The notes under the pieces: generated by a model
The model's database searches: none
What the model saw: only the letters and a program-made list of their open reading frames with translations
Told to the model about the DNA's origin: nothing
DNA from: Heterodontus francisci
Taxonomy: Eukaryota
Direction of reading: 5' to 3'
Length of the DNA: 64,000 nucleotides
Assembly: GCF_036365525.1 (NCBI RefSeq)
Contig: NC_090377.1
Coordinates: 108,334,407-108,398,406, forward strand
Shown: piece by piece, positions 1 to 64,000 of the stretch
How the letters are laid out: every line of letters starts with the position of its first letter
Numbering within the stretch: the first letter of the stretch is position 1
Translations under genes and position numbers: made by a program

Positions 1-370
1 CAGCCCAAACCTGAACACATTTTTCACCATTTAATTTCTGTACAGTGAATTAAGTATGTTGTATCAATGTTTCTATGGTTCTTCTCCTTGGTGACAGTCA
101 GTTTTTTGAAATAATTCTGTTTGAAATAATTCTATTGGCATTGCTAAGTGTTGTAATCAAGTGTGGTGACAGGTTGCTGCTGTTCATTGGGATTTGCAGG
201 ATGGATGTAGCATTGCTGCTCTATTGTGCTCAGTTATACGCTGACCTTGCAGCCACAAATAACATTTCCGACTGGCTGTCCCTGCTGTCTTACTGGCACT
301 CATATAGTCCTTTCAGGTGACTGGCTAAGTTGGCCAGATGTGATGCCAGTGTGAGAGAGCTACCTCATTA
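1..370 (+). repeat. Diverged paralogous copy of 55125-55162 plus 56628-56945 (segmental duplication marker)
   Basis: Shared ordered anchors: ccatttaatttctgtac, cttctccttggtgacagtcag, aagtgtggt.acaggttgctgctgtt, tgcagccaca, ttactggcactca, caggtgactggctaagttggc. Confidence 0.85.
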
Positions 371-377
371 TCATAAT

Positions 378-1596
378 TAGGTCCAACCTGATCAACCTTT
401 CCTCATAAGACAACCCCTTCATACCAGGAATTAACCTAATGAATCTTCTCTAAACTGCCTCCAATGCACGTTTATCCCTCTTAAAATAAGCCGACCAAAA
501 CTGTACCTACTACTCTAGGGTGTGAAATTTATGCTGGTGGTGAGGTCTCGACGTTGGGGGAAACTAACGATGAGATCCCCATGATGCCTCTTTTCCGAAA
601 GGCCCACCGAATTTAGTGCCAATCAGGCACTTAAGTGAACAGCGGTAGACCTTCCATAGGATTTAGGACCCCGTTGCCGGAAGTCCCGGCCTTGCAGAGC
701 TGCCAGCAAATCAGAGGCCAGCATTTGCAGCGACACCGCAGAGGCAGTGGGTGTTTCTGTGCTGACAAGCGTCGCTGGACCCAGGCCTCAGGTAAGTCAG
801 GGTGGGAGGGGTCTTGCAGGGTGGGGGGTGGTGGTCACAGGGGAGAGGGGTCGGTAGCAAGGGAAGAGTGGGTGGCCCTCAAGGCACCCCATCCACTCCC
901 CCTTCCTGATGCTGGGTCCCTTGTTCAGGCACTAAGTGCCTTTGAATGAGGGATCGCTCACCCCTAACCCGGAGCCGGGAAGCAGTCTGCATAGTTTTTC
1001 CTACCGTTCTTCCCGTGCAGTGACAGGGCCGCCTGCTGCACTGGTAATTGCAGCTGCAGCAGAAAGATGTCCTTAATTGTACATTAATTGCCCAGTTAAG
1101 GGCGTCGATTGGCAGCAGGGCGGGAAGGCCGTTCACAGGCTTAATACTTTCAGCGGACACAGAATGGTGGCAGCAACCCCTCCCACAACCCCCACCCCCA
1201 ACCATCATCCCACCTGATTTTATACTCTCTCCGCCTTCAACCCTGCTGCAGGGGGGAGCATAAAATTCCACCTAGGTGTGGCCTCAACAATACCCTGTAC
1301 AGTTGTCGCAAGACTTCCTTACTTTTATGCATCACCTTCTTTGAAACAAAGGCCAAAATTCCATTTTCCTTCCTAATTACTTGCTGTAACCACATGCTAA
1401 CTTTTTGTGATTCATGTACAAGGACACCCAGGTCCCTCCGTACTACTGCATTCTGCAATCTCTCTCCACTTAAGTAATATTTTGCTGCTCTATTCTTCCT
1501 ACCAAAGTAGACAACCTCACATTTTCCCACATTATCTTCCATTTGCCAAAATCTTGCCTACTCACTTCCCTTTCCATATCCCTTTGCAGACTCTTT
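378..1596 (-). mobile_element. CR1 LINE RT fragment, interrupted by the MITE at 519-1272 and continuing at 17388 after the Harbinger insertion
   Basis: Minus-strand ORF NVGKCEVVYFGRKNRAAKYYLSGERLQNAVVRRDLGVLVHES, typical of CR1 ORF2. Confidence 0.85.
519..1272. mobile_element. Harbinger-type MITE
   Basis: TIRs ggtgtgaaatttatgct / agcataaaattccacc and 3-bp TSD TAG. Removing it restores the CR1 sequence tactctag-gtgtggcctc. Confidence 0.75.
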
Positions 1597-1856
1597 GGGC
1601 TGAATTTTGTGCAGACCTTGAGGACAGGAACAGAGACGGGGGAGGGGGGATGGTGGATAAAATGAGACAGGAGACGTCGGATGTCCCATCCTGATTTTAT
1701 CAATGACAGCAAAGATGGAGGGTGGAGATCAGATGGTGACATGCCAGGCAGGCAATTAAAGTATTTAAGAGGTCTATTGACTGAGATTTTATTTATAATA
1801 TTAAATTTTATAAATGGTGCATGGGATTCACGAGGCTTCAGAACCTTACCTGGACC

Positions 1857-4800
1857 AATATGTTGAGGAACCAACTAGAGAACAGGCCATCCTAGACTGG
1901 GTATTGTGTAATGAGAGAGGAATAATTGACAATCCAGTTGTGTGAGACCCCTTGGGGATGAGTGACCATAATATGATTGAATTCCTCATCAAGGTGGAGA
2001 GTGACGTAGTTGATTCTGAGACTAGGGTCCTGAATCTTAATAAAGGAAACTACGAAGGTATGAGGTGCGAGTTGGCTATGATGGATTGGGAAACGTTACT
2101 TAAAGGGATGATGGTGGACAGGCAATGGCAAATAGTCAAAGAGTGCATGGATGAACTGCAACAATTGTTTATTCCTGTCTGGCGCAGAAGTAAAATGGGA
2201 AAGGTAACCAAACCTTGGCTTACAAGGGAAATTAGAGATAGCATTAGATCCAAGGTCGTGTCTCTCTAATTTGAGTTTTTTGAGGAAGTGACAAAGATGA
2301 TTGATGAAGGAAGGGCAGTGGATATTATCTATATGGATTTCAGTAAAGCCTTTCACAAGGTCCCTCATGGTAGACTAGTACAAAAGGCTCAAGTCACACG
2401 GGATCAGAGGTGAGCTGGCAAGATGGATACAGAACTGGCTCAGTGATAGAAGACAGAGGGTAGCAGTGGAAGGGTGCTTTTCTGAATGGAGGGATGTGAC
2501 TAGTGGTGTTCCGCAGGGATCAGTGCTGGGACCTTTGCTGTTTGTAGTATACATAAATGACTTGGAGGAAAATGTAGCTGGTCTGATTCGTAAGTTTGCG
2601 GACGACACAAAGGTTGGAGGAGTTGCGGATAGTGATGAGGATTGTCAGAGGATACAGCAGGATATAGATCGGTTGGAGACTTGGGCGGAGAAATGGCAGA
2701 TGGAGTTTAATCCAGACAAATGTGAGGTCATGCATTTTGGAAGGTCTAATGCATGTGGGAAGTATACAGTAAATGGCAGAACCCTTAGGAGTATTGACAG
2801 GCAGAGAGATCTGGGCGTACAGGTCCACAGGTCACTGAAAGTGGCAACACAGGTGGATAAGGTAGTCAAGAAGGTATGCGGCATGCTTGCCTTCATCGCT
2901 CGGGGCATAGAGTATAAAAATTGGCAAGTCATGCTGCAGCTGTACAGAACTTTAGTTAGGCCATACTTAGAATATTGCGTGCAATTCTGGTCGCCACACT
3001 ACCAGAAGGACATGGAGGCTTTGGAGAGGGTACAGAAGAGGTTTACCAGGATGTTGCCTGGTCTGGAGGGCATTAGCTATGAGGAGAGGTTGGATAAACT
3101 CGGATTGTTTTCACTGGAATGACGGAGGTGGAGGGGCAACATGATAGAGGTTTACAAAGTTATAAGCAGCATGGACAGAGTGGATAGTCAGAAGCTTTTT
3201 CCCAGGGTGGAAGAGTCAGTTACTAGGAGACATAGGTTTAAGGTGAGAAGGGCAAAGTTTAGAGGGGATGTGCGAGGTAAGTTCTTTACACAGAGGGTGG
3301 TGAGTGCCTGGAACTTGCTGCCGGGGGAGGTGGTGGAAGCAGGTACGATAGAGACGTTTCAGAGGCATCTTGACATATACATGAATAGGATGGGAATAGA
3401 GGGATACAGTCCCCGGAAGTGCAGAAGGTTTTGGTTTAGGCAGGCATCAAGGCTTGGAGGGCAGAATGGCCTGTCCCTGTGCTGTACTGTTCTTTGTTGT
3501 TTGTTCTTTGAAGAGGCATACAAATTTGCCAGAAAAAACAACAGACCTGAGAATTGGGAGCAGTTTAGAATTCAGCAAAGGAGGACCAAGGGATTGATTA
3601 AGAAGGGGAAAATAGAGTAAGAGAGTAAGCTTACGGGGAACATAAAAACTGATTGTAAAAGTTGCTCTCGGTATGTGAAGAAAAAAAGATTGGTGAAGAC
3701 AAATGTAGGTCCCTTACAGTCAGAAACAGGGGAATTTCTTATGGAGAACAAAGAAATGGCTGACCTATTAAATGCATACTTTGGTTCTGTCTTCACAGAG
3801 GAGGACACAAATATCATACCAGAAATGTTGGGGAACACAGGACCTAGTGAGAGAGAGGAAGTGAAGGAAATCAGTATTGTCGAGAAATGGTGTTGGGGAA
3901 ATTGATGGAATCGAAGGCCGATAAATTGCAAGGGCCTGATAATCTATGTCCCAGAGTACTTAAGGAAGTGGCCCTAGAAACAGTGGATACATTGGTGGTC
4001 ATCTTCCAAGATTCTATGGACTCTGGAACAGTTCCTACAGATTGGTGGGGAGCTAATGTAACCCCACTATTTAAAAAGTGAGGTAGAGAGAAAGCAGGGA
4101 ATTATAGACCAGTCAGCCTGACGTCGGTAGTGGGGCATATTCTGGAGTCTATTATCAAAGATTTTCTCGCAGAGCACTTGGAGAACAGTGGTAGAATCGG
4201 ATAAAGTCAGCATGGCTTTACAAAAGGGAAATCATGCTTGACAAATCTACTAGAATTCTTCGAGGATGTAACCAGTAGAGTTGATGAGGGGGAGCCAGTG
4301 GATGTGATTTACTTGGACTTTCAGAAGGCTTTCGACAAAGTCCCACATGAGAGATCAGCATGTAAAATTAAAGTGCATGGAATTGGGGGTAGTGTATTAC
4401 GATAGATAGAAAATTGGTTGGCAGACAGGAAACAAAGAGTAGGGCTAAATGGTTGCTTTTCCGAATGGCAGGCAGTGACGAGTGGGGTACCACAGGGATC
4501 GGTGCTGGGACCCCAGCTATTCACAGTATATATTAATGATTTAGATGAGGGAACTAAATGTAATATCTCCAAATTTGCAGATGACACAAAACTGGGTGGG
4601 AGGGTGAGTTGTGAGGAAGATGCAGAGAGGCTTCAGGATGATTTGGACAAGTTGAGTGAGTGGGCTAATGCATGGCAGATGCAGTATAATGTGGATAAAT
4701 GTGAGGTTATCCACTTTGGTAGCAAAAACAGGAAGGCAGATTATTATCTGACTAGCTCTAAACTGAGAGAGGGGAATATGCAACTCGACCTGGGTGTTCT

Positions 4801-5470
4801 CGTACACCAGTCGCTGAAGGTAAGCATGCAGGTGCTTCATCGCGAGAGGATTCGAGTACAGGAGCAGGGATGTCTTGCTGCAATTATACAGGGCCTAGGT
4901 GAGGCCACACCTGGAATATTGTGCGCAGTTTTGGTCTCCTAATCTAGAAAAGATGTTTTTGCTACAGAGGAAATGCAGTGAAGGTTTACCAGACTGATTC
5001 CTGGGATGGTGGGACTGACTTATGAGGAGAGATTGAGTCGGTTAGGATTATATTCACTGGAGTTCAGAACAGTGAGAGGGGTATCTCATGGAAACCTATA
5101 AAATTCTAACGGAACTTGACAGGGTAGATGCAGGAAGGATGTTCCCAATGGTGGGGGAGTCCAGAACCAGGGGTCATGGTCTAAGGATACAGGGTAAACC
5201 TTTCAGGACAGAGATGATGAGAAATTACTTCACCCAGAGAGTGGTGAGCCTGTGGAATTCATTACCACAGAAAGCAGTTGAGGCCAAAACATTGTATGTT
5301 TTCAAGAAGGAGTTAGATATAGCTCTTGGGGCAAAAGGGATCAAAGGATATGGGGAGAAAGCGAGAACAGGTTACTGAGTTGGATGATCAGCCATGATCC
5401 TAATGAATGGTGGAGCAGGCTCGAAGGGCCAAATGGCCTACTCCTGCTCCTATTTTCTATGTTTCTATGT
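1857..5470 (+). mobile_element. CR1 LINE ORF2 (endonuclease C-terminus to 3' tail) with a second CR1 nested at about 2255-3509
   Basis: SDHN endonuclease motif, [10 protein letters not shown] and KFADDTK RT motifs, and a (tttctatg) tail at about 5455-5472. Confidence 0.9.
2255..3509 (+). mobile_element. 5'-truncated CR1 LINE nested in another CR1
   Basis: ORF 2466-3122 has [10 protein letters not shown]...KFADDTK and the copy ends in a T-rich tail. The host CR1 rejoins as attagatccaag / gaagaggcatacaaa. Confidence 0.9.
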
Positions 5471-5879
5471 TTCAATGAGGTGATATGAAGGCAGGAGCTC
5501 ATTGCTGGTGGCAAGCTAGGGGAGGCCATTGGGAGAGATAGCATTCACTGCCAGGCAGGTGGAGACAGGAGAGCATCAGGAATCATCTGAGGACATTGGG
5601 GTGGACTGGGGGAGAGAGTTGTTGCCAATGGTCCCAGAACTGCAGAGATGCCATTCCAGAGGTGACAACTGGGGGGGAAAGAGGGTCCCTGTTGGCAGTG
5701 AAGGCCTTGTGCTTGGGCAGAGGCCACCTATCGTGGGCTTCATTCATCCAGGTTTTGGGGACCATGTTGAAGGGAGGAGCAGCAGAGCGAGAAGGAGGTC
5801 CAGGCACCTCCAGCAGCATCTCAACATTCTGTGAGGTCATAGGAGGGTTAGCAGTGGCCTCCAGACGATAGAGAAGGTT

Positions 5880-6900
5880 GCAGAGGGGAAAGAAATGTGT
5901 CTCCTGCACGCAGAGGTAGGTACCCTCCAGAGTGGGTCTACCAGTCAAGGCTCAATTACCTGCAGATTTCAGAGAGGAAGTGCCAACGACGACTCTGCCT
6001 CTTCTGGGAGGCTATCATTGACCTATGTGCATTGATGCAGGATGAGCTGAGCCCCAGGGGACTTGGTGGAAATTCCAGTGCCAGTGGCACTGAAGCTCAC
6101 CGTGGTGCTGACCCTTCTATGCCTCTGGATCATTCCAGATTCACTGAGGACAAGTGCGGCCCATCGGTGCATCAGGGAGGTCACCATTGCCCTTTTCAGG
6201 AGGGCCGGCAAATATGTGCCCTTCCATACAGATCCAAACTCTCAAGCTGAGAGGGTAATCAGGTTTGGGGCCATTGCTGGATTCCCCCAGGTACAGGGTG
6301 TCATCAACTGCACAAATGAGGCCATCAAGGCTCCTGATCACCAGCCAGTGGCCTTCATCAACAGGAAGGGCTTCCACTCCCTCAATGTACAACTTGTCTG
6401 TGACCACCATCAGTGGATCCTGCAGATCTGTGCACGCTTCCCGGGAAGTTGCCATGATGCTGACATTTTAAGGCAGTCCCAAGTGTCAGAGGTTTTCTGG
6501 CCTTCAGGGATGGAGTCAAGAGCAACCCACTGAGGCCATGGTTACTGACACCTGTGAGGAAACCATGCACAGATGCAGAGGAGAGGTACAACTCCTGCCA
6601 CGGGACAACGCAGGCCATTGGTCTGCTGAAGATGAGAGTCATGTTCCTAGATCGGTCCGGTGGAGCCCTAATGTATGCCCCGGAAAGGCTCTCACATATT
6701 GTGATGGTCTGCTGTGGACTGCACAACCTGGTGCCGCAGAGGGGTAAAGCTCGAACAATGAGGAATGCGAGGAATGCGATGCCTCCTCAGATGATGAGGA
6801 TGCAGAGGAGGAAGCTGACCAAGCATCACCAGATGAAAGATCCGCAGGACAACGGGAGTGTTACCATGAGATATATGCAAGGCAGGCTTGCCCTTATATA
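5880..6900 (+). pseudogene. Harbinger (HARBI1-like DDE) transposase remnant
   Basis: GFPQVQGVINCT, NRKGFHSLNVQLVCD, FPGSCHDA and IGLLKMR motifs. Frameshifted, and the first catalytic Asp reads Asn. Confidence 0.85.
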
Positions 6901-7143
6901 CATTCGCGTTTCCCGTGATCTTTACTGTAGTATATTGTAATGTAGAGTTGTTACTGGGCAGAATATGTAAATAGACTGTAAGCATCTTTACAGGAAGTGA
7001 TGTAATAGAATCTGTGCAGAACCTCATAAAGCATGTAAATGGAACCCATAGTTGCAAGATGTCTGTAAATCAACTCCTGTTCCTATAACTGTCAGATTCT
7101 TAGAAATTCTGTAATAAGCTCTAATAGTTATCAGAATATGATA

Positions 7144-7156
7144 TGGTGGCAGCGGT
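7144..7156 (+). other. Primer-binding site complementary to the 3' end of tRNA-Leu
   Basis: TGGTGGCAGCGGT directly after the 5' LTR, complementary to the ...ACCGCTGCCACCA end of vertebrate tRNA-Leu(AAG/TAG) as recalled. Confidence 0.7.
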
Positions 7157-8228
7157 AAATGGAAGATGGAAGAATCATTGCCCTGAATGGAGAAATTTGA
7201 AAAAGTAGCTGGACATAACCAAGCCAAGCCATGCCAAACTGGGTCTCGAGGTTTGCAAGGTATCGTACTGCATCAGGTCTCGTGCAGAATCCAGACAAGG
7301 AGCTGGTTGAAACATCATTGTATGCAGTGGGGGAGTGTGCAGACGAATCCTCATTACTCAAGGCATATATGAAGAGAAGGCTACATATAAAGAAGTCATT
7401 AAGGCACTCGAGATTTACTTTAATGTAAGGAAAAATGTCATTATGAGCACATCAAATTTAATAAGCATGCCCAGCAGAAACGGGAGAGCATTGATTTGTT
7501 TATCAATGATTTATATAAACTCACTGAAGATTGCAAATACGGCAGTTTATGGGAAGCACTGATTAGAGACAGGATTGTGATCAGTGTAGTGGGCGACACC
7601 CTTTCGGATCATCTACAGTCGAGGGATGATCTTATGTTAATGAAAGTGATTCAGTTGACCAGGCAAGCAGAGGTTAGAAAACTTAACCAATTCATTGTCC
7701 AAGGGTACAGGGAGAGTCCGATCTCAAAGTAGCAGACTCCATTGAATAAGTAAAGAAAGCGAAAGCAAGAAACAACAGTCAAAGACAGGAAAGGCGTGAA
7801 AAGCATCTAGAGGCAGCAGCAACTAATTGCAGTAGGTGTGGCCGAGAGAGGCACTGGCGGGAAAATTTCCCAGCCAGAGAAGCGGAATGTTTCCTGGATA
7901 AAAAGCGGGGACACTTTCAAACAGTATGTCGCAGTAAAAAAACAGTGTTGCAAATTATAAAGTGGAAATCCAAAGAAAATAAAGAAAAGGTTAATGAAGT
8001 ACACGGTGTACAAAGTGTTGAAATACCTTTTCTAGGGGAAATCCAAGCAACAAGTGAGAATTGCTGGACAGCAGCAGTTTTAGTATTATCAGACACAGAA
8101 CCGTGGCTGAAGAAGAAAGTCTCAAGCCAATAGGTAAAAGATTATATGGGTCTGCAGGCATCGAGTTGAAGATACTAGGAGAGTTAAAAACAATTCTGAG
8201 TTAAGGAAAAGAAATCCCTGAGACCTCA

Positions 8229-8983
8229 GGCAAGATTTTAAGAGATCTGTGGCGAGCTCAGAAAATGCGACTCACACGCTGAAGAGCCGCCGTGATCTCC
8301 CACGTGGAGGCCCACCCCCCCCAATCACATGGAGGGGCAGACTGTCCATTGCCAGGAATGGCATCAGCTGCTTGTGCGCAGGCGCTGGGGAGGTTTTTAA
8401 AGGGCAGCCAGCCCTGCCGGCATATTTGAATAAAGTGAAACCCCCAAAATTTACAAAATAAAATTGTAATGCTCTTTTCCAACCCTCCCAATAAAAATTA
8501 CATTGGGTATTTTCCCTTCTCCCCCAAAACACTTCCCTTTGAATTCTGACCTTCCCCGCTCCTCCCCCAGACCGTACAAAGTTGAAAGTACACCCCTTCT
8601 CACCATCCCCTACACTCATTATGTTTATTTGACCCTGCTCCCACTCCATCTGCACTGAAAATCTTAACTCCTTCCCATCCCCACCAGTGTCACGCCTGTT
8701 TTCCCCAAAAAGGGAAGTGAAGGCGTGGGAGTGCTGGCCACCACACTGAGAATCGTGTCGGGTTGGAAACGTTGCGGGTAAGTTGATTTAAATTTATTCA
8801 TCTCCTTAATTAAAATATTGAAATTCTGTTCCCGTCTCCCATTGACAGGGGGGCCGCCACAGAGCCTCGGTGCCGCTGGGAAGATCAGCGAGGCCCTCCC
8901 GGCACAGCTTCCATGGAGGAACCATCTTCTGGCCTGCCCCCTCCACGGAACCCGACGTCAGGGACTCAGTAAAATCCGGCCCC
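8229..8983. mobile_element. Harbinger-type MITE inserted in the Gypsy protease region
   Basis: Ends ggcaagatttt / aaaatccggcccc with a GC-rich interior. The Gypsy frame resumes after it (LYII). Confidence 0.65.
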
Positions 8984-9290
8984 TTATACATAATCTATAA
9001 TCAGAATTGTTCACTCCTAAGTAGAAAAGCTTCCATAGACCTACAGCTAATATATAGAGTAGAAGAGCTCAAATGTACAGAAGAGCAGCCTAGAGATTTT
9101 AGGGATGAATTTCCAAAATTATTCAGAGGATTGGGGAAGCTGAAAATGGCATGCCACATCACTCTGAGAATACAAGCAGAGCCAGTGTGTTTGTTCACAC
9201 CCAGGAAAATTCCACATCCATTCCTAGAGAAAGTTAAAATTGAAATCGAGTTAATGAGAAAACAGGGAGTCATTTCACCTGTAACAAACA

Positions 9291-10357
9291 GCGGTTCAAG
9301 AAGGCAGCTCACCACCTTCTCAAGGGCAATTAGGGATGGTCATGGGAACATCGGTACATAAGTAGGCCATTCAGCGCATCGAACCTGCTCCTCTATTCAA
9401 TACAATCATGGCTGATCATCCACTTCAATGCCTTTTTCCAACACTATCCCCATATCCCCTTATGTCATTTGCATTGAGAAATCAGTTAATGTCTGCTTTA
9501 AACATATTCAATGACTGAGCTTCCATAGCCCTCTGGGGTAGAGAATTACAAAGATTCACAACCCTCAGGGTAAAGAAATTTCTTCTCATCTCGGTCCTAA
9601 GTGGCTTCCCCCTTATTTTGAAATTGTGTCCCCTGGTTCTAGACACCCCAACGAGGGGAAACATCTTACCTGCATCTATCCTGTCTATCCCTTAAAGTAT
9701 TTTGCAGGTTTCAATGAGATCACCTCACATTCCTCAAAACTCTGGAGAATACAGGGCATGTTTCCCCAACCTCTCTTCACAGGACAGTCCTGCCATCTCA
9801 GGAACAAGTCTGGTGAACCTTTGTTGCACTCCCTCTATGGCAATAATATCCTTCCTAACGTAAGGAGACCAAAACTGCACAAAGTACACCAGGTGCACTC
9901 AAACCAAGGTTCGATACAACTGAAGCAAGACTTTGCTACTCCTGTACTCATATCATCTTGCAATAAAGGCTAACATACCACTAGCCTTCCTGATTGCTTG
10001 CTGCACCTGCATGTTAGCTTTCAGTGACTTATTCACAATGACACCTAGGTCAATTTGTACATCTACACTTTCTAATCTCTTCCCATTTAAGAAACACTCT
10101 GCACATCTATTCCACCTACCAAAGTCATTAACCTCACATTTTTGAACATTATATTCCATCTGCCACATTCTTGCCCACTCACTAAGTCTATCCAAATCCC
10201 CTTGAGGCGGCTTTGCATCTTTCTCACAACACACATTCCCATCTAGTTTTGTGCCATTCATGAACTTGGAAATATGACATTTGGTCCCCACTAACCAGCA
10301 ATAAATACTGGCATTGCCAGCGATGCACACATCTCCCAAACAAATGAAAAAAACATA
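9291..10357. mobile_element. LINE 3'-tail fragment (+) split by a CR1 3' fragment (-, about 9345-10290), nested in the Gypsy RT
   Basis: The tail caagggcaattagggatgg...gcaataaatactggcattgccagcgatg flanks minus-strand CR1 ORFs (EMRRNFFTLRVVNLCNSLP; KCEV). Confidence 0.8.
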
Positions 10358-11641
10358 CAGGATGGTGCTCAGGTATGGTTCCAGTGAAGAAACCTAATGG
10401 GTCCATTCGAATGTGTGTAGGCCTCACACAACTGAATAAGACAGTGGAAAGAGAAATACATCCAATGTCATCAGTAGATGAGAATTTGGCAAAGCTAAGG
10501 AAAAGCACAATTTTCACCAAATTAGATGCTAACAGCAGATTTCGACAAATACCATTGGATGAGGAATCTGAACCTTTATAACACCATTTGGAAGATTTTG
10601 TTTCAACAGATTACCATTTGGAATTACATCAGCACCAGAGATCTTTCAACGGACGCGTTAAGAATTCTGCTAGGATTAGATGGGATCATCAGCCACATGG
10701 ATGACGTGTTAATCCATGGTGCCGATCAGCAGGAATAGGATATGAGAGTGAGAGCAGTACTACAGAGATTGGAAGAAACATGTCTCACACTGAATGAGAA
10801 ATGTGCTTTTTCACAGCACAGTAAGATTTCTCAGACACATTATTGATGTGTCCGATATTAGAGCAGATCCACAAAAGACAGAGGCAATAAGGACTTTCCA
10901 GAGTCTAAAAATGTTACAGAGCTTCAAAGGTTTATTAGAATGGTGAATCAAGTAGGGAAATTTCTATCGAATTTAACCATGATCAATGAGCCATTGCATC
11001 AGTTGTTCCAAATCAACAGTGTGGGAAAGAAGCTCAACAAGAATCCTTTGAGAAAATCATGAACATGCTCGTATTTTCAGAACTGTTAGCACATTATGAC
11101 CCAAAGTTATCAACCATTACAGCGGTGGATGCGTCATCAATGGGATTAGGTGCAGTCTTATTTCAAGTGCAGAGAGATGGGAGACGCAGACCTGTATAAT
11201 TTGCTTCTTGTTCATTAACAGAAAGGGAACAAGATACAGAATCATTATAAAGGAAACATTGGCAGCAATGTGGGCAGGTTAGAAGTTTTCAGAATATGTC
11301 CTAGGTCTTCAATTCAAAATTGAATAAGATCATAAACCATTACTCTATTAAACACAAAGGAGCTTGCAAAGTTACCTCCAAGACTACAGAGGTTAAGATT
11401 AAGATTGATGAGATTTGACACAAAAACTGAATACGTTCCAGGAAAACAACAGTTCACAACAGACTCTTTATCACGTATTTCAGCAGCAAGACCAGAAGAA
11501 GGAGATATTTTGCTTCTTGAAGAAGTAGAAGTTTTTGCTTTGACGACAACAACAACTTTACCTGTTACAGATGAAGTATGTGCAGCAATCAAGGAATATT
11601 GCTCACATGGATGACCAGTGTACATGCCACATAACATTTTA

Positions 11642-11999
11642 GGGCGGCACAGTGGCGCAGTGGTTAGCACTGCAGCCTCACAGCTCCAGGGACCCGGGTT
11701 CGATTCTGGGTACTGCCTGTGTGGAGTTTGCAAGTTCTCCCTGTGTCTGCGTGGGTTTTCTTCGGGTGCTCCGGTTTCCTCCCACAAGCCAAAAAAACTT
11801 GCAGGTTGATAGGTAAATTGGCCATTATAAATTGTCACGAGTAGAGGTAGGTGGTAGGGAAATATAGGGACAGGTGGGGATGTTTGTTAGGAATATGGGA
11901 TTAGTGTAGGATTAGTATAAATGGGTGGTTGATGGTCGGCACAGACTCGGTGGGCCGAAGGGCCTGTTTCAGTGCTGTATCTCTAATCTAAAATCTAAT
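11642..11999 (+). mobile_element. HE1-like tRNA-derived V-SINE
   Basis: gggcggcacagtggcgcagtggttagcac (A box), ggttcgattc (B box), V-domain, CR1-type tail, (tctaaa)n end, and TSD CATAAC at 11630-11635 / 12000-12005. Confidence 0.9.
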
Positions 12000-14900
12000 C
12001 ATAACCCGGTTCTAAGGCAGTATCATGAACAGAGGGGTCATCTAAGCATTGTTGATGATCTATTGATCTATGATGAAAAATTAGTTAGGGAAGGAATTGA
12101 GATTAGAGATCATGGAGAGATTACACCAAGGACATTTGGAAATAACAATGTGTAGAGCCAGGGCAAGACAGTCTGTATGACAGCCTGGTATACTGAAAGA
12201 AATTGAAGAGATGATAGCGAGGTGTATCGCGAGTGCTATCAATCGTCATAAGACGAAAGAACCACTTCAGATTGGTTTAGTCCCATGCGAATTGTTAATG
12301 GGAAGAAGGATGAAGACTCAACTTCCTACATTCCTAGGAACACTCAAACCACAAGTGAGTGCAGGAGACTTGAAAAAGTGAGGGAGAGGATAGAGAAAGA
12401 TCTATTCAGAGAATTAGGACAGATGTCACAGAAAAGAGAAACTTGTCAGACATTCAACCTGAGAATCAGTTTGGGTTAGACACCAAAATCTGGCTGGAGA
12501 AGTGATAGAACAATCACCATATCCAAGATTGTACATTGTCCCTATTGACCAAGGGATGGTAAGAAGAAACAGAAGGTCATTGGTGGTGATACCTAAGAAG
12601 CATCAATTACAAGAGGATACATCATGTCAAAAGTTTGATAAACAAATGATGCTGCAATCAGACATCAATCCAGACAACAAACTGAATGAAGGACTTGAGT
12701 GATCCAGTAATTCCACCGAAGCACAGCAGAGTAAGAAGGAGGAAATAGATGACTCAAAACTTCAAACCCTTTCGAAAGAAAGAAGAATGCATTATTGCAC
12801 ACTTCCAAAAACACAACAGCAGTTAACAATCTGAAAAATATAGGGTTGTTATTGGGCTGGATATGTAAATAGACTGTAAGAGTTATCACAGTAAGTGATG
12901 CAATAGAATCTGTACAGAACCTCTTGTAGTGCATAAGTGGATGCCAGAGATGCAATGCATGTGTAACTAAATTCCTGTTCCTGTAACTGTCAGACTCTTA
13001 GATATTTTGTACTAAGCCTCAAAAGTTATCCAAATATTAACACTTATTGCCAGCTATATGTTGACCAATAAAGACTTACCTTTATGCAAACCTGTTGTCA
13101 CCTTCCTTCCTTCAGGAGACATTTGCTCTGTGCCCAGGTGCACAGCTCTGAGCTGGAAAGGCTCCAGACTGGAGCCCTCGCAACATGATGCTTTGCCTTG
13201 AGCCTCTTCACAGAGGTTGGGTTGATACGAAATGCCAAAGGCCTTATGGAAGAGGAAGGAGATATTGCTGATTTAAAAAAAAATCTTTCCATCTGCAACA
13301 CACCATCACCTGTGAAAACCCCATGCTTCTAGGTGCTCTTCTTCATTCTTCTGTGTACACGCCTATGAGGTGTTCCTCCTGCACTGTCAGCTGAGGTGGA
13401 GGCAGGCTGCTGACCTTTGCTCGGGGTGACCTTGGCTGTCATCCTCTGTATGCCTTAGCCCTGGTGGGCCCTGGCATGCTGGGGGCCTCCTGCACAGAAG
13501 CAGTAGCACCCTCTGTTGTCAGGGATGATGGAGGCTCTGACAGAGGGGTAGAGGAACTGCTGGCCACACCAGGAGCACTTTGAGAGGAGTCCCCAGCAGC
13601 GGTGGGCAGCACCTCCTCCTCCCTTGGATGGATAATGTGTGTCTCCCTGCTGACCTGAGAGGGTAAAGGACCTGGTGGTTACTCCAGGTCCCTTGCCCCC
13701 TCTTGTCCTGCCACTGCTGCCTTCCACCCATGGTCAAGACAAGGGTATGCAGGTCTGCACAAATGTCCCTCAGACACTGAGTGCTCTGCTGGATGTGGCT
13801 GCCCATCACAGCTGCCAATTTCTCAGTGGAGGGTGCCACGTTCACCAGTCAGAGATATTGCTGAGCTCAAGGCCTGGATAGACTCTTCCATTGGGCACGC
13901 ATAGCCTCTGGCATCTCTGCCAGATGCTGCCTGACCTCTCACTGTAACTGCAGCATTTCCTGTGAAGATGACAATACCTGAGGTATGTCATGAGCCTGGG
14001 GCTGAGCACAGGCCTGGCCTCCACATTCCTCTGACCGTCAGAGACCTGGGGTGACACAGCCTCTGTCAGCTGCTCAGGTGCATGTGTGCTTTGTCCACCA
14101 GGTTGCCAGCCTGAATCTAACCGGGAGCGTATTCCCACTGACGTGAGAGTATCTGCGCTGGTGGACAATGCAGGGGTTTGAGGTGATGATGGAGCTTCTG
14201 AGGTCCGTCCTCCCTCTCAGAGCTGGCAGGTTCTCCCACAGTCTCAGAGGCTCTTCCAGTAGGCACCGCATGACTGCATGAGAGAACAGAGGCATTGAAA
14301 GGTCAAGGGCCTCCCCTCCCGACATCGCACACACCCCTTTGTTGGAGATCCCTGTAGGCACCGGATGCCTGATGAACAGCATGAATCCATAGATTACAGA
14401 TGCACCCTTCCGCCCCATGATGACCTTGCTCATAGTCCTGGGAAGGTGCCCCTTCTCTCTGTCTGTAACACTTCCATCCTGTGGTCCAGTTGTAGCGGAT
14501 TATAACCCTTGACATTTTTGAGACCACCCCGGATCAGGCAGACTCCCCAGATGAGCACTCTCACTTAAGGTTGAGAAAGATGGATCCCACGGTCACTTGA
14601 ATGAGTCTGAAGAACTGATCTAACTCTCCCCAAAGGAAAGGAACCAGCTGAGAATATTACTCTCCTCCAGATAGCCTTTTAACAAGTTTGAGCCAGATTA
14701 TAACAACTCGGCTATTATAAGGGTCTGGGCATCTCTTCTCAATAAAGTACCTCCCCACTGAAGAGCGTACGGAGATGGGTTCTCGAGTTTCAGATACAGA
14801 AGACTATGTGAGACAATATATTTTCTATATTATATAAAAATGTATTAAAGAACTGAACATGCAACTCACATTTGATGGGAAAGTCAATCGCAATGCCAAT

Positions 14901-15180
14901 GGTTCTAGGAAAAGAAAGTATAATCTTGTTTCTCATAGAGAATCCAAGTTTTAAGTCCAAATATTGTTACAGTAAAATATTTAAGATATCCATCAATATT
15001 TAAAGCAACATTTACCTTAAATCCCCGAGTAGAAAGCTGCAGTTTAACAAGATACCACTATCCCAATTAAGGGGAGAACTATCGTCGCTGCACCACAGTA
15101 GCTCAAACCTTTACCATGAGAAAAGCTGGAGCGAATCCAATTATTTGAAAATTCCACTGCATGGTTCTAATAGTTACACT

Positions 15181-15895
15181 GGCCAGAATTTTACGGCACC
15201 CCAGCAAGCCGGATGGTGGCGGGGGGGAGGGCGGAAAATGGAGCGGGAGGCTGCGGGAGGCCTTCCCAACCCGCGCCCACCGCCGCCCCACTTTACGTTG
15301 TGGGGGGGTGGGGGGTGGTGGGGGGCGAGAAACAAGCCGCCCGCCCCAGGCTAATCAAGGCCCTTAAGTTGCCAATTAACAGCCACTTAAGGGCCTTCGC
15401 CCACCTGAACAGGGCTTTTACCATGGCAAGCAGGCTTCCTGGAGCCGGGAAAGGCTGCCCAGTGAAAGTTGGCGGCCTCTCAGGGTGCCCAATTGAGGCC
15501 TGCCCCTGCTTCCCCAACCACCCCCAGGACCCAAGACGCCCCCTTCCCCCCAAATGACCACCCTTGCCTCGCTGGGGCTCGACTGATCAACACCAGCAAG
15601 GCAACCCAAACTTACCTGCACGCCTGGCTCCAGGTCCTCGGCTGGGCTGCAGTCCCAGCAGTGGCCACTGCTCCCAGTGGCGCTGCTGGGACTAAGAGCT
15701 GCTGGCCCGCTGATTGGCTGGCAGCTCAATGAGGAGGAACTTCCTTCCTCAAGCGGGTGGACGTCCCACCTTGGAACAATTAAAGCCCGGGGACCCGTAA
15801 AATGCGGGATGGATTCCCGAGCTAGGCAGAAGCGGGTGCGCACTGACCTTTACATCGGTGGCCAGCTCCCATCCGCCCGATGTAAAATCCAGCCC
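15181..15895. mobile_element. Harbinger-type MITE
   Basis: TIRs ggccagaattttac / gtaaaatccagccc with 3-bp TSD ACT. Confidence 0.85.
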
Positions 15896-16499
15896 ACTGT
15901 TTCTAAGTTGCACACTTAGTTTTTTTTAAGTGCAAGTAGGTTTGTCCCCTTCTATTTCCCAAATAAGGCTGTATAGCTGTTAATATCTAGCTAATATCTA
16001 TCTTTTATCTTAATTTCTAAGAAAAGCTGAGCCAGCAGGAAGCTGTGAGCACAGAAGCTGGTCAACATCCCTAGCGCTGGCAGGATGCTGGAAGTTGCAA
16101 ATGATGGTGCACGTCCCAGCCACCTAAATTGTATTTTAAGATTATAACTCAGTTTCCCAGATTTAATTGACAGGTGATTTAAGTCCATCTGTAGAAAATC
16201 AATCATTTTAAACTGCAGTAACTTACAATGATTATTTATGAAACTTGTATTATCAGTGCTTTGCTGAGGTGATGATGCTCATGAAGCAAGTTCCTGTTTC
16301 ACAGAAGCTGTCATTGTGTTCTTAGGAATAGGCAATGATGTTGTGTCCTTGACCACAGTGTTTTAGAGTCCTTGATTATAGGGGCAGGTCCTGACATGTT
16401 TATAAACTTCTTCTACTCTTTCAGGCAGATGAACCCTGCTTTTAATTTTTTAAACGCTAATTCATTGACTTTATAACCCCTTATTATGCCCGGATTCCT

Positions 16500-17203
16500 T
16501 CACACAGTCAGCTCCATGGCATCCTTCTTCTTCTTTGAGTCAGGACATGGAGAATTGGCAGCCCACCGCCAGTCTTGGCTCGTTCTCTATGATTGTGTGC
16601 AATCGTCTCCTGCAGACAGAGGGATGAAAGCTGTTGGTCCCCCAGCAAGATCAATCCCAAGATGTAGGCTGGTGGTAGTTCAACTAATGGGGGAAAACCG
16701 ATGCCTCCTACATCTGACCCCTTTCCAGGGTCCTCATGAGGGTCTCCAACAAGCAATAAGCCTTCTTTTAGGGCAATTTTGCCATGCCTCAGGCAGATTG
16801 TCTGCACCCCTGACCCTTTACCTGTGTCTGGGTGGACACTCCCTCCCCACCCAACGCACTCTCCAGCTTTGCCAGATGCAAGACCCAAGAGGTGAAGGCA
16901 TTAAGAGTTACTCATTTTCACTGCCTGGATAAGGTCATTGAGCCGCTTGCAGCACTGGATCTGTGAACTTGGGGTGACCCCGTGGCTGCTGACCTCCTCC
17001 TCAATCTGCAGCCAGGTTTGCTTGGTCAGGTTCCCAGCTTGCCACCTCCTGTCTCTAGGGAAGAGAATCTCCCACATTTCCCTAGCAGCCTGTGGGAGCA
17101 CCTGGAGGGAAGTATCACTGAAGCCTGGGGCCATTGAGGGTTTACTTTCTGCCATCACTGCAGCTTCTCTGAACTCTGCCACTCCTTTCACTGCAGGCAT
17201 CAA
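16500..17203 (-). pseudogene. Harbinger Myb/SANT DNA-binding ORF remnant
   Basis: APGFSDTSLQVL...ILFP...WLQIEEEVSS..VTP...QCCKRLNDL matches the Myb/SANT-like (NAIF1/MSANTD-type) domain. Confidence 0.8.
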
Positions 17204-17387
17204 GATTTATGGCAGGGCTGGCAGCTCTTTAAAAATGGCACCACCTTCTCCATTTCTGCCTCTGTCCCTGCACTACATTGCCCTGCACCACTGGATCACA
17301 TGTGACCGGCTGCTCCTGGCCCCGACATGGTGCTCACCTGCTTCCGGTCCTACAACAGGACTGGCATCATAAAACAAAATCTGGCCC

Positions 17388-17810
17388 TTTGTGTCCTCCC
17401 CACAACTTGATTTCCTGCCTATCTTTGCAATGTCAACAAATTGGGCAACAATCCAAGTCACAAGTCATTAATATTGATCGTAAATATTTGAGGCTCCAGA
17501 ACTGATCCCTCTAGCACTCCACTAGTTCCAGTTTGACAACCTGAAAATTGAACATTTATCCCAACTCTCTGTTTCCTGTTAGATTGCCAATCCTCTAGCT
17601 ATGCTAAAATATTACCCCCAACACTATCAACTCTCATCTTGTGTGGTAACCTTTTATGTGCACCTCATCGATTCTTTTGGAAATCCAAATACACTATGTC
17701 TACTGGTCCCCCTTTATCGACCCTGCATGTTATATCTTCAAAGAACTCTAATAAATTTGTCAGACATGATTTCCCTTTCATAAAACTATGTTGACTCTGC
17801 TTGATTGTAT
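17388..17810 (-). mobile_element. CR1 RT fragment (continuation of 378-1596)
   Basis: SQHSFMKGKSCLTNLLEFFEDIT...VDIVYLDFQK. Confidence 0.85.
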
Positions 17811-17977
17811 TATGTGGAGCAAATACACAAACTTTATGAATGTAGGCATTGAAAACACTCACCCAAACTTACAATTTGTTTTGACCCATGAATTACAAGA
17901 GGACAAACTGTTGACTCATTCACATAGTTGTTATGCTTGATAGGGTTATGCTTTATTTAACATGATTCCAGAAAGTG

Positions 17978-18395
17978 GGGAGATGGTGGTGTAGTGATAC
18001 TGTCACTGAACTAATGATCCAGAGGCTCAGGCTAATACCCTGGGGACAGGAGTTCAAAGCCCACCACAGCAGTTGGTGGAATTTAACTTCAATTACTTAA
18101 TAAATTCAACTGGTTAATGAAAATCTGGAATTGAAAGCTAGTCTCAATAATGGTGCCATGAAACTATCATTGATTGTTGTAAAAACCCATTTGGTTCACT
18201 AATGTCCTTTAGGGACAGAAATCTGCTGTCCTTACCTGGTCTGGCCTACATGTGACTTCAGACCCACAGCAATGTGGTTGACTCTTAACTGCCCTCTGAA
18301 ATGGCCTAGCAAACCACTCAGTTATCAAGGACAATTAGGGATGGGCAACAAATGTTGACCTTACCGGCGACACCCACATCCCATGAAAGAATAAA
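17978..18395 (+). mobile_element. tRNA-derived SINE sharing its 3' tail with the LINE at 35710 and 51180
   Basis: tRNA-like head (ggtgtagtg...gagttcaaagccc) and tail caaggacaattagggatgggcaacaaat...cccatgaaagaataaa. A related minus copy lies at about 33690-33960. Confidence 0.7.
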
Positions 18396-19394
18396 GATTA
18401 CAGAAAATGGTTACACACTTAAAAGTTTGAGAAAGAAGAAGAGAAAAGGAAGTAATAATAAAAAAACAACAACAGCTTACGTCGCTCCCAGCAAGTAAAT
18501 ATCTAGCTCAAATATGTTAATAACCAGTAGTCATACAATCACCCGAAGTGGCCAGCTTCTGTCGATTGTAGGTTCTCCTTCCAGTGATCAGCGGTTTCAC
18601 TCTCCATGAGACCTCAATCACCCGAAGTGGCCAGCTTCTGTTGATTGTAGGTTCTTTTCCCAATGATCAGCTGGATTCCCTCACCATGAGATGTCCTTCT
18701 GACAATTCACTAAAGTCTCCTTCCTTTGACTTCAGTGCTGCTTCCTCGCAATTGCAGCCAAGATCTCCAATTTGTTCAACCTTTTATACCCTTTTCAGGG
18801 GCTGGGGTTAGTTTACTACATTGACGGGCCACAACATCCTATGAAGCTTCTTTTAAAAGCACAATACCCTATTTTATTCTGCACCCTTTGTTTAAACTGT
18901 GATTTGAACCTGCTCAGAAAGCTCTCCATCTCTCTTTCGTATTCTCCATTAATTTTTCACTATGTGAAACCCCTTGTAATCAGTCTTCCAGGAAAAGATG
19001 TTTGTGTTTGACTCGAACAGCACCATGGGTTTACCTACACCACATGGACTGCAGTGATTCAAGAAGGAGGCTCACTATCACCTTCTCAAGAGTAATTTGG
19101 GATGGGTAATAAATGCTGGCCTTGCCAGCGATGCTCACAACCAAGAATCAATTAAAAATAAGGTTTCCTCAAAGTTGTTTGTGATAGATCTCCTACATGG
19201 ACAATTGCTGGTAAATGAATTGCAGGATGTTTCCCCTTTTCATCTCCATACTTCAATAAAATTCTTGCTTGCTTCTGACTGAAGCTTCCAGCAGTCACTC
19301 TGAGCCTCATTGCAGATGCGAATGGCAAGTAAAATGGAGAAAGATCAGACATTTCCAGGCCCATAAAACAGACTGTATTAAGCTTCAATGACTC

Positions 19395-22300
19395 GAAGTC
19401 TGGATTCAGCTTTTGTGTCATGGCTGCTGGCGGCAGATCCCGAAATGGGAGCCATTGTCACTTGGCACATGTATGCTGGTCCACCGCAAATACGTGGCAA
19501 GCGACCAACCATAATAATTGAGGTGTGGGATCCAGTCAATTACACGACAGGGTAGGATTCCAGGCGCTGAATGTAGCATCAGATGACTCTGGCGCAGGTG
19601 CTGGCACCAGATTTAGCACCCTGATTTCAATGCTGCCCTCGAGTCATTTGGTGTTTGCTGATGAAACGGTTGCTGCAGTGACTCCTGGAACACACACTTC
19701 TGTGAAGGAAACCGCAGGATGGCTCAGGCAAGTCACCGTGTGGCCCCACAGTTTAGCGATGCCTCCCTGGAGATTCTCCTCCTGGCTGCAAAGGAAAGGC
19801 GGGAGGTCTTCTTTCCAAAGGATGGCAAGAAGCTGTCCTCCCTCATGACCAAACATATCTGGATGGAGATCGTAGAGGAGGTCAGCAGCCATGGGTTCAC
19901 CCCCTGAACATGCGGGAAGAAAGTGAACAACCTCGTTCAATCTGCCAAGATGAGTATTCCATCCTTCTCTCCTTTTTGGGGATTACATGTGACTACACAG
20001 GAAGGTGCGCGACATTCGAATATACGAACATCCAAATTAGGAGCAGGAGTAGGCCACTCAGCCCCTTGAGCCTGCTCTGCCATTCAATGAGATCATGGCT
20101 GATCTGATTGTAACCTCAACTCCACATTCCCGCCTACCCCCAATAACCTTTTACCCCCTTGTTTATCAAGAATCTATCTACCTTTGCCTTAAAGATATTC
20201 AAAGACTCAGCTTCTACCACCTTTTGAGGAAGAAAGTTAAAACACTCACGACCCTCTGAGAGATAAAAATTCTCCTCTTCTCTGTCTTAAGTGGGCGACC
20301 CATATTTTTAAACAGTGACCCCTCGTTCAAGATTCTCCCACAAGGGGAAACATCCCTTCCACATCTACCCTGTCAAGACCCTTCAGGATCTTATACATTT
20401 CAATCAAGTCACCTCTTACTCTTCTAAACCCCAGCGGATACAAGCCTAGCCTGTCCAACCTTTCCTCATAAGACAACCCGCCCATTCCAGTTATTAGTCT
20501 ATTAAACTTTCTCTGAACTGCTTCCAATAAATTTTCATCATTCCTTTAATAAGGAGACCGATACTGTACGTAGCATTCCAGAAGTGGTCCCACCAATGCC
20601 CTGTATAAATGAAGCATAACCTCCCTACTTTTGTATTCAATTCTCCTTGCAATAAACGATAACATTCTATTAGCTTTCCTAATTACTTGCTGTAACTGCA
20701 TGCTAAACTTTTGTGATTCATGCATTAGGACACCCAGATCCCGCTGCAAGTCAGAACTCTGCAATCTCTCACCATTTAGATAATATGCTTCTTTTTTATT
20801 CTTCCTGCCAAAATGGACAATTTCACATTTTCCCACATTACACTCCATTTGCCAGAACTTTGCCCACTCATTTAACCTATCTATATCCCTTTGTAGCCTC
20901 CTTATGTCCTCTTCACAAGTTATTTTCCTACCTATCTTCGTGTCATCACAAATTTAGCAACCATACCTTCGGTCCTTCATCCAAGTCATTGATATTAATT
21001 GTATAAAGTTGAGGCCTCAGCGCTGACCCTTGTGGCACACCATTCGTTACATCTTGCCAAATAGAAAATGACCCATTTATGCCTACTCTCTGTTTCCTGT
21101 TAGCCAGCCAATCTTCTATCCATGCCAAAATGTTACCCCCAACACTATGAGCTTTTATTTTCCGTAATAACCTATGATGTGGCACCTTATCAAATGCCTT
21201 GTGCAAGTCTAAGTATGGTACATACACCAGTTCTCCTTTATCCACAGCACATGTTACTTCTTCAAAGAACTCCAATAAATTGGCTAAACATGATTTCCCT
21301 TTCACAAAACCATGTTGACTGCCTGTTTACCTTGAATTTTTCTAAGTCCCCAGCTACAACGTCTTTAATAATAGCATCAAACATTTTCCCTTTGGCAGAT
21401 GTTAAGCTAACTGGTCTGTAGTTTCCTGCTTTCTGTCTCCCTTCCTTTTTGAATAAAGGAGTTACAATTGCTATTGTCCGATCTAATGGAACATTCCCCG
21501 GATCTAGGGAATTTTGGCAAATTAAAATCAACGCATCAACTATCTCATTAGCCACTTCTTTTAAGACCTGAGGATGAAGTCCATCATGACCTGGGGACTT
21601 GTCAGCCCGCTGCTCCAACAATTTGCTCAGTACCACTTCCCTGGGTATTGTAATTTTCTTGAGTTCCACCCTACCTTCCATTTCCTGATTTACAGCTATT
21701 TCTGGGATGTTACTTGTATCCTCTATAGTGAAGACCTATTCAATACCTGTTCAATTCATCTGCCATCTCCTTATTTTCCATTATTAATTCCCCAGACTCA
21801 CTTTCTTTAGGACCAACACTCATTTTGTTAACACTTCTTTTTTTAAATATCTATAGAAACTCTTATTGTCTGTTTTTATATTTTTAGCCAGCTTTCTCTC
21901 ATACTCTAATAGGGCCACCTCCATAGGCCACCTTCTTTTACAGCTCATCCCCATTACCTGCCCTGAGAGCTGACGTGGTGATGAGCCACATAGGAAAGCC
22001 CTGCAGGGAACAAATGGCTCTCATCAGCACATCTGTCCTGTATCTCTTCCTGTGAAGTATGACTATCTCTCTCTTTCCACTTGGAGGATAAGCAGGGCCA
22101 TATTAGCAGGGAGACCTCGCAGACTGGAGGAGGTATTGCTGACATACAGCCTGTCTCAGCAGCTGAGAGTGAATCACTGGTTTTAGTGGGGACAAGGGCA
22201 GATGCTCAATCCTGGATGGTAAGACTTGAGTCTCCATGCAAGAGAATGAAGATTGTCTTACATCAACATCCAGCACACTTCTGGAGATCCTCATAACACA

Positions 22301-24401
22301 TGGATATCATGACAACATCTGCAATGCCTAACCCACACATATTTGTGTTCTCTCTTGCAGGTTGACGTCTGTAGGAGACTCAATCCAAAGGGGGACAGCT
22401 GTCAATCTCTGAGGATGATCAGTCAGAGGATGCACCATTCCATGACTTTCCTGCACCTTCCACCAGTGCAGATACTTTCGCCTCGGTGGGTTTGCGCTCA
22501 ACTTTATGCTCAGGGCCACAAGCTGGTCAAAGCACAGCACAGGGCCCAAGCAGCTGGCTGAGACTGAGACAGCCAAGGCCGCCAACAGTCAGAGGACTGG
22601 GGGTGACCAGGTCCATGCTGAGCCTCAGGCTGATAACGAGACTCTGGTATCAATAGCACAGGACATGCTGGAGTTGAGAGAGAGGCGAGGCAACATCTGG
22701 TGGAAATGCCAGAGGCCATGCACAGGCATGAGCGGAAGGTGGAGGAATCCATCCGTGGCGTGATTGCTGCCAATGTCTCAGGCATGTGAGCGCATGTCTT
22801 CATCCATTGAGAGGTTGGCGACCCTCTTGGAGTGCCAGATTGCAGAGAGGTGTGCAGACCTGCACACCATTACCTTGGCTATGAGCTCAATGCAGCAGTG
22901 GCAAGGCAAGCAAAGGATGAGACACCTGGAGGACAAGCTTCTCCAGCTCGTGTCCTTTTCTTGCGAGCAGGGTATTTCAAGAGAACCTTAAAAGGGAGGA
23001 GGAGAGGCTGACCTTCACATCTGGGGGCTTCCCTCAGGCCACTTTGAGCGTTGACAGTGTCTCCTCAGCCCCTCCGTCAGTGAGCCTAGCTCCTGAAGCC
23101 ATGAGTCATAGAGTCAGAGAGTTATACAGCACAGAAACAGGCCCTTCAGCCCATGACCCCTGAGGAGAGTCCTGCACCTGTGCAGGAAACCCTCAGGCAG
23201 ATAGGGTCTTCCAGACCTCAGACAGCTAGAGGACAGCCGCTGAAGTCATCCCAGGCCAAGGGGCAGCCTGATTAGCAGCCTGCCTCCAGCCTAGCTGCTA
23301 TCACAGGGGTCAACCAACTCCTGCACCCAAAAATGTGTAAAAAGCCCCACCTCAACACATTTGGATTTTCACGGGTGCTTGCAATTTACAATTTGTTTTC
23401 TACTGTTAGGTTTATTTGCTTTTAATATTAACATTCATTGTGGAAAATGTTGATTCTTTCATGCCTTATTTATGAGATGCTGACTTCACCCTTCTCCCAT
23501 ATCGGGTTGCCAGTCTCGGCTCAGCCTTGCTTTGCGAAGCACTTCTGATGTACCAGAGCACATGTGTGATCTGGGTGCTAATCACGGAACACTAATAGAA
23601 TGGAAGCAACAGACTGAAAGCTTTTAGGTAAGTTTTTATTGCTTTCACTCTGAGAGGCATGCATAGTGGCTGGAGCCAGTAAGTATGAGACTGTCTCTTG
23701 CCTCCTGGCCCTCTCTTTGTGGAAGCCACTGCCACACACCCAGGACTTCGCAAAGACAGGATGTATGAAACCCAAGCTAGGTGATCAGTAGGCCTCCAGA
23801 GCACTGTCCTTGCAGAGACAAAGTTGCCCTGGCATCTTTTCCTTTGCTACTCCTCTCAGCTTCTGCACTGATGGCCCTCAGTGCCCACTCTTACTGATAG
23901 CCAAGCCTCTCACCTGATAGTATGACCACCTGTGCCAACCACCCAAGACCAAGCCCACCCATACCGAACACCTGAGACCAAGCACACACATGCAGAGTGC
24001 TCAACACTGCAGGCCGACCATGGCCTCTGCTCACCCCTCTTCCTCTATCTAATACAGTTCAAGGCTGCCATCCTATCTTAACACAGACGCCTTGCCGTGG
24101 TGCTGCCAGTTTTCAATGGCTGGAAATCCGAAGACCTGTATGGGCTGCCCGTCGTCAGCTTAATTCCAAGCCCTCCATTGAATTGTGATCAATTGCATGT
24201 AAATGCATATAAAACTGTTCAGTAATTCAAATGGCAGTCCCATTGCATCAGGGCTGTGACACTGCCTTGGTGCTTTCCCACCGCTGACTAAATCCAGAAC
24301 AGGCGTCACAATGTCGAATTTCCGGACAGACACATCCATCGCTATTCACTGGTCCCCAACACCCCTCATGCTACTCCAAATGGCCGCATTAAATTCCACC
24401 C
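19395..24401 (-). mobile_element. Second decayed Harbinger element (Myb/SANT ORF on +, transposase mostly deleted), interrupted by a CR1
   Basis: Myb/SANT remnant APQFSDASLEILL...VFFPKDG...WMEIVEEVSS at 19719-19950. Segment 22360-23340 is homologous to the reverse complement of 13300-14200 and 63000-63900. TIR-like end gcattaaattccaccc at 24401; left end approximate. Confidence 0.65.
20030..21910 (-). mobile_element. CR1 LINE
   Basis: KSPGHDG, NYRPVSLTS, KGKSCLANL and GVPQGS motifs on the - strand. Confidence 0.9.
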
Positions 24402-25057
24402 AGAGAGGCAGAATTTCTGCACCATTCCTGAGTTACTCAGTGAGTTGATTTCACTGCAGTGGTCCAAAGTAAGCTACCTTAAGACTCTTGAAGACAGCGA
24501 TGTGGAAAGGCAGAGGAGTTTTGGGAGGGAATTCCAGAGGGTGGGCTCTGGGTGGCTGAAGGAACTGCTGGCAATGATGCGGTGAAGGGAGGGGGGGCAT
24601 GAGGGATAGAGCTAGGGTGTTGACTACAGCTGACAAACAGCTGTCAGGATAATGGAGAATTATGGAGCTTGATACAAGGATGGAAATCAGAGCTTTAATC
24701 ATGTTGTTGCTACATACTGACACATCCAGTGACCTAACAGTGACCAGTAAGTTCCATTTCTCTGAGTTCATTTATTTAATTTGAAAATTCACCACTAATT
24801 TATTCCATTGCAGTTCATCATAATTAATATGCAATCTTACCAAAATAATTTACAGCCTCGATTATATAGATTATGAAACAGGAATGACCCACATCACTCC
24901 TTACAAAACAAATTGCAACACCTAATGATACTCTGGAACACGTAGTCAAAAATTGCTGAGAGTTTGGAGGAAATGAAGGGAGAGGAGGCAGTGCACTGAT
25001 TGTGGTCGATTACATCACGGTTCCATAATGTGTGCTACTGTTTTGTGTGGTCTGAAG

Positions 25058-25065
25058 TATATAAA
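25058..25065 (+). promoter_or_regulatory. TATA box of the SPP2-like gene
   Basis: TATATAAA about 80 nt upstream of the signal-peptide ATG at 25140, in non-repetitive sequence. Confidence 0.7.
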
Positions 25066-25139
25066 CATTGGATGGAACCAGACAACTGACAGAAAGAAGA
25101 AGGGAATAGAAGTGTCCACTACCAATCCATATAGGCAAA

Positions 25140-25191
25140 ATGAAAATCATTCTCTTCATCTTTGCTGCAGTCCAGATCCTCTACTGTTCTG
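25140..25191 (+). CDS. SPP2: SPP2-like secreted cystatin-fold protein, exon 1 (signal peptide)
   Basis: ATG AAA ATC ATT CTC TTC ATC TTT GCT GCA GTC CAG ATC CTC TAC TGT TCT G encodes MKIILFIFAAVQILYCS(G), a classic signal peptide. A phase-1 GC donor (G|gcaagt) joins in frame to the ttcag|GA acceptor at 25314/25315. Confidence 0.8.
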
Positions 25192-25314
25192 GCAAGTATT
25201 GAAGTATAGAATGATTTTGTTGTATGATTTGTTGTTCTGATCATCCTGTACTAACCCAAATGTTCATTTGTCAAAAATGTATTCATCCTTAAACCACTCT
25301 GATTTTTGATTCAG

Positions 25315-25439
25315 GAGCAACATGTGGAAATTCTACCTTTTCACAGATTGAGATAGTATTAAATGCTACAATTACGAAGGTGAATGAAGATGTAGCAACT
25401 AATAACCTATTTGCTGTGACACGCTGTGAAGTAGTAAAT
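25315..25439 (+). CDS. SPP2: SPP2-like gene exon 2 (cystatin-domain N-terminal helix)
   Basis: ttcag|...|gtaagt, 125 nt, open: (G)ATCGNSTFSQIEIVLNATITKVNEDVATNNLFAVTRCEVVN. Resembles mammalian spp24 ALSASVVKVNSQSLSPYLFRA (recalled, not searched). Confidence 0.85.
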
Positions 25440-26311
25440 GTAAGTGGCACTAAATCCAATTGATTTCTTTTTGTCTCTTCCCTCATAATAAATGTCATTA
25501 ACATGAATTTCTTTTGTTGAGTTTGCAAGGATTTTACTGTGAGAAATCTGCCGAGAGGTAGAAAATAATAATTTGGAGCATTTTAGGTCAGTGTTGTTTA
25601 GAGCAATGATCTATCCATATCTACTAATAACTAATGTATGAATGAATTTTCTGTCCAACTAAATTATTTCCTGTTGTCACATGTTTTTCTTATGCTTTTA
25701 TGTGAATTAGTAGCCTTGAAATTCCCTTTATAAACATTATAATAGGATCTCCCAATGTAAACACCTGACCTGCTGTAATGTTGCAGGTTGACTCCAGAAG
25801 GTAGTAATGACAGGCTCTGGTCACTAGATGCTGCTGAAGAGCAATTCTCAATTTGTTGAAGTCCCCTCTCCGCCATCACAACAAAAGCAAAATACTGCAG
25901 ATACTGGAAATCTGAAATAAAAATGAAATACTGCAAAACCTACTGCTCAACAATGGTTCTTACATGGACCATGACAAGTTCCCACCTCCCCCAACCCACC
26001 TTCCTCCACTACTCAAAATTCTTCCTCAGCCATGTGGAGACATCCTTAACCATGTGACTGGGTAGGAAACATAAGTTGGGAACCTCCTGATATCCCACAG
26101 TGCCAACTGCAGAATCTACTTCTGTTTTAGTCTCACCCCAGTGGAACAAATCCATGGCTGTTAATATGACACGACTGCTCAAGACAAAGCCCCCAATCAA
26201 AATATATGATTCGGATTGCAGTGGAAGCAACGCACTGTCAATTCAGTCCCATCACTCCACAGATCACCTAACATATCACTTTAAACTTTCTAACTTAAAG
26301 AAAGCCGCAGC

Positions 26312-26985
26312 TGTATTGACCCCCGAATTAGGCAAACTAAACCAGGTATCTTTAGATCAACAAATTAACTGTTTATTGGAGAAAACTAAATTCTTAAACA
26401 CTACTAAGATATAAACAACATTTAAAAAATAGAAAAATATAGAATCCTTCCAGATTTACATTTCTCAATGATCAATCCTCTGATTCAAAGTCCGATCTTC
26501 CAGGGTACAATGAGGAAAGGCAAACAGTCCAACACCCAAAGTTTCAAACTCCTCTTTCTTCCAGCGATGACCAGAGCAGATCAACAACTCACAACCGCTT
26601 TCAAAAGAATCAATCTGGCTTTAGAATTTTGAGGGATAAACAGTTTAAATTCTTCCTTCTGTTCAAATTAACAGAGATTTCTGTTCAGTTCATACTGGCC
26701 CAGCTGTGTCTGTCTATTAGAACAGTCTGTCTCAATAAAAAGCCAGTTCAAAAGTCAATCACAGCATTGTATCTCGATTCTCATTTTCTGAATGGCTGTA
26801 TCCAAGGCGACCAAGATGCACCTTTTGCTGCTGACTGGTCCTCCCTCTCTGCATGGTTGTATCCATCGGCAACCAAGATGCACCTTCTCGGTAACTCCTG
26901 AGGCTTGCTTGTTCTTAAAGCAGTTCTGATCCTTTGCTGTCTTAAAAACGCACTGCATATTTCCCCCCCAAAAAGTATTGTGACA
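26312..26985 (-). mobile_element. Possible solo LTR
   Basis: TG...CA ends (tgtatt...tgtgaca) and TTTATT near the left end. No convincing TSD. Confidence 0.3.
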
Positions 26986-27439
26986 CTGTCAATAGTGGAT
27001 ACAGATGAAGTTCAGTGAGGTATACTTGAAGTGGCTGGGAATTTGGATCCTCCGTTTCTTGTTCTCCTTTTTAAGCATGTGGGGGTTGACTTTCTTAAAT
27101 AGACTTCCTGTTGTCTACAACAACAACAACTTGGAGTTAAACAGCACCTTTAACATAGCAAAATCTCACAAAGGCACTGCAGGGATGTGCCTGCAGATCA
27201 CGTTACCTGTTGAAATGTCTTCAGTTTACTGTTGAAATCATTGTAATTGTCGAAGTCCAGTGATGTAAAAATGGCAAGGAATTGCTTTGTTCTATCAACT
27301 GGAGTAGCCATCATAGACATCAAAAATGGGAGGGAAATAGACTATAATGGAGGGAAATTAAATCCTGACCATGAAGCATACCTGCAAGAAGGTAAAGCTG
27401 GTAATGCAGTAGAACTGCTTGTCTTTACAAATCAGGGGG

Positions 27440-28085
27440 ACGATTGTAGTTAAGGAAGAGGAGTGTGAAATATTGGATAAGATAAACATAGGGAGAGAGG
27501 AAGTATTAAGGGGATTAGCATCCGTGAAAGTGGATAAATTACCAAGGCCAGATGAAATGTTCCTCAGGCTGTTAAATGAATCCAGGGAGGAAATAGCAGA
27601 TGCTCTGACTATCATTTTCCAATCCTTACTGAATGCAGGTTGGTGCTGGAGGATTGGAGGACTGCTAGCATTGTATCTTTGTTTAAAAAGGGACTGAGGA
27701 ATAGACCAAATAACTACAGGCCAGTCAGTCTAGCCTTGGTAGTGGGCAAATTATTGGAATCAATTCTGAGAGACAGGATAAACTGTCACTTAAAAAGGCA
27801 TGAATTAATCAAGGACAGTCAGCATGGATTCGTTAAGGGAAGATCGTGTCTGACCAAGTTGATTGAATTTTTTGAGGAGCTTAAAAGGAAGATTGATGAG
27901 GGTAGTGCAATTGATGTGGTCTACATGGATTTTAGCAAGGCTTTTGATAAGGTTCCACATGGCAGGCTGGTTACAAAAATAAAAGCCTATGGGATTCGGG
28001 GGACTGTAGCAAGCTGGATGCAAAATTATCACAGTGGCAGGAAACAAAGGGTAATGGTTGATGGATAATTTTGTGACTGGAACAC
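27440..28085 (+). mobile_element. CR1 RT fragment
   Basis: NYRPVSL, QHGFVKGRSCLT and DFSKAFDKVPH. Confidence 0.9.
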
Positions 28086-28839
28086 CTAGTTCCTGTGCCA
28101 TGATTTTTAAGTTGTGCTTTTTATGTCAACATTTAATATTTCAGATGGACATTAGTCTGCGAACATTCCACTTTAAACTGCAGCTGCCTGTCAGGATTTA
28201 ATTGCAAGCTCAGTCCACTATATGGCAATATATTGAAACCTGTCAGTTTCTCAACTCTTGTCTCCCAATTCCCAATCGAAATTAATTTTTGCATGTTTTA
28301 TGTGTTTCTCTCCATCTTTTGGGTACTTCAAATCCAATTTATGGGGAATTTCACCCATTGAATAGTGTGTCTGGAAAGCCCTTTCTCATTTGCTGTTATG
28401 GCTATCCATTTATGGTTTAGTGCTGACTAAATCTGAGATTTCCCTGATTACATAATGGATTGCCTCAAGCTGCTCACCTCAGGGGTCACACACCCCACAT
28501 CTAACCAATCACCCCTAACCCTATGGTGACCCCAACTCCTGCTACTGCTGACTTCACCATGCCCTGATGCCTCAACCCATCTTTTTGATGACTAAGTTTC
28601 TACTGAAGCTAAAGCCCACAGTTTAGAAATTTCAGTTAGACTATTAAACTGCCAAAAACAACACAAGCATTTCTGTGGTGGCCAATTATTTGTTGCTTCA
28701 TATTGTTTGATCTGTGCCCAATTGGAACTGGTCACCACTGTCTAAACTCATCTGATTTTGGACACTGACCGATGTTGAAGAGCAGAAAAGTGTTCCACAG
28801 ACAATCAAAAGCTTGACCCAAAGAACTTTTCATGCTCTG

Positions 28840-29160
28840 ATGACATCTCAAAGTCCTTTACAATTAATAAGTTATTCTTGAAGTGTAGTCACTGATATTT
28901 TAGGCAAAAGAAGCAGCTAGCAAATGAAATCTCACCAGTTCGTCTGTTTATGTAGTGATGGTTGAGGGATGTATGATGGATAAGACTTCAGGAGAACTGC
29001 CTTCCTTGCTTTGTAAAAGTGCCACGGGATCTTTTGCATCCACCTGAGCGAGGAGACAGAGCTTTAGCATAACATCTCATGCAAAAGATGGCAGCTCTGA
29101 CATTGGAACACTTCCTCAGTGCATCACTGAATAATTAGCCTGATTATGTGCTGGAGTGGA
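28840..29160 (-). mobile_element. Deu-domain SINE (SacSINE1/AmnSINE-like), diverged
   Basis: gtgccacgggatcttttgcatccacctgag...aacatctcatgcaaaagatggca...cttcctcagtgca is the reverse complement of the Deu domain as recalled. Confidence 0.7.
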
Positions 29161-29399
29161 ACACCTTGTGTGCAGCCTGATCTGGCCGGCATCCTTCCAT
29201 AAAATCTCCTTCTTCATCCTTACATCTTAGGTAGAGATATTCCTATTGGGAAATGGCATTCCCAATCATCGGGAGGCAATACTTTTTTTAAAGAATATTT
29301 GGCAGAAAGATCTGAGGAAACCTAAGTGCCATTGAAACAAAAATAAAATTGGTAACAGCCTAAAAATGACCTGAAAACAGTTTTCCTCGGCTTTCTGTG

Positions 29400-30045
29400 C
29401 CCATTCGATGAAGTCCCTCATAAGAGACTGTTAGCTAAAGATGAAACCTATAGATTTGAGGGCAAATTACTGGCCTGGTTAAGAAATTGTCTGAGTGGCA
29501 GGAGACAGAAAGTAGGGATAATGGTGGGTACTCTAATCAGCAGCATGTATTGAGTGGTGTCAGCATTGAGCCCCCAACTAATCACCGTACTTAATAACAA
29601 CTTAGATGATGGCATAGAAAGCCAGCTATCCAAACTTGACAATGACACAAAGATAGGCAGCATTATAAACAGTGGAGATGGAAGTAAAAATTATAAAGAT
29701 ATATAGATAGTTGCAATGAATGGACAAAATTGTGGCAAATGGATTTCAATGTAGTGTGAGGTCAACTCTTTTTGACCAATACCAGACAGATCAGAATACT
29801 TTCTAAATGGTGAAATGTTAGAAACAGTGGAGGTTCAAAGAGACTGAGGGGTCCAGGCCCATAAAACATTACAATGTCATGGAGAGGCTAAGGGAATGCT
29901 GGCCTTTATATCTGGAGGGGTAGAAGTCATGCCTCAGCTATACAAAGCACTGGTTAGATTGCACCTGCAGTACTGTGAGTAGTTCTGTTCACCACACCTG
30001 AGGAGGGATAAATTGGCATTGGAGGGAGTGCAAGATAGATGCTCC
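29400..30045 (+). mobile_element. Old CR1 RT fragment
   Basis: Degenerate DKVPH, KFADDTK and YCVQFWSP-like segments. Confidence 0.75.
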
Positions 30046-30359
30046 TGATTGGAGCTTCCATCTCCATTGACTGTAAGAGACAAAATGCCAAATTCATGGA
30101 CAGAGTTTCAGTACCATTCCTACCTTACTGTGTTAATGGCCTTTCCCATATCAGTCTAAACTAAGTTCCTTTAAAACTCTTGATGACAATAACTTGCATT
30201 GATTATAACACCTTTAACATAGAAAATTGACTGAAGGAACTTCACAGATGCATGAGGAAAATGGATGATGAACTGAAAAGGAGGTATTGCAAGTGGTCAA
30301 CAAAAACCCTACTAACCAGTGGGGTTTTAAAGAAGACAGGGAAATGGAGAGGCAGTGCA

Positions 30360-30690
30360 ATTCAGGGAGGGAATTCCAGAGAGTGGGATCTGAGTAACTG
30401 AAGGAACTGCTGCCAGTGATTGGTAAAGATGAGAGGCAATTCCAGTTTACAGCTGACAAATAGCTATCAGGATTCTGGACAATTTTTGAGCTTGATACCA
30501 GGATGGGATGTTATTGCTACATACTGAAACATCCGGTGACATAAAAGTGACCAATAAGTTCCATTTCTCTGAGTTCATTTATTTAATTTGAAAATTCACC
30601 ATTGCTTTATTCCATTTTGGTTCATCATAACTAATTTACAAGGTTACTAAAATAAATTAGAACTTAGATTGTATTGATTATTGATTACAA
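30360..30690 (+). repeat. Intronic copy of the gene's upstream region 24520-24880
   Basis: Collinear similarity including a 47-nt exact match (24748-24794 = 30555-30601). Confidence 0.9.
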
Positions 30691-30699
30691 TAATACAAG

Positions 30700-31570
30700 T
30701 AAGAACCAGACTGAATATAGAAGGTTCAGAGGGGAAAAACAAATAAAAGAAACAAAGACAGCGTATGTTTAGAGACCAGCAGCTAACGTTAAAGGGAATA
30801 CAAAAGTCTTCTATAGACATATATATAGTAAATGTGTGGTAAAAGGCAGGATGGAGCTGATAAGGGACATAGAAGAGGATTTGCTCATGGAGGCAAAGGG
30901 CATGGCTGAGGTACTAAATCAAAACTTTGCATCTGTCTTGACCAAGGAAGAAGATGCTGCCCGACTGAGGAGGTAGTTGAGATACTGGATGGGCTCAAAA
31001 TTGATATAGAGGTGACATAAGGGCTGGCTGTACTTAAAGTTGATAAGACACCAGGACCAGATGAGATGCATCCAAGGAAAGTGAGGGAAGTAAGGATGGA
31101 AATTGTGCAGGCATTGGCCATAATCTTCCAATCCTCCTTAGATACAGGGGTGGTGCCAGAGGACTGGAAAATTGCAAATGTTACACCCTTGTTCCAGTAA
31201 GACTGTAAGGATGAGCCCAGCAACTGCAGGCCAGTGAATTTAATTTCAGTGGATTAATTAACAAAAGTCAGCATGGATTTGTTAAAGGTAAATCATGTTT
31301 AACTAATTTGATTGAGTTTTTTGATGAGGTGACAGGTTTGATAGGGATAAGGCTGTTGATGTGGTACACATGAACTTGTAGATGGCATTTGATAAAGTGC
31401 CACAGAACAGGCTTGTCAGCAAAGTTAGAGCCCATGGAATAAAAGGGACAGTAGCAACATGGATACAAAATTGGCTGAGTGGCAGAAATCAGAGAGTAGC
31501 GGTGATTGGTTGTTTTTTGGACTGTAGGAAGTTATGTAGTGGGGTTCCCCAGGGGTCAGTGTTCGGACAA
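30700..31570 (+). mobile_element. CR1 fragment
   Basis: KTPGPDEMHP, AFDKVPQ and GVPQGSV. Confidence 0.85.
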
Positions 31571-31572
31571 TA

Positions 31573-31726
31573 ACATAAAAGCAAAATACTGCAGATGCTG
31601 GAAATGTGAAATAAAAACAAAAAGTGCTGGAAAATACTCAGCAGATCTGGCAGCATCTGTGGAGAGAGAAGCAAAGTTAACATTTCGGGTCAGTGACCTT
31701 TCATCAGAATTGGCAAAGGTTAGAAA
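31573..31726 (-). mobile_element. Penelope-like terminal fragment carrying a minimal hammerhead-ribozyme motif
   Basis: Same family as 25880-25945 and 35312-35650. The minus strand reads CTGATGA-aaggtcactgaccc-GAAA-tgtta. Confidence 0.65.
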
Positions 31727-32975
31727 TAGAGTCATAGAGTTATACAGCACAGAAACAGGCCTATTGGCTCATCGTGTCTGTGCTGGCCATCAAGGACTTA
31801 TCTATTCTAATCCCATTTTCCAGCACTTGGCCCATAGCCTTGTATGCTATGGCATTTAAAGTGGTCATCTAAATACTTCTTAAATCTTGTGAAGGTTCCT
31901 GCCTCTACCACTCCTTCAGGCAGTGTGTTCCAGATTCCAACCACCCTCTGGGTGAAATATTTATCCTCAAGTCCCCTCTAAACCTCCTGCCCTTACCTTA
32001 AATCGATGCCCCTGGTTATTGAGCCCTCCGCTAAAGGAAAAAGTTTCTTCCTATCTATCCTATCAATGTCCCTCATAATTTTGTATACCTCAATCACGTC
32101 CCCCCTCAGCCTTCTCTGCTCCAAGGAAAACAACCATAGCCTATCCAGTGTCTCTTCATAACTGAAATGCTCCAGCCCAAGCAACATCCTGGTGAATCTC
32201 CTCTGCATCCTCTCCACTGCAATCACATCCTTCCTATGGTGTGGCGACCAGAACTGTACACAGTACTCCAGCTGTGGCCTAATTAGCATTTTATACAGCT
32301 CCATCATAACCTCCCGGCTCTTATACTCTATGCCTCGGCCAATAAAGGAAAGTATCCCGAATGCCTTCCTAACCACCTTATCTACCTGTGCTGCTGCCTT
32401 CAGTGATCTATGGACAAGCACCCCAAGGTCCCTCTGACCCTCTGTACTCCCTAGGGGTCTACCATCCATTGTATATTCCATTGCCTTGTTAGTCCTCCCA
32501 AAGTGCATCACCTCACACTTCGCAGGATTACACTCCATTTGCCACTGCTCCACCCATCTCACCAGCCCATTTATATCATTCTGTAATCTAAGGCTTTCCT
32601 CCTCACTGTGCACGACAATACCAATTTTCATGTCGTCTGCGAACCTACTGATCATACCTCCTATATTCACGTCTAAATCATTAATGTACACTACAAACAG
32701 TAAGGGTCCCAGCACCGATCCTTGCGGTACACGACTGTTCACAGGCTTCCAATCGCAAAAACAACTCTCGACCATCACCCTCTGCCTCCTGCCCTAAGCC
32801 AATTTTGAATCCAATTTGCCAAATTACCCTGGATCCCATGTACTTTTACTTTCTTAACCAATTTCCCATGTGGGACCTTATCAAAAACCTTACTGAAGTC
32901 CATATAGACCACATCGACTGCACTACCCTCATCCACACCTCGAGTCACCTCCTCGAAAAATTCAATCAAATTTGT
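31727..32975 (-). mobile_element. CR1 LINE, 5'-truncated
   Basis: 261-aa ORF with VPQGSVLGP and RFADD; atagagtcatagag tail. Confidence 0.92.
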
Positions 32976-33344
32976 TCGACACGGGGGTGGGGAGGGGGGC
33001 GAAGTGGGAATGGGCACGAATGTCTGGAAATGCCATTGGGGGAGGGTGGGTGGAGGTGGGGGGGTTGGGAAAATGTATTTAATGGTCATTTAATTCAATT
33101 TTGTTGAAATTTAACTTACCTGGCCCTTTAATTTTTAATGTCCATTGAGACTTGTAAGCCTATTAAAAATGGTGCCAGTACCTGCACATTGGCGCCGGAC
33201 GCTATTGCTGGTGACAGCTCACCCGCCCCCCTCCACATCATCGCGGGGGCCGGGTGCCACGGCCATGCAAATGAACCACCGCGTTTGAAATCGCAGTGGC
33301 TCCATGAGGCGGTGCCCGTGCAGGTGGGCATAATTTCTTCAGCC

Positions 33345-33690
33345 TGAGGGGTCTGGACAGAGTAGAGAAAAATTGTTTCTGTTGGTGGAAGAATCACGAA
33401 CCAGAGGACACCGATTTAAGGTGATTGGCAAAAGAACCAAAGGCGACATGAGGAAAACATTTTTACACAGCAAATGGTTAGGGTCTGGAATGCACGACCT
33501 GAGAGTGTAGTTGAGGCAGATTCAATCATGGCTTTCAAAAGGGAATGGATAAGTGCCTGAAGGGATATAATTTATAAGGCTATGAGGGCATCGACAGGGA
33601 GGTGGGACAAGCTAAATTGTTCCTGCAGAAAGCCAGAATGACTTCAATGGGCTGAATGGCCTCCTTCTATGCTGTGACCATTTTGATTCT
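33345..33690 (+). mobile_element. CR1 3' fragment, preceded by a GC-rich MITE-like fragment at 32980-33345
   Basis: Typical CR1 3' end ...gggctgaatggcctccttc... Confidence 0.75.
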
Positions 33691-34283
33691 ACATTACTGT
33701 GGATCTGGAGTCACATGCAGGCTAGACTGGGTAAGGACAGCAAATTGTCTTCATAAAAGGACACAAATGACCCAGATGGACTTTTACAACAATCCAGTAT
33801 TTTCATGGTCACCATGACTGATACTCGCTTTTTCCTTCCACATTCATTTAACTAAATAACTTAATTTCCCCATACTCTATGGTGAAATTTGTACCCATAT
33901 CACTTGATTGTTAGTTCAGGCCCCTAGATTACTAGTCCAGTAACATGACCACTATATTACTGCATTCCTTCAGGTCCAGCACCAGCAAAGATCAACTCGT
34001 GTTACTGTTCATGTGAATATCTTAATAAATCACCAATGAATCAGTCTGCTCAGTGTAGAACTTACACAAACCAAATAATCACCACAATAACTTTGTACAT
34101 ACTTCTACTAACTGATCACAATACAACAATTTAAATTTGGATAGCACCTTTAACAAAGTAAAATCTCCCAAAGTGTTTCACAGGAGTGTAATAATGTACA
34201 GGAAACTAAGAAGATTTCTGTCTGGCACTATATCATTATTTATAAGTATTATCTCAAACACCCTTCATTTTTCCGTTGGTTAG

Positions 34284-34406
34284 GTTACTAATTTAGGAGA
34301 ACGTCAGTTCCGGGTGAATTTAATTATTGATGTCCAGGAAACTATGTGTCGCAAAGATTCTGGAATCGATCCGGCAAATTGTACACTGCTAACTAGCCCA
34401 GATGCT
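34284..34406 (+). CDS. SPP2: SPP2-like gene exon 3 (cystatin domain, first disulfide)
   Basis: ttggttag|...|gtgagt, 123 nt, phase 0-0: [41 protein letters not shown]. ETxCRKDSGxDPAxC matches spp24 ETTCRKDSGEDPATC. Confidence 0.9.
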
Positions 34407-34461
34407 GTGAGTATTACAATGATTACTGTTTGCTTCTCTGTTATAATGAATCCTTTCTGAA

Positions 34462-35045
34462 ATTATACAAGGCTTTGGTGAGACCACATCTGGAATATTG
34501 TGTGCAGTTTTGGTCCCCTTAGCTGAGGAAGCATGTTCTTGCCATGGAGGGAGAGCAGTGAAGGTTCACCAGACTGATTCCTGGGACTGATGTATGAAGA
34601 GAGATTGGGTTCGATTAGGCTTGTATTCGCTAGAGTTTAGAAGAATGAGAGGGGATCTCATAGAAACCTACAAAATACTAACAGGACTGGACAGACCAGA
34701 TGCAGGAAGGGTGTTTCTGATGGCGGGGGATTCCAGAACCAGGGGTCACAGTCTAAGGACAAGGGGTAAGCCGATTAGGACTGAGATGAGGAGAGATTTC
34801 TTCACCCAGAGAGTGGTGAACCTGTGGAATTCTCTACCACAGAAAGCAGTTGAGGCCAAATCATTGAATATATTCAAGAAAGAGTTAGATATAGTTCTTC
34901 GGGCTAATGGGATCAAGGGATACGGGGAGAAAGTGGGAACAGGTTACAGAGTTTGGATGATCAGCCATGATGGTATTGAATGACAGTGCAAGCTCGAAGG
35001 GCTGAATGGCCTACTCCTGCTCCTATTTTCTTTGTTTCTATGTTT
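34462..35045 (+). mobile_element. CR1 3' fragment 55 nt downstream of exon 3
   Basis: RLGLYSLEFRRMRGDLIETYKI...FFTQRVVNLWNSLP plus tail. Confidence 0.9.
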
Positions 35046-35311
35046 CCACTGAAAGCTTTATTGTGACAGTAAAATGGCACAATGAGTTACCAAGGAACAT
35101 TTGAAGTTTAGTCCTCTGTCGGCTGATATTTCTCACTGGTTCCCATACTGCAGAAATCAATAAAGCACCCATCTATGTCTCAGCATTAGAAGGATAGTTT
35201 TGCATGGCTATACTGTCAGCATGGAACAAGCTTGGATCAGTGACAGGGCAGTTATACAATAAACTATAACACTGGTTTTGATGCAGTAGGCCTCGCCAGT
35301 GACTATCTTCC

Positions 35312-35655
35312 ATTGTAATAAAAGCAAAATACTGCGGATGCTGGAAATCTGAAATAAAAACAAGAAATGCTGGAACCGCTCAGCAGGTCTGGCAGCATCT
35401 GTGGAAAGAGAAGCAGAGTTAACGTTTCGGGTCAGTGACCCTTCTTCGGAACTAGCAAATATTAGAAATGTCAAAGGTTATAAGCAAGTGAGCCGGGGGT
35501 GGAACAAGAGATAACAAAGGAGAACGTGTAGATTGGCCAAGGCCACATAGCTGACCAAGAGGTCATGGAGCAAAGGCAAACAATATGTTAATGGTGTGTT
35601 GAAAGACAAAGCATTAGTACAAATAGGGTGTTAATGGACTGAATATTGAACATTC
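35312..35655 (-). mobile_element. Penelope-like terminal fragment with a hammerhead-like motif
   Basis: The minus strand reads CCGAAGA-agggtcactgaccc-GAAAC-GTTA at about 35413-35455. Confidence 0.65.
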
Positions 35656-35709
35656 CCAACTAGCTTTGTATCGTGAGCAAAGTCACAGTCACAGTCTCTT
35701 CATCTAAGT

Positions 35710-36330
35710 CACCAACATCCTCGGGGGTTACCATTGACCAGAAACTTAACTGCACAGCTGCATAAATACTATGGCTACAAGAGAAGGTCAGAGGCTGGGA
35801 ACTCTGCAACGTGTGACTCACCCCCTGATTTCCCAAAGCCTTTCCATCATCCACTAGGCATAAATCAGAAGTGTGATGCAATACTCTCCACTTGCCTGGA
35901 TGAGTGCAGCTGCAACAAAACTCAAGAAGCTTGACACCATCCAAGATAAAGGAGCTCGCTTGATTGGTACCCTGTCCACCACCTCAAATGTTCACTTTCT
36001 CCACCGTGACTGCAGTTTATACCTTCTACAAGATGCACTGCTGCAACTTGCCAAGGCTTCTGCAACAGCAAATTAACCCATGACCTTTACCACCTAGAAG
36101 GACAAGGACAGCAGACACATGGGAACACCACCACCTGCAAGTTCCCGTTCAAATCATTCACTATCCTGACTTTGAAATATATAGTCGCTCCTTCACTGTC
36201 GCTGGGTAAAAATCCTGGAACTCTCTCCCTAACATCACTGTGGCTGTACCTGTACCACAGGGACACCAGCAGTTCAAGAAGGCGGCTCACTGCCACCTTC
36301 TCAAGGGCAATTAGGGATGGGCAATAAATC
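35710..36330 (+). mobile_element. Non-LTR LINE 3' fragment (CR1/L2-superfamily lineage distinct from the dominant CR1)
   Basis: ILGVTIDQKL and QYSPLAWMSAAATKLKKLDTIQDK. The tail continues at about 37122-37166. Confidence 0.75.
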
Positions 36331-36344
36331 ATAGAACCATTTGG

Positions 36345-37068
36345 TAGAAGGTTATCGGAAGGGTAATGTTCCGACTTCGGGAACATACGTGTGTCCCATG
36401 ATTGCATGGGCGGGCAGCCCGACCACACTGGCAATTTTCCTGGAGGTGACCTCTTAATTGGCTGCTGCTGGACCCGCTATCCCATTAAGGATGGTGGGTA
36501 GGATGATGATGCTGCTCGTCCAATCAGAGGGCTGACAGCTCTGGAGTCTCAGTGGTGCCAATGGTAGAGCTAGGCACTGCTGAGGCAGACCGGAGAACAT
36601 GGGAAGGCCTCAACATGGAGGCACCCTTGAGAAGGCAATTTAAATTAAAAATATTAGGTGGCCAAGGGTGGTAGGACCCACTGATCAGAGGGTCCACTGG
36701 GACGGACATGTTTGGGTCCACCAGGACGGTCTTCCCTGGCAGCTGCCTCTCTTCAGGACATGGAGCCTCTGGCTCCAATGCTCATCAGAAGGCACTGAAA
36801 GGCTGCCTCCAAGCAACGGGTGACCTCCTCACGTGGCGGCATGGCCACTCCACCAGTGGCCCGGGGGGAGGCACTTAATTGAGCCTTTAAATATTCAAAT
36901 AGTCTGCCTGCCGCCATTGGGCGGGCAGCGGTTCCGGCATGCAGCTGCCGCTGGAAAACATTCCCAGCAGCATGACTGCATCAGGGAGCTATCCCGATGT
37001 CGCACCCTGGAATTTTACCAGCCTAGCTGCCTCCCAGCTCATAACCCCGCGGCCAGTAAATTCCCGGC
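36345..37068. mobile_element. Harbinger-type MITE (diverged)
   Basis: GC-rich, with right end gtaaattcccggcc similar to the other MITE TIRs. The interior resembles 519-1272 and 15181-15895. Confidence 0.55.
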
Positions 37069-37179
37069 CATAGAATCGTAGAATGGTTACAGCACAGAAA
37101 GAGGCCATTCGGCCCTTCGTGTCCAGCATTGTCAGCGGCACTCACATCCCATGAATGAGTAAAAAACGTTTTAAGAAAA

Positions 37180-40100
37180 TACAGACACAGGGAAAAGTGG
37201 GGTGGGGTGGGGGGAGGCCAGAGCCACAGGGAACATTTCTAATAGGGTAGAAGGTGGGAGAAATTAAATGACAAAAGGGATTACGGTGAATGGCAAAAGG
37301 ATGTGGGAATCAGACAAGTAAAGAAACAGAAGAGAGGTCTAGAGGAGCTGTAAATGATTAAAGAAGAATCGTCACCACCAGCTGCAGCCCAAAAAATGGG
37401 AGCATGAATGAGTTTATGATTTGAAATTGTTGAACTCAGTGTTTAGTCCGGAAAGCTGTAAAGTGCCTAATCAAAAGATGAGGTTCTGTTCCTCGAGCTT
37501 ACATTGAGCTTCATTGGAACAGTGTAGGAGGCCGAGGACAGAGAGGTTAGAGTGGGACTGCAGTGTAGAATTAAAATGACAGACGAGTGGAAGCTCGAGG
37601 TCATGTTTGCAGACTGGGAGGAGGTGTTCAGCAAAGTGATCACCCAATATGTGTTTGGTCTCCCCAGTGTAGAGGAGACCACATCGTGAGCAGTGAATAC
37701 AGTACACTAAATTGAAAGAAGTACAAGTGAATCGCTGTTTCATATGGAAGGAGAGATTGAGACCTTGGATGGTGAGAAGGGAGGAGGTAAAAAGATAGGT
37801 GTTGCTTGTGAATGTGCCATGAGAAGGGGACGGGGATAGGGATGATTGAGGAGTGGACCAGCGTGTCGCGGAGGGAGTGGTCCCTTCGGAATGCTGAAAG
37901 GGGAGGGGAGGAGAAGATGTGTTTTGTGGAATCATAGAAATTTACAGCATGAAAGGAGGCCATTTGGCCCATCATGTCATCATGACAAGGAGCCATTAGC
38001 CTAATCCCACTTTCCAGCTCTCCCATAGCCCTGTAGGTTACAGCACCTCAAGTGCATTTACAAGTATTTTTGAAATATTATGAGGTTTTCTGCCTCTACC
38101 ATCCTTTCAGGCAGTGAGTTCCAGATCCCCACCACCGTCTGGGTGAAAATATTGCCCCTCAAATCTCCTCTAAACCTCCTACTTCTTACTCTAAATCTGT
38201 GCCCCGAGGTTATGGACACCTCAACCAGGGAGATAGGCCCTTCCTATCCACTCTCTCTAGACCCCTCATAATTTTATGCACTTTAATTAGGGCTTCCCTC
38301 AGCCTCCTCTGTTCCAAAGAAAACAACCCAATTCAATCTTTCTTCATAACTAAAATTCTCCTGTCCAGGCAACCTCCTCGTAAATCTCCTCTGTACCCTC
38401 TCAAGTGCAATCACATTATTCCTATAGCGTGGTGACCAGAAATGTATGCAGTGCTACAGCTATGGCCTAACCAATGTTTTATGCAGTTCCAGTATAACCT
38501 TCCAGCTCTTATATTCTATGCCTCATCTAATTAAGACAAATATCCCATATGCCTTCTTGACTACCTTACCTACCTGTCCAGCCACCTTCAGGGATCTGTG
38601 GATATGCACACCAAGGTCCCTCTGTTCCACTACACTTCTCAGTAGCCTACCATTTATTGTGTATTCCTTTGCCTTGTTAGCCTTTCCAAAATACATTACC
38701 TCACAGTTCTCCGTATTGAACTCCATTTGCCACTGTTCCACCCACCTGACTCGTCCATTGATATCTTCCTGCAGACTACAGCTTTCCTCTTCATTGTCAA
38801 CCACACAGTCAATTTTTGTATCATCTGCAAACTTCTTAATTATACCCTCTACATTCAAATTATTGATATGTACCAAAAAAAGCAAGGGGCCTAGTCCTGA
38901 GCCCTGTGGAAATCCACTGGAAACAGCCTTCCAGTCACAAAAATGCCCATCAAACATTACTCTTTACTCCCTGCCTCTGAGCCAATTTTAGATTCAACTT
39001 GCCACTTTGCCTTGGATCCCACAAGCCTTTACTTTCTTGACCAGTCTGCCATGTGGGACCTTATCAAAGTCTTGCTACAATCCATATTGACTACAACAAA
39101 TGCATTACCCTCATCGACCATCCTTGTTACCTCCTCAACAAGTTCAATCATCTTCGTCAGACTTAACGTTCCCTTATCAATTCCATGATGACTCTATTTG
39201 ATTAATACGTATCTTTTTTTTAACGAAGATTTATCCTGTCCCTCAGAATTTTTTCCAATAATTTTCCCACCACCCAAGTTAGGCTGACTGGCTTGTAATT
39301 ACTCGGTCTATTCCTTTCTCCCTTTTTAAACAGTGGAACAACATTAGCTGTCCTCCAGTCCTCTGGTACCACACCTGTAGCCAGAGAGGATTGGAAAATG
39401 ATGGTCAGAGCCTCTGCTATTTCTTTTTTTGCACGCCTTAATAGCCTGGGATACATTTTATCTGGGCCTGTGGATTTAACCACTTTCAAAGATTTAAACC
39501 CTTGAATACTTCTTCTCAGACTATGTTAATTTCATCTAATATTTCACACTCCTCCTCCCTGATTGCAATGTCTGTATCATCCCTCTCTTTTGTGAACCAT
39601 ACCATCGCCCTCTACCTCCACTCACAGGCTACCTTTTTGGCCCCTAATAGGCCCTACTCTTTCTTTAGTTAGTCTCTTGCTCTTTATGTGTTTATTATAA
39701 ATCTTTGGGTATTCCTTGCCAAAATCTTGTCATGCCATTTCTTTGCTTTCCTAATCGTCTTTTTAATTTCACCCCTGCACTTTCTATACTCCTCTAGGTT
39801 TTCTGCAGTATTGAGCTCTCGGTATCTGTCATAAGCTTCCCTTTTTTTCTCTATCCTGTCCTTTAAGCCCCTTGACATTCAGTGGGTTCTGGATTTGTTA
39901 GTCCAACCCTTTTCCTTAAAGGGAACATATTTGCTCTGAACCCTCACTGTCTCTTCCTTGAATGCCTCCCACTGATCTGGCACTGATTTACGTTCATGTC
40001 GCTGTTTACAGTCCACTTTAGCTAAATCGTATCTCAACATAGCAAAATTAGCTTTTCTCCAATTGAGGACTTTTATTCCTGGTTTATCTTGGTCCTTCTC

Positions 40101-41575
40101 CATAACCTTCTCCAGCTTCATTCCCTAGAACTATGTCCAGAACCGTCCTCTCTCTTGTTGGGCTTGCTGGACTGAAAAAGTTCTCCTGAATGCATTTTAA
40201 GAATTCTGTCCCTTTGTGCCTTTCATACTGATTTAATCGCAGTTAATATTATGGTAGTTGAAATTCCCCACTGTTACTGCCCTATTGTTTTTGCACTTCT
40301 CAGAGATTTGCCGACATATTTGCTCTTTTATTTCCTTCTGCTTGTTTGGGGGTCTATAGTACACTCCCAGTAGTGTGATCATCCCTTGTTTGTTCTTTTG
40401 TTCAACCCATATGAGCTCATTTGATGATTCTTTGACCATATCATCCTTCTTCATAGCTATCAGCATCAAGCTGGAGGTGGCACAAATGTCAGAGGAGCAT
40501 TTACTGAATGTGGAGGTTGGTGGGTGGAAGGTGAGGACAAGGGGAATGCTATCATGGTTCTGGGAGGGAGGGCAAGGGATGAGAGCAGAAGGGAGAAAAA
40601 AAGGACAGAAACAATCGAGAACCCTGCCAACCATAGTGGAGGGGAATCCTTGGTTGAGGAAAAAGGGAGAGATATTGGAAGCGCTGGTATGGAAGGTTGC
40701 ATCATCAGAACGGATACAATGGAGATGGAGAAACTAGGAGAATGGAGTAGAATCCTCACAGGAAGTGGAGTCTAGTCACAGGCAGTGAAATCTAGTTGAG
40801 GTAGCTGTGGGAGTCTGTTGCCTCATAGTGAATATTGGTTCATAGTCTATCCCCAGAAATGGAGACAGAGAAGTTGAGGAAGGGAAGGGAAGAGTCAATG
40901 GGAAACAAAATCCATGAAATTATCCAGTTCTGGGCGAGAGCAGGAAGAGGCACCGATATAGTCATCAATGTACTGGAAAAGAAGTGAGGGAGGAGGCCTC
41001 AGTAAGACTGGAAAATATCCCACAAAAAGGCAGGCATAGCTGGGACCCAAGTGGGTTCCCATAGCTACATATTTTATTTGGAGGAAGTGAGTGGAGTTGA
41101 AGGGAAAATTGTTCAATGTGAGAATAAGTTCAGCCAGGCAGTGGAGGGTGGTGGTGGATGGCCCTCTATTCAAGGAAGAAATAGAGAGCCTGTAGACTGT
41201 CTTCGTGGGTTATGGAGACTAAAGTGTTTTGATGTCCATGATGGAAAGGAGATAGTTAGGGCGAGGAAACTGGAAACTGTTAAAGTGGCAGAGGGCATTG
41301 GAAGAATCAAGGATGTAGCTGGGAAGAGACTGGACAAGAGGAGAAAAAATACAGTCGGTAGGAAAAAATCAGTTTAGTGGGGCAGGAACAGGCTGAAATG
41401 ATGAATCTACCATGGCAATCCAATTGGAAATTAGGTAGATGCAGACTGTGCATGTTTTGAGGACTATGGGGCCCTGGAAAGGAGATCTTCAGAGGAGATG
41501 AGGTCAGTGACAGACTTGAAAATCATAGCTCAATGTTCAGTGGTGAAGTCATGGTCCGGGGGAGATAGGAGGAGG
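37180..41575 (-). mobile_element. Penelope-like retroelement (RT plus GIY-YIG endonuclease), split by a CR1 at about 37926-40460
   Basis: GIY-YIG: FTCTSFNLVYCIHCSRCGLLYTGETKH...FAEH (37471-37935). RT: VAMGTHLGPSYACLFVG and FQYIDD (40895-41173). Confidence 0.88.
37926..40460 (-). mobile_element. CR1 LINE ORF2 (endonuclease to 3' tail) nested in the Penelope element
   Basis: GVYYRPP, GNFNY, NYKPVSL and KFADDTK motifs. Confidence 0.9.
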
Positions 41576-42849
41576 TTTCGAGTAGAGGTCAGTGCGCCAA
41601 ACAACAACAGAGTTGTGGTGAATGGTCATTTTTTTCAGACCGGAGGGAGGTATACAGAGGTGTTCCCTAGGGCTCAGTACTTGGATCACTGCTGTTTTGA
41701 TATACATTAATGACTTGGTCTTTGGGGCTACAGGGAACAATTTCAAAATTTGCAGATGACCTAGTTCTTAATTCGACTTTGCCCTGTGTTTAAAAAGGCC
41801 ATGAAAAGTCATCATTTTCAAGCGTTTATTGTTCATCAGAGTACACAGTCTTACATAGCGTGCATAGGCATACCCAAATGCTAAGCAATTGTAGCTTGCA
41901 CACACAGAGATGCAAACTCACACACATACACACACAAATGCACAGACACACACGCTCCCCTTTTTATATCCTTACAATAATTCAAAAAATATTGGGCCTT
42001 ACTAAACCAATCACTAACTTACACCCAAAATCTAATACCCAATTACAGGGATGCTACATAAACAGTATCCCTGTTTGCGCAGGTTTCGATCGCCTGACCC
42101 ACCTTAGATCATCTAATTTGACCATCAGGCAGAGCTGTATTTTAACACTGGAGATGTATGAAGTCCTCAATGGCTAATGATCCCGGAGTTTGAAGTTCAG
42201 CTCAGAGTGAAACAGAACATTGTAACTCTAACTGTAAGAATCTGCCTGAGCAAGAGGTAAAGAAAGGGATTTAAGGAGCACAGTTTGGGGTAAACACAAA
42301 CAGGTTGGCTGTTATCCTCAAGACTTTCAACATTATCCAACATATAGAAGCCCCAAATGCTTGACAAGAGGTTCAGGGGCAGTAGTCCAGAAAGGGGGCT
42401 ACATCTTGTTTCATTTGATTTAGGAAATTATTCACCAGAAAGTAAACCATTACAAGTGGGCTGAACCCATCAAACTGAGAACGATTTTACTTTGTAAAAG
42501 AATGCTGCAATTTTACCTTTGAACTTGCATAAAACAGCGCAACATGGGCAGAGTGTGCTTTCCTCATTAAAACTTCCTGCACCCTATCAATGAATGATTC
42601 ATTTGAAATATGTTCCCTGTTATCGTGCAGTGATTATAAAACATAAAATACTGATGTAATATCCCACAGAGAAGCCTCAACAGTGAGGTGTTCATTTCTG
42701 CTCACTGAATATTAAGTGCTTTTGAGCGCAGGGTTACGGGAAGAAGGCAGGGAAATAGGACTAAGTGAATTGCTCATTTGGAGAGCGGGTGTAGACACGA
42801 TGAGCCAATTGGCCTCCTTCTGTGCTGAAACAATTCTGTGATTCTGAGT

Positions 42850-45480
42850 GACTGATTATCTTAGAAGGTTCCTCAAATGAGGCCTTTTGGGAAGAACTTA
42901 AAAACAAAAAGGGGGCAATCACTTGGTTGGGAACCTACTACAGGCCTCCAAACAGTCTGGGAGAGATAGAGGAGCAGATATGTAGGCAAATCTCAGAGAG
43001 GTGTAAAAATAATAGGGTAATAATAGTAGGCAATTTCAACTTCCCTAATATCAACTGGGATAGTCTTAGTGCAAAAGGCTTAAATGGGGGCAGAATTCTT
43101 AAAATGCATACAGGAGAGCTTTTTGAGCCAGTACGTAGAAAGCCTTACTAGAGAAGGGGCGGTACTGGACCTAATCCTAGGGAATGAAGCCGGACAAGTG
43201 ATAGAAGTGTCAGTGGGTGAGCATTTCGGGGATAGTGACCATAACTCTGTAAGATTTAAGGCAGTTAAGGAAAAAGATGGACCAGAAATAAAGGTACTGA
43301 ATTGGGGGAAGGATGATTTCAATATGATAAAACAGGATCTGGCCAAAGTGGACGGGGAGCAGCTACTTGTAGGAAAGTCGACATCAGATCAGTGGGAGTC
43401 ATTCAAAGAGGAAATAGTGAGGGTTCAGAGCCAACATGTACCCTTTACAGTGAAGGGTAGGACCAACAGGGAACCCTGGATCTCAAGAGATATTGAGGAT
43501 TGGACCAGGAAAAATAAGGAGGCTTATGGCAGATTCAGAGCACTGAAAACAGTGGAGGAACTAGAAGAGTGTAGAAAATGTTGGGGGGGGTACTAAAAAA
43601 AGTAATTAGGAGAGCGAAGAGGGGACATGAAAAAACACTGGCAGGGAAGATAAAGGAAAATCCCAAGGCATTTAATAAGTTTATTAAGGGCAAGAGGATC
43701 ACCAGGGAAAGAGTAGGGCCCATTAGGTACCAAAGTGGCAATCTGTATGTGGAGCCGGAGGACATAGGTGAGGTTTTAAATGAATACCTTTCATCTGTCT
43801 TCACTATGGAGAAGGATGATGTCGTTGTTGAGATCAGGGACGGGGATTCTGATATACTTGAACATATTAGCATTGAAGGGGAGGAAGTATGAGCTGTTTT
43901 AGCGGGCTTAAAAGTGGATAAATCCTCAGGCCCAGATGAGATGTATCCAAGGCTGTTAAGTGAGGCAAGGGAGGAGATAGCAGGGGCTCTAGCACAAATT
44001 TTCAAATCCTCTCTGGCCACAGGAGAGGCACCAGAGGATTGGAGGACAGTGAATCTGGTACCATTATTCAAGAATGGTAGCAGGGATAAACCATGTAATT
44101 ACAGGCCAGTGAGTCTAACATCAGTGGTAGGGAAACTATTGGAAAGAATTCTGAGGGACAGGATTAATCTCCACTTGGAGAGGCAGGGATTAATCAGGGA
44201 TAGTCAGCACGGCTTTGTCAGGGGAAGATCGTGTCTAAGTAACTTGACTGAATTTTTCGAGGTGGTGGCTAGGTGTGTAGATAAGGGTCAAGCAGTTGAT
44301 GTAGTCTGCATGAACGTCAGTAAGGTTTTTGATAAGCCCCACGCGGGAGATTGGTTAAGAAGGTAAGAGCCCATGGGATCAAGGGCAATTTGGCAAATTG
44401 GATCCAAAATTGGCTTAGTGGCAGGAGGCAGAGGGTAATGGTCGAGGGTTGTTTTTGCAAGTGGAAGCCTGTGACCAGTGGTGTACCACAGGGATCGGTA
44501 CTGGGACCCTTGCTGTTTGTAGTGTATATTAATGATTTGAACCTGAATATAGGAGGTATGATTAGTAAGTTTGCAGATGACACGAAAATTGGTGGTGCTG
44601 TAAATAGTAAGTAGGAAAGCCTTAGATTACAGGACGATATAGATGGGCTGGTAAGATGGGCGGAGCAGTGGTAAATGGAATTTAATCCTGAGCAGTGTGA
44701 GGTGATGCATTTTGGGAGGACTAACAAGGTAAGGGAATATACAATGGATGGTAGAACACTAGCTAGTACAGAGGGTCAGAGGGACCTTGGTGTACTTGTC
44801 CATGGATCACTGAAGGCAGCAGCACAGGTAGATAAAATGGTTAGGAAGGCATATGGGATGCTTGTCTTTATTAGCCAAGGCATAGAATATAAAAACAGGG
44901 AGTTTATGATGGAGCTGTAGAAAACGCTAGTTAGGCTACAGCTGGAGTACTGTGTACAGTTCTGAGCACCACACTATAGGAAGGATGTGATTGTCCTGGA
45001 GAGGATGCAGAGGAGATTCACCAGGATGTTGCCAGGGCTAGAGCATTTCAGCTATGAAGAGAGACCGATATGGCTAGGGTTGTTTTCCTTGGAGCAGAGA
45101 AGGCTGAGGGGAAACCTGATTGAGGTATACAAAATTATGAGGGGCATTGATCAGTTAGATTTGAAGAAACTTCTTCCCTTAGCAGGGAAACCTGGGGGCA
45201 TAGATTTAAGGTAAGGGGCAGGAGGTTTAGAGGGGTTTTGAGGAAAAACTTTTTCACTCAGAGGGTGGTTGCAAGTGGAATGCACTGTCTGAGGTAGAGG
45301 CAGGAACCCTCACAACATTAAGAAGTATTTAGATGAGCACTTGAAATGCCGTAGCATACAAGGCTACTGGCCAAGTTCTGGAAAATGGGATTAGAATAGT
45401 TAGGTTTTTGATGGTTGGTACAGACACGATGGGCCGAAGGGCCTGTTTCTGAGCTGTATAAATCTATGACCATATGACTC
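42850..45480 (+). mobile_element. Near-complete CR1 ORF2 (decayed)
   Basis: [30 protein letters not shown] and KFADDTK; ctatgac tail. Confidence 0.93.
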
Positions 45481-46215
45481 TATGGCTGTATGGTGTGAGA
45501 GTAAGGGGAGAGGTACACAGTTTATGGTGTGACAGTAAGGGGAGGGGTACAAAGTCTATGGTGTGACAGCAAGGGGAAGGGTACACATCATCAGAACCTA
45601 AGATCATAAGAAATAGGAGCAGAAGTAGGCCATACGGCCCATTGAGCCTGCTCTGCCATTTAATATGATCATAGCTGATCTTTGGCTTCAACTGCACATT
45701 CGCGTCCACTCCCCATATCCCTATCCCAGCCTTAAATATATTCAACGATGTTACATCCGCTACCCTCTCAAGCAGAGAATTCCAAAGATTCACATCCCTT
45801 TGAGTGAAGAAATTTCTCCTCATCTCAGTCCGAAATGATTCCCCCCTTATCCTGTGACTGTGCCCCCATATTTTAGATTTCCTAGCTGGTGGAAACAAAT
45901 CTTAGTGTCTCTCCTGTTCAGTGCCTTTAGAATCTTGTAAATTTCAATGAGATCACCTGTTATTCTTCTAAACTCCAGCGAATTTAGGCCTAATTAACTC
46001 AGCCTCTCATCATCTCATCAAAACACTGTACAATTGTAGCAAGACATCTTTATTCGTGTACTCCAACCCCCTTTCAATAAAGAGGTATACAGTCTATGGT
46101 GAGACAGTAAGGGGAGGAGTACATAGTCCATGCTATGATAGTAAGAGAAGTGGGCTCACTGTCTATGGTTTGGCAGTAAGGGTAAAGGGTTCAATCTCTT
46201 TGGTGTGAGAAACAG
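45481..46215 (+). repeat. 34-bp minisatellite split by a CR1 fragment (-, about 45595-46080)
   Basis: Unit tatggtgtgacagtaaggggaggggtacacagtc, about 3 copies at 45489-45587 and about 4 degenerate copies at 46083-46215. Confidence 0.8.
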
Positions 46216-46753
46216 GGGCTATGATGCTGCAAAGGCACTTTTCAGAAAATGTTAAAACTCTTCTTTTGCGACAGAGCTTCAGGATTTTCTGATTTGCATT
46301 CCCAAACCTGCTCTCTCAGTGGCCTCACTTTTCTGATCCAGTCAGATCGGTTCAGTGATCAGTTCCATTGAGGAAGCCAGCTCTTTCATTTTTGATGCTT
46401 CCCCTTCCACTGATTTAGTAATGCTGGATATCAGAAGGCAACAGCATTCCTGACGCCCAGTGCTGTTAAAATGTTAATGTTGGGAAATATGGCATGAGAT
46501 AAAGTCCCGACTCTCATCTACAATTTGTCTTTGGGCAGTCCAGCTGTCCCTTCCATTGATATGCAATGTAACAGTTACCTGATGATAAAACAATATCCTG
46601 TGTTAATAAACCCCCTTGATGTTTACAGTGTCCTGGCACTCATGCAAGTGACCGTTAGTTCAATATTCCACTTTTGATGGTGATTCACTATTATAAAATC
46701 CGTTCTATTTTGGAGCAGTTACTGAATTACAATACCACCCTCTATATCTGTAG

Positions 46754-47887
46754 GAAATTGCTACTTGCATGAGTTGGGTCATGCTTGACGGGGACATGGT
46801 CACGAGTGTTGAAATAGAATGCAGGAACATAACCTTGGGAACGACAGCACCAACATCATCGACTCCAGCACCAACATCATTGACCCCCGCACCAACATCA
46901 TCGACCCCGGCACCAACATCATCGACTCCAGCACCAACATCATCGACTCCAGCACCAACATCATCGACCCCCGCACCAACATCATCGACCCCGGCACCAA
47001 CATCATCGACTCCAGCACCAACATCATCGACTCCAGCACCAACATCATTGACCCCCGCACCAACATCATCGACCCCGGCACCAACATCATCGACTCCAGC
47101 ACCAACATCATCGACTCCAGCACCAACATCATCGACCCCCGCACCAACATCATCGACCCCGGCACCAACATCATCGACCCCGGCACCAACATCATCGACT
47201 CCAGCACCAACATCATCGACTCCAGCACCAACATCATCGACTCCAGCACTGACATCATCGACTCTAACATCATCGATAACTCCAACACAAAGATCATCGA
47301 CTCCAACATCAACATCAGCATCGTCGACTCCAGCACCGACATCATCGATAACTCCAACACTAACATTATCAACAACTGCAACACCAACATCAACACAAAC
47401 ACAAACATCAACACCAACACCAACATCAACACAAACATCAACACCAACACCAACACAAACATCAACTGCAACACCAACATCAACACAAACATCAACACCA
47501 ACACCAACATCAACTGCAACACCAACATCAACACAAACATCAACACCAACACCAACATCAACACAAACATCAACACCAACACCAACATCAACTGCAACAC
47601 CAACATCAACACAAACATCAACACCAACACCAACATCAACACAAACATCAACACCAACACCAACACCAACATCAACTGCAACACCAACATCAACTGCAAC
47701 ACCAACATCAACACAAACATCAACACCAACACCAACATCAACTGCAACACCAACATCAACACAAATGTCAACACCAACACCAACAACAAGAACAACAAAA
47801 AAGAAATTACCACCGTTGTCATCGTCATCAGAAAGCAGTGAATCATCATCAGAAAGCAACGAATCATCAGGACGATGCAGTTGGAAG
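46754..47887 (+). CDS. SPP2: SPP2-like gene exon 4: second cystatin disulfide loop, mucin-like PTS repeats and S-x-E serine cluster
   Basis: ctgtag|GAA...AAG|gtaaat, 1134 nt open in phase 0: [31 protein letters not shown]-(APTSSTP)19-...-([14 protein letters not shown])[31 protein letters not shown]. The C-x17-C loop has the spp24 spacing. Confidence 0.85.
46847..47245 (+). repeat. Coding minisatellite, 19 x 21 nt (APTSSTP) with 84-nt and 168-nt higher-order structure
   Basis: GCACCAACATCATCGAC(T/C)CC(A/C/G) units. Variants cycle every 4 units, and the TTG variant recurs at units 2 and 10. Confidence 0.95.
47375..47785 (+). repeat. Coding Thr-rich tandem repeat (mixed 24/18-nt units: [16 protein letters not shown])
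   Basis: ACACCAACATCAACACAAACATCA and ACACCAACATCAACTGCA units, all in frame. Confidence 0.9.
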
Positions 47888-48089
47888 GTAAATCATAGAT
47901 TTTAAAAAAAATTATAGCTAAATGAAGTTATGACCTTCAAAGTTCTGAAAACCCGTTTTAGTTTTAACAGTTTAAGTACGGCTGATTTTCAGTGCAAAAA
48001 ATCGTGGAAATTGCTATGTCTTATTTTATGCTGCCTCTAAATTGCACTGATTCTGTCCAACCTCTGCTGAAACTGTCTGCCACTCACTA

Positions 48090-48872
48090 ACATAAGAACA
48101 TAAAGAATACAAGCAGGAAATAAGGCATAATACCCCTCGCTCCTACTCTGCCATTCAGTAAGATCATGGCTGATCTTCTACTCAATTTCACTTTCGCACC
48201 CAATCTTCACAACCCTTGATTTCCTTAATACTCAAAAATCCATCAAACTCAGCCTTGAATATACTCATCAATTGAGCATCCACAGCTGTCTAGGGTAGAG
48301 AATTCTCAACTCTCTGAGTGAAGAAAATTCTCCTCTTCCCAGTCCTAATTATCCCTTATCCTGAAACTATGACCCCTGGTTCTTGAATCTCCAGCCAGGG
48401 GAGATACCCTGTTAAGCCCTCGAAGAATTGTATATGTCTTGCTGACATCACATCTCATTCTTCTAAACTCCAGAGTATAGTAGGTCTACTCCACTGAAAC
48501 TCTCTTTAGAAGACAGCTCTTTCATCGAGTGAACCTTCATTACACACTCTAAAGGCAAGTATATCCTTTCCTTGGTAAGGAGACCAAAACTGTACACAGT
48601 ACTCCAGGTGTGGTCTCACCAATGCCCTGCACAATTGGCCTAAGACTTCCTTACTCTTATACACCAACCCTCCTGCAATGAAGGCAACCTACCTAATTGC
48701 CTTCCTAATTGCTTGCTGAACCTGCATGTTAACTCTCTGTGATTCATGTACAATGATGCCCTGAATCCTCTGAATCCCAACATTTACTAGTCTCTTCCCT
48801 TTCAAAAAATATCCTGCTTTTCCATTCTTCCGACCATAATGGATAATTTCACACTTCCTACAATATAGTTCT
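48090..48872 (-). mobile_element. CR1 3' fragment
   Basis: KCEIIHYGRKN...VHESQRVNMQVQQAIRKA; cataagaacataaag tail. Confidence 0.85.
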
Positions 48873-49769
48873 GCCGCCAGAGAAAACTGAAGCTCATACA
48901 AATTTCTTGAATTCGCACCTGTTCTGAATGGGCTATACATTTAAGCCTAACATTGAAGCATACCAGGATCCAAACTTATATTTAGTTTTTTTCATGATGT
49001 CTTTCTTAAATTTATTTTAATTTTTTGCCCATTGATATCTACAATGCATTTTCTGTCTCCATAAATGCATCTTCATTGTACTCGAATGATTTGCATTAAG
49101 AATTCCATGAATCATTAAAACACTTCATGAGTACATTTTCTGAAACATGTTATGCCAAATGTGCATAAAAGGTTGTTTGGGAGCTTCAAACTTTAATTTT
49201 CATTGTTAAAGAAGGACTTTGGCATGAGTTTAGCACTTGCCTGGTGCTCCAATTGTTTACTTTGATAATCCACTTATTTCACGCTTATTTTACATTCTGG
49301 CGATTGCTCATAATAATCTCAGAGAATCCAAACTTAAATCGTCAACAGGAAGTTCTGCATAAATTTCAGCTTAACTTGTTGGTTATTCCATTTCAGAAAT
49401 TCCTAAACAAGTCCTTTGGAAAGCAGGAAACAGAGGGTGGAGCTATTTGAGTCCACTGATCACTGGTAGGGCAGAACATGCCATAAGTGGCTTGCCAGAA
49501 AATTATTGGTGAGACGCCTGCAAAATTCCTGTGTTAATGCCAACGGATAGGCAGTGCACCCATAATTTTGCAATTAGCTGCTCACTGCATATGAGGACCT
49601 GGCAGCGTCGAGAGGGTTTGGAAACCTCAGCCCCTTTTCTCAGAGAGAAAAAGGGTGGATTCTTATATAAAGCTGGCACAGTGACTCCATAATCAGATCA
49701 CTGATGACAGCACTTGGTATCTTTTCAAACCCAGTGACTGTGACTGCTTAAACCCACAATGCACACTAT

Positions 49770-50110
49770 TTCTTTCAGCAAATACAGCAAGCATCTTGCT
49801 CATAGTGAGGTCTCATAAATAGCATGTGATATCAGTGAGCAATTAATCTGTCTTTGGTGGTGCTGGTTGAGGGAGCAGGTGTTAGCCAGGAGAGCTCCCT
49901 ACTCTTCTTTGGGTAACATTGTGGGATCTTGTATGTTCACCTACATGAGCAGATGGTCTCTGTTTGACATCTCATCTAAAGATTTGCACCACTGACCATA
50001 CAGCAATCCCCCAGTGCTGCCCTGAAACTAGATTATGTACTCCAATCCTGCAGTGGAGATTGATCCCATGATCATTTGTCTCCAAGGAAGGTGCTGTATT
50101 ACTGAGCTGA
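49770..50110 (-). mobile_element. Deu-domain SINE, diverged
   Basis: ggttgaggga...gggatcttgtatgttcaccta...gacatctcatctaaaga, the same family as 28840-29160. Confidence 0.65.
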
Positions 50111-50319
50111 GCTGGCACACTAACACCTGAGGCAGATTTAAACCTGTCTTTGGAAGATATGTCACTGAAGCCTAAAACTGGACAATTGCAAGTTTGACTG
50201 CAAGTTAGACCTGATTGGTTAGTAGAGGCGGGTTCTTCAGATATTCTGTTCTAGAAATCTCTGTATAAAAAACCTTGTTTTCTCTGGACTGAAGATATAA
50301 ATGATACATTTTAATTTAG

Positions 50320-50604
50320 AGATACGGCAGAAGGGGATGGTATAGGCATTGCAGGAAGAAGCATGGTTCAAGAAGAGGAGGAAGATGGTGGAGGCGTCGT
50401 TGGGGCCGAAGATGGAACAACAGACGACGATGGAATTACAACAGGTACAACATGTACAAGAGAGGAATATATGGCTTTCGTTCTGGAGGGGGATCTACAC
50501 TTACAAATCACCAAGACAGAACATACATGCGAGTTAGGAGCAGGAGTAGGCCACTCGGCCCTTCGAGCCTGCTCTGCCATTCAATTAGTTCAGGGCTAAA
50601 CTGA
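50320..50604 (+). CDS. SPP2-like gene exon 5: Arg/Trp/Gly-rich cationic C-terminal peptide (3' boundary uncertain: stop at 50602-50604 or donor after 50444)
   Basis: Acceptor ttaatttag|AGA in phase 0 matches the exon 4 donor. Open frame RYGRRGWYRHCRKKHGSRRGGRWWRRRWGRRWNNRRRWNYNRYNMYKRGIYGFRSGGGSTLTNHQDRTYMRVRSRSRPLGPSSLLCHSISSGLN*. Absent from the ORF track because it has no 5' start codon. Confidence 0.7.
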   Translation, partial: RYGRRGWYRHCRKKHGSRRGGRWWRRRWGRRWNNRRRWNYNRYNMYKRGIYGFRSGGGSTLTNHQDRTYMRVRSRSRPLGPSSLLCHSISSGLN

Positions 50605-50660
50605 TTACTCCACATTTCCACCTGCCCCCGATAACCTTTCACCCCCTTGCTTATCAGAAG
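50530..50660 (-). mobile_element. CR1 3'-tail fragment overlapping the read-through end of exon 5
   Basis: aggagcaggagtaggccactcggcccttcgagcctgctctgccattcaat...ccccgataacctttcaccccc, near-identical to 20040-20165. Confidence 0.85.
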
Positions 50661-51179
50661 GAACTGGAGAGAGTAAAATACAGATTTAGTAAATACCACC
50701 AGAGATTATTTGTCACATTTTATTTTTGTCTCATTTCTGTGGTCACTGTATACATAACATTAAAACTGGTCTGCAATGATATTTATCCCCACACGAGCAA
50801 TATCCCAATCCCAGGTGCTTGCCCAGTTCCCATATCCCTTTATCCCCCTTTCATTCAACCTCCTATTTAACCTACTAACTTATCTTTAAGCTTTGACATG
50901 GTCTATTGTGTGGTTTTGTTGGCAGTAACATTTTGGGTTTGGTTTTTCTATTATTTTGATCTTGTATATCTCTCTACGGTCACCTCTCATATGCTGCCTT
51001 TCAAAGCTGAAAAACACAAAGTCTTTCTTTATAACTCAGTTCTCTGACACCACAGATCAGACTCACTTTCTGAACTGCCTCCAGGATTTTAATGTTTCTC
51101 TTTTGCCTCTCACCAGAAATGGTCACAGTACTCAAAGTGTGGTCTATCGAGAGCACAATAAGCATGAATTCGTCTACCT

Positions 51180-51920
51180 GTTTTTTTCATTCGTTCATGG
51201 GATGTGGGCAGCACTGGCAAGGCGAGCAGTTATTGCCCATCCCTAATTCCGCTTGTGAAGTTAGTGGTATGTCACCTTCTTGAACCGCTGGAGTCCACGT
51301 GGTGTAGGTACATGCACAGTGCTGTTAGGGAGGGAGTTCTAGATATTGACTCAGTCACAGTGAAGGAATGGTGATATATATCCATGTCAGTATGGTCTCT
51401 AACTCGGAGGCAACTTGCAGGTGGTGGTGTTCCCACAGACCAACTGCCCTTATTTGTCCAGGTCTTTAAGGTCATGTGTTTGGAAGATGCTGTAGAAGGA
51501 GGCTCGGTGAGTTGCTGCAGTGCATCTTGTAGATGGTACACACTGCTGCCACTGTGTGCTGATGGCGGAGAACATGAATGTTTAATGTGGTGGATGGGGT
51601 GACAATCAAGTGGGCTGCTTTGACCTGACTGGTGTAGCGCTTCTTCAGTATTGTTGGAGCTGCATTCATCCAGGCAAGTAGAGAGTATTCCTTCACACTC
51701 CTGACTTATACCTTGAAAGTGGTGGAAAGGCTTTGGGGAGTCAGGAACTGGGTTACTGGCTGCATAATTCCCAGCCTCAAATCTGCTCTTGTAACCACAG
51801 TATTTATGTGCTGGTCCAGTTAAGTTTGCGGTCAATGGTGACCCATAGGTTGGAGGTGGTGGGGAATTCTGCCATGGTAATATTGTTGAATATCAAGTGG
51901 AAATGTTTAGATTCTCTCGA
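51180..51920 (-). mobile_element. Non-LTR LINE 3' fragment (same family as 35710-36330)
   Basis: VTIDRKLNW and MKEYSLLAWMNAAPTILKK, with the reverse-complement tail. Confidence 0.78.
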
Positions 51921-51929
51921 TGGCACAAA

Positions 51930-52695
51930 ACCAAGTAAAGAAACAAAAGATGTGTCTGGGTGAAGTGCAAATGACAGGACAACAACTGCCAAATGCAAAG
52001 TAAAGGGATTAAGATAGAAATGGTGGGAGGAAAACAAAAAAAACCCCAAAAAAACAAACATCCTTTAGATGCTCGGTGCAATCTGGTGACAAATTGTGCA
52101 AGTTTCCCCATCTGTCTGCTTCATTTGTTGGAAAACATGCCACTGAAATGTTGCATTCATCTTCACCACACAATTGTTTAATGCATCCATGGCCTTGTCA
52201 TAATCATCCCATTCTCCTGTGTCATTAAGTGTTTTAAATGTCTCCCTCACTGATGCCCGAGCATTGTAGAGCAACAAAGCTTTCTGTTGTGCTCTCTGCG
52301 CCAACCTCGCCCCATCGTGAAACAGGCCCCTGTTGTCCGCATAATCGTCAAACTCCTCCATCCATGTGCCCCATCGCACACTTACTACACTGGCATCACC
52401 ATTGGGATCAAACTGATTTACACCTCTATTCCCAGCAGATTCTAGTCCACCAAAAGCCATACCTAACTGCAACCTAATTCAATATTTTAGTCCGCGTTGC
52501 CATTGTTGGATCCTCCAATAATGATACTTTATAAAACTGAGGCGTAACTTGATTCACAGACATTATTCAGCGATCTTTGCTCTCCAGATACTGTCCTTTA
52601 ACATGTGCTATCTGACCTTTAACATCTGGGCCTGATGACCTCCTAACTAGTACAGAAAGCACTGCACAGTATCTAATATTCAAGTCGACATAACA
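51930..52695 (-). mobile_element. Gypsy LTR-element remnant (LTR about 52504-52695, PBS, gag fragment)
   Basis: Gag-like FDPNGD...RWGTWMEEF...QKALLLY...DDYDKAMDALN...FQQMKQTDGET; PBS-like TGGCAACGCGGAC on the - strand at about 52490-52502. Confidence 0.7.
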
Positions 52696-52904
52696 CTGAG
52701 TTATCATCATGACAGACACTTCCAGAATTAAACAATTAACTCAATGGTGTCACCATAAATACCCCAAGGTAAGTACACATCTTTTCCAACAACAGCCACT
52801 TTCTACACATGTATGCAAGACAAAGACACTTTGATTTTACCGAGAAGAGATTTTTCAGCTCACTCACTAACTGAATATTGATCACCAAAAACTTCTTAGA
52901 AATT

Positions 52905-53345
52905 TTCTTTGGCCTCCTTCGCTCGAGAGACAATGGGTAAGCGCCTGGAGGTGGTCAGTGGTGTGTGGAGCAGTGCCTGGAGTGGCTATAAAGGCCAATT
53001 GTAGAGTGACAGGCTATTCCACAGGTGCTGCAAAAAAATTTGTTTGTCGGGGCTGTTACACAGTTGGCTCTCCCCTTGCGCTTCTGCCTTTTTTCCTGCC
53101 AACTGCTAAGTCTCTTCGACTCGCCACACTTTAGCCCCGCCTTTATGGCTGCCCGCCAGCGCTGGCGAATGCTGGCAACTGACTCCTACGACTTGTGATC
53201 AATGTCACAGGACTTCATATCGCGTTTGCAGACGTCTTTGAAGCGGAGACATGGACGGCCGGTGGGTCTGATACCAGTGGCGAGCTCACTGTACAATGTG
53301 TCTTTGGGGATCCTGCCATCTTCCATGCGGCTCACATGGCCATGG
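52905..53345 (-). mobile_element. RTE-clade LINE 3' fragment
   Basis: Minus-strand translation GHVSRMEDGRIPKDTLYSELATGIRPTGRPCLRFKDVCKRDMK. Confidence 0.85.
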
Positions 53346-53411
53346 TTATCTAGTATTCAGATAAAACTACTGCAGATTCTCAATGAATTAATTTTGCTGA
53401 TTTAATTACAG

Positions 53412-53970
53412 AGTTTAAGAAAACTGAAGAGTGGATGGAGATAACAAGCAAACGTGAAAAACAGGGAGAAAATTCCAGATGGCTTAAAGAGTTTAATTTT
53501 AAAACATTATGTTTCACACTTAGTTAGAAGTAGGTTACAGTTTAATTGTTAGTATGTTAGAATATAGTTTATTACACTGGTGTTCTTGATATCATTACTA
53601 CTCAGAAATATGCCAATTAACTAAATCATGTGATATATTCCATACCAGATGTCAATGTGAAATCAGACAATAAACAGAATATTAATAATTGTATCACTGT
53701 GGCTCTTTCACTTTTGTAAAACAATATGAGAGGAACTCATATTATTGTATCTATTGCCTTATACGGTAAAACTGTTCACAATCTGACTTCTTAACTGCTT
53801 TGTCCTGTTCTAATTAAACTCTAATTACCACAACCATTTTGGTTAGGCTGGCTCTGAATGTCTTACAAGGCCATTAATCAAATACACTACAAGTAAAAGA
53901 TCAGAGGCGCAGAAAGTCAAATCGGCAGAAAAACAGCATGAAAACAATAAACTCTTCATTAACTCCTGAT
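53412..53970 (+). other. Candidate terminal / 3'UTR exon of the SPP2-like gene
   Basis: Acceptor ttttgctgatttaattacag| at 53411, followed by AT-rich unique sequence with AATAAA at 53669 and 53946. Reads A-GTT-TAA in phase 2 (fits the AACAG|gtacaa donor at 50444) or SLRKLKSGWR* in phase 0. Confidence 0.4.
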
Positions 53971-55162
53971 AACACTGAAGCTGAAGAAGTGTGTTTAACA
54001 TAAACTGATACATGAGGCTTAATCTGTTCCTGTGAAGGTTCCAGATGTATCTATTACAGATTTTGGAACTGCTTTAGATATTCTCTTCGATTAGCATCAT
54101 CAATGCCTCTCATAAGCAGACGTATGACCCTTGGAATCAGGAATTAACTTTTGCTATCCAAGATCTAGATATGTAACATGGGATGTGTAACAGTAAAATC
54201 CTCTGGTTCATATGAATTTAACAAATGATCCTTGTACATGAGAGTTCCTGTGCTGCTCTTTTCTTCCAAAAGGGAAATGGGTTACCACTTTAGTGAGATG
54301 AAGCCAGATAAAAGAATTATTAAGCTGCTTTGTTTTATATTCAATACATTTAATCTTACTTTAACTCATATCATTTTCTCCTTCTCCTGAAGAACTATCT
54401 CTGTAACTCTCTGGTCAGACCAAAGTATTCTCCGAACTTAGTTGTCGCCCTTCTTTATGTTGATAGACGGAGGCCCTTACAGCTTCCTTTGGCAGATTTT
54501 TTTCCAAGAGACCTGTAAGACTGGATGCTTGTTCCTTTTGTGTTCTCTCTGGACAGGAATTTGGCAGTTCGTCGCCTTACTCTTCCCCTAACCTTGCGTT
54601 GCCAGTTGAACTGGTCATTATCCAGCTACCACCTTCTCGAGTGGATTTCTACCTGATAATCTCATGCTGTTTGCACAAGCACATGTTTTCTCACATCATC
54701 TCATGTATGCATATTACAGGAAGCATTGAAAATTAAATCAGAGGCTCCTTACTGTCCCTGATTGTTATGGAAAGCAGTTTCAATAGAAGATTCATTATTA
54801 TACAAATGCTTTCCTTGTGTCAAAAATTCCTTTGGGGATTCCAATGGAATTCCTAAATCTGGATGAGAAAGAGGAAGGAAACATGGGTGAAGATGGATTA
54901 CATCACAGAAGGGTTGCCTAGCAGTCGCTAAGTGACAAAACATTTACTTAAGAGAGAATTCTGAGCTCTCCACCAACAGTCCTGTTTTATTATTTACAAT
55001 CATATCATGATCAACATGGGCCATCCATTACCATCTGCTGCACCTTGACTATAATACATCACCATGCACCTGTTGATTACTATACTAATGTGCCTCGCCA
55101 AAGGAACAGTTGAGCTGAGACTTGAAGAAATTTTTACCATTTAATTTCTGTACCAGTACATT

Positions 55163-56627
55163 GAGGACTGGAGGAGAGCTAACGTTGTACCATTGCTTAA
55201 AAATGGAGAAAGGGATAGACCAAGTAATTACAGGCCAGTCAGCCTAACCTCAATGGCGGGAAAATTATTGGGAAAAATTCTGAGGGACAGGATAAATCCT
55301 TACTTAGAAAAACAAAGATTAATCAAAGATAATCAACAGAGATTTGTTAAAGGAAAGTCATGTCTGACTAACATGATTGTATTTTTCGAAGAGGTAACAA
55401 GGATGGTCGATGAGGCTAGTGCATTTGATGTAGTCTATATGGATGTTAGCAAGGCTTTTGATAAGGTCCCACATGGCAGACTGTTCATGAAAGTAAAAGC
55501 CATGGGATCCAAGGGAAAGTGGCAAGTTGGATCCAAGATTGTCCCAGAGGCAGGAAGCAAATGATAATGATTGATGGACATTTATGTGACTGGAAGCTAT
55601 TTCCTGTGGATTTCCGCAAGGCTCAACAGCAGATCGTATGCTTTTTGTGGCGTATATCAATGATTTGGACTTGAATTAGGGGTATGATGAAGAAGTTTGC
55701 AGATGATACAAGAATTGGCTGTGTGATTGATAATGAAGAATAAAGCTGTAGAGTGCAGGAACGTATCAATGGACTAGTCAGTTGGGTGGACCAGTTGTGA
55801 ATGGAGTTCAATCAGGAGAAGTGTGAGGTAATGCATTTTTGGGAGGCTAATAAGGTAAGGAAATGCACAATAAATGGTAGGATGCTAAGAGGTATAAATA
55901 TACGTTGTTGTTGTTGATACACTAAGAAGTGTAGAGGAATAGAGGGACCTTGGAGAGTGTGCCCACAGATCCCTGAAGGTGGCTGGACAGTTCAATAAAG
56001 TCATCAAGAAGGTAAATGGGATACTTGCCTTTATTATCCGAGGCATAGGATATAAGAGCAGAGAGATTATGCTGGAACTGTATAAAACACTGGTTAGGCC
56101 ACAGCTGAAGTACTGTGTGCAGTTCTGGTCACCGCACTGGGAAGATGTGATTGCACTGGAGAGGGTAGAGAGGAGATTTATGAGGATGCTGCCTGGACTG
56201 GAGAATTTTAGCAATGAGGAAAGATTGGATGGGAGGGGGCTGTTTTCTTTGGAACAGAGGAGGCTGAGGGGAGACCTAATTGAAGTGTGTAAAACTATGA
56301 GGGGTCTGGAGAGAGTGGATAGGAAGGCTCAATTTCCCTTGGTTAAGGAGTCCATAACCACGGTGCATCGATTTAAGTTAAGAGGATGGTGGTTTCGAGG
56401 GGATTTGAGGGGAAATGTTTTCATCAAGAAGGTGGTGGGGATCTGGACCTCACTGCCTGAAAGGGTGGTTAGAGGCAGAAACCCTAATAGCATTTAAAAA
56501 GTAATTGGATATGCAATTAGCCTACAAGAGCTGGGAAGTGGAATTAGGGTGGATGGCTACTTGCCAGCTGGTGAGGACACATCGGCCAAATGGTCTCCTC
56601 TGTGCTGTAAATTTCTATGATTCTATG
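55163..56627 (+). mobile_element. CR1 LINE inserted into the duplicated block
   Basis: NYRPVSLTS, KAFDKVPH and YCVQFWSP; ttctatgattctatga tail. Absent from the paralogous copy at 1-370. Confidence 0.9.
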
Positions 56628-57119
56628 AGTATGTGACATCAATGTTTTGCACTATGATACTTCTCCTTGGTGACAGTCAGTGGGGTGGACCTTTGTGAAA
56701 TCATTCTGTTGGTCTTTTGAAGTACAGCCTAGGTGTTATGAATAAGTGTGGTAACAGGTTGCTGCTGTTAATTGGGATTCACGTGATGGATGCACCATTG
56801 TGCTCAGTTCTAAGATGACCCTGCAGCCACAGATAGTGTTTCCGACTGACTTCCTGCTGCCTTACTGGCACTCACATCGTCCTTCCAGGTGACTGGCTAA
56901 GTTGGCTCGATGTGATGCCAGCTTCAGGGAGCTGCCTCATTAATAACCAGGAAATAGGGGTCCTACTGGGCACATTGACATCTATGCTGATTGCCTGTTT
57001 GGTGTCATAAAATCAAAGAAAGTTTACGCCACAGAGAGAGGCCATAAAATGACAAATTGGTCAAACTTCGAGAGGATAAAACGCTTGCTTGAATGGATTG
57101 CATCCACATATACTAAAAG

Positions 57120-57950
57120 AAACAAGACAGCTAATGATTGGCATCCTTCCATCTATGAAAGATGATGGACATGCAGCAAACAATCCATTTAAGTGGGGTG
57201 TCAACACTTGATGCACCTTTGTTGATGGTTGTGAAGGCCAATCCTTGAGATGCAGTTTCTGCCACAAGTGCTGCATGTGAAGCTGCCAAGTGATGCTGTG
57301 AGTTGTTGTTTTTGATGTTGTAGCCTGTTGTCAAGTTGCTGTTGCAACTGGTCATGGTGGTAGTGCACACCAGTCCACGGGATGTGTTGCCATTTCACTC
57401 TTTCACCAGTTAGTGACTCCCAAGTGAGATAGTCAGCATTTAGGGCCTTCATGTCACGCTTGCAGAGCTTTGGGCTAAGGCCTGCTCAGGTCAGGGGAAA
57501 AAAACCTGACCCGAACCTGACAGGACCACATTGGAGCCAAGCCCGACCCGACCCGACCCAAATCCCTCCAATATTTCCCGAGCCCGATCCGCCCCGATCC
57601 AAGTCTGACCCAACCACCGGAATGTTCCTTTTACTTACCGTGCGACTCCCAATCTTCAAGAAGCTGCAGCATGAGCGTGATGACGTCATAGAGACGCTCA
57701 CTCGATCACTGTGCAGACTCAGTTTTCTTCTTTGATGTCCCGGGCTCCCAGCTCAGGTAAGTTTTTTACTTTTAACTCTTCTTGCTGTGTGTGTCTGACC
57801 TGGACCCAGCCTGACGCAGACCTGGCCCAACACGGACCCAGCCCGACCCGACCCGACCCGACCCGGTCGGGTAGCAGACCTTTACTTTGGGCACCCCGCT
57901 GTCGTCTGGCCCCAGCTACCTCACCATACAGAAGGTCTTTGGGTATGTGA
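57120..57950 (-). mobile_element. RTE-like LINE 3' fragment split by a hAT MITE
   Basis: PKLCKRDMKALNADYLTWESL...FTCSTCGRNCISRIGLHNHQQRC (C-terminal zinc finger). Confidence 0.75.
57476..57884. mobile_element. Non-autonomous hAT element (MITE)
   Basis: Perfect 8-bp TSD CTTTGGGC (57468-57475, 57885-57892), TIRs taaggcctgct / agcagaccttta, and subterminal CCCGA repeats. Confidence 0.85.
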
Positions 57951-58399
57951 ATGTTATTATAGTATTTAAAAAGGGAGGTAGAACAGGTTCAGAGATTGAC
58001 AGACCAATTCATTTACCATAAATGGTTGGAAGGACATTGGAATCTTTACTCAAAGATGTAACAGAAAAATATCTAGAAAATGAAATAGAATAAAGAATAA
58101 TCAGTATGGATTTCAAGTGAGAAGGTCATGCTTGAACAACCTTATTCTAAAGATGTTAGAAGAAGAGTAGGTAAGGGTAAAGTAGCAGATGCAATACAAC
58201 ATAGAGTGGTTGAGGCAAATATTGTAGACACATTTAAAGGGAAGCAAGATAAATACATGAGGGAGAAATGAAGAGAAGGATGGGCACAGAGGGTTAGATG
58301 GAGTAGAGTGGCAGCAAACTTGTATGTAGCCTAAACACCAGCAGGGACCCATTGGGCAAAATGGCCTGTTTCTCTGCTGTTTATTCTGACGATCCCAAC

Positions 58400-58900
58400 G
58401 ACAAGAACAACTTATATTTATAGAGCACTTTTAATATAATAAAGCTTCTTAAGTAGCTTCACTATGAAGCAAAACTTGACACATAAGTAGTTATTGGAGC
58501 AGATGACGAAAAACTGGGTCAAAAAGGTAGCTTTAAAGGAGTGTCTTAAAGGAGAAAAATGAGGTAGAGAGGCAGAAAGGTTCAGGGAGGGAATTCCAGA
58601 GCTTAGGGCCCTGGCATGGCCACTGATGGTGGAGTGATTAAAATCAGGGATGCTCAAGAGGCCGGAAATAGAGGAGCTCAGATATCTCAGAGGGTTGTGG
58701 GACTGGAAGAAATTGCAGAGATAAGAAGGGGTGAGACCATGGAGTGAGTTGAAAACAAGCACAAGAATTTTGAAGTTGAGGTATTGCTTAACTGGGAATC
58801 AATCGAGGCCAGTGAGGACAGGGGTGATAGTGAACATGATTTGATGCGAGTTAAGACACAGGCAGCAGAGTTTTAGATGAGCTTAAGATTATGGTGTATA
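58400..58900 (-). mobile_element. L2 LINE 3' fragment
   Basis: LVFNSLHGLTPSYL...LSSSISGLLSIP. Related fragments lie at about 24480-24620 and 30190-30430. Confidence 0.75.
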
Positions 58901-59069
58901 GAACTCTTTCACAGTAGATAGTACAGCTCGGCATCTGTGACTATGACCCTTCACAGGCAGCATTGCTTGTAGGTATGTTTAGTGGCATCTTGGTGGCTGT
59001 TTTCAATCAGGACATACTGGCTACGGAGACTCCTCTCATCCCTCTTTCGTGCAGTGCCATTGAAAGTAT

Positions 59070-60340
59070 AAACTAGAAACATAGGAGCACAGGAAATAGG
59101 AGCAGGAGTAGGTCATTTGGCCGGTTGAGCCTGGTCCGCCATTCAAACAGATCATAGCTGATCATCTACTGCTACGTCATTTCCCCCCCACAATCCTCAT
59201 ATCCCTAGTTGTCATTAGTATCCAGAAATCTTTCGATTTCTGTCTTGAACATGTTCAATGATTGAGCTTCCACAATCCTCTGGGGTAGAGAATTCCAACA
59301 ATTCATCACCCTCTGAGTAAAGAAATTCCTCCTCACCTCAGTCTTCAATGGCCTGCCCCTTATTCTGAGACTGTGTCTCCTGGTTCTAGACTCACCAGCC
59401 AGAAGGAACATCCTATCCACATCCACCCTGTCACGCCCTGCAAGAATTTTGTCAGTTTCAGTGAGATCACCTTTCATTCTTCAAAACTCTAGAGAATACA
59501 GGCCCAGTTTCTGTAATCTCTCCTCGTACGACAATCCTGCCATCCCAGGGATTAGTCTGGTGAACCTCCAATGCACTCCCTCTATGAAGTATATCCTTCC
59601 TTAGATAAGGAGACCAAAACTGTACACAATTCTCATGGTGTGGACTCACCAATGCTCTGTACAATTTCAGCAAAACATCTTTACTCCTGTCCTCAAATCC
59701 CCTTGCAATGAAGACCAACATACCATTTGCCTTCCTAATTGCTTGCTGCACCTGCATGCTAGCTTGTAGTGACTCATGAACAAGGATACCTAGGCCCCTT
59801 TGGACATCAACACTTCCCACCCTCTCACCATTTAAGAAATACTCTGCCTTTCTGTTTTCGTACCAAAGTGGATCACTTAACAATATATTCCATCTGCCAT
59901 GTTCTTGCCCATCCACTTCGCCTGTCCAAATCCCCTTGAAGCCTCCTTGCATCCTCCTCACAACTTATATTCCCACCTAGTTTTGTGTCCTCAGCAAATT
60001 TGGAAATATTACATTTGGTCCCCACATCCAAATCATTTATATAGATTGTGAACAGTTGTGGCTCAAGCACCGATACTTGCATTACTCCACTAGTAACAGC
60101 CATGCTGAGACTGACCCGTTTATTTCTACTCTCTGCTTTCTGCAAGTTAACCAATTCTCAATCCGTAGCAGTATATTACCCCCAATCCCATGTGCTCTAA
60201 TTTTGTTTACTAACCTCTTGTGTGGGACCTTATTAAAAGCCTTCTGAAAATCCAAATCCACCACATTCACTGGTTCTCCTTTATCTATGCGACAAGTAAC
60301 ATCCTCAAAAAAGTGCAACAGTTTTGTCAAACATGATTTC
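59070..60340 (-). mobile_element. CR1 LINE 3' part
   Basis: DFQKAFNKVPH, KFAEDTK and FFTQRVMNCWNSLP. Confidence 0.9.
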
Positions 60341-60813
60341 TTATAAGATGATTACAAGTATCCAGCATAATAGCTTTCAGACATTCACATATCTTATTTG
60401 TACCTTGGAACCTGTTGTTCCAGCATCCATTGGAAAATGGAATCTCCACATTCACCAATCTCATTTGAGATAGGAAGCTATCTCTATCTGTCTGTAGTAC
60501 CGGAGTATGGGCACAGATAGAATGGTGCTGGTTGCTTGATGCATGGTGGCCAAGAATCCAGGAGAGCTAACTTCTCTGCTTCATTCCATGGGAACTTTTA
60601 CAATGGCCTGTTCAAGGAGGTTGGGCCTTAGCTTAACATCTCATGCCAAAGGCGGTATCTCTGACAATGAAGCATTCCCTTAGTCCATCAACATAGGATC
60701 AGGCTAGGATATGTGCTGGATTGCAAATTCTTGTGTACAGATTGATCTGTGGAGCATCTTTCCATAAAATATCTGCTTCTTCTTCCTAACATCTTGTTCC
60801 AATTGGAAAAAAA

Positions 60814-63800
60814 CAGCCAGAGTTTTGTCAGCACTTTGAAGACGGCCTGGGATGCAGGAGGGGTGGGTAAAATGGCAGGGAAAGATGTCGGGAGGGAAGC
60901 TCGATGTGTTTATGTTGTGAACTGATATTGCTAAAGACAGCCGGGCTGGCGGGAGAAAGTAATGCTGGAGTGCAGTGAGAAGGTAATTAAGCCTGTTGCA
61001 TAGGCAATGAACTGTGACTTACCAAGTTTTTTTCCATTTTACGAGGGCTGCATGAAACAACGGGGCTTCAGAGCCTTCCCAGCTATTACGAGGTGGAAGC
61101 TCGTCAGAATGCCAGTGTTGGCTGCAGTCAGCAGCCATTGCGAGAGGTAGCATGGCTTGGTAGGGTCGGTGATACTGAGTAGACAGAGGCAGAAGCTATC
61201 GGGAGCAAAGACAAACTTGACTGCCACAGCAGTGGCATTCTGATTGGGTGTCCTTTCTGACTTGGCACTTGTATGTACAGAGCAAGGATTGGCAGCAGGC
61301 CCAGAGAACTGAGTGCAACTATTTGCAATGGGCCTCATTCACACAGGCTTTGAGGTCTCCAGTGAGGAAGAGCATCAGAGAGGGAGAGAGCTGCAGCCAC
61401 CGGGAGTGGAGCTGCTGCACCTAGAGGGGCTACAGCACCTGGAGGGGCTACAGCACCCAGAGTGGCAGCAGGATCAGGAGCCTAGTAGGGGGCACAGACA
61501 AGGAGGGCGCAGAGGGGCACACAACCAGCCTCTGGTGCACCGAAGATGCTAACCACCAGAGAGATTCTATGGTCAGAGGTTTAGCTTCCTGCAAATGCCG
61601 GAGCAGCAGTGTCGCTGAAGACTGGGTCTCTCCAGGGAGGCCATCATCGAGCTGTACACCATGGTGGAGGAGGAGCTGAGCCCTATGGGAAGGGGCAGGC
61701 ACCCAATGTCTGTTGCATTGAAGGTCACAGTGGCGCTGACTTTCTATGCCTCATGATCCTCTGGAGATATCTGTGGAATATCCCAGTCTGTGGCTTCTCA
61801 CTCCATCGAAATGGTCACCAATGCTATGTCTAAGAGGACCAGCCAATACATGTCCTTTCGCACCAAACCAAAGAGTCAAGCTGAGAGGACTATAGGATTC
61901 GGGGCCATTGCTGGATTCCCCCAAGTACAGGGTGTCATTGACTGCATGCATGTGGCCATCAAGGCTCCAACGAGTCAGGGAGCAGCTTTCATCAACAGGA
62001 AGGACTTCCGTTGACTCATTGTACAACTGGTCGCTGACTACCACAAACGGATCTTTCAGGTCTGTGCAACATTCCTGGGAAGCTGCCACAAAACCTAAGA
62101 ACTAAGGCAGTTCCAGGTGCCCGAAATTTTCAGGCCCCCCCACACACCTTCAAGGATGGATACTAGGAGACAAGGGCTACCCACTGAAGAGATGGTTATT
62201 TAAGCCTGTGAGGAATCCAAGCACTGATGCACAAGTCATATACAACAGCTGCCATGGGACAACTCGAGCCACCATCAAGCAGGCCGTATGGCTTCTGTAG
62301 ATGTGGTTCCAATGCCTGGAAAGATCTGGTGGAACCCTTCAATATCCCCAACAAGGATTTTGCGTATTGTGGTGGTGTGCTATACTCGGCACAACATGGT
62401 GCTACAGAAGGGAGAAGCTTTGAACGATGAGGAAATCCTTTTTTAAAATTCTTTCATGGGATGTGAGCATCCCTGGCAAGGTCAGCATTTCTTGCCCTTC
62501 CTTAATTGCCCTTGAGAAGGTGATGATGAGCCTCCTTCTTGAACCGATGTGATCCTGCAGTGTGATGCCTCCTCCCAATGATGAGGATACAGAGGGAGAC
62601 GGTGGCCAGGTGCAATATAATGAAGACCCTGAGGAACAGCAGGCAAAGTGCAATGAGATATGTGCTAGGGAGGCTAGCGACTCACTAATACAGACACGTT
62701 TCTCATGAACCTCCCTTATACACCCATTCAGTCAAATAAATCTTTCACCTTCTGCAGTCCTGCTACTGTTTCCTTGAATGCCCTTACCAGCTAAATAACC
62801 CGTCATCACATCAGGCCATGGCATGGGAAATGTATTGACCTCATTTGTCCTTCACATCATACCTTGTGCAGAAACCAGAGAACTGTTAATGGCCCTTAGT
62901 GTATAAAAAGGTAAAGGATGCTTTTCGTGGTGCACCATTTCAGAATTCATTGATGACACATACTCAGCAAGGTGAAACCTAATGATATAATATAATCCCA
63001 TGAAACCCAAGTGCAGCTAGATGGACTTGCAGGTGCTCCTATGTGGTGCTCCCCCTGCGCTGTCATCTGAGGTGGAGGCAGGCTGCTGACCTTTCTGCTC
63101 CATGGCTTTCAATGGCCGTAGCCGTTGACCTTTGGTTGCCTAAGGACTGAAGGACCTCCTGCACAGGTGCAGGAGTCACCTCTGTCTCCATGGCTTCATG
63201 AGGTGCTGGTGTCACCGTCAGAGGGGACAAGAACCAGCTGTACACACCAGGAGCACCCTGTGAGAAGCCCCCAGAAGCTGCTCCTCCACCCTTTCAGGGC
63301 ACACTTGTCCCTACCCACTCACCTGAGGAATCTGAGGACCTGGCGATGTCTCCCGGCATCTTGTCTCCCTCTTGCCCAACCATTGTTCCACAAAGCTCAT
63401 GGAGAAGATGATGGCCTGCAGGTCCATGTGCATCTCTGGTATATACCGGGTGGTTTGCTGGATGGGGCTTTCCAAGAAGGTCGCCAATCTCTCAACGGAG
63501 GAAGCTATGCACGCACATGCCAGAGTGATGGCTGCACCCATGGCCTGGATAGATTCCTCCATCATCTGTGCATGGATGTGCATAGCCTCTGGAAGCTCTG
63601 CCAGATGTTCATGCGCTTTATGCTGGATCTGCAGCATCTGCCATCTAGTTGTTGACTCCAACCTGAAGCTGAGTATCGCCAGGCCCTTCCACAGTCCTCC
63701 GAATGTGTGTGCACTCAACTGTCACTGCCTCCATCAGTTGCTTGGCACGTCTGTGCTGTGCTCACCGGATTGTTACCTTGTTACTACTCGCGCACGACTG

Positions 63801-64000
63801 CCCACCGACATTAGAGTGTCTGCACTGGTGGAGGGTGAGGTGGAATGATGTGACCGTGCACTCTCTGAGGTCTCCTTCTCCTCCTCAAAGGTGGAGGTTT
63901 GCCGCTCAGGCTCTTGTCTACGAGGTGCAAGAGAGGGAAGAGTGATGAGAGGGCAATGTGTTTTCCATCTCGTACTTGTGACTACTTATCATCTGTAGCT
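60814..64000 (+). mobile_element. Third Harbinger element (decayed): transposase + at about 61327-62705, ORF2 remnants - at about 63000-64000; runs off the window
   Basis: GFPQVQGVIDCMHVAIKAP, FINRKDF, FLGSCH and GDKGYP motifs. The left end resembles the 1597 end. Confidence 0.85.

What the first reader, a model, noticed from the sequence alone, without database searches (positions are those of the whole stretch)
1..56945. About 55-kb periodicity: the window looks like one unit of a tandem gene cluster
Seen: non-TE sequence at 1-370 is a diverged, same-strand, collinear copy of 55125-55162 plus 56628-56945; the second copy was later split by a CR1. That copy lies just 3' of the SPP2-like gene. 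Inference: a paralog probably ends immediately upstream of this window, and another may follow downstream. SPP2 is generally single-copy in mammals, whereas tandem expansion with variable C-terminal peptides is the pattern seen in cathelicidin clusters.
Basis: partly seen in the sequence, partly recalled or inferred. Interest (0 to 1): 0.72.

Follow-up and report, generated by a model that had tools for sequence, protein, structure and literature searches.

The report
Shark spp2-like gene in known cluster
A short duplicated stretch on either side of a shark or ray mineralisation-family gene (spp2-like) fits a tandem gene cluster already described in these fishes, so it is mostly ordinary, although the gene's strongly positively charged tail deserves a test as an antimicrobial peptide.

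Summary
The duplicated block is real. Window 2-376 matches 55113-55162 plus 56628-56946 on the same strand (297/351 aligned bases, E 5e-61), and the second copy is split by a CR1. It is non-coding and has two copies in the window. It is not a 55-kb periodicity: it is the only non-transposon collinear match, and no second set of exons lies in the window.

The gene (25140-50604, five coding exons, open frame of 572 aa) is an elasmobranch spp2.Like (L2-type) gene. It encodes a signal peptide, an Spp-24 cystatin domain, a 325-aa Thr/Ser/Pro repeat, a serine stretch and an Arg/Trp-rich tail. Tandem expansion of spp2 in sharks and rays, including multi-copy spp2.Like, is published (PMC13188829, 2026). 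An upstream paralog is therefore likely but unproven: the flanks were unavailable, and a second duplicated block in intron 2 carries no exons.

The cathelicidin analogy fails as family membership: five exons, Spp-24 profile preferred, tail not much more variable than the domain, and relatives expressed in denticle and dental-lamina samples. An antimicrobial role for the conserved tail remains an untested and unpublished possibility.

The parts
2..376 (+). Non-coding duplicated block, copy 1 (uninterrupted; may run off the window's left edge); putative 3' flank of an upstream paralog
55113..55162 (+). Duplicated block, copy 2, left part
55163..56627 (+). 5'-truncated CR1-type LINE splitting copy 2; TGAG at both junctions
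   Evidence: RT-like ORFs, matches to other LINE copies, junctions; family name recalled
56628..56946 (+). Duplicated block, copy 2, right part
24442..24874 (+). Second duplicated non-coding block, copy 1, 270-700 bp upstream of the start codon
   Evidence: 322/391 identical to 30281-30681
30281..30681 (+). Second duplicated block, copy 2, inside intron 2, with no exon remnants beside it
25060..25065 (+). TATA-like box 80 bp upstream of the ATG (inferred)
   Evidence: sequence
25140..25191 (+). spp2.Like exon 1, signal peptide (by homology); GC donor
   Evidence: 15/17 identical to P0001 and P0017
25315..25439 (+). Exon 2, cystatin helix and first strand, with the extra Cys21/Cys55 pair
34284..34406 (+). 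Exon 3, Spp-24 cystatin-like domain core (Cys81, Cys92)
   Evidence: Pfam PF07448 E 7.1e-7, above cut-off
46754..47887 (+). Exon 4: end of cystatin domain (Cys105, Cys123), 325-aa Thr/Ser/Pro repeat (21-nt and 18/30-nt units), serine/SxE stretch
50320..50604 (+). Exon 5: Arg/Trp/Gly-rich tail (first 42 aa: 17 Arg, 6 Trp, net +19); the last ~28 codons and the stop come from an antisense LINE 3' end (50515-50659); true 3' end not verified

Best explanation
The window lies in the spp2 tandem cluster of a shark or ray and holds one intact spp2.Like (L2-type) gene. An old tandem duplication copied a gene with its 3' flank. Transposon insertions and deletions have since erased almost all shared flank except a 370-bp block, and a LINE later split the downstream copy. 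The block at 1-376 is thus most likely the 3' flank of a diverged spp2.Like paralog or pseudogene ending a few kb left of the window; 55 kb is one gene-to-gene spacing, not a period. The protein most likely works as a secreted matrix protein of denticle and tooth tissue: a cystatin-fold domain, an O-glycosylated spacer, a phosphorylatable serine stretch that binds calcium phosphate, and a basic tail that may be cut off. SHOWN: the block, the insertion order, the exon model with open frame, the family, the architecture shared with relatives. INFERRED: the upstream paralog, transcription, glycosylation, phosphorylation, cleavage and function.
For: Block same-strand, 85% of aligned columns, two copies in the window, no repeat hallmarks. 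All 15 named hits of the three protein searches are shark or ray proteins. Four of them are in the paper's spp2 list: LOC132817549, scyTo_0015785, scyTo_0014031, chiPu_0017431. Two match the catshark spp2.L probe sequences, read by eye (P0017, P0015). The paper describes spp2.L2 as having a PTST repeat between the cystatin domain and serine stretch plus an arginine-rich end. It reports 11 of 12 catshark spp2 genes in one locus and up to seven spp2.Like copies in the sevengill shark. Two full-length paralogs from one stingray have the same longest-contig length (197.9 Mb), consistent with one chromosome. Catshark spp2.L1-L3 peak in denticle and dental-lamina samples and are near zero in blood and liver.
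Against: No flanking DNA could be fetched, so no paralog exon was seen. Homology stops at 376/56946 and does not resume. A second block of similar divergence (82%) was duplicated into intron 2 without exons, so a block copy need not mark a gene copy. Some spp2.Like genes lie outside the cluster (catshark L3 on chr9). Transposon pairs in the window span 73-87% under the same aligner, so the block's identity alone does not exclude a dispersed repeat. The paper could not detect spp2.Like by in situ hybridisation and calls their function hard to apprehend.
Confidence: 0.62

Rival explanations
1. The block is a short local duplication, or the last remnant of a decayed copy, with no gene attached upstream, like the promoter-side block copied into intron 2. 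The gene may still belong to the cluster.
For: The 24442-24874 / 30281-30681 pair has similar divergence (82%, 11 gaps) and no exon remnants. The block is only 370 bp and homology does not resume.
Against: Copy 1 runs to the window edge, so it may be the end of a longer tract. Its position 3' of the gene and its orientation are what a whole-gene tandem duplication predicts. Multi-copy spp2.Like is common.
Confidence: 0.2
2. The block is a low- or medium-copy dispersed repeat or conserved non-coding element inserted twice by chance.
For: At least 48% of the window is covered by self-matches, and 85% identity is within the range of transposon pairs here. Genome-wide copy number could not be checked.
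Against: Only two copies in 64 kb; no ORF, inverted ends, tRNA-like gene or Rfam match.
Confidence: 0.13
3. The window is one unit of a regular array of about 55 kb.
For: A Harbinger transposon pair lies on the same strand at offsets of 55.6-55.8 kb, close to the block's offsets.
Against: That pair is 64% identical, no closer than either is to a third copy (66%, 63%); informative sites 71 vs 86 and 67. Its flanks differ. No other unique sequence matches.
Confidence: 0.05

Closest known systems
Elasmobranch spp2.Like clade, catshark spp2.L2 type (Debiais-Thibaud et al. 2026, PMC13188829)
   Same: Signal peptide, cystatin-like domain, Pro/Thr/Ser repeat inserted before the serine stretch, arginine-rich end; multi-copy, mostly in one cluster. 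Domain 44-55% identical to four full-length relatives.
   Different: No exact match of exon 3 was found in the protein database (best 74%). The 325-aa repeat is longer than any whole relative retrieved except one of 356 aa, though the profile search stopped at 510 aa. The stop codon comes from a LINE fragment. The promoter-side block is duplicated in intron 2.
Mammalian/bony-fish SPP2 (Spp24)
   Same: Spp-24 domain with four cysteines, serine stretch, arginine-rich C-terminus that in mammals is proteolytically trimmed (PMC3753320).
   Different: Single copy and liver-expressed; no mucin-like insert is described for it.
Cathelicidins
   Same: Cystatin-fold N-terminal domain and a cationic region encoded by the last coding exon; clustered genes. 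The Pfam Cathelicidin profile matches 12 of 16 relatives weakly. Cathelin domains are the best, though non-significant, PDB sequence matches (E 0.048-0.14).
   Different: Five coding exons rather than four. Spp-24 scores higher in 16 of 16 relatives and Cathelicidin passes its cut-off in 1 of 16. A mucin-like spacer and phosphoserine stretch lie between domain and tail. The tail is about as conserved as the domain.

Membership tests
SPP2 (Spp24) family | Spp-24 cystatin-like domain (PF07448) above the curated cut-off | tested here: met
   Exon 3 alone scores 29.8 bits vs cut-off 26
SPP2 (Spp24) family | Signal peptide, four conserved cysteines, serine-rich stretch, Arg-rich C-terminus | tested here: met
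   Cys81/92/105/123, 5 SxE motifs, tail net +27; signal peptide by homology only
SPP2 (Spp24) family | Cystatin fold | tested here: met
   Modelled on relative P0012, not the window protein: pLDDT above 90 over about residues 21-120; Foldseek best hits are cystatins, fetuin-B and cathelin domains
spp2.Like clade (L2 type) | PTST-type repeat between cystatin domain and serine stretch, with Arg-rich end | tested here: met
   325 aa, 38% Thr, 22% Ser, 22% Pro; description
spp2.Like clade (L2 type) | Phylogenetic placement in spp2.Like rather than spp2.1/2.2/2.3 | tested here: inconclusive
   The tree had no spp2.1/2.2/2.3 rows and no supported set holding the window protein. By eye, exon 1 matches the catshark spp2.L1 probe at 50/52 nt against 40/52 for spp2.3s7, and the extra Cys pair is absent from the spp2.1 and spp2.3s7 probes
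Elasmobranch spp2 tandem cluster | Neighbouring spp2 paralogs and synteny with nme9/vps8/sh3bp4/arl4c | not testable with these tools
   No eukaryote genome collection; no second exon set inside the window
Cathelicidin | Four exons, peptide on exon 4 directly after the cathelin domain (PMC3487008) | tested here: not met
   Five coding exons and a spacer of about 350 aa (definition)
Cathelicidin | Cathelin profile (PF00666) as best family | tested here: not met
   No match for window exons 2, 3 or 4 taken singly; Spp-24 higher in 16 of 16 relatives
Cathelicidin | Conserved prodomain with heterogeneous C-terminal peptide | tested here: not met
   10 pairs among 5 proteins: domain 39-82%, tail 29-62%; tail higher in 3 of 10; the one within-species pair is 48% vs 44%. 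Small sample; the skate protein was left out because its tail start could not be anchored
Cathelicidin | Released peptide with antimicrobial activity | not testable with these tools
   Needs bench work

The most novel reading that the evidence does not exclude
spp2.Like genes are cathelicidin-like in function though SPP2 by descent. Skin and dental tissues secrete a mucin-like precursor whose last exon is cut off at the basic pair on the exon 4/5 junction. This releases a disulphide-looped Arg/Trp-rich host-defence peptide conserved in sharks and rays, and tandem duplication multiplied these genes.
Probability: 0.18. Interest if true: 0.68.

Novelty: new member of a known kind. Interest (0 to 1): 0.27.

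Why it matters
As a cluster, it adds one more locus to an expansion published in 2026, so the gain is small. The useful residue is the gene model. Several database relatives are truncated or read exon 5 in the wrong frame, which hides an Arg/Trp tail conserved in sharks and rays. The paper leaves spp2.Like function open. The tail gives a cheap test between a mineral-matrix role and a host-defence role; a positive antimicrobial result would link SPP2 and cathelicidin function.

Tried and rejected
1. Harbinger pair at offset ~55.6 kb as a second marker of the period: rejected; three-way identity shows independent copies.
2. Second exon set or exon remnants in the window: none by tblastn or by local DNA alignment of five promoter/exon/intron pieces against four regions on both strands (best 53, null maximum 43).
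3. Block as coding exon or structured RNA: rejected.
4. A sixth exon at 54392 (good acceptor-like sequence): its reading frames resemble no relative's C-terminus by eye, and one of them gave no Pfam hit; left unresolved.
5. Tree of 17 cystatin domains: no supported placement, no outgroup.
6. PDB sequence search: nothing at E<0.001.
7. Protein atlas on the tail: no usable hit.
8. Exact-sequence cluster look-up could not be made.
9. Two of the 8 hits (P0007, P0011) were unrelated repeat proteins and were dropped.
10. Literature: eight searches listed no paper proposing an antimicrobial role for shark spp2; only the top 2-25 titles of each were seen, and subscription journals are mostly missing.
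Full report
OBSERVATION. Self-BLASTN of the window finds 9-43 matching 55120-55153 and 53-370 matching 56628-56942 (75% with gaps, E 5e-61), both on the + strand. Skipping the insert, 2-376 aligns to 55113-55162 + 56628-56946 with 297 of 351 columns identical; the score is 400 against at most 55 for 12 shuffled queries. The insert carries reverse-transcriptase-like frames and matches other LINE copies in the window; I call it CR1 from recall. TGAG lies at both junctions and copy 1 is uninterrupted, so the insertion is younger than the duplication. None of 11 indels is a multiple of three, and Rfam, tRNA and inverted-repeat tests are negative. A profile of the two copies finds no third in the window.

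PERIODICITY. One block does not make a period. I tiled 50.6-63.8 kb in 44 pieces against 1-25 kb. Only the 2 tiles on the block give a clear non-transposon match; the other strong scores fall in LINE, SINE-like or Harbinger sequence, and some tiles score 38-53 against a null maximum of 37 from 15 shuffles. Over 544 shared columns of its second region, the two copies are 64% identical, against 66% and 63% to a third copy at 22.4-23.0 kb. They are also far more diverged than the block (71% vs 85% under one aligner). They are independent insertions. No second exon set exists in the window.

THE GENE. Five exons splice into an open frame of 572 aa: 25140-25191 (GC donor), 25315-25439, 34284-34406, 46754-47887 and 50320-50604. 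Exon 3 passes the Pfam Spp-24 cut-off. Exon 4 ends the cystatin domain, then encodes 325 aa of Thr/Ser/Pro repeats and a serine/SxE stretch. Exon 5 starts with 42 residues holding 17 Arg and 6 Trp (net +19). Its last ~28 codons and stop come from an antisense LINE end (50515-50659), so the true 3' end needs transcript data. The block's second copy starts 4.5 kb past the stop.

RELATIVES. All 15 named hits of the three protein searches are shark or ray proteins; the species was not determined, and no exact match to exon 3 appeared (best 74%). Five relatives are full length with the same architecture. The tail aligns to an epaulette-shark protein with score 145 (0 of 1000 shuffles reach it). It aligns to two stingray proteins (0 of 1000 each) and more weakly to a devil-ray and a skate protein (18 and 14 of 1000). 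Two further database proteins match exon 5 in the +1 frame, which I read as mis-predicted models. A model of the epaulette-shark protein gives a confident cystatin fold followed by a disordered region.

WHAT IS KNOWN. Debiais-Thibaud et al. 2026 (PMC13188829): I read the abstract, results sections 6-7, discussion section 10, the first part of the methods, and parts of supplementary files 11, 12, 18 and 20; figures and .fas alignments were not readable. They report 11 catshark spp2 genes in one locus plus one elsewhere, and four clades. spp2.Like has three copies in catshark and up to seven in the sevengill shark. spp2.L2 has a PTST repeat between cystatin domain and serine stretch and an arginine-rich end, which describes this gene. 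Four of my hits are in their sequence list, and two match their spp2.L probes by eye. Catshark spp2.L genes peak in denticle and dental-lamina samples (19-342 TPM) and stay at or below 2.3 TPM in blood and liver. The main text has 0 occurrences of 'cathelicidin' or 'antimicrobial'. In mammals the arginine-rich end of Spp24 is trimmed by proteolysis (PMC3753320, passages). A shark tooth preprint lists spp2 in a late-stage mineralisation cluster (10.1101/2025.08.26.672487, one passage).

MECHANISM. Most likely an old whole-gene tandem duplication left the same 3' flank behind two neighbouring spp2.Like copies, and transposon turnover erased the rest (0.62). Against this stands a second block: 24442-24874, just upstream of exon 1, recurs at 30281-30681 in intron 2 at 82% with no exon remnants. 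A block copy therefore need not mark a gene copy (rival, 0.2). A dispersed repeat is not excluded (0.13), because no eukaryote genome could be searched. For the protein, a secreted matrix role in denticles and teeth is best supported, by family and by the expression of relatives; glycosylation, phosphorylation and cleavage are inferred.

CATHELICIDIN ANALOGY. As membership it fails. Cathelicidins have four exons and a heterogeneous peptide on a conserved prodomain (PMC3487008, passages). Here there are five coding exons. Spp-24 outscores Cathelicidin in 16 of 16 relatives, although 12 of 16 match it weakly and 1 passes its cut-off. Tail identity (29-62%) is not far below domain identity (39-82%) in 10 pairs. 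A phylogenomic survey treats Spp24 and cathelicidin as separate families and says the latter persisted in all vertebrates (PMC2784779, passages). As function it stays open. The tail is cationic and Trp-rich, and 4 of the 5 proteins compared have a basic pair after a cysteine at its start, with a second cysteine downstream. A review notes that shark antimicrobial peptides are little studied (PMC6795676, passages). A shark skin-mucus proteomics paper has no main-text mention of phosphoprotein or cathelicidin (PMC10707392, passages). I put this reading at 0.18.

VERDICT. New member of a known kind; interest 0.27. Unchecked: flanking DNA, genome-wide copy number, transcripts, and clade placement with outgroups.

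Noticed in passing
window 24442-24874 and 30281-30681: The region just upstream of exon 1 is duplicated 5.8 kb downstream in intron 2 (82%), without exon remnants. It may be a partial duplication, or a sign that the gene is a fusion of two decayed neighbours.
   Followed up: partly
window 50515-50659: An antisense LINE 3' end supplies the last ~28 codons and the stop of the read-through exon 5 frame.
   Followed up: partly
window 25192-25193: Intron 1 has a GC donor (GC-AG intron).
   Followed up: no
window 46845-47797: Coding tandem repeat with two unit types (21 nt x 24; 18/30/48 nt), longer than in the retrieved relatives; likely length-polymorphic.
   Followed up: partly
window about 6920-13040: Decayed LTR retrotransposon (two ~200-bp terminal repeats at 6939-7139 and 12837-13037, 78% identical; weak gag zinc-finger hit) nested in a Harbinger element and itself carrying insertions; 'Gypsy-like' is recalled.
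   Followed up: partly
window 1598-1850, 5480-6920, 13040-14300; 22400-23000; 60800-64000: At least three diverged Harbinger-type transposon copies, 63-66% identical where all three overlap.
   Followed up: yes
window 54354-54740: Strong acceptor-like sequence at 54392 and ATTAAA at 54732 in unique DNA just upstream of the block; could be a non-coding last exon. No support found.
   Followed up: partly
proteins P0008, P0016 (and truncated P0001, P0003, P0005, P0015, P0017, P0018): Many database spp2.Like models stop before the tail or read exon 5 in the wrong frame, so the tail's distribution is under-reported.
   Followed up: partly
PMC13188829 supplementary file 18 vs protein P0015: The probe labelled spp2.L2 translates, by eye, to P0015, which lies on a 198.8-Mb contig while spp2.L1 lies on a 289.5-Mb one. 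The probe may be the gene named spp2.L3 elsewhere in the paper.
   Followed up: no
window 18536-18691 and 45489-45587: Small tandem repeats (79 nt x 2; 34 nt x 3, with a further copy near 46081-46193).
   Followed up: no

Follow-up and report, generated by a model that had tools for sequence, protein, structure and literature searches.

A gene of the SPP2 type, real and transcribed, lies in the window, the 64,000-nt stretch of Heterodontus francisci contig NC_090377.1 analyzed here. Its features are given below.

25060..25065, + strand: TATA-like box (TATAAA), 80 nt upstream of the ATG; putative function
25140..25191, + strand: coding part of exon 1 (52 coding nt), predicted signal peptide, phase-1 GC donor
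25315..25439, + strand: exon 2 (125 nt), encoding the helix of the cystatin-fold domain and its first strand, with Cys21 and Cys55
34284..34406, + strand: exon 3 (123 nt), core of the Spp-24 domain; Cys81, Cys92
46754..47887, + strand: exon 4 (1134 nt), end of the cystatin domain (Cys105, Cys123), stalk, Ser/Glu block and first Cys of the tail
46838..47794, + strand: Thr/Ser/Pro stalk, 319 aa of tandem repeats, probably O-glycosylated
47819..47869, + strand: Ser/Glu block with 4 S-x-E sites and 4 Glu, putative FAM20C phosphorylation
50320..50444, + strand: exon 5 (125 nt), Arg/Trp-rich tail, Cys489; both joints present in an RNA contig
50520..50656, no strand assigned: SINE-like repeat fragment in intron 5, non-coding in the RNA-supported form
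53412..53970, + strand: exon 6, last two codons, stop (53416-53418) and 3' untranslated region

Gene model and transcript

All of the introns end in AG; introns 2-4 begin with GT and intron 1 with GC, a donor common to five of the seven copies examined, the other two having GT at the same site. RNA contig X1 (record 1; 652 nt, depth 178) shows no differing letters against the window copy over 47790-47885, 50318-50440 and 53408-53787 and, with the shared letters placed, gives GT-AG joints at 47887|50320 and 50444|53412. The RNA comparison covered 47790-54100, and the joints between exons 1-2, 2-3 and 3-4 are taken from the genomic sequence; exon 4 was defined by its open frame and splice sites, with its last 98 nt present in the RNA contig. 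X1, X2 and X3 derive from the same sample, of a run type not on record as RNA, and their contigs show presence only; no piece of X2 or X3 is listed on the exons.

An earlier, sequence-only reading had proposed five exons with phases 1,0,0,0, a protein of about 520-570 aa, a splice at 47887/50320 and a gene end near 53970. The coordinates and phases check out and the exon 4-5 joint is seen in X1, but the exon count does not stand: because the contig joins 50444|53412, the five-exon, 572-aa model ending in exon 5, whose read-through enters the intronic repeat, has been dropped for a six-exon protein of 521 aa. The approximate end of the gene agrees as well, the contig extending to 53787 and poly(A) signals lying at 53669, 53813 and 53946. 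The exon 5 read-through matched Pfam Rota_NS35_C at 15.5 bits against a cut-off of 27, which is ascribed to chance, and long frames on the opposite strand and in the other frames of the stalk repeat are by-products of its being stop-poor. The repeat fragment in intron 5 has very high multi-copy depth and is missing from copies B3 and C9. Protein searches returned no record identical to the window copy, which is weak evidence on its annotation status.

By eye, the 5' leader and exon 1 closely resemble the catshark spp2.L1 probe, and in the alignment the hydrophobic N-terminus predicted as a signal peptide is common to the relatives. Exon 2 can be aligned with relatives and alone has no Pfam match, while exon 3 is 74% identical to P0001; their sizes of 125 and 123 nt are confirmed and would match exons 2 and 3 of human SPP2, as the sequence-only reading suggested.

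Family membership and sister copies

The protein belongs to the SPP2 family and is not a cathelicidin, given its match to Pfam Spp-24, the nearby vps8 gene and its position in the tree with catshark Spp2L3; the earlier proposal of an SPP2 paralog with a cystatin fold is thus borne out by profile, locus and phylogeny alike. Exon 3 scores 29.8 bits against Spp-24 (PF07448; cut-off 26, E 7e-7), so that the N-terminal domain is recognized as Spp-24, and Cys81, 92, 105 and 123 are in place; a domain model of the relative P0006 (pLDDT 80) also matches cystatins (E 4e-5). The tree, which includes no cathelicidin and in which no catshark spp2.1 row is identifiable, places the window protein in a 16-row clade (support 99/97) with P0008 (XP_038664201.1), which is Spp2L3. 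Its one-to-one catshark ortholog is an open fork in that tree. The gene vps8, the one marker sought among five (vps8, nme9, cops8, sh3bp4 and arl4c), lies about 1.1 Mb away at C7:109.51-109.53 Mb, in agreement with the published SPP2 locus, and nine other spp2 exons are found at 109.84-110.17 Mb.

Spp-24 was the top Pfam match for 12 of 13 non-cathelicidin relatives, the thirteenth matching neither family, and P0002 passes both cut-offs. Aligned to 21 SPP2 rows, the window domain reaches 19.7-58.1 bits, compared with 18.9 for the one cathelicidin record, and it does not qualify as a cathelin-type prodomain. Its best sequence matches among solved structures are cathelin chains (E 0.022-0.063). 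A PF00666 profile search of the genome gave no matches, as did its control, so this search is uninformative on the absence of cathelicidins. Inhibitory type-2 cystatins carry QxVxG and PW motifs; neither is found in the window protein.

Cathelicidins share with this protein a signal, here a predicted one, a cystatin-fold domain and a cationic C-terminal segment; the window gene differs from them in its Spp-24-scoring domain, its SPP2 synteny, the intervening stalk and putative phospho block, and its six exons. Bony-vertebrate SPP2 (spp24) shares the Spp-24 cystatin domain, a Ser-rich S-x-E block and a basic end, but is a single gene with a liver-made, circulating product that has no stalk and a far less basic tail. 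HRG and kininogen, which combine cystatin domains with low-complexity cationic regions, resemble the window protein in joining a non-inhibitory cystatin domain to a repeat region, and HRG is antimicrobial; both are plasma proteins with several cystatin domains, rich in His in place of Arg and Trp.

Several sister copies are present in the genome; C7:108.05-108.46 Mb may represent a true duplication or an uncollapsed haplotype. Copy A1 is 99.75-99.97% identical to the window copy; over the parts covered by the X1 RNA, differences number 0 for the window copy, 1 for A1 and 13 for A3, with more for B3. Stretches of 72-100% identity to the exon 6 region adjoin sister copies. Two neighboring copies appear broken, and for C9 the upstream exons were not found within 24 kb.

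Stalk, Ser/Glu block and basic tail

The stalk (residues 129-447) contains 197 Ser and Thr (62%) and 69 Pro (22%) and is built from tandem arrays, with units of 21 nt and of 18/30/48 nt, at 46845-47797. It is thus a mucin-like (PTS) region, slightly longer, at 319 aa, than the roughly 310 aa of repeats first described. Among sister copies exon 4 measures 294-1140 nt, and the long stalk is a recent repeat expansion. In each of the three A copies the reading frame stays open across about 950 nt of repeats.

After the stalk comes the Ser-rich region typical of SPP2, with S-x-E at residues 458, 461, 465 and 468 and four Glu, much as had been noted earlier; it hardly varies in alignment A2. The role of such sites in SPP2 is taken from the accessible text of PMC13188829. 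The Arg/Trp-rich tail that follows was also correctly recognized: its 43 aa include 17 Arg and 6 Trp, with a net charge of +19 and a GRAVY of -2.57, and it represents the Arg-rich C terminus of SPP2. Against the tails of six of seven relatives, only 0-7 of 500 shuffles reach its alignment score; for the seventh, P0059, 297 of 500 do. Compared with P0073, from a carpet shark, the tail is 66% identical and the cystatin domain 48%. Five of six complete clade relatives have a Cys pair in the tail, spaced 7-13. Charge is constant among relatives (+16 to +23 per 45 aa) while the Trp count runs from 0 to 6, Trp being absent or single in P0005, P0007 and P0004. Tails of bony-vertebrate SPP2 (20 rows, assigned from the tree) are much less basic, at -4 to +12. 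The models of clade members P0001, P0008 and P0010 have neither block nor tail, P0008 being the most expressed catshark copy.

Helical amphipathicity in the tail does not exceed that of shuffles in any of six windows (68-290 of 500 reach it). A single-sequence model of P0073 is confident for residues 201-230 alone (pLDDT 79-83), where it predicts three strands and places the two Cys symmetrically on either side of the first turn; a three-stranded sheet is accordingly what this model of a relative predicts for the tail. The best Z in a fold search with it was 4.0, with none of 5 or more, which is uninformative, and the ESM Atlas gave no usable match for either tail. As to a cathelicidin-type mature peptide, the window tail is cationic, without the helical signal and with a sheet predicted for the relative only; some fish cathelicidin classes carry a disulfide.

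Published relatives and possible roles

The sequence-only reading knew of no description of this architecture, but it is already in print: section 7 of PMC13188829 describes catshark spp2.L2 (XM_038790278.1) with its parts in this sequence, namely a signal peptide, cystatin-like domain, PTST-type repeat, Ser-rich region and Arg-rich end, at a locus likewise near vps8. The Pro/Thr/Ser repeat of the window protein lies between domain and Ser-rich region as in spp2.L2, and the gene thus joins the recently described skin- and tooth-associated copies of SPP2. Six public protein models, belonging to five species of sharks and rays, carry the same layout, among them Hemiscyllium ocellatum LOC132817549 (P0073; in Table S14 of PMC13188829), which has all of the parts and the same C-x13-C spacing as Cys475 and Cys489 of the window protein, though its stalk is 67 aa against 332 in the window protein by the same measure. 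For spp2.L2, compared by its published description, the accessible text mentions neither a tail Cys pair nor Trp content; relative to that text, the new elements are the tail's conservation above that of the cystatin domain, the Cys pair and the predicted sheet.

The same source reports catshark spp2.L1/L2/L3 expression (TPM) of 39/78/342 in denticles and 19/63/77 in dental lamina, against 0.05/1.8/0.2 in gills, 0.02/2.2/0.16 in blood and 0.5/2.3/0.2 in spleen, with levels near background in oesophagus and stomach too. No in situ signal was detected with spp2.Like probes, and the function, called hard to apprehend, is left open there. A shark tooth RNA-seq preprint places spp24, paralog not stated in the part available, with mmp20 in a late-tooth cluster.

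What is established is the gene, two spliced joints, membership in SPP2, the order of the parts and the fact that the tail is conserved in both sharks and rays. We favor, at a probability of about 0.5, a secreted spp2.Like phosphoglycoprotein of tooth and denticle epithelium, in or on the mineralizing matrix. The signal peptide would export the protein; the cystatin-fold domain, without papain-inhibitor motifs, may bind partners such as BMP-type factors; and the stalk, if O-glycosylated, would serve as a hydrated spacer whose length is flexible. FAM20C would phosphorylate the Ser/Glu block (about -12), which could bind calcium phosphate, while the tail (+21 from residue 473) would fold as a small disulfide-closed sheet and bind polyanions: the phospho block, apatite phosphate and glycosaminoglycans. 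Acting jointly, the acid and basic blocks might let the protein assemble on mineral surfaces, where it would tune or restrict the growth of crystals. This reading is supported by the Spp-24 match, the locus, the clade with Spp2L3, the catshark expression, the late-tooth cluster, the near-invariant Ser/Glu block and a tail of low GRAVY without a helical signal; the missing in situ signal counts against it. Since charge is constant and Trp variable, polyanion binding fits better than membrane insertion. Such a matrix protein would bear on the construction of shark tooth and denticle surfaces. As a counterpoint, the predicted Cys-closed, Trp-rich sheet resembles hairpin defense peptides in plan.

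The conserved, strongly basic tail could be a natural antibiotic peptide, and a host-defense precursor built from SPP2 independently of cathelicidins is perhaps half as probable as the matrix role. Here the phospho-Ser/Glu block would mask the cationic tail until a protease cut at the basic sites before or after the block, releasing an Arg/Trp peptide, about 45-50 aa long and closed by a disulfide, that would kill microbes on skin and mouth surfaces. A cystatin-fold prodomain before a cationic, Trp-rich segment would follow the cathelicidin plan, and HRG and latexin, other branches of the cystatin superfamily, may offer parallels, having acquired antimicrobial activity; the tail's conservation beyond that of the domain, its recurrent Cys pair, the confident strands of P0073 and a basicity far above that of bony-vertebrate SPP2 also speak for it, but the variable Trp, the lack of helical amphipathicity, the clade members without block and tail and a cleavage step that is hypothetical speak against. 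The Arg-rich end is moreover an old feature of SPP2, also present in lampreys and sarcopterygians (PMC13188829, accessible text), so that amplification of an ancestral region is more likely than gain of a new peptide. The mucus or mucosal defense first suggested is weakened by catshark expression high in denticles and dental lamina and near background in gills, gut, blood and spleen; since skin and mouth likewise act as barriers, that pattern is compatible with defense. No antimicrobial idea for SPP2/spp24 appears in the accessible text of PMC13188829 or among the literature matches listed, and searches for shark SPP2 as an antimicrobial peptide and for a fish cathelicidin with an anionic region and cleavage found no match. 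That the spp2.Like clade encodes an unrecognized family of elasmobranch host-defense peptides, in which a disulfide-closed, three-stranded Arg/Trp mini-domain kept since the shark/ray split would be silenced by a phosphoserine block and borne on a glycan stalk, is about as probable as the precursor reading. If so, a mineral-regulating gene would have given rise to a second and independent system of the cathelicidin kind, by another route from the cystatin fold to such a design, and the very short list of shark defense peptides would lengthen.

Less probable still is a dual-use coat in which the uncut protein would be held on erupted tooth or denticle apatite by its phospho block, the glycan stalk lubricating and the tethered tail deterring fouling, by analogy with the statherin/histatin/MUC7 set of mammalian saliva. 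All three parts occur in one chain and recur in five other species, the stalk can vary freely in length and catshark expression is confined to mineral-bearing surfaces, but dental lamina expression suggests forming rather than erupted teeth, and the block adjoins the tail, which would place the two together against the mineral. Least probable is that this copy duplicated recently and is redundant, its long stalk having arisen by neutral slippage and the short-stalk ancestral form alone mattering; near-identity with A1, the range of exon 4 lengths and the broken neighbors would suit it, against which stand the frame kept in all three A copies and the spliced RNA that fits the window copy best. 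The analysis supplies an RNA-supported spp2.Like gene model and a synthesizable tail of 45-50 residues, conserved in sharks and rays, that may fold.

Gene structure, transcription and family placement

The spp2-like gene (25140-53970, forward strand) is real and transcribed. All five exons proposed in the sequence-only reading are present in the window with the sizes and phases it gave, and the proposed joint between exons 4 and 5 is crossed by a 652-nt RNA contig with 0 letters differing from the window, which runs from the end of exon 4 through exon 5 and on into an additional, sixth exon beginning at 53412, giving a six-exon gene model. The contig was found in one of three runs, all from one sample, the RNA label of that run being a guess; because it crosses two GT-AG introns and depth is 0 in five unique intron bins (49056-50110), it is read as spliced RNA. 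Over the parts it covers, the sister copies A1 and A3 differ from the window by 1 and 13 letters and B3 by more, so the RNA matches the window copy best. The intron 1 donor is GC, as in five of the seven copies compared, with GT donors aligned there in the other two. The predicted protein has 521 aa.

The gene belongs to the published spp2.Like group, as an L2-type member; four chondrichthyan spp2 clades are defined in PMC13188829. Exon 3 scores above the Pfam cut-off for Spp-24. In a tree built from 55 domain rows, with redundant or short rows (17, including the sole cathelicidin) left out, the window protein is placed, to clade level, together with catshark Spp2L3 among 16 rows (99/97). By eye, its leader and exon 1 also agree with the catshark spp2.L1 probe. 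Cystatins and cathelin domains are both matched by a structure model of the domain of a relative, P0006 (pLDDT 80, from a 12-row alignment); papain-inhibitor motifs were looked for in the window protein and are absent. On contig C7 the window occupies 108.33-108.40 Mb, and the same contig carries vps8 (109.51-109.53 Mb) and nine more spp2 exon matches (109.84-110.17 Mb), an arrangement as in the elasmobranch spp2 locus published in PMC13188829. The exons of P0001, P0009 and P0059, Heterodontus francisci proteins at NCBI, are encoded in the same genome, which identifies the animal as a horn shark.

An extra cysteine pair, Cys21/Cys55 in exon 2 (window 25323-25428), lies outside the four SPP2 cysteines and is common to most clade members; it is possibly a clade-specific disulfide. 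The probe labelled spp2.L2 in Table S18 (row 18) of PMC13188829 resembles, by eye, P0008, which Table S14 names Spp2L3, a possible label mismatch.

Shared layout and the cationic tail

The sequence-only reading knew of no description of this architecture. It is already known, the layout being in print in PMC13188829, where catshark spp2.L2 has a PTST repeat placed between its cystatin domain and Ser-rich region and an Arg-rich end. This goes partway to refuting the sequence-only reading on that point, since the published description concerns one paralog clade rather than the usual form of SPP2 in sharks. The sole under-described feature is the conserved, putatively Cys-closed cationic tail, which is open to direct testing. 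The words "mucin", "antimicrobial" and "cathelicidin" do not occur in the main text of that paper. Relatives were gathered by a full HMMER search, for which stingray P0002 served as query (56 matches), and an alignment search (two more). All four parts, from the domain and stalk to the Ser/Glu block and cationic tail, occur together in 6 of the 15 other clade models, from five species (Hemitrygon, with two, Mobula, Leucoraja, Pristis and Hemiscyllium); the other nine lack one or more parts, several being apparently truncated gene models. By one and the same measure, the stalk has 332 aa in the window protein and 67-149 aa in the complete relatives. Exon 4 spans 294-1140 nt among six A- and B-type copies of the same genome (1134, 1140, 597, 333, 294 and 294 nt), which argues that the stalk grew long recently, through expansion of repeats upon a short ancestral linker.

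The tail comprises 43 aa from exon 5 on, with 17 Arg, 6 Trp and a net charge of +19. It is 66% identical to that of Hemiscyllium, an alignment score reached by none of 500 shuffles, against 48% for the domains, and is 36-56% identical to ray tails. One Cys stands on either side of the exon 4-5 joint; the pair is found in five of the six complete relatives, at spacings of 7 to 13. The motif C-[RKT]-[RKT]-[RK]-x(1-2)-G is present in the window protein and eight of the relatives compared, the strict pattern not being matched by P0002 and P0074. In one weak single-sequence AlphaFold model of a relative (P0073, Hemiscyllium; mean pLDDT 47.6), confidence is limited to residues 201-230, which form three strands; the turns fall at conserved Gly, and the two Cys are placed symmetrically on either side of the first of them. 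A fold search with this model gave no match at Z 5 or more (best 4.0).

Possible roles

PMC13188829 calls spp2.Like function hard to apprehend, and reports that spp2.Like expression is confined to scales and dental lamina. In catshark, the genes of the clade are active in tissues that bear teeth or denticles, with levels close to background in gills, gut, blood and spleen (PMC13188829; the top other L2 value is 9.2 TPM, in spiral intestine), and for this reason we favour, with a probability of about one half, a mineral-associated matrix or surface protein. Judging from the sequence and the SPP2 literature, the protein would be secreted, its Ser/Glu block phosphorylated and its stalk O-glycosylated; the acid phospho block would bind calcium phosphate and the basic tail polyanions. 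Shark tooth RNA-seq groups spp24, without specifying the paralog, with mmp20 in a late-tooth cluster (bioRxiv 10.1101/2025.08.26.672487).

Because skin and mouth act as barriers, and because the tail is composed like Arg/Trp defence peptides, two other readings are kept: that the tail is a processed host-defence peptide, which we think unlikely, and that the protein is an uncut antifouling coat, which seems distinctly improbable. Two observations speak against membrane killing: the tail charge holds at +16 to +23 across relatives while Trp varies from 0 to 6, and the tail shows no helical amphipathicity above that of shuffled sequences. Other cystatin-superfamily branches (HRG, latexin) have gained antimicrobial activity (PMC2784779), and the list of shark defence peptides is very short (PMC6795676). 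Cathelicidins have a cystatin-fold prodomain followed by a cationic C-terminal segment (PMC11762488), the mature peptide being freed by proteolysis and carrying a disulfide in some fish classes (PMC3978493); the window protein resembles them in overall plan but differs in domain, synteny and gene structure, and on those counts is not a cathelicidin.

Variant ends, gene copies and surrounding sequence

The models P0001 (stretch L045), P0008 and P0010 have neither the Ser/Glu block nor the basic tail. Behind a short stalk, all three close with much the same hydrophobic run of Trp/Ile/Met/Phe, conceivably a membrane or GPI anchor. Among the catshark spp2.L genes, L3 reaches the highest level in denticles (342 TPM; PMC13188829).

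A three-gene spp2.Like unit is present three times at C7:108.05-108.73 Mb (L001-L006, L019-L036), as two direct copies 260 kb apart (99.75-99.97% identical) and one inverted copy (97-99%), reflecting either recent duplication or an uncollapsed haplotype. Two B-type copies (L025, L026, L033, L034) match exon 2 and not exon 1, carry exon 4 on the opposite strand, gave no exon-5 match when one was sought, and look disrupted by inversion. In A3, a 2-nt deletion closely downstream of the exon-5 donor (L040:5201-5024) is harmless provided that A3 is spliced in the same way as the window copy. Contig C9 (274271-314731; L013, L047) holds exon-5-like and exon-6-like stretches whose Arg/Trp tail has diverged; a search within 24 kb brought up no upstream exons.

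Many fragments within and around the window gene resemble LINE reverse transcriptases:

2379-4942, LINE reverse-transcriptase-like
21262-21735, LINE reverse-transcriptase-like
27580-28068, LINE reverse-transcriptase-like
31993-32793, LINE reverse-transcriptase-like
43084-44775, LINE reverse-transcriptase-like
55943-56497, LINE reverse-transcriptase-like
59467-59964, LINE reverse-transcriptase-like

Two overlapping frames at 6051-6940 look like a broken Harbinger-type transposase.

Follow-up and report, generated by a model that had tools for sequence, protein, structure and literature searches.

An extremely cationic Arg/Trp-rich terminal region in an SPP2-family gene of Heterodontus francisci and its possible functions

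According to the text of PMC13188829 (2026), SPP2 proteins consist of a cystatin domain, a Ser-rich region and an Arg-rich C-terminus, and this Arg-rich end is ancient, being present in lamprey and sarcopterygians. In mammalian Spp24, the Arg-rich C-terminus is reported to be proteolysed, and truncation cuts the affinity for TGF-beta/BMP by 1-2 orders (PMC3753320, in the part available). Mammalian Spp2 belongs to calciprotein particles (PMC13188829). The same paper defines an elasmobranch spp2.Like clade, which its authors exclude from the common BMP/calcium-phosphate function, and its table gives 14 spp2 genes for Heterodontus francisci. Catshark spp2.L2 carries PTST repeats that separate its domain from its Ser block, in addition to an Arg-rich end, and it is expressed in denticles (77.7 TPM), dental lamina (63.1), spiral intestine (9.2) and Meckel's (7.6), with values of 1.8 in gills, 2.3 in spleen, 2.2 in blood and 2.3 in liver (PMC13188829). 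Transcript levels of catshark spp2.L1-3 approach background in gills, oesophagus, stomach, spleen and blood; in situ hybridisation failed to localise spp2.Like, and its function is termed difficult to apprehend (PMC13188829). In catshark tooth RNA-seq, spp24 of unspecified paralogy falls into a late-tooth cluster with mmp20, bmp3 and bmp7 (bioRxiv 10.1101/2025.08.26.672487, in the text available).

Spp24 and cathelicidins are described as separate cystatin-derived families, the latter being vertebrate-wide (PMC2784779, in the part available). Very few shark antimicrobial peptides are named in the available text of a review (PMC6795676), the words 'antimicrobial' and 'cathelicidin' occur 0 times in the text of PMC13188829, and a literature search, with subscription papers outside its reach, turned up no publication that gives SPP2 tails an antimicrobial role.

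The locus described here lies in a window (the whole analysed stretch of 64,000 nucleotides, C7 108.33-108.40 Mb) of Heterodontus francisci, in which a sequence-only reading had flagged an Arg/Trp-rich stretch as a candidate novel antimicrobial peptide. Rather than standing alone, this peptide forms the Arg-rich C-terminal end of a protein of the SPP2 family, for which such an end is on record (PMC13188829). Six exons (Table 1), the upstream ones located by motif scans, join to an open reading frame for a protein of 521 aa, which comprises a signal peptide, assigned by its match to homolog N-termini, an Spp-24 cystatin domain (PF07448), a Thr/Pro mucin stalk, a Ser-x-Glu cluster at residues 456-473 and the Arg/Trp tail. 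Eight Cys follow the signal peptide, with C81, C92, C105 and C123 in the Spp-24 domain. The Ser-x-Glu cluster adjoining the tail, as proposed earlier, exists, and its phosphorylation is predicted from the motifs. Intron 1 is a GC-AG intron with its GC donor at 25191-25193, and the hexamers AATAAA and ATTAAA occur at 53669 and 53813. Repeat fragments occur throughout the window, e.g. at 2379-3620, 31993-32793, 43084-45214, 6051-6940 and 61750-62100, which from their translations are taken to be of CR1-type LINE (reverse transcriptase) and Harbinger-like (transposase) origin.

Table 1. Positions in the window of the exons and associated features of the SPP2-family gene
Feature	Position	Strand	Basis
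TATA-like box upstream of exon 1	25060..25065	+	sequence; putative function
Exon 1 coding part, signal peptide, non-canonical GC donor, phase 1	25140..25191	+	13/16 residues identical to N-terminus of homolog P0071
Exon 2	25315..25439	+	8 matches in own genome
Exon 3 (123 nt), Spp-24 cystatin-like domain	34284..34406	+	PF07448 E=7.1e-7, 29.8 bits, cut-off 26; 74% identical to P0001
Exon 4 start, last cystatin hairpin C105-x17-C123	46754..46822	+	19-residue Cys-bounded spacing as in TRH1/BMP-binding loop of Spp24; putative binding by analogy
Exon 4, mucin-like Thr/Ser/Pro repeat stalk, ~320 aa	46838..47794	+	sequence
Exon 4, Ser-rich cluster, 12 Ser + 4 Glu in 18 aa, 4 S-x-E motifs	47819..47872	+	putative Fam20C sites; predicted phosphorylation
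Exon 4 end, first tail Cys C475, GT donor at 47888, phase 0	47873..47887	+	sequence
Exon 5 (125 nt), Arg/Trp-rich tail and second tail Cys C489	50320..50444	+	RNA contig X1 record 1, 0 mismatches, spliced to exon 6; homologous tails in rays, saw shark
Repeat insertion in intron 5, 138 nt	50517..50654	+	alignment; very high repeat cover; 5-nt flanking duplication
Exon 6, rest of split Arg codon, Val, stop (53416-53418), 3' UTR	53412..53787	+	RNA contig; sequence

Translation of 50320-50445 reproduces the earlier residue counts of 17 Arg, 2 Lys, 6 Trp and no Asp or Glu. The resulting 42-mer has a net charge of +19; of the 23,058 segments of 42 residues without a stop, taken over all six frames of the 64-kb window, none is more cationic, and the next value elsewhere in the stretch is +14. 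An AG at 50318-19 precedes exon 5 and a GT follows it at 50445-46; its true end is 50444 rather than 50445, as the final Arg codon is divided by the intron; a Val after this split Arg and the stop codon are both encoded by exon 6. That an internal exon of 125 nt escapes an ORF caller is expected. The whole tail, i.e. the last 48 residues, contains 18 Arg and 7 Trp (net +21), a single aliphatic residue, an otherwise Arg/aromatic composition, and Cys 475 and 489 in a C-x13-C spacing. Several R-x-x-R motifs had been noted in the tail, and five are counted. A motif scan found no full furin site (R-x-K/R-R) and none of the consensus heparin-binding patterns XBBXBX and XBBBXXBX in it, and its best 11-mer helical moment, equalled by 83 of 2000 shuffles, is marginal. 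Pfam searches with the mucin ORF, both frames of exon 5 and the 42-mer gave nothing above cut-off, a weak match to Rota_NS35_C (E=0.016) being put down to composition, and an ESM Atlas search with the tail returned no usable match.

Transcription of the exon is documented by a 652-nt contig from run X1, a run taken as RNA by guess, which matches 50318-50440 and then 53408-53787 with 0 mismatches. Since four letters fit on either side, the contig defines a GT-AG intron at 50445-53411, and the record is thus spliced. The flagged stretch is therefore, as had been suspected, a transcribed exon spliced in the Arg frame from 50444 to 53412, which rules out a longer terminal exon reading to 50604. 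The contig equals the window copy exactly, and three other close copies differ from it in exon 5 at 1, 1 and 3 sites. On the other side, the fit begins at 50318, as expected if the final AG of exon 4 abuts 50320; 149 contig letters remain upstream of the fit, and one X1 contig crosses the left end of the compared stretch within exon 4. Exon 4 thus appears to join exon 5 at 50320. If this is the case (donor after 47887, phase 0), both the Cys pair and the junctional Lys-Arg that had been pointed out earlier are present in the protein. Among the matches listed, runs X2, X4 and X6 had no piece over exon 5; the depth there was 1.1 in X6 vs 90.5 in X1, both from one sample, and contigs cannot rank expression. 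Small shares in the run search stemmed mostly from a repeat within the query. In run X4, a contig that belongs to another organism matches part of the 3' UTR (53600-53761) at >=85%, which suggests a conserved UTR segment, and exon 6/UTR is recognisable at 13 family loci.

A reading of exon 5 in the acidic +1 frame (MVQEEEEDGG...), an alternative named earlier as a refutation, is very improbable, and so is a tail that merely drifts without a function. All of exons 2-4 end in phase 0, no AG stands directly before 50321, and the acidic frame thus has no phase-0 entry; the alternative AG at 50320-21 leads to a stop after 7 codons and would let the contig fit begin at 50320, whereas the contig agrees with the 50320 acceptor, and 13 annotated homologs from nine genera use the Arg frame, five of them aligning above all 500 shuffles. 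The points on the other side are that gene model P0056 (Chiloscyllium punctatum, hypothetical) uses the acidic frame for the orthologous exon (score 99), that this frame is open in the window copy and in the C9 paralog, that changes among three close copies are silent in 3/5 cases in the acidic frame vs 1/4 in the Arg frame, and that dN/dS against the C9 paralog does not distinguish the frames. However, the P0056 model appears broken in exon 4 as well, and a stop in the +1 frame would require codons with T in the middle position (F/L/I/M/V), which exon 5 lacks.

Exon 3 matches PF07448 above cut-off, as do 13 of 15 aligned homologs, and no window exon matches cathelin (PF00666) by Pfam; paralog P0001 scores 20.1 with PF00666 (cut-off 21) vs 42 with Spp-24. 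In an AlphaFold model of this paralog (pLDDT 74), on which the fold comparison rests, cystatin folds match best and cathelin domains lower (E=0.018). A midpoint-rooted tree of 47 cystatin-domain rows and 127 columns, which leaves out 23 of the 69 collected proteins, places the gene in a clade of 15 rows (support 99/99) together with P0006, the catshark Spp2L3 (Table S14, PMC13188829), and apart from spp2.1/2.2/2.3 and bony-fish spp2. Exons of vps8 are found at C7:109.52 Mb, ~1.1 Mb from the window, and an spp2.1-like exon at 110.08 Mb. The grouping with catshark spp2.L3 and the proximity of vps8 assign the gene to the spp2.Like clade. As named H. francisci proteins match paralog exons, the gene may already be annotated and included in the tree of PMC13188829, and this protein and its Cys pair may perhaps already be displayed in Figure 9 or the alignments of that paper.

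A search of 50%-identity representatives with P0001 yielded 68 proteins. A cationic tail (a 40-residue window of net >=+15) is present in 13 of 27 clade homologs, isoforms counted, from sharks and rays of nine genera (Hemitrygon, Mobula, Pristis, Leucoraja, Pristiophorus, Heptranchias, Heterodontus, Cetorhinus and Rhincodon). The remaining 14 reach net +6 at most, several of them being truncated models or isoforms, and the best 40-mer of 46 SPP2 proteins outside the clade has at most +14. When aligned to the window tail, 5 of 11 homolog tails beat all 500 shuffles. The Cys loop that had been suggested for this tail is often conserved: a C-x7-11-C pair opens 7 of the 13 cationic tails, while one has a wider pair, two a single Cys and three none. 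The Trp richness on which the antimicrobial proposal was built is not conserved, as homolog tails contain 0 to 5 Trp vs 7 here, with at least 4 in 3/13 and none in Leucoraja. Charge is kept while Trp varies, and tail length and aromatic content vary widely. P0001, P0003 and P0006 (spp2.L3 type; L019/L071 on C14) have a hydrophobic helix after the stalk and no Ser block or Arg tail; this ending is either a membrane-anchored variant or intron read-through.

In its own genome, the gene has at least six close copies of exons 2-3 and four of exon 5 within 0.6 Mb on C7, and more distant family copies on C7, C9 and C14. The C9 copy retains the Arg frame and both Cys, and own-genome searches did not find exons 1-3 of this paralog. 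Between the window and copy D, 3 of 125 sites of exon 5 differ (2.4%), compared to 139 of 1549 in the flank (9.0%; Fisher p=0.007), and dN is below dS (0.29 < 0.45) against the C9 paralog. The diversifying selection for which a test had been suggested is thus contradicted in exon 5 by a conservation beyond the flanks among recent copies, which would reflect purifying selection or gene conversion. Positive selection on the cystatin exons as a general claim (29 non-silent vs 2 silent changes against copy D, p=0.014) was rejected, because silent sites in exons 2-3 are abnormally conserved (0/58 vs 140/1288 in the flanks, p=0.003), a pattern indicative of gene conversion or constraint. Against copy D, exon 4a is the one segment that diverges more than its own flank (24% vs 14%, p=0.056); this difference, non-significant alone, could possibly indicate a change in ligand binding. 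Over the piece with the C-x17-C loop (46754-46840), the 24% divergence from copy D comprises 19 non-silent and 2 silent changes, with 2-6% in the other exons.

The 138-nt repeat in intron 5 is missing from the D and C9 copies and was inserted before a second donor-like site at 50673, up to which the sequence just within intron 5 is similar to the coding tail of other family members such as P0004. In exon 6, a 2-nt deletion moves the stop forward; paralogs enter this exon in phase 2, reading K-T-E-E. From these comparisons, this lineage seems to have cut back a longer ancestral tail to its most Arg/Trp-dense part. A ~260-kb block containing the window is duplicated nearly perfectly at C7 108.10-108.46 Mb (L006/L008/L044 vs the window, L009), with a single mismatch, which changes Arg to Gly, over the 3201 bases around exon 5; either the tandem duplication is very recent or one haplotype entered the assembly twice. 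In two neighbouring copies (L029, L031, L037, L039; C7:108.198 and 108.449 Mb), exon 4 is inverted relative to exons 2, 3 and 6, and searches detected no counterpart of exon 5; these copies are probably rearranged pseudogenes.

The best explanation, held with modest confidence and by analogy, is that the tail is the basic C-terminal region of a tooth/denticle matrix protein, which would bind polyanions and mineral, boost growth-factor affinity and be trimmed by proteases. This is suggested by the PF07448 domain, the clade, the expression of catshark members in denticles and teeth, the proteolysis of the Spp24 tail, the conservation of charge while Trp varies, and the conservation of exon 5. 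By analogy with catshark spp2.L expression, the protein would be secreted by odontode epithelium, with its Ser-x-Glu cluster phosphorylated by Fam20C and its stalk O-glycosylated. The phosphoserine block (about -12 to -28 at most) and the +21 tail would then form an acid/base pair with the disulfide loop at their border, which could bind apatite, sulfated glycans and acidic matrix proteins and increase the affinity for BMP/TGF-beta captured by the cystatin domain. Matrix proteases might switch these bindings off by cutting the tail at basic residues, comparable to the conversion of Spp24 to Spp18/16/14.5. Protease release of the peptide, as proposed earlier, is plausible in so far as the Arg-rich C-terminus of mammalian Spp24 is reported to be cleaved (PMC3753320), and an antimicrobial action of released fragments, if any, would be a side or second function. 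Counted against a matrix protein are the tail charge well above that of the 46 SPP2 proteins outside the clade, the 14/27 clade homologs that show no such tail, several of them truncated models or isoforms, the tail's lack of a consensus heparin-binding pattern, and, from PMC13188829, the failed in situ localisation of spp2.Like and its exclusion from the common BMP/calcium-phosphate function. Denticles and dental lamina are exposed epithelia, too, so that expression there fits defence as well.

A possible but unlikely alternative is a cathelicidin-like precursor, in which a cystatin-fold prodomain and a mucin stalk carry a phosphoserine-masked Arg/Trp peptide that would be released at the junctional dibasic site or at R-x-x-R sites and protect erupting teeth and denticles. 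Arg/Trp peptides are membrane-active, and the charge and Trp content of the 48-residue tail as well as its marginal helical moment can be counted in favour of this function. Further points in its favour are PF00666 matches at E<=0.01 in 3 of 15 homologs (best 1.1e-6), the cathelin domains among the fold matches of the P0001 model, the Cys loop in 7/13 cationic tails, the recent expansion of exons 2-3 and exon 5 on C7 with one exon 5 copy on C9, and the surface epithelia that express catshark spp2.L. The layout parallels that of cathelicidins, which belong to the same cystatin superfamily (PMC2784779). Against a defence peptide stand the near-background expression of catshark spp2.L1-3 in gills, oesophagus, stomach, spleen and blood, the variable Trp content, a tail without an R-x-K/R-R site, the below-flank divergence of exon 5, and the ancient Arg-rich end of the family with a non-immune role on record. 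Shark plasma, which had been suggested as a source for peptidomics, would be the wrong place, given that in catshark the transcripts of this family occur in denticles and dental lamina but hardly rise above background in blood, liver, spleen and gills. A Trp-rich peptide of +19 to +21 may kill bacteria in low-salt assays regardless of its natural role.

The same caution applies to the evolutionary form of this proposal: it is conceivable, though doubtful, that in sharks and rays an SPP2 duplicate with a role in mineral regulation evolved convergently into a cathelicidin-like precursor of a mucin-tethered, phosphoserine-masked, disulfide-looped Arg(/Trp) peptide. If true, a new elasmobranch-wide antimicrobial peptide family would reside inside a biomineral gene and sterilise continuously erupting teeth and skin denticles. 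A positive result would reveal a second independent defence design of cystatin plus cationic peptide and a natural Arg/Trp template, and a negative one an ordinary lineage-specific member of a described family. As the tail is short, synthesisable and naturally delimited, mineral binding and antimicrobial activity can be compared side by side.

More improbable still is that the tail serves mainly for self-assembly: its Arg/Trp/Tyr/Gly block and the phosphoserine block would make the protein coacervate or aggregate, giving calcium-phosphate carrier particles or a pre-enameloid matrix, and no peptide would be released. Arg/aromatic and opposite-charge compositions are linked to coacervation, and the protein has neighbouring blocks of opposite charge, with Arg/aromatic residues and one aliphatic residue in the tail; the widely variable length and aromatic content of homolog tails argue against this role. 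The occurrence of mammalian Spp2 in calciprotein particles (PMC13188829) would fit it. Self-assembly and a matrix-protein tail are compatible.

Compared with known systems, the closest is catshark spp2.L2 (XM_038790278.1), with which the window gene shares the signal peptide, the cystatin-like domain, the Pro/Thr/Ser repeat insert, the S-x-E block and the Arg-rich C-terminus, and the spp2.Like clade as a whole shares the locus near vps8 and lineage-specific duplications. The likeness to spp2.L2 is drawn from its published description, homology being established at clade level and not one-to-one. In the window gene, the stalk is longer, and an internal donor together with an early stop leaves a tail of 48 residues, 7 of them Trp. 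The available text of PMC13188829 discusses neither the Cys loop nor a defence role. Thus, the family and the tail type are known, whereas this extreme member, the defence hypothesis and, judging by the text available, the conservation of the Cys loop are new.

Mammalian SPP2/Spp24 (PF07448) has in common the four-Cys cystatin domain, the 19-residue TRH1-like loop, the Ser-rich block and the Arg-rich end, the domain identity of bony-vertebrate SPP2 to the window gene being 25-38%. In contrast to mammalian SPP2, the window gene has extra Cys pairs (C21/C55 and C475/C489), a mucin stalk and a much higher tail charge, and the catshark family members are not liver-expressed. Cathelicidins (PF00666) likewise combine a prodomain of the cystatin superfamily with a cationic C-terminal exon; however, the window domain is Spp-24 by Pfam and by tree, not cathelin. 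Cathelicidin genes have four exons and encode the peptide directly after the cathelin domain, whereas the window gene has six exons and ~350 residues of stalk and Ser block separate its domain from the candidate peptide. With indolicidin, tritrpticin and lactoferricin, the tail shares the Arg and Trp composition and, as in lactoferricin, a disulfide loop, but it is longer, more charged, Gly/Asn-rich and almost free of aliphatic residues, and it shows no homology to these peptides by Pfam.
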